Below are positions 1 to 64,000 of a stretch of DNA of 64,000 nt, piece after piece (position 1 is the first letter of the stretch; each line of letters begins with the position of its first letter). A program made the position numbers and the translations under genes. The notes under the pieces are model-generated. The model did not search any database. It was not told where the DNA came from and saw nothing but the letters and a program-made list of their open reading frames with translations. Origin of the DNA: Alphaproteobacteria bacterium (GTDB taxonomy: Bacteria > Pseudomonadota > Alphaproteobacteria > MPNO01 > UBA830). The stretch lies in assembly GCA_964291215.2 (NCBI GenBank), contig OZ219791.1:1984001-2048000 (forward strand), in the 5' to 3' direction.

Positions 1-589
1 ACGTCTCCTCGATGACATGATCGGCGCGTGCGAAGGCGTCATCGGCGTCGCCGAACTCGGCGCGCCGCTGCCAGGCAAGGTTGTCTCCGAGACCCTCGTG
101 AATGACCGGGGTCGAGTCGTCGAGCGCCGTCTCGGCGTCGGTCACCGCCGGCAGCACCTCCCAGTCGATCTTGACGAGCGCGGCCGCGTCCTCGGCCAGT
201 GCCCGCGTTTCGGCAACCACGGCAACCACGGCCTCGCCCTGCCAGGTTGTCCGCTCGAGCGGAAGTGCGTATTGCGGCGCCGACTTCAGCCCCTCGAGAT
301 GCGTAAGCACGCCGATCCAGGGATCGTGGATCTCGGCAAGGTCCGGGCCGGTGTAGACGCCGACGACTCCCGGGGCCGCCTTCGCCGTCCCGGTATCGAT
401 CGATTGCATGCGCGCATGCGCGTGGGGCGAGCGGACGAAGGCCGCGTGGGCCATCCGGGCGACGGCCACGTCATCGACGAAGGTGCCGCGCCCCTGCGCG
501 AGACGCGGCGCGTTGGGCCGCGGGACCGAGCGCCCGATATAGGAATTCGGGCGGTCGAGAATCCAGCGGTTGGGGATCATCTCGGTCAT
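1..589 (-). CDS. Xanthine/CO dehydrogenase family molybdopterin-binding large subunit (5' part, runs off window)
   Basis: Manual translation MTEMIPNRWILDRPNSYIGRSVPRPNAPRLAQGRGTFVDD...AFVRSPHAHAR; ATGA overlap with the upstream 2Fe-2S gene. Confidence 0.85.
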   Translation of the reverse strand, partial: MTEMIPNRWILDRPNSYIGRSVPRPNAPRLAQGRGTFVDDVAVARMAHAAFVRSPHAHARMQSIDTGTAKAAPGVVGVYTGPDLAEIHDPWIGVLTHLEGLKSAPQYALPLERTTWQGEAVVAVVAETRALAEDAAALVKIDWEVLPAVTDAETALDDSTPVIHEGLGDNLAWQRRAEFGDADDAFARADHVIEET

Positions 590-1065
590 CCTTCTGCTCC
601 CTCGCGCGCGAGTTCGACGGCGTCGACGATCGCCTGGTAGCCTGTGCAGCGGCAGTAGTTGCCCGACAGGAACTCGCGGATCTCGACGCGGTCCGCGTCC
701 GGCCTGCGCTCCAGCAGCTCGGCCGCCGTCAACAGCATGCCCGGGGTGCAGAAGCCGCACTGGAGCGCATTGCGGCTGACAAAGGCGTCCTGAAGCGCGG
801 CGATCTCACCGCTCTCGCTCAGCCCCTCGATGGTCCAGACGTCGGCGCCGTCGGCCTGCGCCGCAACCATCAGGCACCCGCGGACGATGGCTCCGTCGAC
901 GCGCACCGTGCAGGCGCCGCAGACGCCGTGTTCGCAGCCGACATGGCTGCCGGTCAGACCGAGTTCGTTGCGCAGGAAATCGACGAGATTGGTGCGCGCC
1001 TCGATATGGCGGGTCACGACCTCGCCGTTCACCGTCATCGTGACATCGAGCCGCCTTTCCATCAT
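586..1065 (-). CDS. (2Fe-2S)-binding small subunit (CoxS/CutS-like)
   Basis: GCEHGVCGACT, QCGFCTPG and GNYCRCTGY motifs; start reassigned to MMERRLDV. Confidence 0.9.
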   Translation of the reverse strand: MMERRLDVTMTVNGEVVTRHIEARTNLVDFLRNELGLTGSHVGCEHGVCGACTVRVDGAIVRGCLMVAAQADGADVWTIEGLSESGEIAALQDAFVSRNALQCGFCTPGMLLTAAELLERRPDADRVEIREFLSGNYCRCTGYQAIVDAVELAREGAEG

Positions 1066-1925
1066 TCGTCTCCCCCGGCCATGGCGCCGAGCACGCGCCG
1101 CGTCAGGACGCCGGCCAGGTGCTTGCGCATCGGCCCATCCGCGTTGAGGTCTTGCGGCGGATCGAGCTCCTCCGCGAGCGCCCCCGCGAGCCGGGCCGCA
1201 AGGTCGCCCGACCATGCTTCGCCCGCGAGGAGCGCGGCTGCGTTCGGCGCCGATACCGGCCGGTCGGCGGCGCCGAAGAACACCAGACGTCCCTCGCCGA
1301 ATGTCTGGCCGTCGAACTCGACATGAGCCGCCAGCCCGATGATGGCGTAATCGCCGTGGCGCCGCGCGAGCTCGAGAAAACCGGATTTCCATCCCGGCGC
1401 GATTTTCGGGATCTCGACCGCGGTGAGGATTTCCCCGCTGCCGATCGCGGTTTCGTACAGGCCTCTGAAGAAGTCATCGGCTTCCACGCTGCGTTCGCCG
1501 TCGGGTCCGGCAATGATCATGCGCGCCTGCAGCGCGACCGCGCAGGCCGGGAATTCGGCCGCCGGATCTGCAAAAGCGATCGAGCCCCCGAAGGTGCCGC
1601 GGTTGCGGATCGCCGGATGCGCGATATGCGGCAATGCGCTGGCGACGAGCGGCAGGTGCCGGGCGACCAGATCGGAGGTCTCGAGGTCGGCATGGCGGGC
1701 CATGGCACCGATCTTGATGCTGTCTCCGGCATTTTCGATGGCCGAGATGCCGTCGACATGGTTGATGTCGATCAGCAGCTCCGGCGCCGACAGGCGCATG
1801 TTGAGCGTCGCCATGAGGCTCTGCCCGCCGGCAAGGATACGGGCATCGTCGCCATGTTCGGCCAGGAGGCCGAGCACATCGCCGACGCTTGCTGCGCGGA
1901 CATAGGCAAATGGGGCGGGTTTCAT
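1062..1925 (-). CDS. FAD-binding medium subunit (CoxM/CutM-like)
   Basis: MKPAPFAY, LAGGQSL, AIRNRGTFGGS motifs. Confidence 0.9.
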   Translation of the reverse strand: MKPAPFAYVRAASVGDVLGLLAEHGDDARILAGGQSLMATLNMRLSAPELLIDINHVDGISAIENAGDSIKIGAMARHADLETSDLVARHLPLVASALPHIAHPAIRNRGTFGGSIAFADPAAEFPACAVALQARMIIAGPDGERSVEADDFFRGLYETAIGSGEILTAVEIPKIAPGWKSGFLELARRHGDYAIIGLAAHVEFDGQTFGEGRLVFFGAADRPVSAPNAAALLAGEAWSGDLAARLAGALAEELDPPQDLNADGPMRKHLAGVLTRRVLGAMAGGDE

Positions 1926-2185
1926 CGACGTTTCCCCTGTAGGCCGGGTTGTCGGATCCTTGGACTCTTGACGGCGAATAGTGCCCGTGTTCGGGACCGT
2001 CGGTCAAGCGGCCTCCCGGCGGTCCGTGGCCTCCGGATCGCCGGGGATCGCGCCCATGCCGCCCTGCGGCCGGATCGAACCGGCCAACCGTGCTATGTTC
2101 CGGGCCACTTCGCGGTGTATCATGAAGCCGGCTTGCGCGATGCCCACAGCCTGAGCCGGCGAAAACCCTTGAGTGAACGGCAGCC

Positions 2186-3010
2186 ATGGCAGGAAGTCTC
2201 CGCAGAGCGACGCTGGCGGCAGGCTGTGCGCTGGCGTTGTCTGCCAGTTCTGCCGCCTCGGAGCGGCTGCGGCTCGACCTGTCCTACGATGTCTATGTCG
2301 GGGGGCTGCATGCCGGCAGGCTTGACGGCGTGATCAGGCTGGATCCGGCGAAATACGCCTTCGATGTTCATGGCAGGACGCGTGGCCTGCTGGAGGCGCT
2401 GATCCGTTGGCGGATGGACTCCCATTCGCGCGGCAAGCTCGCACGGGAGCAGGTCGTGCCTGCTGAAGCGGGCCAGAAGAACAAGCGGCGGGGAGCAGAG
2501 CGCTTCGTCGACATCGTGTTTGCCGAAGGCATGCCGAGGGTGGTGCGGGCGAAACCGGAATCACGGGCCGACAGCCGGGACCGGATACTCCCCGAGGCGC
2601 GCCGGGGCGCCCTCGATCCGATTGGCGGCGTGCTCGCGATCATCACCGCCCTTGAGACCAGCGGCGGCTGCGACGCCGCATTTCCTGTCTTCGACGGACG
2701 GCGCCTGTACGATCTCTCTATCCGGGGCCAGGGAATCGCGGATCTCCCTGTCAGCCGCTATACACCTTATGCTGGCCCCGCGATGCGGTGTCAGATCCAG
2801 TTCAGGCAGAAAGCCGGCTTCAAGCGGGACTCCGGCGGCGCCGTGCAGCGCTTCCGCACGGCTGCGGATATCTGGATGGGCAGGGTGTTCGCCGGCGTGC
2901 CGCGGCTGCCGGTTCGCATAGAGTTCGAAACCCGGCCGCTGGGCGCAGTCGTCGGCCATCTCGTGCGTGCGAGTTACAGTTCGCCGGGTGGCGGGCAGAC
3001 GCTCGAGTGA
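2186..3010 (+). CDS. Exported DUF3108-like protein
   Basis: Signal-peptide-like N-terminus; LSYDVYVGG, DP..., VFDGRRLYD motifs. Confidence 0.65.
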   Translation: MAGSLRRATLAAGCALALSASSAASERLRLDLSYDVYVGGLHAGRLDGVIRLDPAKYAFDVHGRTRGLLEALIRWRMDSHSRGKLAREQVVPAEAGQKNKRRGAERFVDIVFAEGMPRVVRAKPESRADSRDRILPEARRGALDPIGGVLAIITALETSGGCDAAFPVFDGRRLYDLSIRGQGIADLPVSRYTPYAGPAMRCQIQFRQKAGFKRDSGGAVQRFRTAADIWMGRVFAGVPRLPVRIEFETRPLGAVVGHLVRASYSSPGGGQTLE

Positions 3011-3273
3011 CGACCATCCCGAGCCGGGTTCGACGGGCCCGGCTGCCGCGGGCCGGCCGAGAGGCCGGCGATTGCTCGCCGGCGGCGGGTCGGGGATAAC
3101 TGTTTCGCGTCGGTAGGGAGATCGTGCGCGGATGTGCTGCGGCAGTTGCCGGCGCCGCGTTTTTTGCGGTAGAGCGCGAGTTGTGGCAGTGTGATGCTCG
3201 AGGATGCTGCGGACAGCTTCCGGCATTCGATCCCTCCCGGCTCAAGGATCCGCACCGCAGGAGAACTCTCCAG

Positions 3274-4632
3274 ATGTCCGAGACCGGAGTTGCGGCCGTC
3301 GTGCTGGCTGCGGGCAAGGGTACGCGGATGAAGTCTGACCTGCCCAAAGTCCTTCATCCGGTTGCCGGCCGCCCGATGATCCGCCATGTCCTTTCGATGC
3401 TGGAAGACATCGCTCCGGACCGCAGCGTCGTCGTGGTCGCGCCCGGGATGGACAGTGTCGTTTCCGCGGTGTCTCCGGCACGTGTGGCCGTGCAGGAGGA
3501 TTCGCAGGGTACGGCCCACGCGGTGCTTGCCGCGCGCTCCGCATTCGAGGGTTATTCCGGGGATGTCGTCATCGTCAACGGCGATACTCCGCTCCTGACC
3601 GCGGAAACCGTCGGAACCATGCTGCAGGCGCGTCGCGGCCCGGAGCGCCCGGCCGTCGTTGCGCTCGGCTTCCGGCCGCGGGATCCGGCCGAGTACGGCC
3701 GGCTGAGGATCGGCGAGGATGGCGGGCTCGACGCCATCGTCGAATACCGCGATGCCTCGCCGGAGGAGAAGGCCGGCACTTTCTGCAACGCGGGCGTCAT
3801 GGTCGTCGACGGCGGCGTGCTGTTCGCGCTTCTCGACGCCGTCGGGACGCGGAACGCGAAAGGCGAATACTACCTGACCGACATCGTGGCCATTGCCTGC
3901 TCCCGCGGGCTATGCTGCGCGGCCGTCGAGACGCCGGACGCCACCGAAGCGATGGGTGTCGACAGCCGCGCCGGCCTGGCGCGGGCGGAAGAAGCCATGC
4001 AGGACCGTCTGCGCCGTCGGGCCATGGAGGCCGGAGCGACGCTGACGGCCCCCGAAACCGTATGGCTTGCGGCCGACACCGAGATCGGCCGTGACGTGAC
4101 CATCGGGCCCAACGTGGTCATCGGCCCGGGAACCCGAATCTCCGACGGCGCGGCCATTCGCGCCTTCAGCCATATCGAGGGCGCCGACCTCGGCTCCGGA
4201 ACCGTTGTCGGCCCCTTTGCCCGCCTTCGTCCCGGAACGCGGCTCCGGCACGGGGCCCGCGTCGGCAACTTCGTCGAGGTCAAGGCGGCGGTCCTCGGCG
4301 AGAATGTCCGCGTCGGCCACCTTTCCTATGTCGGCGACGCCGAAATCGGGGAGGGCGCCAATATCGGGGCAGGAACGATAACCTGCAACTATGACGGGAT
4401 CTCGAAACACTTCACCCGCATCGGCGCCGGCGCCTTCATCGGCTCCAACAGCGCGCTGGTGGCGCCGGTGACGGTCGGAGACGACGCCATCGTCGGGGCC
4501 GGTTCGGTCGTCACGTCCGAGGTGGAGCGCGGCGCCATCGCGATCGCGCGTGGCCGCCAGCGCAATCTCGACGGTCAGGCGGACGCATTTCGCCGCCGCA
4601 GGAAGGCGGAAAGCGACACCGGAGACGGGTAG
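3274..4632 (+). CDS. glmU: Bifunctional UDP-GlcNAc pyrophosphorylase/glucosamine-1-P acetyltransferase
   Basis: LAAGKGTRMKS, GEYYLTD, hexapeptide repeats, HLSYVGDA, TITCNYDG; start set at MSETG. Confidence 0.95.
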   Translation: MSETGVAAVVLAAGKGTRMKSDLPKVLHPVAGRPMIRHVLSMLEDIAPDRSVVVVAPGMDSVVSAVSPARVAVQEDSQGTAHAVLAARSAFEGYSGDVVIVNGDTPLLTAETVGTMLQARRGPERPAVVALGFRPRDPAEYGRLRIGEDGGLDAIVEYRDASPEEKAGTFCNAGVMVVDGGVLFALLDAVGTRNAKGEYYLTDIVAIACSRGLCCAAVETPDATEAMGVDSRAGLARAEEAMQDRLRRRAMEAGATLTAPETVWLAADTEIGRDVTIGPNVVIGPGTRISDGAAIRAFSHIEGADLGSGTVVGPFARLRPGTRLRHGARVGNFVEVKAAVLGENVRVGHLSYVGDAEIGEGANIGAGTITCNYDGISKHFTRIGAGAFIGSNSALVAPVTVGDDAIVGAGSVVTSEVERGAIAIARGRQRNLDGQADAFRRRRKAESDTGDG

Positions 4633-4688
4633 CCCGGGCGCCGGTTGCGGGAGGTCGGGCCCGCGCCGGTCTGCAAGACGGCGACCGG

Positions 4689-5393
4689 TCAGCCGCCGCC
4701 CGGGTCGAGGATCTCGACCAGCTCGTCCGGCATTTCGAGCATGGCGTCGTGCAGACATGGCAGTTCGAACGTCCGCCAGTCCGATGCCTGTTTCAGTGCT
4801 TCGTGGAATTTCCGGAACAGCGACTGCTCGTAGGCCGAACACAGGATGTAGTCCTTCCTCGGCACCTCGCGTTCCCGGCCGGTAAGGGTTACCCCCTTCT
4901 CCATGCATGGCGCGGGGTGCGGGGTGGTCATCTTCCGGAGCCACGCCTTGCGCTCGGGGTCGGATATCCAGCGGTCGAAGCCGCTTGGATTGACATGGCC
5001 GTTGGGCCGGCGCGCCGCGGCGATTTCCGCGGCGCGTTCGGGATTGGTGAGCGGCGACAGGCTCTGGCCGCTTTCCTCGGGGACGAAGGCGTCGAGATAT
5101 ACCAGCCGTTCGATTCGCTCCGTGATGCGCGAGGCGGTGCCGGTGATCACCATCCCGCCGTAGGAATGTCCGACGAGCACGATCTCGTGAAGATCCTCCC
5201 AGAGCACGAGATTCACTATGTCCTCGACATGGGTGTCCGGGCCGTCGACGCTGTCGATGAGATGCCGGCGTTCCGCGAGCCCTGTCAACGTCGGCGTGTA
5301 GACGAGATGGCCTCGGCCGCGCAAGCTGTCGGCGACTTCGCGCCAGCACCAGCCGCCGTGCCAGGCGCCGTGAACGAGAACGAAGGTTGTCAT
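4689..5393 (-). CDS. Alpha/beta hydrolase (esterase)
   Basis: MTTFVLVHGAWHGGWCW and GHSYGG nucleophile motif; 3' end of the 978-aa ORF. Confidence 0.9.
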   Translation of the reverse strand: MTTFVLVHGAWHGGWCWREVADSLRGRGHLVYTPTLTGLAERRHLIDSVDGPDTHVEDIVNLVLWEDLHEIVLVGHSYGGMVITGTASRITERIERLVYLDAFVPEESGQSLSPLTNPERAAEIAAARRPNGHVNPSGFDRWISDPERKAWLRKMTTPHPAPCMEKGVTLTGREREVPRKDYILCSAYEQSLFRKFHEALKQASDWRTFELPCLHDAMLEMPDELVEILDPGGG

Positions 5394-5609
5394 CCCGTGA
5401 ATCCCTCCCGCATGCCGTTCGATGTGCGCACCTTTCGGGGCGATCTGGCTTCGGTGCTTGATCCCGTATAATAGCCGCATGGCAGCCGGGCAATGCCGGT
5501 CGCAGACACCGGATGCGTTTGCAGGCTGCCGTCCTGCATGGCAATGGCGGTGATAACGTGATGGCTGGCAGCGTGAACCTGCGCCCGGCGCTTTGCCGGA
5601 GGGGCTGAT

Positions 5610-7433
5610 ATGTGTGGAATCATCGGCATCATCGGGTCGGCAGACGCGGCGCCGTTGCTGGTCGACGGGCTGAGGAGGCTTGCCTATCGCGGCTATGACT
5701 CCGCCGGGATCGCGACGCTGTCCGGCGGCCGCGTCGAACGCCGGCGCAGCGAGGGCAAGATCGACAGGCTTGCGGCGCTCGTGGAGAACGACCCGCCGGC
5801 CGGGACCATCGGGATAGGCCATACGCGCTGGGCCACCCACGGAGCTCCGAGCACGGCCAACGCCCACCCGCACACCGACGGCAGCGTCGTTGTCGTCCAC
5901 AACGGCATCATAGAGAATTTCCAGGAACTGCGGGAGGAGCTGTCCGCGGAGGGTCATGAATTCCGCTCGGAGACCGATACCGAATCGGTCGTCCATCTGA
6001 TCAGCAGCCATCTCGGCGCCGAGCGGACGCCGGCGGAAGCGGTCGCGTTGTCCCTGCCGCGCCTGCGAGGGGCGTTCGCGCTCGCCATCCTGTTTTCCGG
6101 ACATGACGGGTTGATCGTCGCGGCGCGGCGCGGGAGTCCGCTGGCAATCGGCTACGGCGACGGCGAGATGTATGTCGGCTCCGACGCCCTGGCGCTGGCG
6201 CCGCTCACCGAACGGATCTGCTATCTGGAGGAGGGCGACTGGGCTGAAATCACGGCCGGACAGGCGATCATCCATGACGCGGGCGGCGAGGTCGTTGCCC
6301 GGGAAATCCGCCGGACCTCGACCACCGGCGCCGCTGTCGGCAAGGGCAACTTCCCGCATTTCATGCTCAAGGAGATCTTCGAACAGCCGGCGGTGATCGG
6401 CGATACGCTTCACGCGCTCATCGATCCGTTCGATGGAACCGTCGCGCTTCCCGACCTGCCTTTTGATCCTGCCGACGTCTCCAGAATCTCGGTCATCGCA
6501 TGCGGGACGTCGTTTCATGCCGGCATGGTTGTCCGCTACTGGCTCGAGGGAGCGGCCGGGATTTCGACCGATATCGAGATCGCTTCCGAGTTCCGTTACC
6601 GGGGCGCCAGGATGGAGCCGGGCGGCGTGGCACTGTTCATTTCGCAGTCCGGCGAAACGGCCGATACCTTGGCGGCGCTTCGCTATGCGCGAAGCCGGGG
6701 ACAGCGTATCGTGTCGGTGGTCAACGTGCCGGACAGCTCGATGTCCCGGGAATCCGACACCGTGCTTCTCACCTTGGCCGGCCCGGAAATCGGGGTGGCG
6801 TCCACCAAGGCCTTCACCACCCAGCTGACCACGCTTGCCGGCTTCGCCATCGGCATGGGAGCGGCGCGCGGCGAAATCGACCGTGCGACGGAAGCCAGGC
6901 TGTGCCACGCATTGACCGAGGTACCGGCCCGGGCTAACGATGTCCTGGTGCATGACGAGGCAATCGCCGAGATCGCGCGGGGAATCGTCGACGCCACCGG
7001 CGTGCTGTATCTGGGCCGCGGCACGGGATATCCGATAGCGCTGGAGGGCGCCCTGAAGCTCAAGGAAATCTCCTATCTCCACGCCGAGGGCTATGCCGCC
7101 GGCGAGATGAAGCACGGGCCGATAGCGCTGGTCGACGATCGCATGCCTGTGATCGTGATTGCGCCGTCGGACCCGCTGTTCGAAAAGACGGCGAGCAACA
7201 TGCAGGAAGTCGCCGCTCGTGGCGGCCGCGTCCTGTTCCTGTCCGATCGCGCAGGGATAGAACGGCTCGGCGACATGGCGTCGGCGGCCGTCGAACTGCC
7301 GGAGGTGGATCCGTTCGTGGCGCCGATCCTCTACACGATTCCGGTGCAGCTGTTGGCCTATCACGTTGCGGTTCTGAAGGGCACCGATGTCGATCAGCCG
7401 AGGAATCTCGCAAAGTCCGTTACCGTCGAATAG
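5610..7433 (+). CDS. glmS: Glutamine-fructose-6-phosphate transaminase
   Basis: MCGIIG, YRGYDSAG, GHTRWATHG, PRNLAKSVTVE. Confidence 0.97.
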   Translation: MCGIIGIIGSADAAPLLVDGLRRLAYRGYDSAGIATLSGGRVERRRSEGKIDRLAALVENDPPAGTIGIGHTRWATHGAPSTANAHPHTDGSVVVVHNGIIENFQELREELSAEGHEFRSETDTESVVHLISSHLGAERTPAEAVALSLPRLRGAFALAILFSGHDGLIVAARRGSPLAIGYGDGEMYVGSDALALAPLTERICYLEEGDWAEITAGQAIIHDAGGEVVAREIRRTSTTGAAVGKGNFPHFMLKEIFEQPAVIGDTLHALIDPFDGTVALPDLPFDPADVSRISVIACGTSFHAGMVVRYWLEGAAGISTDIEIASEFRYRGARMEPGGVALFISQSGETADTLAALRYARSRGQRIVSVVNVPDSSMSRESDTVLLTLAGPEIGVASTKAFTTQLTTLAGFAIGMGAARGEIDRATEARLCHALTEVPARANDVLVHDEAIAEIARGIVDATGVLYLGRGTGYPIALEGALKLKEISYLHAEGYAAGEMKHGPIALVDDRMPVIVIAPSDPLFEKTASNMQEVAARGGRVLFLSDRAGIERLGDMASAAVELPEVDPFVAPILYTIPVQLLAYHVAVLKGTDVDQPRNLAKSVTVE

Positions 7434-7663
7434 GGCCTCTGCATCCGTCGACGCCTCGCTCCGGCAGAGCCGTCTTCGCCGCCGGGAGGCCGTCCGGCAG
7501 ACAGGCTGCGCCCCTCCGGTCTCCCGGCCAGCCGCGATCTCCGGACCCGTCGCAGCTGCACGTCGCGCCGTCCCGAACGACTGGTTCATGTGCGGAAAGA
7601 TTGTATATTCGCCCGTCATTGCCACACCCGTCGGGAGGTGTCGGCAAGAAAGGAGGATCGTCC

Positions 7664-9133
7664 ATGCCAGCTCCCATTGAACTCAAGGATTCCGCGCTTT
7701 TCCGCGAGGCCTGCTACATCGACGGCGAATGGGTCGGCGCCGGGTCCAACGAGACCATGGACGTCACCAATCCGGCGACCGGCGAGATTCTCGGCACCGT
7801 CCCGCGCCTTGGTGTCGAAGAGACACGCCGCGCCATCGAAGCCGCCAACGATGCCTGGCCGGCATGGCGGGCGCGGACGGCCAAGGACAGGGCGGCGGTC
7901 CTGCGACGCTGGCACGAGTTGATGGTCGACAACCAGGACGATCTTGCCCGGATGATGACGGCCGAGCAGGGCAAGCCGCTCAAGGAGTCCATGGGTGAAA
8001 TCCTCTATGCGGCCTCGTTCATCGAGTGGTTTGCCGAGGAGGGCAAGCGCGTCTACGGGGATACGATCCCGCAGCACGCTCCGGGCAAGCGCATTGTCGT
8101 GACCAAGGAACCGGTCGGCGTCTGCGCGGCGATCACGCCGTGGAACTTTCCCGCCGCCATGATCACGCGCAAGGCGGGGCCGGCGCTGGCGGCCGGCTGC
8201 ACGATGGTGCTCAAGCCTGCAAGCGCGACGCCCTACTCGGCGCTGGCTCTTGCTGAGCTCGGTGAACGGGCGGGATTGCCTGCCGGCGTCTTCAGCGTCG
8301 TGACCGGCTCATCCGGCGCCATCGGCGGCGAACTGACATCCAATCCGCTTGTTCGTAAGCTTACCTTCACCGGGTCGACCGAAATCGGCAAGCTACTCCT
8401 CGAGCAATGCGCCGGGACCGTCAAGAAAACCTCCATGGAGCTTGGCGGCAATGCGCCGTTCATCGTCTTCGACGATGCCGACCTCGACGAGGCCGTGGCT
8501 GGCGCCATGGCCTCGAAGTTCCGCAATACCGGGCAGACCTGCGTGTGCGCCAACCGGCTGCTGGTCCAGGACGGCGTTTACGAGACGTTTTCGAGGAGGC
8601 TGACCGAGGAAGTGGAGAAGATGAAGATCGGCGACGGGCTTGCGGGGGAGACCGACCAGGGACCGCTGATCGACATGGCCGCCGTCGAGAAGGTGGAGGA
8701 GCACATCGGAGACGCCGTGACCAAGGGCGCGAAGCTGGTCACAGGCGGCGACCGCCATGACCTCGGCGGCACCTTCTTCACGCCGACCGTGCTGACCGAC
8801 GTGACGACCGAGATGAAGGTCACTCGGGAGGAAACGTTTGGCCCGGTGGCGCCGCTTTACCGCTTCGAGACCGAGAAACAGGCGCTGGCCATGGCCAACG
8901 ATACCGAGTTCGGACTCGCCGCCTATTTCTACAGCCGTGATATCGGCCGAATCTGGCGCGTTATGGAAGGCCTCGAATATGGGATCGTCGGCGTCAACGA
9001 GGGAATCATCTCGACTGAGGTGGCACCGTTCGGAGGCATGAAGGAATCGGGCGTCGGACGCGAGGGCTCCAAATACGGGATAGAGGACTTCCTCGAGGTC
9101 AAGTACGGCCTGATCGGCGGCATCGGCGCCTGA
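7664..9133 (+). CDS. gabD: NAD(P)-dependent succinate-semialdehyde dehydrogenase
   Basis: ITPWNFP, MELGGNAPF, FRNTGQTCVC, EETFGP; RBS AGGAGG before MPAPIEL. Confidence 0.9.
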   Translation: MPAPIELKDSALFREACYIDGEWVGAGSNETMDVTNPATGEILGTVPRLGVEETRRAIEAANDAWPAWRARTAKDRAAVLRRWHELMVDNQDDLARMMTAEQGKPLKESMGEILYAASFIEWFAEEGKRVYGDTIPQHAPGKRIVVTKEPVGVCAAITPWNFPAAMITRKAGPALAAGCTMVLKPASATPYSALALAELGERAGLPAGVFSVVTGSSGAIGGELTSNPLVRKLTFTGSTEIGKLLLEQCAGTVKKTSMELGGNAPFIVFDDADLDEAVAGAMASKFRNTGQTCVCANRLLVQDGVYETFSRRLTEEVEKMKIGDGLAGETDQGPLIDMAAVEKVEEHIGDAVTKGAKLVTGGDRHDLGGTFFTPTVLTDVTTEMKVTREETFGPVAPLYRFETEKQALAMANDTEFGLAAYFYSRDIGRIWRVMEGLEYGIVGVNEGIISTEVAPFGGMKESGVGREGSKYGIEDFLEVKYGLIGGIGA

Positions 9134-9206
9134 TGGCGGTTGAGCGCGGCACTTCGGTCGACGCCGGCCGCCAGCCTGGCAAGGCGCAGATCCCCGGACC
9201 GTCCTG

Positions 9207-10565
9207 ATGGCGGACTACGACTTCGACTTGTTCGTCATCGGCGCAGGATCCGGCGGCGTGCGGGCAAGCCGCATGTCGGCGTCCTACGGCGCCCGGGTGG
9301 CAATCGCTGAGGAACGCTTCCTGGGGGGAACCTGCGTCAATGTCGGCTGCATTCCCAAGAAGCTCTTCTCCTACGGCGCGCACTATGCGGAAGACGCCGA
9401 TGATGCCGCCGCCTACGGCTGGAGCTTCGGGCATCCGGACCTGCACTGGCGGACCCTGATCGAAAACAAGAACCGGGAGATTGCGCGCCTCAACGGGATC
9501 TATCGCAACATTCTCGAGAGCAGCGGCGTCACGCTGTTCGAGGCCCGCGCCACCCTCGTCGATGCGCATACGCTCGATGTCGGCGGCGAAAGGGTGACGA
9601 CCGAGACCATCCTGATCGCTGTCGGCGGAAAGCCGCAGGTTCTCTCGATTCCCGGTGGCGAGCACGCCATCGTGTCGGACGACGCGTTCTATCTCGAAGA
9701 GAGGCCTGACCGCGTCGTCGTGGTCGGCGGTGGATACATCGCCGTCGAGTTCGCATCGATCTTCAGCGGCTACGGAGCCGAGACGACCCTCATATACAGG
9801 CGCGACCTCTTTCTCCGCGGCTTCGACATCGACATCCGCCGGCACCTTGCCGGACAGATGTCGGACAAGGGGATCGAACTGGTGTGGAACGAGGTCGTCG
9901 ATCGCATTGAAGCCACGGATGACGGACTCCGTGCCACCCTCGGAAGCGGCGAGGTGCGGGCGGCGGACCAGGTGATGTATGCCATTGGCAGAACGCCCAA
10001 TACCGCGAATATCGGTCTTGAGGAGGCTGGCGTCGCGCTGACGCCGGGGGGCACCGTCATCGTCGATGACTATTTCCGCACCAGCGTCGACAATATCTAC
10101 GCGCTCGGCGACATCATCGACCGGTACCAGTTGACCCCGGTCGCGATCGGCGAGGCCATGAAGCTCGCGTCCAACCTGTATAAGGGCACCCGGCTCACGA
10201 TGGACTATGCCGACATCCCGACCGCGGTATTCTCCAATCCGCCGATTGGGACGGTCGGTCTGACGGAGGAGGACGCACGGGCGCGCCACGGCGATGTCGT
10301 CGTGTATCGTTCGGAATTCCGGCCGCTCCGGCACACGCTCACCGGTTCCGACGAGCGGACGATGATGAAGTTGATCGTCGACAGGGCGTCGGACCGGGTT
10401 GTCGGCTGCCACATGGTCGGGCCCGATGCCGGCGAGATCGTTCAGGGGGTCGCAATCGCGCTGAAGTGCGGCGCGACCAAGGCCCAGTTTGATGCCACGG
10501 TAGGCATTCACCCGACCGCTGCCGAAGAGCTGGTCACGATGCGTGAACCGGTGGTTGCCGCCTAG
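9207..10565 (+). CDS. gor: Glutathione-disulfide reductase
   Basis: [28 protein letters not shown]. Confidence 0.93.
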
Positions 10566-10591
10566 GCGGCCGAAACACGGGAGAGGGACCG

Positions 10592-11452
10592 ATGGGAGTT
10601 ATCACGGATGTCGTTCTGCCACTCGCGCTGGCCTTCATCATGTTCGCGCTGGGCCTCGGCCTGACGTTTGACGATTTTGTGCGCGTCGCGAAACAGCCGC
10701 GGGACTTTCTTGTCGGCGCGGTCTCGCAGCTCATCCTCCTGCCGGTGGTGGCATTCGTTCTGGTCAACATCTGGCCAATGGCGCCGGAGCTTGCCCTCGG
10801 CGTGATGATCATTGCCGCAGCGCCCGGCGGCGTGACCTCGAACGTCCTTACCGCGTTCGCCCGTGGCGATGTCGCGCTCTCGATCTCGCTGACCGCGATC
10901 ATCAGCCTGCTGTGCGTCATCACGGTCCCGCTCATCGTCGTGTTCTGCTACGAGCATCTGGTCGGCGCCGCCGCAACAAAGGATATTTCGGTCACCGCAC
11001 TCGCGGTCAATGTCGTCCTCATAGTCACGGTGCCCGTGCTGCTGGGTCTTCTCGTGCGGCGTTTCGCGGAGGGCTTCGCCATCCGCTTCGAGCGCCAGGC
11101 GCGCAGGATATCCGCCATCCTCTTTGTGCTGGTACTGGCTGGCGCCATCTTCCAGGAGCGCGACAACATCGTGCCGTATTTCGCCCAGGCCGGACTGGTT
11201 ACGCTGGTCCTCAATGTCGTGATGATGGTCCTCGCCTGGTTGATCGCGAGAGCCTGCGCGTCCGGCATCCGCCAGCGCATCGCCATCTCGATCGAATGCG
11301 GCCTGCAGAACGGAACCCTCGCCATCGCCGTCGCCGCCCTTGCCTTCGGCGGCGGCCTCACGGTCGTGCCCGCGGCTACCTACAGCCTGATCATGTTTGC
11401 AACCGCACTGATCCTCATCGGCGCGCTCAGGCGCAGCGTTCCGGTGCCCTGA
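10592..11452 (+). CDS. Bile acid:sodium symporter family transporter
   Basis: Hydrophobic; PGGVTSN, GDVALS, ECGLQNG motifs. Confidence 0.88.
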   Translation: MGVITDVVLPLALAFIMFALGLGLTFDDFVRVAKQPRDFLVGAVSQLILLPVVAFVLVNIWPMAPELALGVMIIAAAPGGVTSNVLTAFARGDVALSISLTAIISLLCVITVPLIVVFCYEHLVGAAATKDISVTALAVNVVLIVTVPVLLGLLVRRFAEGFAIRFERQARRISAILFVLVLAGAIFQERDNIVPYFAQAGLVTLVLNVVMMVLAWLIARACASGIRQRIAISIECGLQNGTLAIAVAALAFGGGLTVVPAATYSLIMFATALILIGALRRSVPVP

Positions 11453-11465
11453 TCGTCGGCGCGGC

Positions 11466-12530
11466 CTAGAGGCTCAGCCGGCCGCCGATCTCCGGCGAGT
11501 CCTCGCGATAGCGGAAGGCGCGAAACACCCAGTTGACCGTCTCGCCCGTGAAGGTGTCGCCAAGATGGGGCGAGATGTACTCCCAGACCAGATCGCCGTC
11601 GCGCGTCACTTCGAAGATTCTCCCCCAGAGCCCTTCGCATATCAGGATGTTGCCGGTCCATAGCGGCTGTTGGCCGCTGATGTGATGGGAATGGAAGTTG
11701 CGCGACGGTGCATCCTTGTACACCCATTTTTCCTCGCCACTCTCCGGGTCCAGTTCGATGATGCGCGAAAACGGGTGCGGTTCATAGGTGCAGTCGCCGT
11801 TCGCGAACAGCAGTATGTTTCCGTTGTCCAGCATCTGCGGGTCGTGCTGGCCACCCCATGAGAAATCCGCATGTTCCCAGCTGAACTCGCCGGTGCCGCG
11901 ATCGATTATCGCGCAGGTGTTGATCGTGCGAAGGCTGATCAGGATGTCGCCGTTCTCGAGCGGGAAGGTCGTGTTGCACCATGCCCAGACCCGGCGGGAC
12001 ATCAGGGGATTTATCTCGTATTTCTCGATGTCCATCTGCCAGGCATGCCATTCGAATACAAGATTGCCGGCGGCATCGGCTTCGCGCACGACATCCGAAT
12101 ACATGCCGTTTTCGGGCGCTGAACCCGGCTGCCCGCCGCGTACGCGCCGGGCATGTTCCTCCGGCATCCTCTCCCATGCCGCATACAACGTGTGCCCGTT
12201 CGAAAGGCGCCAGCAGTCGTGATGCTGGAAGTGGTCGACATATTCGTTGACGATATTGCCGCTCCAGTCGAGCTCTTGCATGAGCCCGCCTTGGGCGCCG
12301 CCCTTGAATTCGGGTCCGGTTTCCGTCTCCGTCGCCACGAACAGGTTGCCGTTGGGAAGAAGCCTGGCATAGCCGCCGGGGCACCCCGCGAGGTCCCATT
12401 CGTGGACCACGTTGCCCTGCATGTCGATGATGAAGGTCTTGGCGTCCCACAACGGCGAAAACAGGGTGAAACCTGGAGTCGCCTGGCTGCTGTCGATGTG
12501 AGTAAGGCCAGTCTGCAGAATACGCATCAT
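11466..12530 (-). CDS. Aryl-sulfate sulfotransferase (ASST)-like beta-propeller protein
   Basis: QHHD, GGQHDPQMLDNGNILLFANG, repeated G-x-LVWE motifs. Confidence 0.75.
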   Translation of the reverse strand: MMRILQTGLTHIDSSQATPGFTLFSPLWDAKTFIIDMQGNVVHEWDLAGCPGGYARLLPNGNLFVATETETGPEFKGGAQGGLMQELDWSGNIVNEYVDHFQHHDCWRLSNGHTLYAAWERMPEEHARRVRGGQPGSAPENGMYSDVVREADAAGNLVFEWHAWQMDIEKYEINPLMSRRVWAWCNTTFPLENGDILISLRTINTCAIIDRGTGEFSWEHADFSWGGQHDPQMLDNGNILLFANGDCTYEPHPFSRIIELDPESGEEKWVYKDAPSRNFHSHHISGQQPLWTGNILICEGLWGRIFEVTRDGDLVWEYISPHLGDTFTGETVNWVFRAFRYREDSPEIGGRLSL

Positions 12531-12689
12531 TTGGGCTCCCGTTGGTGCGGAATTCAGCGTACCACATCGGCCGTTATGCATGCAGGATGCGCGAACCGGA
12601 TCCTGCACTTGACGACGATCGCGGGTCCGAAAGGCGCATCAACGCGACTGGAAGACGGGGAATCCAGATGGCCCGACTTGGCCCTGGAG

Positions 12690-13110
12690 AATTCCGTGAG
12701 ATCTGCAGCCCTTTGGGTTCCGCGCACAGTCGCACGTCACCGGGCCGGCTGTGCAGCAGGGAAGACGACGCACTCGTACGCCGGGCCTTGGTCAGACCGT
12801 CTCGGAGACGGCAATCCGCAGCCCCCTGCCGACCCCGATCGTCCCCGATACGTCAAGGCACGCGTTCGGATCCACGACTGTCCCAACGGCATCCTGGCCG
12901 TGTTCCACGGACCACGATTCCGCGTCCGGTACGGGAGCAATGGAGCCCCGTCGACACTCACACCCGGAAGCTCGCGTCATCCGCTTCGACGCGACCCGAA
13001 CCCGCCCTGTGGGCAGCTCCGCGCCTGACCACTTCCCGATAGGGCCAGCAACCTCGACAGAAAGAGATGGACAATGGTACGAGAACTCGTTGATCGTGCC
13101 GATATCGTGC
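12690..13110 (+). pseudogene. Degraded 3' remnant of an ISNCY-type transposase and element end
   Basis: PADPDRPRYVKARVRIHDCPNGILAVFHGPR resembles the recalled ISNCY C-terminus (YVKARVRVHEYPDG.LAVFHGPR); boundaries approximate. Confidence 0.6.
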
Positions 13111-13543
13111 ATTTCATGTGGGTTCATCCGGCGCGAAAGAAGGGGGATCGCGCCCAAACGAGAGTCTCTCACAAGCTGTTTGACGGCTGTACCAACGGTA
13201 CCTGTCCAGCGCTCGTACCGGCGACGAATGGCAGGCTGCCCCTTTTGGTCGGTCAGGACTACTCGTCGACGGATGCCTCTGGCAATGCAAGGGAGATGCT
13301 TGACGGGTTGGGAGCGTGCGGTCAGGTGCTGTCATCTATTCGGCTTCATCGATGGCGGCAGCTCGTTTGCTGCGGGCCTGTGTGGCGAAACGCGGATCGG
13401 GTCTAAGTCGCTTGCCGTCGCCACCGGTCGAAGGTGCATTGTGTCCTCGAGGTAAGTACCGAGTACCCGTTCCCAAGGCGCCTGCGAGAATGAGCTTTGT
13501 GATATCTTTGCGAAGACTTCACGAAGCAGCAGGGAGGCCACAG

Positions 13544-14335
13544 GTGGACGGATCAACAGAAGTGCGCAGCGCCTTTGCGACGGATGTACGCGATCGCGTG
13601 GTGATCGTTACAGGAGGTGGACAGGGTATCGGCCGCGTCTATGTACGTGAGTTCGCGAATTCCGGCGCACGCGTCATCGTTGCCGACATTGATGCCGCCA
13701 ACGCGGAGGCTGCTGCAAGCGAAATAGTCTCCGATGGCGGTCAGGCGCATGCCGTCCGGGTGGATGTCGGTGATGCCGGATCGGTGGAGGCGATGGCCGC
13801 GGCTGCGCGGAAAGCGTTCGGGCGGATCGATGTCCTGATCAACAATGCCGCGATCTTCTCCCAGCTCGACCGGCGCGGTTTCGAGGACATTCCTCTTGAG
13901 GAATGGAATCAGGTTCTGCACGTCAACATCACCGGCTCGATGATGTGCGCGCGTGCCGTGCTGCCGACCCTGCGCGCTGCCGGTTGGGGCCGCATCATCA
14001 ACATTTCCTCCTCCACGGTGCCGCTGGGGCTTCCGGGCTTCATGCACTACGTGACCTCGAAGGCTGCCGTGATCGGCATGACCCGGGCGATGGCGCGCGA
14101 GCTTGGTGCCGACGGCATCACGGTCAATGCGATCATGCCGGGACTGATCGAGACCGAGGTGGAAAATCGGGGAAGGACCGATGCTGTGCGCGAACGGGTC
14201 CTCGGCATGCAGTGCGTCGATTTCCTTGGCCGTCCGAACGACCTGGTCGGGATGCTCCTTTTCCTCGCCTCACCCGCCAGCGGCTATATGACCGGGCAGT
14301 CCGTCGCTGTCGACGGCGGTTGCGTGCATCTGTAG
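13544..14335 (+). CDS. SDR family oxidoreductase
   Basis: TGGGQGIG, NNAA, YVTSK; GTG start after GGGAGG (start uncertain). Confidence 0.88.
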   Translation: MDGSTEVRSAFATDVRDRVVIVTGGGQGIGRVYVREFANSGARVIVADIDAANAEAAASEIVSDGGQAHAVRVDVGDAGSVEAMAAAARKAFGRIDVLINNAAIFSQLDRRGFEDIPLEEWNQVLHVNITGSMMCARAVLPTLRAAGWGRIINISSSTVPLGLPGFMHYVTSKAAVIGMTRAMARELGADGITVNAIMPGLIETEVENRGRTDAVRERVLGMQCVDFLGRPNDLVGMLLFLASPASGYMTGQSVAVDGGCVHL

Positions 14336-14345
14336 GGAGGACGTC

Positions 14346-15380
14346 ATGGCCGGCGGGGATGAACTCTTTGTCAGGAACACATGGTATGTCTGCGCTTGGG
14401 GCGACGAGGTCGGCGCCCGACCGCTTCAGCGCTGGATATGCGGCGAGCCCATCGTGCTCTGGCGACGCTCCGACAACAGGGTGGCGGCGTTGGCGGACCG
14501 CTGTCCTCACCGTGACGCGCCGCTATCGCTGGGTAGCGTTGTGGGTGATGATCTCCAGTGCGGGTATCATGGTCTGCGCTTCGACGCCGCCGGCGTCTGC
14601 GTGCGAGTGCCGGGCGGAGAAAGTGTTCCGTCGGGGGCCTGTACCCGTGCCTACCCCGTCGTCGAACGCTGGGGGTGGGTCTTCGTCTGGCCCGGCAGAG
14701 CTGAACTTGCGGATCCGGTGATGATTCCCGACTACCACTGGAAGGACGATCCGGCTTGGACCGGCAAGGGTGAGACCCTGCCGGTGAAGGCCGGCTACGG
14801 TCTTCTGAGGGACAACCTGCTTGATCTCTCCCATGCCCATTTCGTTCATCGCCAGACGCTTGCCACCGACGGGGTGATCGAGTTCCCGATCGTGACCGAA
14901 GTCCATGACGACCGGCTGACCGTTCTTCGCGACATGCACGATATCGCCCCGTCGCCGTTTTTCAGGCGGATAGGCGGTTTCATCGGCAATGTCGACCACC
15001 GTCAGGAGATTGTGTTCACGCCGCCCGGAAATATCGTCATCAAGCTCCGGGTGGCCGACGTGAAACCGGCGAATCATGTCGTCGAGATGCGGGTTCTCAA
15101 CGCCCTGACGCCGGAAACCGAGAACACGAGCCTGTATTTCTGGTCGCTGGTGCGCAACACGAACCTTGACGACAGCCAGCTCACCGACTGGATGTTCGAG
15201 GCGAACCGCAGCACCTTCGACGAAGATGTCGCGGTCATCGAACCGCAGCAGGCGATGCTGGAGCGGGCCTCGGCGCCGGCGCGCCCGATCCGATGGAGCG
15301 TCGACAAGGGCGTGACCCAGGCGCAGCGTTGGGTTCAGCGCCTGATCGCGGAGGAGGCCCAAGACGCTGGCTCGGTATAG
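14346..15380 (+). CDS. Rieske non-heme iron oxygenase alpha subunit (VanA-like)
   Basis: CPHR...CGYHG Rieske motif; DNLLDLSHAHFVH iron site. Confidence 0.9.
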   Translation: MAGGDELFVRNTWYVCAWGDEVGARPLQRWICGEPIVLWRRSDNRVAALADRCPHRDAPLSLGSVVGDDLQCGYHGLRFDAAGVCVRVPGGESVPSGACTRAYPVVERWGWVFVWPGRAELADPVMIPDYHWKDDPAWTGKGETLPVKAGYGLLRDNLLDLSHAHFVHRQTLATDGVIEFPIVTEVHDDRLTVLRDMHDIAPSPFFRRIGGFIGNVDHRQEIVFTPPGNIVIKLRVADVKPANHVVEMRVLNALTPETENTSLYFWSLVRNTNLDDSQLTDWMFEANRSTFDEDVAVIEPQQAMLERASAPARPIRWSVDKGVTQAQRWVQRLIAEEAQDAGSV

Positions 15381-15488
15381 GCTGCGAGCCCCGACCCTGC
15401 GGTCTTGACTGCAGCGGACGTTTGGATTACGCTTCGTCGGTAAGTCCAGTGAGACCGGTCGACGGGCCGGTGCCGACGGAGGCGGAAT

Positions 15489-15614
15489 ATGAAGATTGTC
15501 AACTCGCTCAAGTCCGCCAAGAAGCGGGACAGGTTCTGCCGGATTGTCCGTCGGCGTGGCCGGGTCTATGTGATCAACAAGCGCAACCCCCGTTTCAAGG
15601 CGCGTCAGGGCTGA
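15489..15614 (+). CDS. rpmJ: 50S ribosomal protein L36, type B
   Basis: Manual translation [41 protein letters not shown] (41 aa, below ORF-track cutoff); RBS GGAGG. Confidence 0.95.
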
Positions 15615-15765
15615 AGAACGAACCGGTACCGTCGTCTTGCCGGAAGCAGATACGTTCAGACTCTTTCGGTACGTTTCCTGCGCCCCCGGAATTACCCGTA
15701 CCTGAGATGTGCCGGTCCGGCCGGAACCCTTGAGGCCGGCCGGGGTGATCGCAGCCGGAGGTACC

Positions 15766-17010
15766 ATGGCGCGGCCGGAATGCTTGGAATGCATACGATG
15801 CCGACAGGAATATCCGCTCGATGCCCTTGACCGGCAGTGCGGCCGATGCGTGGCTGACGGCGTTGCAAGCAATCTGACGCCTTGCTACCGCGCGACGGGT
15901 ACACCTCGTCGCGACGAGCCGGGCGCCATGTCCGATTCTCTCTGGCGCTACGCCGCGCATCTGCCGCAGGCCGCCGACCAACCTGTCACCCTGGGTGAAG
16001 GGATGACCCCGATGGTCGTGGTGGAAGGCTTTGGCCATGGTCCGATCCGGGTCAAGGACGAATCGCGGAATCCGACATGGTCGTTCAAGGATCGGCTAGC
16101 AACGGTGGCTGTCTCGTGGGCACGCGGCACCGGCGCCCGGATGATCGCCACGAGTTCGACGGGCAATGCCGGGGCCGCCGCCGCCGCCTATGCTGCCCGG
16201 GCGGGCCTGCCCTGCGTGGTGTTGACGTCGAAGGGGGGCGCACCGGCGATGGTGTCCCAGATGCGGGCCTACGGCGCCATGGTCGTCGCCGTTCCGGCGA
16301 TGGACGATCGATGGCGGGTGCTCTCACAGGCGGTCCGCGAGTTGGGCTGGTTTCCGACGTCTCCGTTTTTCGGGCCGGCCATTGGTAGCAATCCCATCGG
16401 GGTCGAAGGCTACAAGACGCTTGCCTATGAGATTGTCGAACAATCCGGCTGGCAGGCGCCGGGCTGGTGCGTGCTGCCGGTCTGTTACGGCGACGCGCTT
16501 TACGGGATGTGGAAGGGGTTCGAGGAGATGCGGCGCTGGGGCTGGATCGAGACCTGTCCGCGGCTGGTCGCGGCGGAAGTGTCCGGTTCGCTCTCTGCTG
16601 CGGCCGACAACGGTGTGGACATGCCGCCGGCGATGCTGCGCAACAGCGCGAGCGTAGCTGCCTCGATTGACACGAATCGGGGAACCTACCAGGCGCGGCA
16701 TGCCTTGAAGGAGTCCGGCGGGGTTGCCGTGGCGCTTGACGATGGGGCGCTGATCGATGCGCGGGACCGGCTGGCGGCCGGGTCCGGGCTGTTGGCAGAA
16801 GTATCCTCGGCGGCTGCATTCGCCGCGGTCGACGCGCTCGGCGCGAGCGGCACCATCCTGCCGGGCGACGATGTCGTTGCGGTACTGACCTCCGCGGGCA
16901 TCAAGGATTTCGGCGCATCCGGTATTCCGCAGCCGACCGCGCCCGAGGCGCTGCCGGACCTCGAATCGGTCCTGCGGGTCCTTGATGACGCCTATGGCTG
17001 TCGTGGCTGA
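15766..17010 (+). CDS. Threonine synthase-like PLP-dependent enzyme
   Basis: N-terminal Cys pairs, TLGEGMTP, NPTWSFKDR, SSTGNAG. Confidence 0.85.
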   Translation: MARPECLECIRCRQEYPLDALDRQCGRCVADGVASNLTPCYRATGTPRRDEPGAMSDSLWRYAAHLPQAADQPVTLGEGMTPMVVVEGFGHGPIRVKDESRNPTWSFKDRLATVAVSWARGTGARMIATSSTGNAGAAAAAYAARAGLPCVVLTSKGGAPAMVSQMRAYGAMVVAVPAMDDRWRVLSQAVRELGWFPTSPFFGPAIGSNPIGVEGYKTLAYEIVEQSGWQAPGWCVLPVCYGDALYGMWKGFEEMRRWGWIETCPRLVAAEVSGSLSAAADNGVDMPPAMLRNSASVAASIDTNRGTYQARHALKESGGVAVALDDGALIDARDRLAAGSGLLAEVSSAAAFAAVDALGASGTILPGDDVVAVLTSAGIKDFGASGIPQPTAPEALPDLESVLRVLDDAYGCRG

Positions 17011-17968
17011 CCTCAGCATCTCCATCGACGGCTTCTCGCCTGCCTGCGACATTGCGGCGCAGGCGCAGGCCGCGGAAGCCGGCGGCGCGAAGACGCTCTG
17101 GATAGCTACCCATCTCTTCCTGCGTGATCCCGTCGCGCTGGCGGCGACAGCGTTGGCTGCCACGCGGAGCCTCAGGGTCGCGCTGATGGCAGTCAGCCCC
17201 TACGCGATGCATCCCGTTCATGCGGCGATGGCGGCGGCAACGCTCGACGAACTTCATCCGGGACGCGTCATTCTGTCGTTTGGCGCCGGCGCCCCGGCGG
17301 ATATGGCAGCGGCCGGAATCGATCGCCCGCGGCCGCTCGCCACGCTGTGCGAAGCGATTGCAATCTGCCGGGCGCTGTTCGGCGGCGGGTCTGCCGACCT
17401 GAACGGGGAAGTGTTTCGGGTTGCAGGAAGGCGGCTTGCCGGCGCGCCTTGCGCGGTGCCCATCATGCTTGCCGCGTCGGGCCCGAAAATGCTGGAACTG
17501 GCCGGCTCCCATTCGGATGGCGTCGTCATCTCCGGCGCGACATCTGCCCCGTTCGTGCGCGGGTGCCTTGATGTCGCGGAGCGTGGCAAGGGGGCGCGGC
17601 CGATCCGGCGGTGCGGTATAGTCTACGCGCAAATCGGCGGCGATGCGGGTGCTGTCGGCAACACGATACGGAGGACCCTGGGGTTTATCTTGCGCGGAGA
17701 ACACCATCGCATGAATGTGCACATGGGCGGCGCAGTCCTTGACCAGTCATCTCTTCGCGAAGCGTATGCGGCCGAGAACTGGGCGCGTGTCGACCGGCTG
17801 ATCAATGATGACGTCGTCGCCTCGCACGCCGCTTGCGGCGATGTGGACCATGTTCGGGCTCGGCTGGAAGCCTATGCCGATGCCGGGCTCGACGAGATCA
17901 TTCTCAACGGAATCGCCGAACCTGAAGCCATTCTTGCGACGCTCAGCGCGGTTGGAACACCTGAATAG
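16994..17968 (+). CDS. LLM-class flavin-dependent oxidoreductase
   Basis: HP..AAMAAATLDELHPGR, AASGPKMLELAG. Confidence 0.85.
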   Translation: MAVVADLSISIDGFSPACDIAAQAQAAEAGGAKTLWIATHLFLRDPVALAATALAATRSLRVALMAVSPYAMHPVHAAMAAATLDELHPGRVILSFGAGAPADMAAAGIDRPRPLATLCEAIAICRALFGGGSADLNGEVFRVAGRRLAGAPCAVPIMLAASGPKMLELAGSHSDGVVISGATSAPFVRGCLDVAERGKGARPIRRCGIVYAQIGGDAGAVGNTIRRTLGFILRGEHHRMNVHMGGAVLDQSSLREAYAAENWARVDRLINDDVVASHAACGDVDHVRARLEAYADAGLDEIILNGIAEPEAILATLSAVGTPE

Positions 17969-17980
17969 AGGGAGGAAGTC

Positions 17981-18277
17981 ATGGCAAAGGGGTATTGGGT
18001 AAGCTGCTACAGGTCGATCAGGAATACGGAGGCGCTGGCCGCGTACGCCGAGTTGGCGGGACCGGCGATCACTGCTGCGGGTGGACGGTTTCTGGCGCGC
18101 GGCGGCAGGGTCGAGGCCCACGAGGCCGGGGTGGCGGAACGGACCGTCATCGTCGAGTTCGACAGCTTCGATACGGCTGTCGCGACCTACGAGAGCGACG
18201 CGTACAAGGCAGCGCTCGCAGTTCTCGGTGATGCTGTCGAACGCGACCTCAGGATCGTGGAGGGATTCGACGGCTGA
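17981..18277 (+). CDS. DUF1330 domain protein
   Basis: MAKGYW, GGRFLARGG, VIVEFDS, Y.S.AY pattern; RBS GGAGGA. Confidence 0.85.
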   Translation: MAKGYWVSCYRSIRNTEALAAYAELAGPAITAAGGRFLARGGRVEAHEAGVAERTVIVEFDSFDTAVATYESDAYKAALAVLGDAVERDLRIVEGFDG

Positions 18278-18509
18278 GGAGCCTCTAACAGGGCCGCTAT
18301 CAGGGCTGGCGACGATGTCCCGATGCTGGCTTCAAGTCCTGTTTCGGGAAAATCGGTGTGTCCTGTCTCATGGATAACAATATCCTTCACGAGCCTGCCG
18401 ACCATGTTCCCGAAAACGACATCGCGCCGGAGATTGCGAAAAAGCCCGACGAAATTGCAGGGTGACCGAAAGCGTGGAGCCTAGTCCGAGGCATGACACC
18501 CGGTTTCGG

Positions 18510-19517
18510 TCAATCGAGCCGGGGCACGACCTCCTCGGCAAAGATCTGCATCTGGTCGAGGAGCTCATCGACATCGTTTGCCGCGAAATAGAGGCCGAGC
18601 AGATGGGTGACGCCCGCCTCGCCCAGCAGATTTGCCCGGTCGACCACGTCATTGACGGTGCCGATCAGGTTGATGTCCTCGTGACCGAGCGCGCCCTGTT
18701 CCCTGAGGGTTGACCGCCGCAGGGATGTCAGGTGTGCGCACATCTGGGTCCGGTTGAAGCGCTCGAGGGCCTCGCTTCGGGTCCGGCCGATATGGACTAT
18801 GTACTGGGGGGCGATGTCGATCTTGCCGAAGTCGCGCCCCTCGGATTCGGCGAGTTCACGCAAATTCGCGATGTCGTTGCGCATCTGGTCGAGATGGACT
18901 GCCGCCGGAAGCCAGCCGTCGCCCCATCTTGCCGTCCGCCGCAGATTGTTGGAGTTGTTGCCGCCAATATAGAAGGGTACGTGGTCCTGTTTCGGCTTTG
19001 GATACAGCTCGACGTCGCGGTAGGAGAAATACTCTCCTTCGAACGAGGCCACCCGCTGGGTCAGCAGCGCCTGCAGCGCCGGGATGCCCTCGTCGACGAT
19101 TCTGCCGCGCCGCAGGTCCACGCCGGGCTGCAGAGCCAGGAACTCCTCCCGATAGGCGCCAATTCCGACGCCGATTTCGAGCCTGCCGCCGGAAAAGTGA
19201 TCCAGCGTCGCCAACTGCTTGGCCGTGACGACGATGTCGCGCCGCATGGGAAGAACCAGGATGCCCGTGCCGAAACGGAGCGTTGTCGTTTCGGCGGCGA
19301 CGAAGGCGTAAGTTATCAGCGGCTCCCAGAAGCGCGGTGGCGTATCGAACTCCGCGCGGACATAGTGCTGGGTCGTCATGTGATCGTTGCCCCACACCGA
19401 ATGATAGCCAAGCGCCTCGGCGTGGCGCGCGATGCGGATCACGGTCTCGGGATCCGAGAACGGTATCGGATAGGTCAGGCCTTCCATACCGGTCGGCAGT
19501 CCTGCGCTGACACGCAT
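18510..19517 (-). CDS. LLM-class (possibly F420-dependent) oxidoreductase
   Basis: SVWGNDH, AKQLATLDHFSGGRLEIGVG, GDGWLP. Confidence 0.85.
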   Translation of the reverse strand: MRVSAGLPTGMEGLTYPIPFSDPETVIRIARHAEALGYHSVWGNDHMTTQHYVRAEFDTPPRFWEPLITYAFVAAETTTLRFGTGILVLPMRRDIVVTAKQLATLDHFSGGRLEIGVGIGAYREEFLALQPGVDLRRGRIVDEGIPALQALLTQRVASFEGEYFSYRDVELYPKPKQDHVPFYIGGNNSNNLRRTARWGDGWLPAAVHLDQMRNDIANLRELAESEGRDFGKIDIAPQYIVHIGRTRSEALERFNRTQMCAHLTSLRRSTLREQGALGHEDINLIGTVNDVVDRANLLGEAGVTHLLGLYFAANDVDELLDQMQIFAEEVVPRLD

Positions 19518-19540
19518 GCAACGTCTCCCTGGCGAACGGA

Positions 19541-21277
19541 CTACGCGTTTCGAAGGTTTGCCGTCGCGGTCTCGTCCACGCCGCCGTCGGCGGCGATTGC
19601 GACACCGTAACGGCTGCGGGCAACTTGCCTTGACACCAGACCGGCGCGGACATCGGCGGCAACGGCGTTTGCGTCTCGCGCCATGGCGTCGCCGAGTCCG
19701 CCGCCGCCCGGCATTTCGATCACGACCCGTTCGCCGCTCGGGATGGTCTGCGTCCCCTTGCCGTCGAGTGCGGCTCCCGACGAGAGCCGAACGCCTCCGC
19801 CGCCGCCGTCACAGCCGCCGTCACGGCCACGCGGCGGATGGTCGATGCGGTCGAACAGGGCGCTGAAGGCGAATGGCGCGTCTTCCAGAAGGCCGAGCTC
19901 CATCACCTGGCCGAGACCGCCCCGATAGGTCCCCGGACCACCCGAATCCGGCCGGTACTCCTTGCGCCAGATGATCAGCGGCGAGATTGCCTCGGTGACT
20001 TCGACCGGTACGTTGCGAACTCCGCTCGGGAAGGCCGTGGCAGACAGCCCGTCCTTGCCCGGTCGCGCCCCGGTACCGCCCGAATGGAAGCTCAGGACCG
20101 TGAAGTTCCGGCTGCCGGCGAGCGCACGCGGGTCGGCATCGACCCTGCCTGGGCCGCCATAGGCATAGAGATTCCACAGGCAGGACGTGCCCTCGGCCGG
20201 GACCGCGTTGTCGAGTGCCTGATCAAGGCAGCCGAATACGACATCAGGCAGCATTTGGCCGGTCACGTGGCGCACGGCGACCGGCGCGGGATGTTCGGCG
20301 GCGAGAATGCAACCGGCCGGTGCGGTGATCCGGATCGTCCCGAGCGAGCCGGCATTGTTCGGCACGTCGGGAGCGACGATGCATTTCACGCCGAAGGTCG
20401 CGTAGGCTTCGGTGTAGCAAAGGGGCACGTTTATCCCGCGCGACGAGAGTCCCGAGGTTCCGGTGAAGTCGACATCGATCCCGTCTTCGCCGATCGTCAT
20501 TTCGGCGACCAGATCGACAGGTTCTTCCAGACCATCGATGCGCATCCTGTTCCGGAATTTGCCGGACGGGATCCTGCGGATCGCCTCCAGGGCCGCGGCC
20601 TTCGACCGTTCGAGAATATGGCGGCCGAGACGGTCGAGATCGCCGATCGTGAACTCGTCCATCATCTCGACGAGTCGCCGGCAGGCGGTCTCGTTGCAGG
20701 CTGCGAGCGAATGCAGATCGCCGATCACCTGCACCGGTTCCCGCACGTTGGCGGTAATGATGTCGATCACTGCCTGATCGACCTGGCCGGCATGTGCAAA
20801 TCGCATCAGCGGAATGTACAGCCCTTCCTCGTAGATCGTCGTGCCGTCGGCGGTCATGCCGCGCCCGCCGATATCGACCACATGACAGGTGCTGGCGAAC
20901 AGCGCAACCGGCCGTCCGGCGCGAAAGCAGGGCGTCAGGAACGTGAAATCGTGCAGATGGCCAGTGCCCTTCCAAGGGTCGTTGGTCAGGAAGATATCCC
21001 CTTCGGTCATTTCCGGGATCGGGAAGCGGTCTATGAAGTGGCGCACCGACCGCGCCATCGAGTTGACATGTCCGGGCGTGCCGGTTACGGCTTGGGCCAG
21101 CATGTTGCCGGAAACATCGAAGACGCCAGCCGACAGGTCGCCCGCTTCGCGTGTCGATGTGGAGAACCCGGTTCGGACCAGTGTCTGCGCCTGCTCCTCG
21201 ACGACTGCGACCAGTCGATCCCACATGATCTGGAGATGGATCGAGTCCAACGGATCATTGCGGCCGGCGCTCATCAT
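19541..21277 (-). CDS. Hydantoinase B/oxoprolinase family protein
   Basis: FSTSTREAGDLSAG, TNDPWKGTGHLHD, SGGPGTYRGGLG. Confidence 0.92.
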   Translation of the reverse strand: MMSAGRNDPLDSIHLQIMWDRLVAVVEEQAQTLVRTGFSTSTREAGDLSAGVFDVSGNMLAQAVTGTPGHVNSMARSVRHFIDRFPIPEMTEGDIFLTNDPWKGTGHLHDFTFLTPCFRAGRPVALFASTCHVVDIGGRGMTADGTTIYEEGLYIPLMRFAHAGQVDQAVIDIITANVREPVQVIGDLHSLAACNETACRRLVEMMDEFTIGDLDRLGRHILERSKAAALEAIRRIPSGKFRNRMRIDGLEEPVDLVAEMTIGEDGIDVDFTGTSGLSSRGINVPLCYTEAYATFGVKCIVAPDVPNNAGSLGTIRITAPAGCILAAEHPAPVAVRHVTGQMLPDVVFGCLDQALDNAVPAEGTSCLWNLYAYGGPGRVDADPRALAGSRNFTVLSFHSGGTGARPGKDGLSATAFPSGVRNVPVEVTEAISPLIIWRKEYRPDSGGPGTYRGGLGQVMELGLLEDAPFAFSALFDRIDHPPRGRDGGCDGGGGGVRLSSGAALDGKGTQTIPSGERVVIEMPGGGGLGDAMARDANAVAADVRAGLVSRQVARSRYGVAIAADGGVDETATANLRNA

Positions 21278-23391
21278 TCGTCCCTTCGCATGACGATGTG
21301 ACCGGGCAGGTTAATCCGGGCAGTAAAGCCGTCAAGCACGATGGTCCCTGTCCCGTCCTCGACTATGACGGCGGGTCCCGCGATCTTGTCCCCCGGCGCC
21401 AGCATCTCCCGGCGATATACCGGTACGGGCTTCATGTGCGCTTCGTCATGGTCGAACAGATCGCGCAGGGTTTCTTTCACAGGCGTCGATTCGGGGGGCG
21501 CGGGCGGGCAGACTTCCGGATCGGCGGTCGCAGCCGAAAGACGCAGGGTCCAGCTCATCACTTCGATGCCGAGATCCGGTATGTGCCGCCCGTAAGTCGA
21601 CCGGTAGATTTCGTCGAATTCGCTGATCAGTTCGTTTCGGATCCCGTTTCCGTACGGCCCGGCGGGCAGCGCAACGGTGATCTCGTGACCCTGTCCGGTA
21701 TAGCGCATGTCCGCGGCGCGTCTTTCCACCAGTTCCGATCCCGGCGCCGCGCTGGCCACCACCTCCTCGGCTTCCCGGCGCATCTCGGCATACAGCGCGT
21801 TCAGGAGGTCGGGGTCGAAGCCGTCGTTCAGCGGCGCGTAGCGGCTGCGTACGACCTCGTAGGCGACCGGAGCCTGAAGGAAGCCGATTGCCGACCCGAC
21901 GCCGGCGGCAACCGGAATTACGACCTCGTCGATGCCGAGTTTTCCGGCCAGCCGCGCCGCGTGCAGCGGCGCGGCACCCCCGAAGGCCACCAGCGTGCGG
22001 CCGCGGGTCTGCTTGCCGCGCTCGATGGCATGGACACGAGCTGCATTGGCCATGTTCTCCACCACCACCTCCGAGATGCCGAAAGCTGCGGCGGTCGTGG
22101 AGAGCGTCAGTTCGCTGCCCACCGCACGGTCGATCGCGTGGGCGGCGAGGCTGGGGTCGAGCGTGATGCTGCCGCTGGCGAAGGCGGCGGGGTCGATGCG
22201 GCCGAGCGCGACATCGGCATCGGTGACGGTGGGCTCTCTGCCGCCGAATGCGTAGCAGGCCGGTCCCGGCGCCGCGCCTGCGCTCTTCGGCCCAACAAGG
22301 ATGCGCGACATCGCATCTACGCGGGCGATCGAGCCGCCGCCGGCTCCGATCTCGACCATTTCCACCACGGGGATCCGAAGCGGCAGGCCGCTGCCCTTGA
22401 GGAAACGATACTGCCGCGCCACCTCAAAGCTGCGCGAATATTGCGGCTCGCCATCATCGATGAGGCAGATCTTCGCGGTGGTACCGCCCATGTCGAAGGA
22501 CAGTACATCGCGAAGTTCGCATTCGCGGGCCAGGCGCGCTGCCAGTATCACGCCGCCGGCGGGTCCCGATTCAACGAGACGGATCGGAAAGCGGCGCGCG
22601 GTCTCGACCGAGGTAAGTCCGCCGCCCGATGTCATGAGGCAGAGTGGGCAGGAGAATCCCATGCCGCGCAATTCGGTCGAGAGCCGGCCGAGATAGCGGG
22701 CCATCAGCGGCTGGACATAGGCGTTGGCGGCCGTGGTCGACCAGCGCTCGTATTCGCGGATTTCCGGGGACACCTCGCTTGACAACGAGATCCACATTTC
22801 GGGAAATTCGCGGGCTAGGATTCCCGCGAGCCGGCGTTCATGGTCCGGGGCGGCATAGGAATGCATGAGCCCGATGGCAACCGACTCGATCCGGTGGTTG
22901 CGGAGTCGGGCCATGACGTCGTCGAGCGTGTCCTCTTCGAGCGGAATCAGGACGTGGCCCCGCGCATCAACCCGTTCTGCGATTTCGAACCGGAATTCGC
23001 GCGGCACCAGTGGCGTCGGCTTGTCCATGAAGATGTCGTACTGTTCGAACCTGTTCTCATGGGCGATTTCGACGGCGTCGCGAAATCCCTCGGTCACCAG
23101 CATCGCGGTTCTGGCACCCTTGCGTTCTATGAGGGCATTCGTCGCCAGTGTCGTGCCATGTACGACCAGCCGGAAGTCTGCCGGTGCAAGTCCGGTTTCT
23201 TCCAGCGCGTGGCAGATACCTTGGAAGACGCCATTCTCGGGCGCTCCGGCGGTGGTCGGGACCTTGCACGTGAAGAGCGCGCCACCGTTGTCCACTGCGA
23301 TGTCGGTAAAGGTTCCGCCAATGTCCACGCCGATGCGGCATCCGCCCAGCGTGGGAGGACTTTTCGAGTGTTTTTCAGCAGGATGCGACAT
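21274..23391 (-). CDS. Hydantoinase A/oxoprolinase family protein
   Basis: GVDIGGTFTD, HGTTLATNA, ESGPAGG, DMGGTT; start uncertain. Confidence 0.92.
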   Translation of the reverse strand: MSHPAEKHSKSPPTLGGCRIGVDIGGTFTDIAVDNGGALFTCKVPTTAGAPENGVFQGICHALEETGLAPADFRLVVHGTTLATNALIERKGARTAMLVTEGFRDAVEIAHENRFEQYDIFMDKPTPLVPREFRFEIAERVDARGHVLIPLEEDTLDDVMARLRNHRIESVAIGLMHSYAAPDHERRLAGILAREFPEMWISLSSEVSPEIREYERWSTTAANAYVQPLMARYLGRLSTELRGMGFSCPLCLMTSGGGLTSVETARRFPIRLVESGPAGGVILAARLARECELRDVLSFDMGGTTAKICLIDDGEPQYSRSFEVARQYRFLKGSGLPLRIPVVEMVEIGAGGGSIARVDAMSRILVGPKSAGAAPGPACYAFGGREPTVTDADVALGRIDPAAFASGSITLDPSLAAHAIDRAVGSELTLSTTAAAFGISEVVVENMANAARVHAIERGKQTRGRTLVAFGGAAPLHAARLAGKLGIDEVVIPVAAGVGSAIGFLQAPVAYEVVRSRYAPLNDGFDPDLLNALYAEMRREAEEVVASAAPGSELVERRAADMRYTGQGHEITVALPAGPYGNGIRNELISEFDEIYRSTYGRHIPDLGIEVMSWTLRLSAATADPEVCPPAPPESTPVKETLRDLFDHDEAHMKPVPVYRREMLAPGDKIAGPAVIVEDGTGTIVLDGFTARINLPGHIVMRRDE

Positions 23392-23802
23392 CACATCGGC
23401 CCAATGCAAACATCATTCCACCGGGCCAGTGTAAGCGTAGCGCAGGCGGATTCATTCCAAACCGAAACTGTCTGGATCCGCAGGCGGTCCCGGACCATCC
23501 GGCCGAACTCCAAGGCTCCCGACGTACGAACCACGCCGAGCGCTGCTACAGTCGACCGCGATGTCTGCCACAATCTATCAGCAGAGTTCGCAACGGTCAC
23601 CGGCAGCGACGCCGAGTGATCAGCTCTTCAATGGTGTCGGCAAAAATCGCTTTCACCGCCATGCCGTCTCCAAATCGATCCGAGCCAGAATTTCCTCGAT
23701 TACGGCGCTGGCCTCCCGCTGCCTCAGCACTCGAGATTCGCGCTGATCAGCCGTCTCACCCTCGTCCAGTTCGAAACGGGCAACTGGTACCGGGGGGAAT
23801 CG

Positions 23803-25045
23803 GGTACTGTAACTTGATGTCTGGAAATTTGTCTGAGGTTTGCGCTTTGAGGCGTTTCACTGGGGGGCTAGCCCCCCAGTGAAACGCGGCGCCATCGTGC
23901 TATCCCATGGAGTTGCAAAACCTTCATGGAGGAAGCGAATGGACCTGCGACACACTACGACGATCGGGACTGTTTTGGAACATCTGATCGCAAACGAAGC
24001 AACGGATCTGGGGCGGGTCTTTGGCCAGCTCTTCGAGCTTGCGATGCAAATCGAGCGCGAGCAGCACTTGAAAGCGGGCCACCGGACGCCGGAGCGACAG
24101 GGCCAACGGCTACAAACGGATCGACACCCCCACTGTTACCATTCAGGTGCCAAAGACGGCCGGTCACGGGGACGATCCGTCCCCAGTCGCTTGAACGCGG
24201 CCAGCGATCTTCTCGCGCCGTCATGCTGGCCGTAGCCGAGATGTACATCAACGGTGTTTCCACGCGGCAGGATGTAATGCGCGAGTTCGGGAGCCTGTCC
24301 TCTTCTCAGGGGGCCACCAGGTTGCTCGATGAAGAACTCGCCGCGCAACCGGCCCCTGATGAAATACCTGATCCTGGATGCGCGCTACGAAAAAGCCCGC
24401 CATGACGGCGTTGTGCGCGATGTTGCAGTGCTCTCGGCCATCGGAATAGGGGCTGCAGGCACGTTCTAGGGCTCTCTGTGGCGCTCTCCGAGGCCGAGGT
24501 CCATTGGAGAGCCTTCCTGGAAAGCTTGCTAGACCTGCATGGTACGACCTTCATCGTCTCGGATGCCGGGCTGAAAGCGGCACGGTGCTGGGCGCGGCGA
24601 CATGGCAGCGCTGCCAATTCCACCTGGCGCAAAACGCCGTGCACCGAACAACGACATCAGGAAACGTATTGGAAAACAGCTCGGAGCCATGCGTCCTCAC
24701 TCCAAACTGCCGAGTCTGAACTGGGCGCCCTCGTGGCCAGCGACAAGCATCCAGGCTTCCTGGCTGGAAAACAATGCGCCCGAGGGGTTCGCTGTCTTCA
24801 CCTTGCCCGATGCTCACCGCAAGCGCATGCGAACCTCGAACGGCATCGAGCGACCGATCCAGCAAGAACTCAAGCGGCGCACCTCCAAAGTCAGGGTCTT
24901 TCCGAACCTCGCCTCGTTGGAGCGCCTCTCAACCGCGGTCCTCATCGACGAAAAATGGGAAACCGAAACCAAGGCATACATCAAATGGGAACAGCTCGAT
25001 GACTGAGAGCTTCACGACAATTTCCAGACATCAGGTTGCGTAATC
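23803..25045 (+). mobile_element. IS256-family element copy 1, transposase broken by micro-deletions
   Basis: Ends GGTACTGTAACTTGATGTCTGGAAATT and AATTTCCAGACATCAGGTTGCGTAATC; fragments EMYINGVSTR, WQRCQFH, RTSNGIER, VFPN in shifting frames. Confidence 0.92.
23852..23887. repeat. Perfect 36-bp palindrome in the IS256 leader
   Basis: GCGTTTCACTGGGGGGCTAGCCCCCCAGTGAAACGC; also intact in copy 3 and split by IS4 in the other two left ends. Confidence 0.95.
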
Positions 25046-25368
25046 CCGAATCGTCCTTCCGATACCCTTCGACTTCGCCGTCCCCTGCGAAACGATTGCG
25101 AAGGATCGACAAGCAGTTCCGGATCACAGCGCCGTGCCTGTCCTTCAAGGCGTCCCGGAACATCCGCGCAGTGCCGTTTTGACCCTTCTCCGCGTGCTCA
25201 ATGTAATAGATCAGGCTATGAGCGTCCTTCCCCTCGTCCGTCCCGCGGCCAAGCGGCACTGCAGCAAGTGATCTTGGTCACCGTCAGGGGCGCCCGAACC
25301 GCTAGCGCCTGGGAGAGCTTCGACCCGTTCAAGGCCGCGGCCGCACAAGACGGCCGTTCACCAAGGTC

Positions 25369-28368
25369 TCAGCGCCGCCTATGCTGCCTGGAACCTGACT
25401 TCTTCGGCTGTCCTTGGGGGCGGGACCGAGCTTGCTTCAGATTGTGCGTGTAGTCGCATCGTGGGTAGTTCGAGCAGCCTAGGAAGCGGCCGAACCGTCC
25501 CATCTTCGTTTCTAGCCAGCCGTCGCAGACCGGACATCCCTCGATCGATCCCCCGCAGTCACGGCACCGGAATGTGCTGCCCGATCTGACCGGCAGCCCG
25601 GTTCCGCACTTCGGACACGATCGTTCCGTGTGCTCGCAATATGGCCAGTTGGAGCAGCCGTAGAAGACATTCCTATGACGCGCGTTTTCTCGGCGTTCCA
25701 GACGTCCCTCCTCGCACTGCGGACATGCAACATCCCCTTCCGGCAAGCGGCCGAACACGGTCACATGTTTCTTGTGGTCGATCAGTTCCGTGACAAACGC
25801 GGACGGGGGGGCGCCCTCGGCGAGCAGGAATACTTGGCGGCGTGCACGGGTCAACGCGACATAGAGCAGGCGTCGCTCCTCGGCATTGGGATACCCTTCG
25901 GGCGCCGCCATTACCAGGTCAAGCAATGGGTCGTCCGCGATCTCAACCGGAAAACCGTACTTGCCGGCGCACAGCCCGAGCACCACCACATAGTCGGCTT
26001 CCAGCCCTTTGGCGCGATGCACGGTCATGTAGCCGAATCGCAGGCCCGGATACTGCTTTGCCAGGCTGTCGAGATTCAGCGGCTGCAAATGCCGGTAGCG
26101 GCCCAGCAGCAGCACCTCCGACATTCCGTCGTGCCTTTGGGCGTCCTCGGCGATCCGGTCGAGGGCTTCCTTTAGTAGTGAGAGCCCTTTGTCGCCTGAA
26201 AGGCCTATATGCACCGCTGGTCGGTCGGCCTCGCGCGTTGCACGGACCGTCTTGCGGATCTGCGCAGGATTGCGCAGCACGAAATCGGTGGCGACCATGG
26301 CGATGCGATCCGCACACCGGAACGTGGTTTCCAGATCGATGCGTTCGAACTCGCCGAATCTCTCCCCGAATTCCCGCATGACGGCGATGTCTGACCCGCC
26401 GAACCGGAAGATCGCCTGCCAGTCGTCCCCCACTGCAAACAGCTGCGATCCCGGAGAGCGGTCGAGCAGCGCCCTTAACAATCGCGCGCGGGCGGGCGAG
26501 ATGTCCTGGAACTCGTCGACCAGAATGTAGCCGAAGGGACTGTGGTAGCGACCGGCCTCTACGTGATCGGTGGCCCGGGCGATCATGTCATGGAAGTCGA
26601 TCTCTTCGTCACGGGCGAGCGTTGCCTGATAACGTTCGAAGATCGGCCCGAACATCTTCAGAAACGCTTCTGCCCGCCCCTCGTCGTCAAGGGAACCAGC
26701 CTGCCGGGCGACCTCCTCCAAGGAACGTTGGCCGCCCTTGAAGTGCTGCAGGAAGGTCGCCAGCAGGCGGATGAATGGGTCGACCCGTCCCTGTTCTTCG
26801 AGGACTGAAAACACCTGTTCCTTTGAAAGCGGCGTCCGCTCCACACCGTGCGCCATCAGCTTTTTCTCAAGGTTCCGGATCAATCGTCCATCAGCGCGTT
26901 CGCGCGTGAAGGTCTCTATCAGGACGGTGTCTCGTTCGGTATGGACCTGCCGCTTCCACTCCATTTCCTCGAGGTATTTCTCTCGGTCAACGAACGGCGC
27001 CGTATTTCCCTCGGCGTCGAGCCCGAAGTGCTCGATATAGATACCGTGGTCCGGAAGATAGAAGTCGGGCTTGTACTGGCGCTTCTCGGCTGTCGCGGTA
27101 TCGTGCTCGTAGGATGCCTCGTACTCGTAGGCGATGCCGTTGAGATAGAGGAAGTTCGCAATTTCGCATTCCTCGTAGCTCTTCACCTTGTCACCCTTCA
27201 GCGAACGGATGTCATTCCGACGGATGTAGTTCCAGTACGCGCCCCAGTTTGGGAACTCGTGCGTGCTCTTGTAGGGCGCGAACTGATCCTGGAACCATTC
27301 CAGCATGGTCTCCGAAAGGTCGCCGCCAGCCAGCAAATCAGCGACGATGCCCTTGAGCACATCGAACAGCATCCGGTCGTTTTCCGCCGACCGGGCCAGC
27401 GCCGGACGCTTGCCTTCGGCCTCGCCGATGATCGCCATGCCTAGGCTGTGGAAAGTTCGAATCGTTACGTCGCGGGCGGTTACGGTGCCGAGCCGTCTAC
27501 CGACGCGTTCCTCCATTTCGTTCCGGGCGTCCCGTGCAAAGGCGAGCAACAGGAGCTCGGACGGCTTCCGATACCCTCTCTGGACCAGCCAGCCCGCTTT
27601 CGCCACGATGACCGAGGTCTTGCCGCTTCCCGCTGCGGCGACCACCAGATTGCGCCGCTCGTCGACGACTACCGCTCTGCGTTGTTCGTCCGTGAGCGGC
27701 CTGACCTCGATCCGGTTGAACAGGTCGCGCGACCGGACTAGCTCATTCGCGATGAATGCCTCGTTGGCCCTTGATCTGGCATTGTCCGGCGCTTCCAGGA
27801 ACTCCAGCATGGCCCTCAGTATCCGGATCTCCGGGGTGTCGGACAGGGCATCCGGCCAGTGTCCGGCTACGCCGCCGGCCACCGCCTGCGCATCCTGCAC
27901 AAGATCGTGGATGGTGTTGGAATGGACATATCCCGGTGGATCGGCAATTTGGACCAACCGGCCGTGGACGGAGCGAAGCGCACCAATCTGGGGTCCCAGC
28001 GTACTGCGCCACCATTCGATCCTCGCGGTCTCAATCGCATCCGCCAGCGCATCGGCTTCGCTTCGGGCAAGCCCCGACACGGTTATCCCGGCCGTTGCAC
28101 TGCCCAGGCTGACGCCGCTCCAGCGCCTGCCAACCTTCAGCCGGACCGATTCGATGTCCCGTAGGGCGATTTTCCTCGAGTGCAACGCGAAAGCGACCGT
28201 GACGTTGTCGGCGTTCACCGTCGCGGCCCCGGCGCTCCCCGGACGAAACACTGTGAACAGCAACGAGGTCAGTCCGGTCCGCTTCACGCAGAACCGCGAG
28301 CTTGGACTGGCCACTTCTCTGGAGGTGCTGTGCACCTCTAATCCTGCAAGTTTCGTCACTTCTGCCAT
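25369..28368 (-). CDS. UvrD-family helicase (helicase IV/HelD-like) with C-terminal topoisomerase-type Zn ribbons
   Basis: AAAGSGKT, ILVDEFQD, AVGDDWQAIFRF, TVHRAKGLE, EERRLLYVALTRAR; FYGCSNWPYC and FLGCSNYPRC. Confidence 0.9.
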   Translation of the reverse strand: MAEVTKLAGLEVHSTSREVASPSSRFCVKRTGLTSLLFTVFRPGSAGAATVNADNVTVAFALHSRKIALRDIESVRLKVGRRWSGVSLGSATAGITVSGLARSEADALADAIETARIEWWRSTLGPQIGALRSVHGRLVQIADPPGYVHSNTIHDLVQDAQAVAGGVAGHWPDALSDTPEIRILRAMLEFLEAPDNARSRANEAFIANELVRSRDLFNRIEVRPLTDEQRRAVVVDERRNLVVAAAGSGKTSVIVAKAGWLVQRGYRKPSELLLLAFARDARNEMEERVGRRLGTVTARDVTIRTFHSLGMAIIGEAEGKRPALARSAENDRMLFDVLKGIVADLLAGGDLSETMLEWFQDQFAPYKSTHEFPNWGAYWNYIRRNDIRSLKGDKVKSYEECEIANFLYLNGIAYEYEASYEHDTATAEKRQYKPDFYLPDHGIYIEHFGLDAEGNTAPFVDREKYLEEMEWKRQVHTERDTVLIETFTRERADGRLIRNLEKKLMAHGVERTPLSKEQVFSVLEEQGRVDPFIRLLATFLQHFKGGQRSLEEVARQAGSLDDEGRAEAFLKMFGPIFERYQATLARDEEIDFHDMIARATDHVEAGRYHSPFGYILVDEFQDISPARARLLRALLDRSPGSQLFAVGDDWQAIFRFGGSDIAVMREFGERFGEFERIDLETTFRCADRIAMVATDFVLRNPAQIRKTVRATREADRPAVHIGLSGDKGLSLLKEALDRIAEDAQRHDGMSEVLLLGRYRHLQPLNLDSLAKQYPGLRFGYMTVHRAKGLEADYVVVLGLCAGKYGFPVEIADDPLLDLVMAAPEGYPNAEERRLLYVALTRARRQVFLLAEGAPPSAFVTELIDHKKHVTVFGRLPEGDVACPQCEEGRLERRENARHRNVFYGCSNWPYCEHTERSCPKCGTGLPVRSGSTFRCRDCGGSIEGCPVCDGWLETKMGRFGRFLGCSNYPRCDYTHNLKQARSRPQGQPKKSGSRQHRRR

Positions 28369-29229
28369 TCATTTCGACGATGTCATAATCGACGCCAACA
28401 TCACGGAATATACTACACCTTGATATAGAGCACGGATTTTACTGGTTGTTCTTGGCTTCCTGCAAATCAAACCCCTTTCCAGATACCGTTCCCGAGACCG
28501 GAACGATTCGAAATAGGGCGTAGCCGGCTCGCGCCTGCCGATAAACGGTCCGTCGCGCGGAGGGCATCACGGCAAGTGTTCCGCCAGACCGTGGAGAAGG
28601 CAATCCTCGCGTCAGCACAGTTGCACGCATGCCCGATCCGTGTCGCTTGGATTCTATCGGTTGAGGTCGGTATAGTTCATTTCAGCAGAACGCAAGCCTT
28701 TCCGCTGGTTCGGAGACTACGACCTGGTGTTATGTCAGCAATGATATGTCGCACATTTGGTGCTAGACTGTCCGTCCATTCGGGATGGAGGTCGGAGTAT
28801 GAAACGCTACGTGGTGACCCTGGACGAACGGGCAGAACTTTCGGAGATCACGACCAAGGGCTCGCATCTGTCGCAAAAGGTAATCAACGCCTTGATCTTG
28901 CTCAACTGCGACGAGGGTGCGTTCAATGAATGCCAGATGACCGGGAAGGTCATTGCCGAGATTCTGCGCATCAGCATGCGCAAAGTAGACCGGGTGAAAA
29001 AGCGTTTCGTTGAAGAGGGGCTGGAGGCGGCATTGGGTGGCCGGTAAGGACGCCGTCCTACCTACATGCGAAAAGCCGACGGCACCTTCGAGGCGCGCTT
29101 GGTGGCTCTGAGTTGTGGTGAACCGCCTGAGGGTTACGCGCAATGGTCGTTGCGGCTGCTGGCCGACCGCGTTGTTGAGCTTGGTTACATTGATACCGTG
29201 TCACACGAGACGGTGCGGCGTGTTCTAAA

Positions 29230-30909
29230 CCGAAGTTCCAGAAAATTCCGGTTGAAATGCACGTCAAGTCATTGATGCAGCGTGGTTTATCAGATTTTTC
29301 GTGCGTCATATTGTACCCATGTAATATTGTGTTAGATGCTTGACATCCATGGATTTTCCGCCCATATTCAGTAGCCATGTATATCGAATCCATCCCCAAC
29401 CGCTCGTCCCCGCCCGCCATCCTGCTCCGCGAGTCCTGTCGCGAAGCCGGAACGGTCAAGAAGCGCACCCTCGCCAACCTTTCCAAGCCCGCTCTCATCG
29501 AGGGATTGCGCATTCTGCTCAAGGGAGGAACCGCAGGTCTCGACGACGCCTCGTCCGCTCTCTCTTCCCCATGTCGCCGCGGTGCTGGGAACCCTGAAGA
29601 AACTGGACCGGCGGATCGACCCGAAGCCTTCTCCCGAGCGCGATCAGGTTTTCGCCATGATCGTGGCACGCATCCTTGAGCCCGCCTCGAAGCTGGCCAG
29701 GGGGCTGGCGACAGCGGTCAGCGCCTTGGGTGAGATGCGGAGTTGGACGAGAATGCCCTCTACGGCTCCTGGAACGTCAGGAGAGGATCCCCTGGCGGCA
29801 CCTCGAAGAGGGCTGCCTGGTGCTCCTGACTTCCGTGTGGATGGAGGGGAGAGCATGCCCCTTGGCCCAACGGGGTCATTCCCGGGATGGCAAGAAGGGC
29901 AAGCTGCAGTCGGCCTTCTGTGCGACCGGGACGGGTGTCGGTGCGGGTGTTCCCCGGCAACACCCGGCCACGGTGTCCTCACAGATCGCCACGCTGCGGG
30001 AGCGGTTCTCCTTTGCGAAGGTGGTGGGGGACCGAGGCCCGCGAGGAGGTCAAGCCTGCGGGCCAGCGCCTTGAGGGGCATCCGTTCACTGGTGGAGGCG
30101 GGTGACGATGTCGCTCTTCGACGAGAGAGACCTGGTGGAGATCACCAGCGATGTGTATCCCGGCGAACGCCTCTGCCGCAACCCCCTGCTGGATCGGGCT
30201 CGCAAGCGCCAGGAACTGCTCGAGGCCACCGAGGCTCGCACCGATTGCCGCAGCGACACGGCGCGACAAGCGCCGGGAAGATCGGGGAGCGGAAGGTCAT
30301 CGGCAGGATGGCGAAGCACTTCACGTGGTCCATCGACGACGACGGTGTCTTCACCTGTGGGCGTGATGAGGCTGCGATCGCTGCCGAGGCCAGGCTCCTC
30401 TATGTGGTCCGCCTGCCGCAGAGCGAGCTCGACGGTCCCGCGCGCCTACAAGCGGCTGAACTCCGTGGAACGGGCCTTCCGCAGCCTCAAGGACCTGAAG
30501 GTCCGTCCCGTCTACCCGAACCCCGAGTCCGCGTCTTCCTGTGTATGCTCGCCTACTACATGGCACATGCGACTGAAGCCCATGCTGTTCGACGACGAGG
30601 ATGCCGAAGGCGGCCGTCCGTCGTGGCGCCGGCAGAAGTCTCGGCGAGCGCCCGGGCCAAGGCGACAACGAAGAGGACGCCCGGAGGTGGCACAGCTTCC
30701 GCACCCTCATCGGCGATCTTGCCACCCGCAACACCGTGGCGCCCCGCCTTGCGGGCGCCGAACCCTTCCAGGTCACCACACGGCCCACGCCGCTCCAGAG
30801 AAGGGCACTCAAGCTCCTGGGCGTGAAGCCATAGTGTACCGAGACCGCTGAAATGTATCGAATGTCATTTCTATCAGATACTTAGGTCTGATCGGCTCTG
30901 GAACTTCGG
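29230..30909 (+). mobile_element. IS1634-family element with heavily eroded transposase
   Basis: Perfect 13-bp IRs CCGAAGTTCCAGA/TCTGGAACTTCGG; TSD TCTAAA; MYIESIPNRSSPPAILLRES, YKRLNSVERAFRSLK, PTPLQRRALKLLGV. Confidence 0.9.
29340..29368 (+). promoter_or_regulatory. Putative sigma70 promoter of the IS1634 transposase
   Basis: TTGACA-17 bp-CATATT just upstream of ATG 29377. Confidence 0.5.
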
Positions 30910-31825
30910 TCTAAAAAAACTGCCTCAAGCCATGGCAGCGGGTTGGGTGGGTGATTCCTCCTCAAGGGAACGCCGACTTCGCCGCAGCGAAGGTGCTCGA
31001 TCGCCGCCCCGTCGCCTTCCCCGTGGTCTGCATGGATGAAACGCCCCCCGACCGGCGAGACACGGCAACCGATCGCCATGGCGCCGGGACGGGCGTAACG
31101 ACTACGAGTATCGACGTTGCGGCACCTGCAACGTCTTCATGGAACCCCTGGCCGGCAAGCGCATGACCAAGGTAACCGAGCGCAAGATCGCGCAGTTCCT
31201 GGCCGACATCGCCGAGCGCTACTAAGATGCCACCACCATCACCCTGGTGATGGACAACCTCAACACTCACCGGCCCGGCGCCTTCTATGAGGCCTACCCG
31301 CCGGACGAGGCCAAGGCCCTGTGGGACCGTTTCGAGTTCGTCTACACCCCCAAGCACGGCAGTTGGCTGAACGTGGTCGAACTCAACGTCATGATCCGCC
31401 AGTGCCTGAACCGCCGCATCGACTGCATCGAGGTGTTACGCCGGGAAGTTGCCGCCTGGCAGGCGACCGCATTCAGGCCAAGGTGGATTGGCAGTTCACC
31501 ACCGACGATGCCCGCGTGAAACTCAAACGTCTTTATCCGATATTTGACGAATGACAAGACACTAGTGCGGCTCCGCTGAGTGGGGCTGAGGTATGCAGCG
31601 CCGACCGGGAACTGTAAAGTCCGCCCCGGCGCAGTGCAAAGCGGGTCGTTGCCGAAATGCGCCGCCGGGTGCGTTTTGAGGGGCCGTCTCGACAGCCGCC
31701 TGTTTTGTCCCCGCAGGAGAATAGCCCGGTACTGGCGGCTTATAGCAGGCCGTCCGCGTTGGCCCTTGGTCCAAGACAGCATAATTCGATAGAATCGTGG
31801 CCGTTATCGAACCGGAGGCGTCGGA

Positions 31826-32083
31826 ATGAGCACAAGCATCGTCGTCCGCGACATCGACCCCGGAGACAAGTCCTGGCTGCGGCGCGAGGCCCGGCAGGCC
31901 GGGGTGTCGATGGAAGAACTGGTGCGCCGCCTGATCCGCGAAACGCGCGCGAAGCGCGAACGCCGGTTGAAACCGTCCGAAACCTTCGCGCGGTATTTCG
32001 GGGAGGAGCACGGCGTCGAGCTTCCGCCGCCGGCCCGCCTCGATTACAGGCCGCTGTCGTACTCCGGAGCGAAGGAGGAATGA
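31826..32083 (+). CDS. FitA/VapB-like ribbon-helix-helix antitoxin
   Basis: MSTSIVVRDID...GVSMEELVRRLI...GVELPPP; ATGA overlap with PIN gene. Confidence 0.75.
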   Translation: MSTSIVVRDIDPGDKSWLRREARQAGVSMEELVRRLIRETRAKRERRLKPSETFARYFGEEHGVELPPPARLDYRPLSYSGAKEE

Positions 32084-32526
32084 CGGTTCGGCTTGCATGG
32101 CTGGTCGACGCGAATACGGTCTCCGAAATGATGCGGCCGCGGCCCGACCCGAAGGTCGCTTCCTTTCTCGATTCCGTCGCCGACGAGGGGCTGGGCATCG
32201 CGTCCGTCACAGTCTGGGAGATTCTCAACGGCATCGGCTGGCTCGATTCCGGCCGGCGTCGCCGCGAACTCGCCGAACGGTTCCGCGACCTTCTCGACGA
32301 CCTGTCCGAGGACCGGATCGTCGCGTGGTCTGCGGCGCAGGCCTGCGCGCGGATCATGGAGGACAAGCGCCGCCGGCGCGGCGAACCGCTGGACGACCAT
32401 GTTCCGGACGCCTTCCTCGCCGCTGCGGCGGCCGTGCGCGGCCTTGTCATCGTGACCCGCAACCGGGCGGAATTCCGGAACACCGGCGTCGAAACCGTGG
32501 ATCCCTGGACCGGGTGCCGGTCTTGA
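32080..32526 (+). CDS. PIN-domain (VapC/FitB) toxin
   Basis: WLVDANTVSEMMRPRPD, DAFLAAAA..RGLVIVTRN..EF, VDPW. Confidence 0.85.
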   Translation: MTVRLAWLVDANTVSEMMRPRPDPKVASFLDSVADEGLGIASVTVWEILNGIGWLDSGRRRRELAERFRDLLDDLSEDRIVAWSAAQACARIMEDKRRRRGEPLDDHVPDAFLAAAAAVRGLVIVTRNRAEFRNTGVETVDPWTGCRS

Positions 32527-32603
32527 GCTTCGCACTGGACGCCGGGTCCTGTTGTCGCTGCCGACGCCCCGACCCGCATATGCGAACCACATGAGATTCC
32601 GCC

Positions 32604-32924
32604 CATGACCATGGACAGCCAATCCGCCCCCGATGCCGAACGCCGGGTTTCCGACGCCCTGGCGGAGATTGAGTAAATGAGCCAGCGCCAGACCGATGGC
32701 AAATGGCTGGAATGTCTGACGCGCGACTGCGCGCCGCTGATCGCCGAGTGGGATATCAGCGACACCTGGCTCTGGCAGGATTGGCCCGACCGGGAGTCGC
32801 CGGACATCGGGATCGATGTCGTCGCCAGACGGGCAAGCGACGGCAGGCTGATCGCCGTTCAGTGCAAGTCCAGGAAGCTGGACGAACATGGGCGCGGCAC
32901 GGACATCGCAAAGAAGGAACTCGA
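32604..32924 (+). pseudogene. N-terminal Mrr-like nuclease fragment of a restriction-modification/helicase (Type ISP-like) gene
   Basis: WLWQDWPDR..PDIGIDVVA...IAVQCK; early in-frame stop; cut off by the IS at 32925. Confidence 0.6.
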
Positions 32925-35900
32925 GTATCTACTCACCCCTAGTTGGGTTCTGATTGGTCGTAGTGCTAGTTGATGATGTCTGCGGCTTTTCCGTCGAGGG
33001 CGATCTGGGTTGCGACGAGTGGGTTGTAGCCGAGTGCCGCCATGGAGGTGAGGTAGCTTGAGCCCCGGCACCATGCTTTTGCGTGGAGCGGAAGCATCCG
33101 GACACCTTGACCTTCTGTTCTCCGGCATTGTTGGTGAAGCTGACGTTGGGTGCGCCAGGCAAACTGGTGGAATGTGGCCGGGTGCAAGTCCCGAGAGAGG
33201 CTAATTTCTCCGTGAACCATGCGTCGCCAGGCGAAGCGTTGGGGAGCGGCAGGCTATTGAGCCACGAGATGCTTTGAAACCGGAGTGCCGAGGTCGTGGC
33301 CGAAGGCAACGAGCCGCGTTGGTGAGGCGAACGGGGGCTCCGCGGGGTCCGAGAACCAGGGCACGCGCCGAAGCAGGGACCTGGGAGGTCTTGCCCCTCT
33401 GTCGTGGAGGGGCCGCAGAGGAAAGGGACTAATCCGTAAACCGATGATGAACGAGAAGTCAGATTCGGCCATAGTACCGCTGAAGGCGGCGAACAAGGGT
33501 TCTTCGGAGCCTGCGGAGTTGTTGGAGGGAAGGGCAATGCGGTTGGCCCGCGCCGCGCGCAGAAGCGGGGGTCACAGGCGGCTGAACGCAGGTAGCGAAG
33601 AGGAACCCGGAAGAGCGTCTTTACTCCACCACGTGACGGTCGACGTTCTGCACGATGCGTTCCATTCCTTGAGGAAGGACGCGGCGGCGGGGCGTTGTGT
33701 GGCAAGCGTACGCGGAGGGTGTGGAACTGCCTGCACGCCCGTGTGCACAGGGGTGCGTACCGGGCGCCTCCAGGGTTTACATACCCAAGGAGGGGCAACG
33801 ACCGCTTGCCTCGGACAAGATTCTTCAGCGGGCGGTGTGATTCTGGTGCCGCGAGACGGAGTTCCTCGGGTGTAGTTACGGCTTCCGGCCGGGGCGCATC
33901 ATGCGCCGTCACGGTGGAACGGCGGAAGGTCAACTGGATCGTTGACGCCCCTTCGACAACCGCGACCATCTGGTCGCGATGCTCACGGATCGGGGGGTCT
34001 GATCATCAAGTGACGCCGGCGTCATGGAAGGGACCGACTGGCAAGGGAACACCGCAAGGGGCGGCGCCATGCCTTGCGAACCTGCACTACGTACGACTGG
34101 TTCCAGAACCACTGGCGCAAGCGGATGGCTGGAGGCGACACGATCATTATGCGGACGACTTCGTGTGCGGCTTTCAGCATCTGGGCGGCGCTGAGACCTT
34201 GGGGAGAGACTGGCCCACTTGAACTGCACCCGGAAAATCATCGAGTTCGGTCGGTTTGCCAGAGCGAACCGCCGGAAGCGTGGGCAAGACGTTCGACTTC
34301 CTCGGCATGACGCACTTCTGCGAACAGACGAGGAAAGGCAGGTTCAGGGTCGGTCCATCTCGCAAACGGGCACCCTGCGGCGGATCAAGGAGGCCTTGCG
34401 CATGCGGTGGCACGATAACCGGCACGAAACGGCCAAGTGGTGAGTTATCAACGGCTGCTACTACGCCGTTCCAGGAAGCAGCCTGCAGAAGTTCATACAC
34501 CAATGCAAACAGCTGCGTGCCCTTCGGCGACGCTCCCAAAAGGACTTCACCGGGGACATAGACACCCTCACCGCTGCCCACTGAGCCAGCATCCGCCACC
34601 CGTGGCCAAACCAGCGCCTTGTCGTCAGGGGAGGAGCGAACAGCGCACGTCCGGTTCTGTGCGGGGGGCAACCCGGTTCCCTACCGCGATGGTCGTCTGT
34701 GAAGTGCAGGTTTTCGTGTTTCACGAGACGTTCGTGCAGGTTGTGCGCGTCGGACTTGCGTCCATGTTTTCCTTTCGGCGGCGGCGGGATGTCGGGCAGT
34801 TCCCTGGTGCCCTGATGGTGCGGTAGCGCTTGTGCACGGCCCGGCGGTCAGCCTCGTTCAGGGTTTTTGGATGCGCTCTTGTTGACCTTGTGGCAGGGAG
34901 CAGGCTCTTCATCAGTCGCGCGGTAGCCTCGACGACAAAGGTCAGTTCGCGCAGCAGGTGGCTACCACACAACTGGTGGCTACACTGGCCCATGTACGAG
35001 GCCCAGGACGCCCTTGTAACACGGGCCGATCTCTTGCTTGCGGTGCGGGAACTTGCACGTCAGGGTCCCACGACATGGAGCCACTTGCTGTTGATCCGAA
35101 ATCGTCGACATCGGGCGTTGCAGGAGGTGCGCCACGGCGGCCTCCTCCCATGACGCATCGTGAAAGCATAGCTGAGGCCTCGGAGAGCTTGATGCCGGAG
35201 ATCGCCTGCACGAACGCGACGGCGCAGGGACAGCATCTGGGCGACCAGCAGGTTGATGACGAGGGCCTGAATGCCGATGCCGTACTGCACGGGATGTTGT
35301 CGGGGAACCGGCCCTTGCACTTCGGGCATTCCTTGATCTCGGCGCGGCGCTCGACGACCTCGAACACGATGTCGTGCGGCGCTCCCGATCGACGGGGCCG
35401 TCGATGTCAGCGCCGCAGGCGTCGCAGGCCGCGACCGTCTCCTCGACGATGGTCTTGCGCAGGTTGTCGCCCATCTGCCGGTTCGGCTTCGGGCCGTTGC
35501 TCCCGGCACGCTCTTGTCCGTCTGTGACGGCGGCAGACCGGAGTTCCGGCTCGTGCGTAGTCTTCTCCAGAAGGACGACGATGAGGATGTCGAGCAGGAT
35601 GACGAAGACGCGGATCACGGCCTCTTCCGCCACCTTGCCGGCAGCGCCGCGGTCTTGGCCGCTTCGAACTCCTCGCGCGCCGCCCGTCGCCATCACCCGG
35701 CCTTGCGCTTCATCAGCGCGCCGCCTCCGAGATGCGTTTCCACATACAGATCATGCGGGGGCTGGAGCCCCGGAAGCAGCTGGCACAGCCCGCTCGTCGC
35801 CTTCGATCCAAAGTAGCCCACTGGCGGTCCCCTCGATGACCACCACTAAACGAATCGGCCTGCAGTGTCAAATCTCCACGTAAACCCGTTCGTTACTCTA

Positions 35901-35938
35901 CCCCGACATCAAGCCGGAACCAGGGGGTGAGCAGTTAC
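32925..35938 (-). mobile_element. IS66-family (single-ORF, ISBst12-like) element, eroded, carrying a group II intron
   Basis: IRs GTATCTACTCACCCCT and GTAACTGCTCACCCCC; HQLCGSHLLREL, FTNNAGE, KVSGCFRS fragments; no TSD between outer flanks. Confidence 0.8.
33150..34690 (+). mobile_element. Group II intron with degraded reverse transcriptase/maturase
   Basis: 5' GTGCG; 3' DV/DVI-like GAGGAGC...CACGTCCGGTTCTGTGCGGGGGGCAACCCGGTTCCCTACCGCGAT; GTPQG and YADDFV; removal restores D-D-P-N-V in the host transposase. Confidence 0.9.
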
Positions 35939-36605
35939 ATTTTTTCGAGCTTGCCGATATTGCGGCCAGCAAGGGGCGCGGCAGGAACGCGCCGCCGATC
36001 TCGCCGCTGGCGATGGAGGCGGTGAAGCGGATCGACGTACTGTTCGGCATCGGGCGCTCCATCAAGGGCGAGACCGCTGCGCGGCGCCACGCCGTCCGCC
36101 AGGAACTGAGCGCGCCGGTGGTGGCCGAACTCAAGATCTGGATGAAGGCCGAACGCGCAAAGCTCTCCCGCCATGCCCCCGTCGCCAAGGCCATGGACTA
36201 CATGCTCAAACGATGGGACCGCTTCGCCCGGTTCCTCGACGACGGACGCATCTGCCTGTCAAACAATGCCGCTGAAAGGGCGCTCAGAGGTATTGCCCTC
36301 GGCCGCAAGTCGTGGCTGTTCGCAGGCTCCGATCGTGGCGGCAGGCGCGCCGCCGCCATGTACACCCTCATCGGCACCGCAAAGCTCAACAATATCGATC
36401 CCCAGGCCTGGCTCGCCGACATGCTCAAGCGCATTGCCGGCACCCCGCAGAACCGCCTCGGCGAACTTCTTCCCTGGAACTGGCAGGACAGCCGGCGGCA
36501 CGACCAAGCCGCATAACCAAAGACCCCGCCCGACGGTCCCCGATCAACTCCACGCCCGCCACAAACTCAGACCTCGATACCCTGCGGTCTTCGGCGGATG
36601 CTTAC
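35939..36605 (+). mobile_element. 3' fragment of a canonical IS66 tnpC with right end
   Basis: FLDDGRICLSNNAAERALR, GRKSWLFAGS, ELLPWNW in one unbroken frame; ends GGATGCTTAC. Confidence 0.9.
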
Positions 36606-37204
36606 CGTTTAGCGAACGCAAGACCGGATATTCGGCTACCATCCGCCTGTCCGATCTTGGGTTCGTATCCGTCACCGAACATGCGGTTGGCACGAAGCAC
36701 GGCGTCACGCTCGTCAGGTCGTCCGGACGCCATGACGGAACGGACCACCGCGCGCTCGGTGGATGGATGAACCACAGCGGGTTCTTTGTGCAAGACGAGC
36801 GGTCCACCGTCGATGGCATACGGTTAGATGTCCGAAATGGCATCGCCGGTGGCGATCTAACGGGGGCGCGACCGCTCGGAAGCGCGACATGGCAGGGTTT
36901 GATGGTCGGCACCCCGGCCACGGGCGGTGGCGACAGGCTTCAGGGCGATGCGAGCCTGACGTACGACATGAGCTTCCGAACGCTGGATGCCGCGTTCACG
37001 AACATCCAGAACATCGACCGGCTCCGCGCTCACTCTGTCTCTACCGTTCGCTTCGCCAGTGTCTCTGTAGGCGCGGACGAGACGTTCCGAGCCGGTGCCA
37101 CGGGCAACCACATTCAGGGCGGCTTCTACGGTTCCGGCCATGCCGAGGCAACGGGCGTCTTCGAGCAGCAGAACATCGTCGGAGCCTTCGGCGCTCGGCA
37201 GTAG
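36606..37204 (+). pseudogene. 5'-truncated TbpB-like beta-barrel surface protein
   Basis: GSATWQGLMVG, IQGGFYGSGHAEATGVFE, GAFGAR C-terminus; no start, abuts IS66 end. Confidence 0.6.
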
Positions 37205-37465
37205 CCGGGCCTGGGCCTGGCGGTCATGATGGCCATGGCGCTTGCCCGGGCGCTCGCCTGCCGCGTCAGGCAGATGAGGTCCTTCGTCGGCGCCGTGCCT
37301 TACCGCGACACAAGCTGAACCCTCTTCTGTCTCCGAAATCGTCAATCGGACCGCCGGGCCTGCCGCCGGCACAGGCGAGACGGTGACTGTCGTCACGCAA
37401 TGTTCCTTATCGTTCTGGTTGTATCGCGGAAATCAACACCATTGCAGCCTCCAAAGCCCGAATAA

Positions 37466-38518
<1,053 letters not shown>

Positions 38519-38580
38519 CAAGATCCACGCCTCGCCAAAAATCCACCGACCGACAGCACCTCACGCCACGACCAAACAAA

Positions 38581-39306
38581 ATGACCATGTTTACCGGACT
38601 TGACGAGGCGGTTGTAGTTGATGTTGAAACAACGGGCCTTGATCCGAAGACAGACAGAATTGTTTCTGTTGCACTAATCCACGCAAATTTTAGAAATCTA
38701 AGAGAAAATCTCAACAGCTTAAGTGGCAAGACCATGGACGTTGTTATCAACCCACAACGTCGAATCCCTAAGGAATCCTCTCGCATACACGGAATCACAG
38801 ATAAAGACGTGGCCGATAAAGGGTCGTTTTCGGAGATTGCGCAGGAATTGCGGGATTTCATTGGAGACCTCCCCATAGTTGCCCACAATGTGTCGTTTGA
38901 CAAAAAATTCCTCAATCAGGAGTTAAAGAGAGCGGGCATAAAGACAGTGGCCCGGAATAAGAGCTATTGTACGATGCGGAGATTTCGAGAATTCAACCAT
39001 GGTCAGATCAAAGGGAGTAATCTAGATGATGTTGTGGAAGTTATGGGAGTAGAGGGGCGAAAAGGGGAAATACATGATGCCATCGAAGATGCGACGTTGG
39101 CATGGCAAGTGGCGGCACTATTTTATATGTTGGATAATCGTATAGAGATTCCGGCAGGAAAACCGGCTGCTCCATTGCGGAGTGGAAAATTAGAGAATGA
39201 TAGAATATCCAAGTATCAATCTGGAGAATCCAAGTCGAGTGTAGGGACTATTGTAGGCGCATTTGTCGTAGCTGTAATTATCGTAGCTGTGCTGTTGGCG
39301 TGGTAG
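38581..39306 (+). CDS. DEDDh (DnaQ-like) exonuclease with C-terminal transmembrane helix
   Basis: VDVETTGL, AHNVSFD, HDAIEDA; ends TIVGAFVVAVIIVAVLLAW; visibly AT-rich. Confidence 0.85.
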   Translation: MTMFTGLDEAVVVDVETTGLDPKTDRIVSVALIHANFRNLRENLNSLSGKTMDVVINPQRRIPKESSRIHGITDKDVADKGSFSEIAQELRDFIGDLPIVAHNVSFDKKFLNQELKRAGIKTVARNKSYCTMRRFREFNHGQIKGSNLDDVVEVMGVEGRKGEIHDAIEDATLAWQVAALFYMLDNRIEIPAGKPAAPLRSGKLENDRISKYQSGESKSSVGTIVGAFVVAVIIVAVLLAW

Positions 39307-39329
39307 CTTCTCCAAGAGGTTGGTGAGCG

Positions 39330-39515
39330 CGGGCGATTTTTTATTTGCGGCCATCGCCGCGGCGATAACAGCGCCGACCCTCTCCGCCGCCTCGACGAGA
39401 TGGGTATCGGCGAGGTGGGCGTAACCTGCCGTCGTGCGATGCCGCCGGTGGCCGAAAAGCTTTCCCACGAGCGGCAGGTTTTCGCCCGCCATGATGGCGT
39501 GACTCGCCGGGTGTT
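39330..39515 (-). pseudogene. Tyrosine integrase C-terminal remnant
   Basis: ASHAIMAGENLPLVGKLFGHRRHRTTAGYAHL (LGH...T..Y motif); boundaries approximate. Confidence 0.75.
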
Positions 39516-40248
39516 CCCGGCCTCGGAGTGGAATATCGAGATGTTCCGGCGGCCGCCGCTGGAGCCGACCCGCGCCTGCCGGCGCCGGAAGGGAGCGCTG
39601 CTCGGCCACCTGGCAACCGGGTTCGCGATCCGGAAGGGCATCGCCTATGAGCGCCACGCCGATCTGGAGGCGCCGGGCGGCAGCTTCCAGCGCCGGGGCA
39701 TGGATATCACGGTCAGGGCAGCCGGGGGCAGGGGTTCCGCCTGCTCGCGGTGCATCTGAAGAGCGGCTGCTGGGGCGCGAAGCAGGACGGGGCAAACAGC
39801 AAACAGAAGACCTGCGGGACGCTCCGGCCCAGAACGCAGGGCTCGGGGCCCGGGTCGACAGGCGTTTGGCCGAATCCGCTCCCTTCGTCAACCTGGGGGA
39901 CTTCCACCGCCGTCTGGTGCTGCCGGGAGACTGGGCCTGGGCGGCGCTGTCGCCGCCCTCGTCCCCGCTGCTGCTGCTGACGTAGGGCAAGCCCTTCGCC
40001 TGCGGCCGCTACCGGGCCTATATCGACCACTTGGTCGCCGGCGGCGGCGCCCAAGCGCTGCTGGTCGGGGGCTCGTTCCGCCAATGGCCGCACCTGGGGC
40101 CTCATCCCGACCACTGCGCCGTATCGGCGATCTTCCGGGCTGGCCGGTAGGCTGGTCCGCGAAAATATCCCGGGAAGCACGAGTGCAGGACCGGCTGCCG
40201 TTCGTAGCGGTGTCCGGCGGGTAGGGCCGGAACGCTCAGGCCCTTACA

Positions 40249-41796
40249 CTACGTGTAGCCGGCCGCTTTGCGCCAGGATTCGCAATTGCCGATGTAGGCA
40301 CCGAACATCCGGCGCCCGTTGAAAAGCACCGCGTTGTTCGGTCTCCAACCGCAAAGCAGAAGCTCCGAAGCACCGTAGATGAACTGTAGAGTTTTCGCGA
40401 AGAAACACACCGCGTCAAGGTCGGCGTAGTCGATGCCGGCGGGTCCCGTCCTGTTTGATCCATGCGTATGGTAGTTGCGGCACCTGACGGCATGGGCGAC
40501 ATCGCTCTTCAAGTGCTTGAGGGCCTCCTCTTCGAAATGTTCGAGGACAATGTCCGCACGGGCTTCCACACACTGGCGAAGCGGGCCGTTCCTGCTGATT
40601 CGCGCCAGCGCGTTCACAACGGCCTCCCGCTGTTCGCTGTGGGGACAAGCTTTCGCCTTTGATAGGGCGTCCTCGACAATGTTCAGAAGAGCTTCTGGCA
40701 GCGGCTGCCGCGGCGGCTTGTCGACCTCGGGCAGCAAATCGAAAGCATTCGCGGCCGTTACGATTTCAGCTTCGAGAGCGATGTTGCTGGGGGTTCCCGG
40801 CAAACAGCCGAAGAACTGATCGTTGGCTCTCTTCCGGGCCGGATCGGCATCCCGCTCCAGCCACTGCTGCATCACCGAGATGAAGCGGTCCGGATACCGG
40901 GCGGCATCGATCGCGCCAGCGTTCATCCTGGTATATCCGCTTTTCTCGGGATCCCACCCGGTTTTGCTTTCGTTCGGACCGAAGACCAGGAGTTCGCAAA
41001 CAGCCTGCAGTTCGTCTTCCGGGTCCGACATGACGAAGACCTTCACGTCCCGCCAGCGCGGCGCATATCCCATCATCCACGCAAAGAAGTGGCGGACCCG
41101 CCGCATTTTTTTCCATGCTTCGCCGATCGTGACCGGCGTCTCGCCGAATGCGATCGAAATACGTGGCTCTTCTACGTTAGAAGGCGAAATTCCGTCCGAT
41201 TTCACGGACCCGACGATGCTCACGGTACCCAGAACGGTTTCGAATTCCGGCAGGTAGCGCCATTCGCCCGTGAAATAAGCCACCATCGCCTGGCCTTTCG
41301 TCAATTCGCGTTTCTGGTATTCCGGCTTCGTCCTGTTGATGGCATCGAGGACGGACTGGTCCGGGTTACGAAGACGGACGAAGTGCCCGGCAGCATTGTT
41401 CGGGAACACGGATCCGGCCGCTCCCTCCAGCGTGAATTCGATCTCCCTGATGGAGGCATCGTCCGCGGCAAGGCGCCTGGGCCCGAAAAGGGCGTACCTG
41501 AACGGGATGTCGCCATATTGTATCCGACGGAAGTCGAATATCTGGTTCGGGGGACCTCCACGGATGCAGTCGATCAGCGAAACGTCCCCGGCCGGCGAGA
41601 AGCCGAACATTGACTCGTCGCTCTCCACCCTGACCCCCCCCCCATCGTCGACGACGCCGAGAACTATATTCCGGAAGTAGTCATCGCGAACGGGATTCAG
41701 TGTCAGGTAACCGAAAACCCGGCTGTTTCTCCCAGATTTGACCTTGTCGAACAGCACCCCGATGGGCCGCTGGAATTTGGCATCGCTGTGGTTCAT
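40249..41796 (-). CDS. ApeA-like HEPN-domain protein
   Basis: C-terminal RNYHTH (R-x4-H), AANAFDLLP, GDVSLIDC in N-terminal region; start set at MNHSDAK. Confidence 0.65.
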   Translation of the reverse strand: MNHSDAKFQRPIGVLFDKVKSGRNSRVFGYLTLNPVRDDYFRNIVLGVVDDGGGVRVESDESMFGFSPAGDVSLIDCIRGGPPNQIFDFRRIQYGDIPFRYALFGPRRLAADDASIREIEFTLEGAAGSVFPNNAAGHFVRLRNPDQSVLDAINRTKPEYQKRELTKGQAMVAYFTGEWRYLPEFETVLGTVSIVGSVKSDGISPSNVEEPRISIAFGETPVTIGEAWKKMRRVRHFFAWMMGYAPRWRDVKVFVMSDPEDELQAVCELLVFGPNESKTGWDPEKSGYTRMNAGAIDAARYPDRFISVMQQWLERDADPARKRANDQFFGCLPGTPSNIALEAEIVTAANAFDLLPEVDKPPRQPLPEALLNIVEDALSKAKACPHSEQREAVVNALARISRNGPLRQCVEARADIVLEHFEEEALKHLKSDVAHAVRCRNYHTHGSNRTGPAGIDYADLDAVCFFAKTLQFIYGASELLLCGWRPNNAVLFNGRRMFGAYIGNCESWRKAAGYT

Positions 41797-41905
41797 TGGG
41801 CGTCTTTCTCCTCGCAGATGCAAGCTGCCACGAATTTCTCCCTCGCCGGGACCCGATCACAGATATATGGGGAAAGCGAGCCGGAACGGCAGATGTTTTT
41901 GATTT

Positions 41906-44900
41906 GGTACTGTAACTTGATGTCTGGAAATTTGTCTGAGGTTTGCGCTTTGAGGCGTTTCACTGGGGGGGGGGGGGGGCTAGCCCTCGCATGTCACGGA
42001 AATTTTAGCTGGACAACGGTGTTTCGGCGTGGCATAAGTGTCCCATGTCACAGATCAGCCGCACATTGCGGGACGAGGCAGCAGTTGCGCGGATCGCGTC
42101 GCTGCTGTCCTGTGAGCAGTTCGACAGCCGGTCGGCTCTGGGTCGTCTGCGAGGAGTTTGCCTTTGTCGACGCGCGCGGCCGTCTGCAGCTTGCCGGCTG
42201 CCTGAGGGCGCTGGGCGCCCGGAGATCGTCCTGCCGGCGCCGAAGTCACCGACAATCGACCGCCGGCCTCGCCTGTTGGTATCGCTGCAGAGGTTCCGGC
42301 GCGCGCATTCGGGATCATCGTGGTCGGGGATCGTATTGACCGGGCGGTCACGCTGATTGCGCGTGAACACCCGCGACGACCTTCGCCGGCTGCCAATATC
42401 TCGTGGGCTCGGCGCACGGGTGGCGGGGTTTGCCGCCGCCGCGCGGCGCGGGACCGCTGGATGGAACGACGGGCAGCGCCGGGGCCACCTGCAGCGGATC
42501 GTCTGTCTGAGCCGTTTCTTGATCAGGTGCTCTGCCCGCCCAGCCATGTGCGCATCCTGCGCCGCGTGACTTCGAGGACCGTTTCGACCATGGCTCAGTT
42601 TTGCCGATGAAGGTTACCCTGCCTGCGCGCGGCCAACTTCCTGTGCAGGACCGAAGGCCGGCAGGATCGGGAGCACTGGGAGACGGTGAAGACGGTCTTC
42701 GTGGCCGAACTGGAGCGCGCAGGAAGCTGGGGAGGTCGATCATGCGCCCTCGCCGGGCGAAGGTCTGAACGACTGGGCGCAGAACGAGTTTGGAGGGGGG
42801 TGACAAGCGACTTTCTGCGCGCCTGGAGCGCCGGCCTTCTGGCGGCCGGTCAGAAGATCAATGCGTCTCCCAGCGCCGACAACACCGCGATCAATGCGTT
42901 TTACCGGATGGTCGCCCTCGGAGATCACGCCGGCGAACATTCTTGCGCCGCACCGGCAGCATCCGTGGCCAGAAGACGGTTCTTGCGGCACGGACCTGAA
43001 CTTCTCCCGGCCTGCAGGTGAGAACCAGACCGGGGCCTCAAGCCTGCACGCGACCCTGGCGGTGACTGACCTGCCACTCGGGGTGCTGGGTCCGGTGAAG
43101 CCCCGGTCGCAGGAGACACGCCGCAGCTCGAGGGGTTCAAGGCGCTGCCACCCCGGCGGCAAGACGCGCGTCATCTCCGTCGGGAAGCCGACATCTTCGA
43201 GCTGTTCGACACGCGCTTGCCCCGCGTCGATCTGCGCGCCAAGCATGACAGGGTGCTGAAGGAGGGAAGGCTGTTCGCCGTCATGGCCGGCGGCCTGATT
43301 GAGATCGAGGGACTGACGGAGCAAGCCAGCCGGAAGAAGGCCCGCGCGACAGAAGCGCCTGGCGAGTTACGGTCCGTCACCCGTGACGGGCACCGCCCCC
43401 AGCGCGAAGCCGGTGTCCCTGCACGGGGTCAGGGAGCGCCCGAGGGTGAGGATCCCGTGGTGCCTGCTGACCACCGTGCGGGTTGGCACTGCGAAGGAGG
43501 CGGCCGACATCGTCGGCTTCTACCTTCAGCGCTGGCGAATCGAGGATTACGTGCTCAAATCCGGATGCAGGGTGGAACACCTGCTGTTCCGCACCGCCTG
43601 CAGCGGGCGATCAACGCCGTCATCGCATGGCGCATCATGGTCATGACCCTGCTCGGCCGCCAGGTGCGAGCCGCAGCTGATGTTCACCGACAGCGAACTC
43701 GCGCGACTACGCACACAAGTACGCCCTGAAGGAACCGGAGCGTCTCGCCGATGCGGTGCACCTGGTCGCCCATCTCGGCGGCTACCGCAGCACGCCCGGG
43801 TCACCAGATCATGTGGCCAGACACACCAGCGCCGCACTGGGTCACCAAATCGGCCGGGAAATCGGGTTCCGGGATGGACAAAGACACGCGTGAACACGTA
43901 AACCATTGTCAACCAGATTTGTCATGACACGGCAGGGCTAGCCCCCCAGTGAAACGCGGCACCATCGTACTATCCCATGGAGTTGGAAAACATTCATGGA
44001 GGAAGCGAATGGACCTGCGACACACTACGACGATCGGGACTGTTTTGGAACATCTGATCGCAAACGGAGCAACGGATCTGGGGCGGGTCTTTGGCCAGCT
44101 CTTCGAGCTTGCGATGCAAATCGAGCGCGAGCAGTACTTGAAAGCGGGCCACCGGAGCGACAGGGCTATGCCAACGGCTACAAACGGATCGACACCCCCA
44201 CTGTTACCGTTCAGGTGCCAAACGGTCACGGGGACGACCCCCCCCCCCCCCCAGTCGCTTGAACGCGGCCAGCGATCTTCTCGCGCCGTAGCCGAGATGT
44301 ACATCAAGGGTGTTTCCACACGGCAGGATGTAATGCGCGAGTTCGGGAGCCTGTCCTCTTCTCAGGTCAGCCGGGCCACCAAGTTGCTCGACGAAGAACT
44401 CGCCGCGCAACCGGCCCCTGATGAAATACCTGGATGCGCGCCATGAAAAAGCCCGCCATGACGGCGTTGTGCGCGATGTCGCAGTGCTCTCGGCCATCGG
44501 AATAGGGGCTGCAGGCACGTTCCGGGGCTCTCTGTGGCGCTCTCCGAGGCCGAGGTCCATTGGAGAGCCTTCCTGGAAAGCTTGCTAGCCCTGCATGGTA
44601 CGACCTTCATCGTCTCGGATGCCGGGCTGAAAGCGGCACGGTGCTGGGCGCGGCGACATGGCAGCGCTGCCAGTTCCACCTGGCACAAAACGCCGTGCAC
44701 CGAACAACGACATCAGGAAACGTATTGGAAAACAGCTCGGAGCCACGCCTCCTCACTCCAAACCGCCGAGGCTGAACTGGCCGCCCTCGTGGCCAGCGAC
44801 AAGCATCCAGGCTTCCTGGCTGGAAAACAATGCGGGGCTCGCTGTCTTCACCTTGCCCGATGCTCACCGCAAGCGTATGCGAACCTCGAACGGCATCGAG

Positions 44901-45083
44901 CGACCGATCCAGCAAGAACTCAAGCGGCGCACCTCCAAAGTCAGGGTCTTTCCGAACCTCGCCTCGTTGGAGCGCCTCTCGACCGCAGTCCTCATCGACG
45001 AAAAATGGGAAACCGAAACCAAGATCAAATGGGAACAGCTCGATCAGCTTCACGACAATTTCCAGACATCAGGTTGCGTAATC
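41906..45083 (+). mobile_element. IS256-family copy 2, interrupted in its palindrome by IS4
   Basis: Same ends as copy 1; left end 41906-41985, remainder 43936-45083. Confidence 0.9.
41986..43935 (+). mobile_element. IS4-family (IS50/Tn5-like) element with N-terminal DUF4338-like region, eroded
   Basis: Imperfect IRs CTCGCATGTCACGGAAAT and CTGCCGTGTCATGACAAAT; flanked by GGCTAGCC; READIFELF, WCLLTT, YLQRWRIEDY.LKSGCRVE; VCLSRFLIR. Confidence 0.82.
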
Positions 45084-45920
45084 CTCGGGGTGCTGGGTCC
45101 GGTGAAGCCTCGGTCGCAGGAGACACGCCGCAGCTCGAGGGGTTCAAGGCGCTGCCACCCCGGCGGCAAGACGCGCGTCATCTCCGTCGGGAAGCCGACA
45201 TCTTCGAGCTGTTCGACACGCGCTTGCCCCGCGTCGATCTGCGCGCCAAGCATGACAGGGTGCTGAAGGAGGGAAGGCTGTTCGCCGTCATGGCCGGCGG
45301 TGCAGGCCTGATTGAGATCGAGGGACTGACGGAGCAAGCCAGCCGGAAGAAGGCCCGCGCGACAGAAGCGCCTGGCGAGTTACGGTCCGTCACCCGTGAC
45401 GGGCACCGCCCCCAGCGCGAAGCTGGTGTCCCTGCACGGGGTCAGGGAGCGCCCGAGGGTGAGGATCCCGTGGTGCCTGCTGACCACCGTGCGGGTCGGC
45501 GAAGGAGGCGGCCGACATCGTCGGCTTCTACCTTCAGCGCTGGCGAATCGAGGATTACGTGCTCAAATCCGGATGCAGGGTGGAACACCTTCTGTTCCGC
45601 ACCGGCTGCAACGGGCGATCAACGCCGTCATCGCGCATCATGACCCTGCTCGGCCGCCAGGTGCGAGCCGCAGCTGATGTTCACCGACAGCGAACTCGCG
45701 CGACTACGCACACAAGTACGCCCTGAAGGAACCGGAGCGTCTCGCTGATGCGGTGCACCTGGTCGCCCATCTCGGCGGCTACCGCAGCACGCCCGGGTCA
45801 CCAGATCATGTGGCCAGACACACCAGCGCCGCACCGGGTCACAAAATCGGGTTCCGGGATGGACAAAGACACGCGTGAACACGTAAACCATTGTCAACTA
45901 GATTTGTCATGACACGGCAG
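45084..45920 (+). mobile_element. Second, 5'-truncated copy of the IS4 element
   Basis: Near-identical to ~43077-43935; begins directly at the IS256 right end. Confidence 0.9.
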
Positions 45921-45992
45921 GGCTAGCCCCCCCAGTGAAACGCCTCAAAGCGCAAACCTCAGACAAATTTCCAGACATCAAGTTACAGTACC
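45921..45992 (-). mobile_element. Isolated IS256 left end, inverted
   Basis: Reverse complement of GGTACTGTAACTT...CACTGGGGGGGCTAGCC. Confidence 0.9.
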
Positions 45993-46067
45993 AACCCGAA
46001 AAACGATTCGTCATCAGTAGGGGGGTGAGTAGATTCGGGTTGACACTGAAAACGTAGCCTGTTTCCT

Positions 46068-46514
46068 TCAGTGGCACGCCCGTCCGAGGGCCTTTAGCCG
46101 CCAGTAGTTGTAGGGCAACGGCGTAAGGAACCCGACAGCAAGCATGACGGGGATCACCCACCATGTCAACATTGCGCCGCCGGTTAGCACCACATCGGCC
46201 GCATTCATCGCGACTTCCATGGAAATCATGGAAATGAACGACATTCCGATCGCGGTCCGGAACGCTGCCTTGAAGCTCATTTGCCGGACAAGGATGCAGG
46301 TCTCGAGCGCGATCGACGTCAGGAGACCGTTGATGATCGCCAGGATCATGATCGCTAGCGTTGGCCAGGGTATGCCCGTCATCTGGAAAAAGGCAATGGT
46401 CCCGAAATCGCCGATGCTGCACCCGAGGAGACACCACGCCGTGTTCTTCGATGCGCGCCGCCACGTGTGACGGCATTGCCAGTCCAGCGCCAGAGGCGTC
46501 GTGGTCGCAGTCAT
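46068..46514 (-). CDS. DUF4396-like Met-rich membrane protein
   Basis: NTAWCLLGCSIGD, SMISMEVAMN, GFLTPLPYNYW, ends ACH. Confidence 0.75.
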   Translation of the reverse strand: MTATTTPLALDWQCRHTWRRASKNTAWCLLGCSIGDFGTIAFFQMTGIPWPTLAIMILAIINGLLTSIALETCILVRQMSFKAAFRTAIGMSFISMISMEVAMNAADVVLTGGAMLTWWVIPVMLAVGFLTPLPYNYWRLKALGRACH

Positions 46515-46544
46515 GTGCGTCTCCCTTGATTCGCGGTTCCTGCC

Positions 46545-46575
46545 AATCTAAGCTTTCCAGTTACTGGAAGGTCAA
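46545..46575 (-). promoter_or_regulatory. MerR-type promoter with CueR operator
   Basis: Minus strand TTGACC-19 bp-TAGATT with dyad TTCCAGTAACTGGAA in the spacer. Confidence 0.85.
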
Positions 46576-46592
46576 GGGGGGGGGGGGGCGGT

Positions 46593-47039
46593 ATGAACAT
46601 TTCCGCCGTATCGAGGGCTGCCGGACTGCCGACGAAGACGGTCCGCTACTATGCGGACATAGGCCTCGTGCCAGCGCCGGCACGATCTTCGGCGGGATAC
46701 AGAAGCTATGACGAAGCCTCGGTGCGAAAGCTCGTGTTCGTCCGCCGGGCGCGGGAATTTGGTTTCTCGATCGGCGAGTGCAGGGAACTTCTGGGGCTCT
46801 ACGGGAACCGGGACCGGTCGAGCGCCGATGTGAAGCGCATTGCATCCGGGCGTCTCGACGAGATCAGGAGAAAGCAGCTCGAGCTGCAGTCGTTGCACGA
46901 CGAATTGTCCCGGCTTGTCGATGCGTGCAGGGGCGACAACAGGCCGGATTGCCCGATCATCGACGGTCTCGGGGATCAGGACTCGGACAGCGGCCATGCC
47001 GGGAACAAGTGCCCGTGCGGAAATGACCGTTTTGGCTGA
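46593..47039 (+). CDS. cueR: Cu(I)-responsive MerR-family regulator
   Basis: MNI...KTVRYYADIGL, GYRSY, RSSADVK, CRGDNRPDCPII. Confidence 0.9.
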   Translation: MNISAVSRAAGLPTKTVRYYADIGLVPAPARSSAGYRSYDEASVRKLVFVRRAREFGFSIGECRELLGLYGNRDRSSADVKRIASGRLDEIRRKQLELQSLHDELSRLVDACRGDNRPDCPIIDGLGDQDSDSGHAGNKCPCGNDRFG

Positions 47040-47192
47040 CCTTCCGGCGAAATTTCGGGTTTGATCTACTCCCGGGGCCTTCGGGTGCTCTGTTTGCAGG
47101 GGGAGGCCTGCCGATTCGCATCGGCACAGGACTCTTTTAACCGAGAATCCAGCGCAACTTGGCCCAATTCCAGCTGCGGGCGGATAACGTTT

Positions 47193-48457
47193 GATTACGC
47201 AACCTGATGTCTGGAAATTGTCGTGAAGCTCTCAGTCATCGAGCTGTTCCCATTTGATGTATGCCTTGGTTTCGGTTTCCCATTTTTCGTCGATGAGGAC
47301 CGCGGTTGAGAGGCGCTCCAACGAGGCGAGGTTCGGAAAGACCCTGACTTTGGAGGTGCGCCGCTTGAGCTCTTGCTGGATCGGCCGCTCTATACCGTTC
47401 GAGGTTCGCATGCGCTTGCGGTGAGCATCGGGCAAGGTGAAGACAGCGAGCCCCGCATTGTTTTCCAGCCAGGAAGCTTGGATGCTTGTCGCGATAGCTG
47501 GCCACGAGGGCGCCCAGTTCAGCCTCGGCGGTTTGGAGTGAGGAGGCGTGGCTCCGAGCTGTTTTCCAATACGTTTCCTGATGTCGTTGTTCGGTGCACG
47601 GCGTTTTGCGCCAGGTGGAACTGGCAGCGCTGCCACGTCGCCGCGCCCAGCACCGTGCCGCTTTCAGCCCGGCATCCGAGACGATGAAGGTCGTACCATG
47701 CAGGGCTAGCAAGCTTTCCAGGAAGGCTCTCCAATGGACCTCGGCCTCGGAGAGCGCCACAGAGAGCCCCAGAACGTGCCTGCAGCCCCTATTCCGATGG
47801 CCGAGAGCACTGCAACATCGCGCACAACGCCGTCATGGCGGGCTTTTTCGTAGCGCGCATCCAGGATCAGGTATTTCATCAGCCCAAGGGGCCGGTTGCG
47901 CGGTGAGTTCTTCGTCGAGCAACCTGGTGGCCCGGCTGACCTGAGAAGAGGACAGGCTCCCGAACTCGCGCATTACATCCTGCCGTGTGGAAACACCCTT
48001 GATGTACATCTCGGCTACGGCCAGCATGACGGCGCGAGAAGATCGCTGGCCGCGTTCAAGCGACTGGGGATAGAACGGGTTGTCCCCGTGACCGGCCGTC
48101 TTTGGCACCTGAACGGTAACAGTGGGGGTGTCGATCCGCTTGTAGCCGTTGGCATAGCCCTGTCGCTCCGGCGTCCGGTGGCCCGCTTTCAAGTACTGCT
48201 CGCGCTCGATTTGCATCGCAAGCTCGAAGAGCTGGCCAAAGACCCGCCCCGGATCCGTTGCTCCGTTTGCGATCAGATGTTCCAAAACAGTCCCGATCGT
48301 CGTAGTGTGTCGCAGGTCCATTCGCTTCCTCCATGAAGGTTTTCCAACTCCATGGGATAGCACGATGGCGCCGCGTTTCACTGGGGGGCTAGCCCCCCAG
48401 TGAAACGCCTCAAAGCGCAAACCTCAGACAAATTTCCAGACATCAAGTTACAGTACC
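47193..48457 (-). mobile_element. IS256-family copy 3 with 8-bp TSD
   Basis: Both ends present; TAACGTTT at 47185-47192 and 48458-48465; transposase frameshifted. Confidence 0.95.
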
Positions 48458-49004
48458 TAACGTTTCGCGTGGCAATTCTCGCGAAGCTTTCCGAAAAGCC
48501 GGCGGATTCCCGGTTTGATCGGTCAATTCCCGCCCCAAAACGAGATTCTTCGCCCCCTCTATACCACGATTTCTCTAATAAAATCATTCTGTTGTACATT
48601 TTTGGGCGGGCACGAACTAGGGCAAGCGTTCGATCACGGGGTGATTGTTGGTGATCGTCACCGGTTGAGGATGCGTTTTGTCGGCAGATTGTCAGAAGGT
48701 TCGGAACCGACCAGAATCAGTCGTCACCGCGTGACCGAACGCTTACGAACCGGGTTCGCGTGCCGGGCGGTAGGCTTGGAATCGGCTTCGTTCAGCAGGC
48801 GGCCGGGCTTCTGACCACTGGCGGAACAGGCTGATCGGTGGGTCGAAGCGCCCCGGATTTGGCACCGGGACGGGCCGGATGCCGGGCGGGCGTGACCGAG
48901 GCTGCGGAATAGTGGCGCGGCTGCGCGTCTCGTTGGAGCCCGTTGCTGGCGTCGCATGGTGACCCGTCCTACACTGGACGCGAAGAACGTGACGGAGACG
49001 CCCC

Positions 49005-50492
49005 GTGCAGATGCCTGATCCGGACAGCGATGTTCTCGGCCGCCGCGGCGAGATTGTGCGCGCGCTCAGAGAGATCCTTCCGCGCGAATCGGTGATCGCC
49101 GAAGAGGAAGGGCTACGCGCCTACGAGTGCGACGGCCTTACGGCCTATCGTCAGCTTCCCCTGATCGTCGTTCTGCCTGAAACCACCGGCCAGGTCTCTG
49201 AGATCCTGCGTTACTGCCACGGGCGTGGCATCAAGGTCGTTCCGCGTGGCGCCGGCACCTCGTTGTCCGGCGGCGCCCTGCCGCTGGCCGACGGAATCAC
49301 GCTCGGCCTGGGAAAGTTCAACCGGATCCTGGAAGTCGACTACGGCAATCGTTGCGTTGTTGCGCAACCCGGCGTGACCAACCTTGCCCTTACCCAAGCG
49401 GTCGAAGGCGAGGGTTTCCACTATGCGCCGGATCCGTCGAGCCAGATCGCCTGTTCGATCGGCGGCAACGTTGCGGAGAATTCCGGAGGTGTTCACTGCC
49501 TCAAATACGGCCTGACGGCCAACAACCTGCTGGGCCTCGAGGTGGCGCTGATGGATGGCGAAATCGTGCGGGTCGGTGGCCGCCATCTTGATGCTGGCGG
49601 TTACGACCTCCTTGGTATCATGACTGGCTCCGAGGGCCTCCTTGGCGTGATCACGGAGGTCACGGTGCGAATCCTGCCGAAACCCTCGACCGCCCGCGCG
49701 ATGCTGATCGGGTTCCCGTCGGTGGAATCGGCTGGCGAGACGGTTGCGGCCGTCATCGGTGCCGGGATCATTCCGGGGGGGATGGAGATGATGGATCGCC
49801 CCGCGATCCATGCCGCCGAAGCCTTCGTCAATGCCGGGTACCCGCTGGATGCCGAAGCTCTGCTGATCGTGGAGCTGGACGGGCCGGAGGTTGAGGTTGA
49901 CCATCTCATTGCTCGGGTCGAGGCCGTTGCCGGGGACCTGGGCGCCCAGTCGATCCGGGTCAGCACCAGCGAAGCCGAACGGGATTCCTTCTGGGCAGGA
50001 CGCAAGGCGGCGTTCCCGGCGGTCGGACGAATCTCGCCGGATTACTACTGTATGGACGGCACCATTCCGCGCCACCGCCTTTCCGAGGTCCTCGCCGGCA
50101 TGACCGCGTTGTCCTCGAGATACGGCCTGCGCGTTGCCAACGTCTTCCATGCCGGCGACGGCAACCTGCATCCGCTGATCCTCTACGACGCCAACGTGCC
50201 GGGCGAGCTCGAGAAGGCAGAGGAATTCGGAGCGGAAATCCTCCGCCTGTGCGTCAAGGCGGGCGGCGTGCTGACCGGAGAACACGGCGTCGGAGTCGAG
50301 AAGCGCGATCTCATGAACGAGGTTTTCACCGAAACCGACCTCGCACATCAGCAGCGCGTCAAGTGCGCCTTCGACCCGACACAACAGCTCAATCCGGGAA
50401 AGGTGTTTCCGACGCTGCATCGCTGCGCCGAACTCGGGCGCGTGCACATTCACCGAGGCCAGACCCGTTTTGCTGACCTTCCACGTTTCTGA
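49005..50492 (+). CDS. glcD: Glycolate oxidase FAD-linked subunit
   Basis: RGAGTSLSGG, APDPSSQIACSIGGN, HAGDGNLHP, GEHGVG. Confidence 0.93.
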   Translation: MQMPDPDSDVLGRRGEIVRALREILPRESVIAEEEGLRAYECDGLTAYRQLPLIVVLPETTGQVSEILRYCHGRGIKVVPRGAGTSLSGGALPLADGITLGLGKFNRILEVDYGNRCVVAQPGVTNLALTQAVEGEGFHYAPDPSSQIACSIGGNVAENSGGVHCLKYGLTANNLLGLEVALMDGEIVRVGGRHLDAGGYDLLGIMTGSEGLLGVITEVTVRILPKPSTARAMLIGFPSVESAGETVAAVIGAGIIPGGMEMMDRPAIHAAEAFVNAGYPLDAEALLIVELDGPEVEVDHLIARVEAVAGDLGAQSIRVSTSEAERDSFWAGRKAAFPAVGRISPDYYCMDGTIPRHRLSEVLAGMTALSSRYGLRVANVFHAGDGNLHPLILYDANVPGELEKAEEFGAEILRLCVKAGGVLTGEHGVGVEKRDLMNEVFTETDLAHQQRVKCAFDPTQQLNPGKVFPTLHRCAELGRVHIHRGQTRFADLPRF

Positions 50493-50594
50493 TCCGGGAG
50501 CGGGAGATACTCGCCGGGAGTCGGTGCGCCGGTCCCGGAAGCCTCGGGCTCCATCGCTGGAACGGGGATGCCGGCAAGCCCGGAACGAAGTTCG

Positions 50595-51815
50595 ATGAAC
50601 GGCGAATACCGTCCGCAATCCGCCGCAGATGCAGCCGAGATCATCGCGGCGGCACTCGGCGCCGAGACGCCGCTCGAGGTGGGCGGGGCAGGGACCAAGT
50701 GCGGAATCGGACGGCCGATCGAAGCCGAGTTCCGCATCACGTCGGCGGAGCTTTCCGGCCTGACGCTCTACGAGCCCGAGGAGCTGGTACTTGGCGTTCG
50801 ACCCGGAACCCCGATGGCACAACTTCAGCTGCATCTCGATCAGCATCGGCAGATGCTGGCATTCGAGCCGCCCGACTTCGGTGCTCTCCTGGGCAGCGGC
50901 GGTGGGCAGACCATCGGCGGGGTCGTCGCCGGCAATCTCTCCGGACCCCGGCGCATCAAGGCTGGCGCGGCGCGCGATCACTTCCTCGGGTTCGAGGCGG
51001 TGTCGGGCCGCGGCGAGGCGTTCCGGTCAGGCGGCCGCGTCGTCAAGAACGTCACCGGCTACGATCTCTGCAAGCTCATGTGCGGTTCGTGGGGCACGCT
51101 CGGGCTGCTGACGGAGCTCACGCTCAAGGTCATGCCGGCGCCCGAGCATACAAGCACCGTTCTTCTGGCGTGTCCCGACCCGCGCGTCGCGGTCCGCGCC
51201 ATGGCGGTGGCGCTCGGCGGGCCCAACGAAGTTTCGGCGGCGGCCTGGATTTCCGACGATGCCGCGATGTCCTGCCCCCTGTCCGCAATCGCCGCACCCG
51301 GGAGGGCCCTGGCGGCGTTGCGGCTTGAAGGGTTCGAAGCCTCGGTGCGGGCACGGTGCGCGGCACTCCATGCCGCGCTGTCCTCCTTTGGCGATACCGC
51401 GGAGCTCGACAGCGGCGATTCACTCACCCTGTGGCGGTTCGTCGGCGACGCGGCTGCATTCGCCGACGACATGGAAAGCGCGATATGGCGCGTGTCGGTC
51501 CCGCCGTCTGCGGGGGCGGAGTTCTTCGTCGGGGCCCGCGACATGCTCGGAGCGCGCGGCTGGCTCGACTGGGGCGGCGGGCTGGTGTGGCTTGCAGTCG
51601 CCGACAGCGAAGACGCCGGCGCCGTCTTCCTTCGCGCTGCGGCAGGAGAGAGCGGCGGCCACGCCATGCTGCTGCGCGGGAGTGAGGAGCAGCGCGCAAG
51701 GTTCGGCACGTTTCAGCCCGAGCCGGTGGCGCTCACCCGACTTACCCGGCGGATCAAGGAGGCGTTCGATCCGGGCGGAATCCTCAATGCCGGACGGATG
51801 TACGAGGGCATCTGA
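50595..51815 (+). CDS. glcE: Glycolate oxidase FAD-binding subunit
   Basis: YEPEELV, GGRVVKNVTGYDL, FDPGGILNAGR. Confidence 0.92.
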   Translation: MNGEYRPQSAADAAEIIAAALGAETPLEVGGAGTKCGIGRPIEAEFRITSAELSGLTLYEPEELVLGVRPGTPMAQLQLHLDQHRQMLAFEPPDFGALLGSGGGQTIGGVVAGNLSGPRRIKAGAARDHFLGFEAVSGRGEAFRSGGRVVKNVTGYDLCKLMCGSWGTLGLLTELTLKVMPAPEHTSTVLLACPDPRVAVRAMAVALGGPNEVSAAAWISDDAAMSCPLSAIAAPGRALAALRLEGFEASVRARCAALHAALSSFGDTAELDSGDSLTLWRFVGDAAAFADDMESAIWRVSVPPSAGAEFFVGARDMLGARGWLDWGGGLVWLAVADSEDAGAVFLRAAAGESGGHAMLLRGSEEQRARFGTFQPEPVALTRLTRRIKEAFDPGGILNAGRMYEGI

Positions 51816-51818
51816 GCG

Positions 51819-53135
51819 ATGCAGACCAACTTCACGCTTGCCCAGCTTGCCGATCCCGACATGGCGGAGTCGGAGCGCATCCTCCGCACCTGCGTTCATT
51901 GCGGTTTCTGCAACGCCACCTGTCCGACCTTCGGGCTGCTCGGCGACGAACTCGACGGACCGCGCGGCCGCATCTACCTGATCAAGGACATGCTCGAGAA
52001 CGACCGGACGCCGGGCAGCCGCACGGTGCAGCATGTCGATCGCTGCCTGTCCTGCCTGTCCTGCATGACCACCTGCCCGTCCGGCGTCAACTACAAGCAT
52101 CTTGTCGATCACGCGCGGGCGCGCATCGAGCAGACCTGCCGCCGCCCCCTGTTCGAGCGGCTCGTCCGTCATCTTCTCGCAACGTTCCTGCCGCGGCCGC
52201 GCCGGTTTCGCCTGCTGCTGCGCGCCGCTTCGCTGGCGCGCGTCGCCCGCCCGGTGCTGCCGGCCCGCCTGAGGCAGATGCTAGCGCTGGTTCCTGGCGG
52301 CGCCACCGCGCCGCCGATGCCGGGCCGCCAGGTCTGGTCGGCCGAAGGCGGAAGAAAGCACCGGGTCGCGCTGCTGCCGGGATGTGTTCAGCAGGTGCTG
52401 GAGCCCTCCATAAACGAGGCGACCATCAGTGTGCTTGTCCGTCACGGCTGCGAAGTCGTCGTGCCCGGAGATGTCGGTTGCTGCGGTGCCCTCGAGCATC
52501 ATCTCGGGCGGTCCGACGGCGCCCGACGGGCGGCGGCGCGGAACGTCCATGCCCTCATGCGCGAAATAGAGGGAGACGGGATCAATGCCGTCATCGTCAA
52601 TGCTTCGGGATGCGGCACGATGCTCAAGGATTACGGGTTTCTTCTGCGTGACGACCGGGCGCTGTTCGGAGACGCGGAACGCGTAGCGTCGCTTGCACGT
52701 GACGTCTCGGAGTTCCTCTCCGGGCTGGAATTGTCATTTGCCGGCCCGGCGAACGGCCTCAGGGTTACCTATCACAACCCGTGTTCGCTGCTGCATGGGC
52801 AGAAGATCTCGGCGCCGCCACGGGATCTGCTGGTCGCGGCGGGATTCACACTGTCGGAACCGGCCGAAGGCCACCTGTGTTGCGGCTCCGCCGGAACCTA
52901 CAACATGCTTCAGCCCGAGCTCGCGCTGAAGCTTCGCACCCGCAAGGCGCAGAACCTTGCGCAAACGGCGCCCGATGTGGTGGCAACCGGCAATATAGGC
53001 TGCATGGTGCAGCTTCGCCCCGCCATGGAAGCTCCCGTCGTGCACACGGTAGAACTCCTGGACTGGGCGACCGGCGGCCGGACGCCGGACGGACTCGTGC
53101 GCCGCGGTGGTCAGTCGCCGGCCGAGGAGGGCTGA
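51819..53135 (+). CDS. glcF: Glycolate oxidase Fe-S subunit
   Basis: CVHCGFCNATCPT, CLSCLSCMTTCPSGV, CCGSAGTYN. Confidence 0.93.
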   Translation: MQTNFTLAQLADPDMAESERILRTCVHCGFCNATCPTFGLLGDELDGPRGRIYLIKDMLENDRTPGSRTVQHVDRCLSCLSCMTTCPSGVNYKHLVDHARARIEQTCRRPLFERLVRHLLATFLPRPRRFRLLLRAASLARVARPVLPARLRQMLALVPGGATAPPMPGRQVWSAEGGRKHRVALLPGCVQQVLEPSINEATISVLVRHGCEVVVPGDVGCCGALEHHLGRSDGARRAAARNVHALMREIEGDGINAVIVNASGCGTMLKDYGFLLRDDRALFGDAERVASLARDVSEFLSGLELSFAGPANGLRVTYHNPCSLLHGQKISAPPRDLLVAAGFTLSEPAEGHLCCGSAGTYNMLQPELALKLRTRKAQNLAQTAPDVVATGNIGCMVQLRPAMEAPVVHTVELLDWATGGRTPDGLVRRGGQSPAEEG

Positions 53136-53158
53136 GTCCGGTTCAGGCCACTGGCCGC

Positions 53159-54889
53159 TTATCCCCGTCCTGCCTCTTCGTCGTCGAGGATGACGTTGAG
53201 AATTGCAGTGCGGCCCTCTGCGACGGCGGCATTCGCTTCCTCGAGCGCCGACGCCAGCTCATCCTGCCGTTCGACCCGTTGCCCGTGGAAATCGAAAGGC
53301 CTCGCGAGTTCGGCGTAGTCGAGGTCGGTGATGGGATGGCCGTGGGAGGCGTTTTGGCTCGCCGCGATGCCGTCCGGATAGAAGGCGTGGTGTTCCTTGC
53401 GCATGGCCGCATAGCCGCCGTTGTTGAAAATCACGATCATCACGGGGAGGTTCTTGTGCTTGGATAAGGCGAGGCTCTGCATCACCGGATTGTACATGAA
53501 CGAGCCGTCGCCGATGGTGGCGACCGCCGTGCGGTCGGGTCTCGCGAGTTTTGTGCCAAGTGTGAGGCCGAGGCCCTGGCCGAGGCCGCCGCTGGAGACC
53601 TTGAAGTAGCTAGATGGCCCGCCGAACCTGAGATGCTGGTTGATCGGCCTGCGGTGGGTGATCGTCTCGTCGACATAGATGGCGTCCGTGGGCATCACCT
53701 CGGCCATCGTTGCGCACAGGCTCACGGCGCCGATCGTTTCCTGCCTTCGCGCCGCATCGGCGGTGGCCTGCAGGCTGCCGGCCATCCTGTCATGGGCGGC
53801 CGTCCAGCGTTCGAGGCGTTCGCCGATCTGGCCGGCGTCGAGTTGCCGCGCGCGCAGCAGTTCCGTGAGTCGCCGCAGCGTCGCCACCGCATCGCCTTCG
53901 AGGAAGATGTCCGCCTGCAGGTTCTGATGCACCATGTGCGGGCGAAACGGCGTCTCGTCGATATTGACGACGGTCGCGCGTGCCGGCCTGTTGCCGGGAG
54001 GAGACCACGGAGCGCGGCTGCGGAGCGTCAGCACGAGATCGGCTTCGTGTATCCAGTCCGGCGTTCCGAAGCCCTGGTACAGCGGGTGGTCTTTTGGAAA
54101 GTTGTTGAAATCGATCCAGGTGCTCTCCGCCACCGGAATGGCGAGCAGTTCGGCGAGTTCGACCAGGGCTTCGTATCCTGCCGGGTCGCGGCCTATCGAC
54201 TCGGCAACGATGGCCGGCGCTTCGGCGCCGGTGAGGAGATCGGCGACATGGGCAATATCTTCGTCCGGCGCCCGCGGACGGACGGCGGTCGGAACCTTGT
54301 CCAGATTTCGCGGCGGAGTCCATGTGTCCAGCATGGTCTCTATCGGCACGGTCATGAAGACCGGGCCGGGAGGCGGCCTCTGTGCCATCTCGCCGGCGCG
54401 GACGAGCTGTTCGTGCAGCGTGTGGGAACTGCTCACCGGATGCGACCATTTCACGATCGAGTTGACGAGAGCATGGGGACCGCCGACGACGCTGAGCATC
54501 CCCTGCCACTGGGGCCCGGGATCGAAGCCCTCCTGCTCGCCGTAAGTCAGCGACTCGCCGGAAACGACAAGCATCGGGATGCCCTGCCGGTTGGCGGCGT
54601 CGATACCCATGGATCCCTGGAGAAGGCCCACTCCGGTATGCAGCATCACTGCCTGCATGCGGCCGGTCATTGCCGTGTAGCCCATCGCGAGCCCGACGGC
54701 AAGAGTCTCGTGGGCGCAACTCAGATAGGCCGGCCCGTCCGAGCCGGTCGCGTCCTGGCGCGCGAGAGCTTCCCATACCGCGCCCCACTCCGAACCCGGG
54801 GAAGCCATGACATAGTCGATATCAAGCCGACGAAAGGCTTCGAGGATCGCCTCGCCGCCATCCGGAAAGTTCCCGGTCGTTCCTTCCAT
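53159..54889 (-). CDS. Thiamine pyrophosphate-binding enzyme
   Basis: HE near N-terminus; GDGSFMYN...NNGGY TPP motif. Confidence 0.88.
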   Translation of the reverse strand: MEGTTGNFPDGGEAILEAFRRLDIDYVMASPGSEWGAVWEALARQDATGSDGPAYLSCAHETLAVGLAMGYTAMTGRMQAVMLHTGVGLLQGSMGIDAANRQGIPMLVVSGESLTYGEQEGFDPGPQWQGMLSVVGGPHALVNSIVKWSHPVSSSHTLHEQLVRAGEMAQRPPPGPVFMTVPIETMLDTWTPPRNLDKVPTAVRPRAPDEDIAHVADLLTGAEAPAIVAESIGRDPAGYEALVELAELLAIPVAESTWIDFNNFPKDHPLYQGFGTPDWIHEADLVLTLRSRAPWSPPGNRPARATVVNIDETPFRPHMVHQNLQADIFLEGDAVATLRRLTELLRARQLDAGQIGERLERWTAAHDRMAGSLQATADAARRQETIGAVSLCATMAEVMPTDAIYVDETITHRRPINQHLRFGGPSSYFKVSSGGLGQGLGLTLGTKLARPDRTAVATIGDGSFMYNPVMQSLALSKHKNLPVMIVIFNNGGYAAMRKEHHAFYPDGIAASQNASHGHPITDLDYAELARPFDFHGQRVERQDELASALEEANAAVAEGRTAILNVILDDEEAGRG

Positions 54890-55020
54890 GGTTCTCTCCC
54901 TGGTCTGCGGCCGGTTTGCGCCGTCCGGCTCGGGTGTACCGGAGTTCGGCGCGGCGTGGAAAGGCCGGGGCGGTCGGCCGTCTGTCCGGGCCGGATGGGT
55001 GGTTGTCGCCGAACACCTGT

Positions 55021-55653
55021 TCAGGCGGCTTCGGCGAGATTGATCCCCATCGCCTTGGCCACCGCGGGACGGCTTTCGAGAGCGCGGTACCAGCGCTTCA
55101 CGTTCGGAAAGTCGTCAAGCGATACCCCCTGCCATTCGTAGCGCGCCGTCCATGGAAATATCGCCATGTCGGCGATCGAATAGTCAATATGCATGTAGGC
55201 GTTGTCCGCCAGATGGGCGTCAAGGACGCCCCACAGCCGCTGCGTCTCCTTGGTGTAGCGGTCGATGCCGTACTCGACCTTGGTACTGGCCCGCCGGAAA
55301 TGGTGGGCCTGGCCGAACATGGGGCCGATGCCGCCCATCTGGAACATCAGCCACTGGATGGTGATGTAGCGGTTGCGAACATCCTCGGCGGAGGGAAGGA
55401 ACTTGCCGTGCTTGTCGGCGAGATACATCAGCATCGCCCCCGACTCGAACAGCGTGAAGGGTTTTCCGTTCGGACCGTCCTGATCGATCATTGCCGGGAT
55501 CTTGCTGTTCGGGTTGATGGCAACGAACTCCGGCGTGAACTGATCGTCTTTCATGATGTTGATCGCGTGGGTCCTGTAGGGGATGCCGAGCTCCTCCAGC
55601 ATGATGAAGAGCTTGCGGCCGTTCGACGTATGCCAGTTGTAGAGATCAATCAT
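55021..55653 (-). CDS. Glutathione S-transferase (YfcG/Nu-like)
   Basis: MIDLYNWHTSNG, NPNSKIPA, FESGA, GPMFGQAHHF. Confidence 0.9.
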   Translation of the reverse strand: MIDLYNWHTSNGRKLFIMLEELGIPYRTHAINIMKDDQFTPEFVAINPNSKIPAMIDQDGPNGKPFTLFESGAMLMYLADKHGKFLPSAEDVRNRYITIQWLMFQMGGIGPMFGQAHHFRRASTKVEYGIDRYTKETQRLWGVLDAHLADNAYMHIDYSIADMAIFPWTARYEWQGVSLDDFPNVKRWYRALESRPAVAKAMGINLAEAA

Positions 55654-56326
55654 TGCCTTTCCTCTCGTATTGCCGGGAATGCTGCTCAAGTTGAAGCCGC
55701 GTGGGAACATCCATGCCGCGCCGTACCGCCGGCCGTTCACGAACGGCATCATACCATCTCGCAAGGTGCGGTGTAGCGGCGAGGTCGATATCGAGCCATC
55801 GATGCAGCGCGATCCACGGGAAGGCGGCGATATCGGCGATGCTGTACTCCGCACCCGCGAGCCAGGCAACGTCGGCGAGGCGGGTCTCCATCACGGCGCA
55901 CAGCCGGCGCACCTCGGCTCCGTACCGCGTCCTGCCGTAGGTTATCGCTTGCGCCGGTGCGCCGGCTTGGTGCAGGAAATGAAACGCCTGCCCGAATTGC
56001 GGGCCGATGCTGCCCATCTGCCACATGAGCCACTGGATCGCGGTCCATCGCGCGGCTGCGGCCGCGGGAAGGAACGAGGCCGTCTTGTCGGCAAGATAGA
56101 GAAGGATGGCGCCGGATTCGAACAGCGAAAGCGGCTGGTCGCCGGGCCCGTCACGGTCGACGATCGCCGGGATCCTGCCGTTGGGGCTGATCGTCCGGAA
56201 CGCCGGTTCGTACTGTTCGCCGGCAACGATGTCCACGGGATGGAGCTCGTAGTCGAGACCGCACTCCTCGAGCATGATCGAGACCTTGCGCCCGTTTGAC
56301 GTGCGCCAGCTGTAAAGATCGATCAT
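55646..56326 (-). CDS. Glutathione S-transferase (YfcG/Nu-like)
   Basis: MIDLYSWRTSNG, SPNGRIPA, FESGA. Confidence 0.9.
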   Translation of the reverse strand: MIDLYSWRTSNGRKVSIMLEECGLDYELHPVDIVAGEQYEPAFRTISPNGRIPAIVDRDGPGDQPLSLFESGAILLYLADKTASFLPAAAAARWTAIQWLMWQMGSIGPQFGQAFHFLHQAGAPAQAITYGRTRYGAEVRRLCAVMETRLADVAWLAGAEYSIADIAAFPWIALHRWLDIDLAATPHLARWYDAVRERPAVRRGMDVPTRLQLEQHSRQYERKGND

Positions 56327-56398
56327 CGCCGGCCGGCGGGCGGGAACGCCGCGAGCGGGGGCGAACCCGGATCCCGCCGCCAGGATCCGTTCCGGAGC

Positions 56399-57124
56399 CT
56401 ATTCCGCGGCCAGGCCCTGCGAGGACTGGGTCTTGCCGTACATGATCTCCCAGGCCTTGTCGCTGTGCGTGTTGTCGACGCGCCTGTGATCCTTCAGCGT
56501 CTCCAGCGCCGCGACGACCTGCGGACGCTGCCAGATCCGGTCGCGCCAGCGTTCGAGATTCGGGTATTGGGCAATGTCAATGCCCTGCTTCTTGGGATCG
56601 CGGAGCCATGGCATGATCGCCATGTCGGCAATGGTGTATTCGCCCGCGGCTATCCATTCCTTGTCGGCAAGCCGGCGGTCGATGACGCCATAGATGCGGT
56701 TGCCCTCGTTGACATAGCGGTCGATACCGTACTGCAGGTTTTCGCGCTCGACGCGTTCCGGGGCGTAGGCATGGAAGTGGTGCGCCTGGCCCAGCATCGG
56801 TCCAACCGAACCCATCTGGAACATCAGCCACTGCAGCACGTCGTAGTGCTTGCGTTCGTCCTTCGGCAGGAAGCGGCCGGTCTTGTTGGCGAGATAGATC
56901 AGGATCGCGGCCGACTCGAACACCGAGATCGGTTCGCCGCCGGGTCCGTCCTGGTCGACGATCGCCGGCATCTTGTTGTTGGGGCTGATGCGAAGGAAAT
57001 CCGGTTTGAACTGATCCCCCTGCTGAATGTTGATCGGAATGATCTTGTGTTCGATCTCCGCCTCATGGAGGAGGATATGGACCTTGTGGCCATTGGGCGT
57101 CGGCCAAGTGTAGACATCGATCAT
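56399..57124 (-). CDS. Glutathione S-transferase (YfcG/Nu-like)
   Basis: MIDVYTWPTPNG, SPNNKMPA, GPMLGQAHHF. Confidence 0.9.
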   Translation of the reverse strand: MIDVYTWPTPNGHKVHILLHEAEIEHKIIPINIQQGDQFKPDFLRISPNNKMPAIVDQDGPGGEPISVFESAAILIYLANKTGRFLPKDERKHYDVLQWLMFQMGSVGPMLGQAHHFHAYAPERVERENLQYGIDRYVNEGNRIYGVIDRRLADKEWIAAGEYTIADMAIMPWLRDPKKQGIDIAQYPNLERWRDRIWQRPQVVAALETLKDHRRVDNTHSDKAWEIMYGKTQSSQGLAAE

Positions 57125-57194
57125 GGTGCGGTTTTTCCCTTGCTGGTCGCGTGTCTCGTAACTGCAGTGTAGATGATATGTCGCGTTGTTGCGG

Positions 57195-58640
57195 TCAAGC
57201 CTTCAGCCGGTCGCGCAGGATCTCGTTGACCGCCTTCGGATTGGCCTTGCCTCCGGTGGCCTTCATGATCTGGCCGACGAACCAGCCGAGGACCTTCTGG
57301 TTCCCGGAAGCGAACTGGGCCACCTGTTTCGGCGCGCCGGCAATGATCTCGTCGATTGCCGCCTCCAGCGTTGCAGTGTCGCTGACCTGCGTCATGCCCC
57401 GGTCGGCGACGATCCGGGCGGGATCGTCGCCGGTCTCGAACATGATTTCGAAGACATCCTTGGCGAGGCGGTTCGACAGGGTGCCGTCCGAAATCAGGTC
57501 GAGCAGCCGTCCCAGCGCGGCAGTGTCGACCGGGGTGTCGGAAAACGCGATGCCGGCGCGGTTGAGGGCGCCGAACAGCTCGCCGGTCACCCAATTGGCG
57601 GCCATCGCCGCATCGCGGCCGGCGGCCACCGTTTCGTAGTAGTCGGCGATCTCCCGTTCGGCGACAAGGGCGTCGGCGGCGGCGAGGCCGTACTCCTCCA
57701 TGAACCGGCGCTTCTTGACATCGGGCAGCTCGGGCAGGGTCTCGCGGATCGCCGCGATCCAGTCCTCGTCCAGTTCGAGCGGCGGCAGGTCGGGATCGGG
57801 GAAGTAGCGATAATCGTGCGCGTCCTCCTTGTTGCGCATCGGCCGGGTGACGCCCCTGTCGGCATCGAACAGGCGCGTCTCCTGTTCGATTTCGCCGCCG
57901 TCCTCGATGATCTCGATCTGGCGGCGGACCTCGAACTCTATGGCCTGGCGCATGAAGCGGATCGAATTCACGTTCTTGACCTCGCAGCGGGTCCCAAGGC
58001 CCTCTCCCGGTCGCCGCACCGAGATGTTGACGTCCACCCGCAGCGACCCCTCCTGCATGTTGCCGTCGCAGCTGCCGATATAGCGGAGGATGGAGCGCAG
58101 CTTGGCGACATAGGCGCCAGCCTCCTCGGCCGAGCGCAGGTCGGGCTCGGACACGATCTCCATGAGCGCGACGCCCGCGCGGTTGAGATCGACCAGCGTC
58201 CGCCGCGGATCGCGGTCATGCACCGACTTGCCGGCGTCCTGTTCGAGGTGGAGCCGCGTGATCCCGATGTCACGTGCCGTGCCGTCCTCGAGATCGATGC
58301 GGAGGCTGCCGGCACCGACCACGGGGTTCTCGTACTGCGAAATCTGATAGCCCTGCGGAAGATCGGGATAGAAGTAGTTCTTGCGGGCGAATATCGAGAT
58401 CTGGTTGATCTTGGCGTTGAGCGCGAGGCCGGTGCGGACCGCCTGTTCCACCGCGCACGCGTTGAGCACCGGCAGCATGCCCGGCATGGCCGCATCGACG
58501 AACGACACCTGCGTGTTGGGTTCGGCACCGAATTCCGTCGATGCCCCCGAGAAGAGCTTCGACCTGGAGGCGACCTGGGCGTGCACCTCAAGCCCGATGA
58601 CGGTCTCCCAGTCGCCGGTCCTGCCCTGCATCATCGACAT
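57195..58640 (-). CDS. gatB: Asp/Glu-tRNA amidotransferase subunit B
   Basis: [40 protein letters not shown]. Confidence 0.97.
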
Positions 58641-58668
58641 CTCGCCCCTTTCTCCCGGAGCCTTCCGG

Positions 58669-58977
58669 TCATCCCCGCATCAGCCAGGCCACGAACAGCG
58701 TCAGCAGGGTAAACGCGCTGACCCGGAACGCATAGAGCCGTCCCATGCGCAGCCAGTAGTTCCGCGTCTCCTGGCGCCGCTGCTCGACAGAACCGGTGTG
58801 CGCCCGCATGTTCTCGAATTTCGGCCAGGTGAGGCGGTAGAGTTCGTAGGTCGGCCACAACTGCACGCTGGCGCATAGCGCGATCGCCGCCAGCATGCCG
58901 AGGTTCGAGAAATCGAGGAGCCGGTAGCCGATCAGGCCGAGGCTGGTATGGATCAGGATGTACCAGGCAAGCGCCAT
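58669..58977 (-). CDS. Hypothetical small membrane protein
   Basis: Fills the gatA-gatB gap on the same strand; hydrophobic segments at both ends. Confidence 0.6.
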
Positions 58978-58991
58978 CGCGCCACGGGCCG

Positions 58992-60497
58992 TCAGCAGGC
59001 ATCGCCGCCGGCGTCCTGCGCGCCCGTGCCGCTGGGCGCGGCGGTGTCGAATCCGGCCGCGTCCTCGATCGCGCGCGCTGCCGAGAACAGCGTCGGCTCG
59101 TCGAACGGGCGTGCGATTAGCTGCAGGCCGAGCGGCAGCCCGTCCGCGGTCAGCCCTGCGGGAACCGAGATCGCAGGCAGTCCGGCCAGCGAGCTTGGCA
59201 CCGTGAGCATGTCGTTCAGGTACATGGCGATCGGATCGTCGGACTTTTCGCCCATGGCAAAGGCCGGTTCCGGCGTCGTCGGCGTCAGGATCACGTCGCA
59301 GCTTTCGAAGGCTTCCGTGAAGTCGCGGATGATGAGGGTGCGCACCTGCTGCGCCTTCACGTAGTAGGCGTCGTAATAGCCCTGCGACAGTACGTAGGTG
59401 CCGATGAGGATGCGCCGCCGGACTTCGGCGCCGAAGCCCACGCTCCTTGTCTTCCCGTACATGCTGCCGAGGTCGTCGGCATCTTCGCGCAGGCCGTAGC
59501 GCACGCCGTCATAGCGTGCCAGGTTGGACGAGGCCTCGGCCGGGGCAATTATGTAGTAGGCCGGAAGCGCGTAACGGGTGTGCTTCAGGCTGATCCCGAC
59601 GGGTTCGGCGCCGGCTGCCGCGAGCCATTCCCGCCCGCGGTCCCAGAGCGCGGCAACATCCGGATTGATGCCGTCGACCGCGTATTCCGCGGGGATCCCG
59701 ACTCTGAGGCCGCGCACCGGGCGTTCGAGCGCGGCCTCGCAGTCGGGCTGCGGAACGTCGGCGGAGGTGGAATCCGCCGGATCGAAGCCCGCCATACCGC
59801 CGAGCATGATCGCCGCGTCGCGCACCGTGCGCGTCATCGGGCCCGCCTGGTCGAGCGAAGACGCGAAGGCCACGATCCCCCAGCGGGAACATCTTCCGTA
59901 GGTCGGCTTCATCCCGACGATGCCGCAGAACGCGGCCGGCTGGCGGATGGATCCGCCGGTGTCGGTTCCCACCGCGCCGGCGCAGAGCCGCGCCGCGACG
60001 GCCGCGGCCGAACCGCCCGAGGATCCTCCGGGGACCAGTGGCCGGTCGTCGCCGCTGCGCCGCCAGGGGTTGACGACCCCGCCGAAATGGCTCGTTTCGC
60101 TGGATGAGCCCATTGCGAACTCGTCGAGATTGGTCTTGCCCAGGAGCACGCTGCCGGCATGGCGGAGATTGGCCGAGACCGTGCTTTCGTAGGGCGGAAC
60201 GAAGCCCTCGAGAATGCGCGATGCCGCCGTCGTCATGATCCCTTCGGTGCACAGGAGATCCTTTACGGCGATCGGTACGCCGTCGAGCGGACCGAGGGTG
60301 TCCTTGGCGGCGCGCCGGGCGTCGGACGCGTCGGCGTCGGCGAGCGCGCGCTCCGGGGTTTCGGTGACGAACGCGTTCAGCGCCCGTCCGTCCGCCATCG
60401 CCGCGATGTGCGCTTCGGCCAGTTCGTGCGCCGAGATCTCGCCTGCCGCGAGGAGGTCGCGTCCATCGGCGATGGAGAGGTCTGTCAGGCCGACCAC
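58992..60497 (-). CDS. gatA: Asp/Glu-tRNA amidotransferase subunit A
   Basis: [32 protein letters not shown]; GTG start overlapping gatC stop. Confidence 0.95.
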
Positions 60498-60784
60498 TAC
60501 TCGACCACTTTCGGCACGGCGAACATATCCTGTTGTCGGTCGGGCGCGTTGGCGGTGACCTTTTCGGCGATTCCGCCGTCCGTGATCTCGTCGGAGCGAT
60601 GGCGCAACCTGGTCTTGGTCACCGAAGCGACCGGCGGGACGCCGGCGGTGTCCACCTCCCCGAGCTGCTCGACCCAGAGCAGGATATTCGAAAGCTCCTC
60701 GGCGAGCGGTCCGAGGTCGTCCTCGGACACGTCCACGCGGGCGAGCCGCGCGATGCCCCTGACTGTTTCCTGGTCTACGGACAT
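60497..60784 (-). CDS. gatC: Asp/Glu-tRNA amidotransferase subunit C
   Basis: [16 protein letters not shown]...NAP...FAVPKVVE. Confidence 0.95.
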
Positions 60785-60892
60785 GTGCGGTCGATCCTTC
60801 GGGGAAAAGCGCGGCGAACCTATCACTGGGCCCGGGGAGCGGCAAGGCGGGCGCTTCTTCCCTGCGCCGCGCCGGTGGCGTATGTATGGGGT

Positions 60893-61369
60893 GTGATAGT
60901 CGATGAGCTCATAGCGCTGTCCGAACGGCTGCCCGAACGCGCCTGCCTGGCCGGCCTCGACCACGGCACCAAGACCATCGGCGTCGCGGTCTCCGACGAC
61001 GAACGCAGGGTTGCCGCTGCGCTGACGACGATCCGGCGCACGAAATTCACCCGTGACGCAGAGGCGCTCATCGGCATCCTGTCCGAATACGGGATTGCGG
61101 GAATCGTCCTCGGTCTGCCGCTCAGCATGGATGGCACCGAGGGCAGGCGGTGCCAGTCCGTGCGCCAGTTCGCCGACAACCTGTCGCACAAGACCGATAT
61201 TCCGATCGCCTTCTGGGACGAACGCCTGTCCTCGCGGGCTGTCGAACGTCAGCTGATCGCACACGACGTCAGCCGCCGCCGCCGCGCCGCTGCCGTCGAC
61301 AGGATGGCGGCCCAGGTCATCCTTCAGGGCGCCCTGGACCATCTTGCCTTGCGGCAGGATCGCCGATAG
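60893..61369 (+). CDS. ruvX: YqgF/RuvX family nuclease
   Basis: [42 protein letters not shown]; start uncertain. Confidence 0.9.
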
Positions 61370-61402
61370 CCGGGACGGTGCGGCGGAAGCCCGCCATTCC
61401 GT

Positions 61403-62098
61403 TCAGCCGGCGGCGATAGGCTCGATGCAGCGGGGGTCGTCGTGGTGGGCGCTGTTGACCAGGGTGCTCACCCTGACCGATGTCATCGCGCGGTCCGGGA
61501 AAGGGGTGAGAGGGACATCGTCGCCGGCCAGCCACGTTCCCGCCGCTTCCGGGTCCAGAATTACCGGCATGCGGTGATGAACGGGGCCCACGACACCGTT
61601 CGCCTCGGTTGTCAGGATGGTGCAGGTCTCGAGCGGGTTGCTCGAGGGCCGGTCGTCGAAAAGGCCCGGAAGTCCGGCTTCGGGCGGCGCCGTCCAGCTC
61701 TCCCAGAGGCCAGCCAGCGCGAACGGCCGCCGGTATCTCGTGGTAAAGAGGTAGGGCTGGCGCTGCCCTTCTTCGCGTTTCCACTCGAAGAATCCGTCCG
61801 CCGGAACGATGCAGCGCTGGGCCCTGAACGCTGCGCGGAATGACGGTTTTTCGCGTACGGTCTCGGCGCGCGCGTTGATGAGCCGGTGGCCGATTCCGGG
61901 GTCTGCAGCCCTGGGCGGCACGAGCCCCCACCGGAGCATTGCCAGGCACCGTCCGTCCCGTTCGCCGCGTATCGCCGCTACCTGCTGTCCCGGCGCGACA
62001 TTGTAGCGCGGCTTGAGGTCGACCGGGGGACCGTTGAGCGCACCGAACAGTTCGATCAGGTCGTCCCAGGAGAAGCTCTGGGTAAATCTTCCGCACAT
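61403..62098 (-). CDS. SOS response-associated peptidase (SRAP/YedK)
   Basis: MCGRF, RYNVAP, INARAET, ADGFFEW, HHRMPVIL. Confidence 0.93.
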   Translation of the reverse strand: MCGRFTQSFSWDDLIELFGALNGPPVDLKPRYNVAPGQQVAAIRGERDGRCLAMLRWGLVPPRAADPGIGHRLINARAETVREKPSFRAAFRAQRCIVPADGFFEWKREEGQRQPYLFTTRYRRPFALAGLWESWTAPPEAGLPGLFDDRPSSNPLETCTILTTEANGVVGPVHHRMPVILDPEAAGTWLAGDDVPLTPFPDRAMTSVRVSTLVNSAHHDDPRCIEPIAAG

Positions 62099-62203
62099 TA
62101 CGGCGCGCCGCCGCGGACCGTATCCGGCCATGATGGCGGGTCGGCAGGCATGCCCCGGCGCGGTGTGGGCGCGTTTGCAATCTCCTGCCGATCGGCTAAT
62201 ATA

Positions 62204-62222
62204 CTATTGATATTCATTAGCA
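62204..62222 (+). promoter_or_regulatory. Fur-box-like site upstream of bfd
   Basis: CTATTGATATTCATTAGCA resembles GATAATGATAATCATTATC; AT-rich patch before an iron-related gene. Confidence 0.5.
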
Positions 62223-62247
62223 AGTATAACGCTGCGGCGGAAAGCCC

Positions 62248-62460
62248 ATGTACGTCTGCATCTGCAACGCGATTCGCGAGACGGAAGTCCGGGAACTCGT
62301 CCGCGCCGGCATCAGGACCGCCGAGCAGGCCTATGAGACATTCGGCTGCCAGCCGCTTTGCACCCACTGCGCCGACTACATGCAGGAGGTTCTCGGTGAG
62401 GAGGTTCGGCAGATCGAGGCCGCGTCGGCGCAGCCTTATTCGGGACTTGTGAACGACTGA
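62248..62460 (+). CDS. bfd: Bacterioferritin-associated ferredoxin
   Basis: MYVCICNAI...CTHC; adjacent to bfr. Confidence 0.88.
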
Positions 62461-62909
62461 AGGAAATTCTGGAGCCCGACGCTCTCGATCAGGGCGAGCT
62501 GGGTTTCCAGCCAGTCTATGTGTTCCTCTTCGTTCTCCATGATGGCCACGAAAATGTCGCGCGAAACATAATCGGCGACCTTCTCGCAGTGCCCTGCCGC
62601 CACGACCAGGTCCTTGTGGGAATCGTGCTCGAGTTGAAGATCTGCTCGCAGGGCCTCCTCGACGTTCTCTCCGATCCGCAGGCGCCCGAGATTCTGGAGG
62701 TTGGGAATCCCGTCGAGAAAGAGGATGCGCCCGATCAGCGTGTCGGCATGCTTCATCTCGTCGATGGACTCGCGGTATTCGATGTCGTTGAGCTTGTCCA
62801 GGCCCCAGTTCTTGAACATGCGCGCGTGAAGGAAGTACTGGTTGATGGCGGTCAACTCGTTCTTCAGCACCGTGTTGAGGTGTTGGATCACATCCTTGTC
62901 GCCCTGCAT
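62436..62909 (-). CDS. bfr: Bacterioferritin
   Basis: [36 protein letters not shown]. Confidence 0.96.
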
Positions 62910-62965
62910 TCTGCTGCTCCTTCCCGCTTCCCGGTCTCTTTGCCGCCAGCGCATACCCTAGCCAC

Positions 62966-63346
62966 TTAAGTTTGTGGCTGCAATCCGCCGGCGACCATGG
63001 GGCCGAGCTGCGCGCCGGCCAAGATGTGGACATGGAGATGCATCACCTCCTGCTGGGCGTCGTCGCCGTGGTTGGTGATGAGCCGGTATCCTGTTGCGTC
63101 GACGCCCAGGAGTGCTGCCGTTTCCCCGATCGCCGCCACGTACCCGGCCTGCGCAGCCGGCGGCGCATTGGCTGCGAAATCGGCCCACGATACGTATGGC
63201 CCCTTGGGGATCACGAGCACATGGACCGGCGCCTGGGGGTTGATGTCCTTGAAGGCCAGGGCGTGCCCGGTCTCGTGAACCTTGGTGCAGGGGATCTCGC
63301 CGCGGAGAATCCGGGCAAAGAGGTTGCTGTCGTCATATGCCGTCAT
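62966..63346 (-). CDS. HIT family nucleotide hydrolase
   Basis: FARILRGEIP, DINPQAPVH, HLHVH. Confidence 0.92.
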   Translation of the reverse strand: MTAYDDSNLFARILRGEIPCTKVHETGHALAFKDINPQAPVHVLVIPKGPYVSWADFAANAPPAAQAGYVAAIGETAALLGVDATGYRLITNHGDDAQQEVMHLHVHILAGAQLGPMVAGGLQPQT

Positions 63347-63681
63347 GTCTTTCCTCGTGAAGCTTTTTCCTGCAGCCCGGACACGCCCTCGCGCCGCGCC
63401 AGTTCTGCGGCGATGTCCGCCGGCGTTATGCCGGCATCGGCCCATGCGACGAGCAGATGATAGAGGAGGTCGGCGCTTTCCGAGACCAGCGCATCGCGAT
63501 CGTGCGCGATCGCCGCGATAACCGTTTCCAGCGCTTCTTCACCCAGCTTGCGCGCGACCTTCTCCGTGCCGTCCGCCAGCAACCGCGCCGTGTAGGACGA
63601 GGACGTATCGCCCCCGGCCCGCGATCTGACGACCGCATGGAGGCGGTCGATCACCTCACCGATGTCTCTGCTGTCTGTCAT
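63343..63681 (-). CDS. hisE: Phosphoribosyl-ATP diphosphatase
   Basis: SYTARLL, KLGEEALE, ESADLLYHL, REGVSG. Confidence 0.93.
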   Translation of the reverse strand: MTDSRDIGEVIDRLHAVVRSRAGGDTSSSYTARLLADGTEKVARKLGEEALETVIAAIAHDRDALVSESADLLYHLLVAWADAGITPADIAAELARREGVSGLQEKASRGKT

Positions 63682-64000
63682 GGGCCCGCCGTGCCGGCCT
63701 GTCTCGGGACGACCGGTTTGCTGCTCACCGCTGGCCGGCGTCGCGAACCTGGCAGCGGAGCCGGTCGAAGCAGCCCGCGGCGATCATGACCGCCGCCGGT
63801 GATGCTGCTGCTTCGAGAAGCGGAGCGCACAAGCGCCGGAAGTCGAGATCCTTGCATATCGGCTCGCGGACATGTTTGCTCGAAGTGCCGCAGCCGCGCC
63901 TGCCGACCCGATCGTCCGCGAAGCCTCCGATGGGCTTGGGCGGCGAAACGTTCATCCTGCTCATGGCGCGACACCGTTATGCATTGACCTGTCAAGTTTG

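Follow-up and report, generated by a model that had tools for sequence, protein, structure and literature searches.

The window analysed here is a stretch of 64,000 nucleotides from the genome of an Alphaproteobacteria bacterium (GCA_964291215.2, contig OZ219791.1, positions 1,984,001 to 2,048,000). Repeats make up about one third of this genome. The middle part of the window holds mobile elements of several types. The missing segments counted below are places where other genome copies of the same family carry 4-14 extra bases. IS256-family copy 1 (23803..25045, + strand) is dead; it keeps fragments of the Pfam domain Transposase_mut and lacks 22 segments of 4-11 bp compared with other copies. 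An IS630-family element (28724..31565, +) has HTH_29 and DDE_3 fragments and 1 + 7 missing segments, and is interrupted by an insertion whose joint (29227-30913) is seen in public contigs. The insertion (29230..30909, +) has terminal inverted repeats, a 6-bp direct repeat and 39 missing segments in 1.7 kb. We take it to be of IS1634 type from the first-pass annotation of this DNA, no Pfam match being present in its fragments; its relatives in other public runs have long alleles at 30491 and 30559. Another element (32925..35938, -), presumably of IS66 type judging by the motif at its ends and its 8-bp target duplications, belongs to a family of about 180 partial or full copies. It is split by an intron and lacks 1 + 45 segments, the 45 falling in its 1.25-kb right part. 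The intron is a dead group II intron (33115..34690, +; Rfam RF02005 at 33185-33357) with about 60 copies and 47 missing segments in 1.6 kb. The left end of IS256 copy 2 (41906..41970, +) is parted from its body (43928..45083, +, 25 missing segments) by an insertion at 41974..43947 (+), which we assume to be of IS4 type from a Y-x2-R-x3-E motif. This family has 12-14 copies that are only about 0.4% diverged yet carry 13-24 deletions each, and the present copy has 24 gaps in 2.0 kb. Then follow the 3' part of a second IS4-type copy (45084..45932, +, 9 missing segments), an inverted IS256 left end recognised by repeat-family comparison (45928..45992, -), and IS256-family copy 3 (47193..48457, -, 18 missing segments). 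The cargo DNA between the elements (37491-41900 and 31571-32913) is single-copy in the genome.

The first-pass annotation had described these elements as riddled with uniform deletions of 5-6 bp. When the copies were aligned, all eleven IS256 gaps that it named were found in place: at 24103 and 24180 (5 bp each) and 24310, 24357 and 24739 (6 bp each) in copy 1, and at 44156 (7 bp), 44222 (6 bp), 44289 (12 bp) and 44432, 44833 and 45023 (6 bp each) in copy 2. Short gaps do separate the two IS4 segments, but their sizes are now 6, 5, 11 (readable as 5+6) and 12 bp. Similar gaps in the IS630, IS1634-type and IS66-type elements and the group II intron, proposed from family consensus, were borne out by comparison with the genome-wide families. 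The original count was too low, because most gaps are common to all copies in the window. Genome-wide, hundreds of element copies are each short of many 5-7-bp pieces at identical spots. The density is one deletion per 25-65 bp, and about 9% of each copy is lost.

Are these gaps real? The first-pass annotation had regarded a consensus or polishing artefact as a serious alternative. Three public runs show both alleles in their unphased, deeply covered contigs; one of these runs (X3) is a second strain, about 2% different, with an empty site at 23790-25046. These three runs come from one study and their library type is unrecorded; runs from two other studies contained only distant, intact relatives. 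Homopolymer lengths also differ among copies, as a repeat-specific error in sequencing, amplification or consensus might produce. Such an error should hardly respect reading frames, while the deletions are frame-filtered in intact genes and in a host adhesin, as shown below. Nor would it be expected to leave one duplicated pair identical across 1166 bp and a 14-copy family clean. Three other IS-rich genomes with long contigs have 0.01-0.22 gaps per kb, against 7.6 here. An artefact is thus very unlikely, and the gaps are real DNA changes in a narrow size class. The signature is also absent from a sister species of 93% identity, whose own repeats amount to 3 pairs in a short-contig assembly. 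Among the genomes compared, the trait appears confined to this lineage.

The size spectrum is the most characteristic feature. Comparison of repeat copies gave 1171 distinct, clean indel events, of which 777 are of 5-7 bp (174, 371 and 232 of 5, 6 and 7 bp), while only 14 are of 4 bp and 48 of 8 bp. This excess is far beyond chance. The size class is therefore narrow as first claimed, with its mode at 5-7 bp instead of 5-6 bp. Microhomology, also claimed earlier, is present but rises only modestly: at least 2 bp is seen in about 44% of events (21% at random) and 0-1 bp in 56%, and 29% of 5-7-bp events have none at all, against 50% at random. The excess gives some support to ordinary decay of pseudogenes, whether through slippage or through microhomology-mediated end joining, for which one would expect microhomology in most events and broad sizes; neither was found. 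Bacterial pseudogene deletions are reported to follow a power law with an excess of 3n lengths (PMC6054270), whereas here 5 and 7 bp stand far above 3, 4 and 9 bp. The comparison with disrupted single-copy genes, on which the first-pass annotation had staked its reading, also came out against decay. In 66 such genes, in a control spanning 1.11 Mb of the sister species' 5.0 Mb, deletion density is about 100-fold lower (0.15 per kb), though selection on these genes seems relaxed only in part (second-position share 0.165 vs 0.121). A contrast of 5-7-bp with 1-bp events was set aside as biased, because 1-bp shifts partly define the disrupted class and homopolymers are left out of the repeat count. 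Decay of the ordinary kind is the least credible of the explanations considered.

The junctions give further hints on origin. Deletion lengths match a binomial distribution with a 5-bp core plus 0-2 bp (chi-square p=0.29). A symmetric motif has a log-likelihood of 0.39 per event, compared with 0.09-0.11 in matched random controls; the preference is weak and palindromic about a single G/C base at its centre, and it lies within the deleted bases only. Within 14 bp of the deletions no flanking motif was found, so there is no PAM or TAM at a fixed cut distance. Motif score shows no link with deletion frequency (rho 0.02), and C>T changes have no marked context bias over background. With the aim of comparing the motif with transposase targets, element ends were searched automatically, which gave clear 8-10-bp duplications for some families and none for many. 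Site spacing is mildly regular, with an excess at 20-30 bp and a CV of 0.86 vs 0.98. Hairpin context was rejected as a cause, folding energy being the same as random, and a deamination hot spot or mismatch-centred cut is unsupported. Deletion centres have no excess of polymorphism.

How are the deletions distributed among copies? In the IS256 family, 77 copies genome-wide have 25 exact shared deletion sites and 7-27 deletions each. Two intact outgroups, each aligned along the full 1356 bp of the long-allele reference with a single 1-bp gap, have the long allele at 25/25 sites; all are hence deletions. The deletion haplotypes are distinct in 75 of the 77 copies, and no deletion is fixed, the commonest being in 76/77. 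Almost every copy deleted at a given site shows the identical junction. Most gaps were therefore copied between copies or inherited, and the earlier picture of independent cutting and end-joining in each copy does not hold. Four-gamete violations occur in 87-97% of IS256 deletion pairs more than 25 bp apart. Deletions are more homoplastic than SNPs, with r2 beyond 30 bp of 0.05-0.09 vs 0.14-0.21. In 8/17 element sets, pairs among the closest 5% have no more than 4% of their SNP markers unlike, yet 17-40% of their deletion sites differ. The same deletion is found in two SNP subfamilies that retain their own SNPs 2-6 bp off, while in some cases a SNP 2-3 bp from a deletion travels along, and subfamily-private deletions are often located on a diagnostic SNP. 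Within 10 bp, diversity is 0.025 on deleted haplotypes vs 0.041, and it is equal by 40 bp. Such mosaic alleles without exchange of flanks, the 8-bp target duplications being intact in 93/120 copies, are what ectopic gene conversion would leave, and they confirm that element ends and target duplications survive. The IS256 SNPs themselves have an r2 of only 0.02-0.04 beyond 25 bp. SNPs are thus shuffled too in large families, so mismatch repair is not a full block to their transfer. Breaking of homology was dismissed as a purpose, as the longest identical run shrinks merely from 158 to 125 bp.

The deletions are also skewed to high frequency. Only 33 of the 5-7-bp deletions are singletons and 292 are at 10% or more, in contrast to 1806 and 623 for SNPs; a derived frequency of at least 50% is reached by 18/25 IS256 deletions vs 17/46 SNPs (p=0.006). 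One explanation is that intact transposases, acting in trans, multiplied heavily deleted, non-autonomous masters and that unbiased recombination shuffled the alleles, high frequency reflecting master ancestry. Several features would suit it. Element ends are spared in 8 elements, the first site being 32-230 bp from the left end and the last 74-283 bp from the right end; the number of deletions in a copy is overdispersed (SD 4.0 vs 2.3); the least deleted IS256 copies bear only the commonest deletions; and some families include near-intact copies. However, masters should lift derived SNPs too, and these are mostly rare. Copies of one SNP haplotype differ at many deletion sites, and a source would still be needed for the roughly 20 deletions per kb that the masters carry. 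We consider this explanation improbable. Copy age was rejected as the driver, the deletion count being flat with private SNPs (pooled rho -0.11).

The first-pass annotation had further placed the damage in multicopy DNA, and this proved right. Gaps per 100 substitutions climb from 5.5 at 2 copies to 33 at more than 128 copies, and two- to three-copy repeats taken together have 3.4 (113 in 101 kb). In single-copy DNA there are 96 gaps per 36,509 substitutions (0.26 per 100), and repeats are about 100-fold richer in 5-7-bp deletions. The restriction to mobile elements did not stand, since single-copy genes and a multicopy host adhesin bear the signature as well, filtered to in-frame losses of 6 bp. 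Compared with the sister species, single-copy genes show 30 vs 2 six-bp losses, and intact ones have 30 six-bp, 1 five-bp and 0 seven-bp losses. In the adhesin the bias to in-frame 6-bp losses is 28 vs 5 (p=2e-5). An IS66 family with 11-14 copies at 0.3% divergence has no deletions of this kind, which speaks against the model of cutting and copying favoured below.

Is there an enzyme or a guide? Targeted family searches found no enzyme for the origin or spread of the deletions. Profile searches of the genome found no Ku, no ATP-dependent (LigD-type) ligase and no nucS gene, and TnpB had no match over the cut-off. Piwi-domain Argonaute (PF02171) was absent from 41 genomes including this one, short and divergent Argonautes lying outside the search. 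Two CRISPR arrays of 97 and 17 repeats are present, but 0/112 spacers match a repeat beyond chance-level matches of 14-25 nt. CRISPR-Cas self-targeting was thus rejected, with neither a spacer match nor a fixed-distance PAM/TAM, though spacers may have been lost. Loss of mutS, mutL, recA, addA, recJ or xseA was rejected as a cause, as every one is intact. Rpn/YhgA nucleases have 12 matches here and 2-16 in all four congeners, and are therefore not distinctive.

These searches bear on the reading that the host has a dedicated surveillance system. Such a system would detect DNA that is multicopy or mobile by homology pairing or by small guides derived from it and would cut it, and the cut would be repaired from an already deleted copy. 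This would be a true bacterial counterpart of RIP (the repeat-induced mutation of fungi), with the single-copy events as off-targets. The gap rate already raised at 2-3 copies, the mild regularity of sites and the limitation to this lineage would fit, as would a two-copy group II intron with 14 and more than 30 nearly nested deletions. Against it stand the negative searches by named protein family, though a short Argonaute or a nuclease of unknown type may be present, the spacers that match no repeat beyond chance level, and the deletions in the host's own adhesin. We regard surveillance as unlikely, though clearly less so than the explanations above.

The polarity, size, sharing, high frequency and SNP independence of the deletions, their copy-number dependence and their faint, frame-filtered single-copy version are all observed. 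What mechanism could give such a pattern? We lean, by a modest degree, to a lineage-specific symmetric cut followed by deletion-favouring, very short-patch copying between repeats. A deletion would originate when a symmetric double-strand cut is followed by loss of its short ends, a core of 5 bp and up to one further base on either side going missing. The length fit and the weak palindrome therefore make a dimeric nuclease or an aborted integrase-type cut, with trimming and Ku-independent joining, a candidate. The rate of origin may be higher in repeats. For spread, two copies would pair, and a loop of 5-7 nt, beyond the reach of MutS, would mostly be resolved by loss. Neighbouring point mismatches would be reverted to the recipient sequence or lie outside the patch. 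Non-crossover patches would favour the deleted allele, and deletions would ratchet through the family, inactivating the transposase but sparing the ends of the element and its target duplications. Loops in E. coli can be co-repaired with a mismatch close by, and the MutS filter would therefore be weaker. Bulges of more than 3 nt evade MutS-based mismatch repair (PMC5416779). The proposed direction of copying rests on the frequency spectrum, and the lack of a fixed IS256 deletion, of extra polymorphism at deletion centres and of a link between motif score and frequency also counts against the model. The two-copy intron runs against the copying model, which needs more copies earlier or in other strains. 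A homology-dependent "repeat-induced deletion" is in our view a serious possibility, with the balance slightly against it: a lineage-specific nuclease would make symmetric 5-7-bp deletions preferentially in repeats, and patches only a few bases long would then pass the deleted allele on to sister copies. As for function, the anti-transposon effect is real, but it is perhaps a by-product of ordinary recombination and repair, and an evolved defence may be absent.

What would this mean? To our knowledge, bacteria have no general, sequence-independent destruction of multicopy DNA in place, and dead IS copies are thought to decay randomly or to go as whole deletions. The literature searched, with subscription journals mostly beyond reach, gave no description of this pattern, which would make it a new route by which a bacterium erodes its own repeated DNA. 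If "repeat-induced deletion" is true, IS and group II intron families of any type are all ratcheted to death once long resident. It would then be the first functional equivalent of RIP in prokaryotes, and a natural case of small deletions spreading within a genome much like a gene drive. If the effect is a by-product of mismatch-repair-blind, deletion-biased conversion, how IS expansions are halted in host-restricted or low-population bacteria, a long-standing question, becomes testable. An enzyme giving defined 5-7-bp deletions without Ku would be of technical interest, and the absence of the trait from the 93%-identical sister and from other IS-rich genomes leaves a narrow comparative window for finding it.

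Several known systems share part of the pattern. NucS cuts with a 5-nt stagger. NucS/EndoMS is alike in its symmetric double cut around one base pair and its very short patches (PMC11551744), but that source reports no indels at repaired sites, the present genome is NucS-less, and its deletion centres show no extra polymorphism. In oligonucleotide recombination, bulges of more than 3 nt likewise transfer in short patches (PMC5416779), which fits the lower edge of the peak; however, it is a laboratory method, and the upper edge at 7-8 bp and the origin of the deletions are unaccounted for. The deletion bias of bacterial pseudogenes through alternative end joining (PMC6054270) is similar in lacking Ku, in its deletion excess and in some microhomology, and differs from the sharp 5-7-bp peak and the roughly 100-fold concentration in repeats seen here. 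The dead IS copies of Wolbachia are also many and nonfunctional, with exchange between them, but they are described as decaying by general substitutions and deletions (PMC3205602), not by one narrow size class. Here, unlike in Wolbachia, deletions move nearly free of flanking SNPs and are skewed to high frequency. Gene conversion among the Wolbachia IS copies reportedly homogenises them, a result ascribed to Cordaux in 2009. A further parallel is fungal RIP, which depends on a RID/DIM-2-type methyltransferase and a sexual stage. According to PMC8918686, RIP and MIP too damage repeats of any kind, increase with copy number, inactivate transposons and affect multicopy genes of the host. The lesions of RIP are C-to-T changes after methylation and are scattered independently in each copy (PMC8918686), whereas here they are 5-7-bp deletions common to many copies. 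The present case also has no sexual cycle, no known dedicated gene, and a faint single-copy background. Thus the process resembles fungal RIP in its effect, but it is not RIP.

The source genome (6.15 Mb in two contigs, the window lying on C2) carries a single 16S gene with about 88.5% identity to Tistrella, Skermanella and Ensifer entries, and so belongs to an alphaproteobacterium without a close named match in the 16S collection compared. In a self-comparison, 1.90 Mb (31%) of the genome is covered by at least two other copies. Window positions 23.8-48.5 kb are a nest of mobile elements of several kinds: three copies of IS256, an IS630 interrupted by an IS1634-type element, an IS66-type element that a group II intron interrupts, and an IS4-type element, part of which is present a second time; the labels IS1634, IS66 and IS4 are presumptive, based in part on motifs. 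The IS256 left end is a perfect hairpin around a CTAG (window 23852-23887, 41973-42011, 43922-43957 and 48373-48408). Across the genome, other elements, the IS4-type one among them, have split many copies at precisely this point, and thus the hairpin, with its unstable G/C runs, is a recurrent insertion target. At 41906-45992, a composite between inverted IS256 left ends contains a partial duplicate of the IS4-type element, and is possibly a product of intramolecular transposition or inversion.

The first-pass annotation described these elements as riddled with uniform 5-6 bp deletions. Every gap it named is present in the window copies, and far more short segments are missing in comparison with the genome-wide families: each IS256 copy lacks 18-25 of them, the IS1634-type element 39 and the group II intron 47. 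Between repeat copies of the whole genome there are 1171 distinct clean indels, with 14, 174, 371, 232 and 48 at lengths of 4, 5, 6, 7 and 8 bp; a second bump at 11-14 bp fits double events. Among 29 family fragments with at least 20 copies each, 28 show 3.8-27.4 deletions per kb per copy and the remaining one 0.3. In the median copy, 8.7% of the length is missing.

Is the pattern real, or an artefact, as the same annotation allowed? Both alleles occur at high depth in contigs of three public runs, all from one study with library type unrecorded; two runs from other studies hold only distant, intact relatives. One of the three, X3, comes from another strain, with 55 differences across 2768 bp of flank, and its contig spans the locus 23790-25046 without the IS. 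Frame filtering is stronger evidence than these contigs, because an artefact would not respect reading frame. In a two-genome comparison with a 93%-identical sister species, without a third outgroup to polarise it, 545 single-copy genes that are intact (538 kb) were covered. Our genome has the shorter version in 30 cases of a 6-bp difference, in one of 5 bp and in none of 7 bp; the sister has the shorter version in two 6-bp cases, and 3-bp gaps number 9 and 9. In a multicopy host gene with fibronectin repeats, distinct gaps number 28 at 6 bp versus 5 at 5 or 7 bp. An IS66 family with 11-14 copies is gap-free; this family (L103, G000:C1:2537327-2538715), with 14 open 463-aa frames, 0.3% divergence and zero 5-7-bp gaps, is probably the most recent arrival and a natural control for time zero. 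In IS-rich stretches of 400 kb each, the density of such gaps per kb of aligned repeat is 0.01, 0.01 and 0.22 in three other long-contig alphaproteobacterial genomes and 7.6 in a comparable sample here. In a genome of the same order, IS256 has more than 25 full-length, near-identical matches, of which only one contains an internal stop. We have little doubt that the pattern is real.

Is it confined to repeats? Events number 31 in 67.5 kb of single-copy non-coding DNA (0.46 per kb) and 12 across 66 disrupted single-copy genes totalling 80.6 kb (0.15 per kb); the young look of these pseudogenes limits the control. Per 100 substitutions, single-copy DNA shows 0.26 gaps and two- to three-copy repeats a mean of 3.4, unevenly spread (mostly 0-2 gaps per pair, a few pairs riddled). 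Among repeat copies 1-4% diverged, the value rises, not strictly monotonically, from 5.5 (two copies) to 11 (up to 9 copies), 19 (up to 33 copies) and 33 (over 128 copies). Among the riddled pairs is that of a group II intron, whose two copies have 14 and more than 30 deletions relative to an intact homolog. Thus the signature is genome-wide and lineage-specific, yet about 100-fold denser in repeats, mobile or non-mobile. Repeats of another alphaproteobacterial genome (G067, L288-L307) may show a small 7-bp indel bump, at low counts (7 distinct versus 1-3 at neighbouring sizes).

How are the deletions distributed among copies? In 77 near-full IS256 copies, 25 deletion sites are shared, with site frequencies of 17-99% and 7-27 deletions per copy, and restoring the long alleles by script gives a single 415-codon frame. 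Two metagenomic relatives (81% and 88% DNA identity), alignable across all 1356 bp with one 1-bp gap apiece, have the long allele at 25/25 sites, so none of the 25 is an insertion, and none of the deletions is fixed. At most sites the junction is identical in nearly all deleted copies. A frequency of at least 50% is reached by 18 of 25 polarised deletions versus 17 of 46 SNPs, and the skew is similar in overall counts: 33 singleton deletions versus 292 at 10% or more, against 1806 and 623 for SNPs. Deletion haplotypes are distinct in 75 of the 77 copies and linkage collapses beyond 25 bp, while the IS66-type element retains matching 8-bp target duplications in 93 of its 120 copies; this points to exchange by patches, not crossovers. 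Over 17 element sets, r2 beyond 30 bp is 0.05-0.09 for deletions versus 0.14-0.21 for SNPs, so deletions are the more shuffled. Even where two copies share a SNP haplotype, 17-40% of their deletion sites differ. The diversity drop around a deletion is limited to within about 30 bp.

Four element sets with two SNP subfamilies have 86 shared and 85 private sites. Around shared deletions, subfamily SNPs are retained down to distances of 2-6 bp. At two positions the undeleted bases are themselves subfamily-specific, and at two a SNP 2-3 bp off moves together with the deletion. Many private sites fall where the local sequence is identical, evidence against hot spots that are fixed and set by sequence. 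Each deletion probably has a single origin and is then copied exactly to other copies, in patches that reach from a few to about 20 bases per side and are biased towards loss, a direction that we infer. A passage of PMC5416779 states that mismatch repair does not repair bulges >3 nt; with mutS and mutL intact here, this would explain why the deletion size class moves more freely than SNPs.

What could make the deletions? Their lengths (165:348:215) fit 5 bp plus two independent extra bases (p=0.53). A symmetric model detects a weakly preferred motif, G-n-Y-S-R-n-C, whose centre falls within the deleted bases (0.39 versus about 0.10 per event), and 65 single-copy events lean the same way on motif score (-0.01 versus control -0.19, standard error 0.08). 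Junction microhomology is modest, no flanking motif or hairpin was found at the deletions, and testing their centre as a mismatch or deamination hot spot gave no sign. The simplest reading is a two-ended staggered cut by a putative dimeric enzyme, followed by trimming of the ends and joining without Ku. Mu-type integrases and EndoMS have such cut geometry. NucS, Ku, LigD, Piwi and TnpB were looked for in the genome and not found, and an intact type II Cas9 locus 20 kb away has no spacer matching the repeats.

That locus (L121:5982-10438) encodes Cas9 (1046 aa), cas1 and cas2; a 17-nt stretch is common to one spacer of its 17-repeat array (G000:C2:2068487-2069579) and one spacer of the genome's other array. 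A 97-repeat CRISPR array (L122, G000:C1:574173-581216) has no cas recognised among 10 ORFs scanned over 14 kb on one side. Window 37550-41823 is a single-copy, lower-GC, possible defence island with an Apea-like HEPN protein and two adjacent DEDDh 3'-5' exonucleases, both matching PADLOC PDC-S48 and one also weakly matching BRCT. An intact 999-aa UvrD-like helicase with C-terminal topoisomerase zinc ribbons (window 25369-28368) is flanked by IS copies. Rpn/YhgA-like nucleases have 12 matches, at G000:C2:1147910-1151563 and 9 other places, three in tandem (congeners 2-16). Multicopy elements L117, L118 and L113 carry an ORF fusing a Druantia DruA-like domain with DDE_Tnp_1-associated transposase domains; one 586-aa copy is intact.

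We lean slightly towards a source of deletions combined with biased copying in short patches, which may be a by-product of normal repair. Counting against it are the failure to find an enzyme, the lack of any fixed IS256 deletion, the shuffling of SNPs too in the largest families, the clean 14-copy family, the riddled two-copy intron and a deletion load not tied to copy age. A dedicated surveillance system, which in the novel case overlaps with the source-and-copying reading, seems rather unlikely. No description of the pattern was found in the literature searched. The proposed analogy with fungal RIP survives in part: the tests of RIP's defining lesion and of independence between copies failed for these deletions, and the likeness lies in the outcome, which works like that of RIP.
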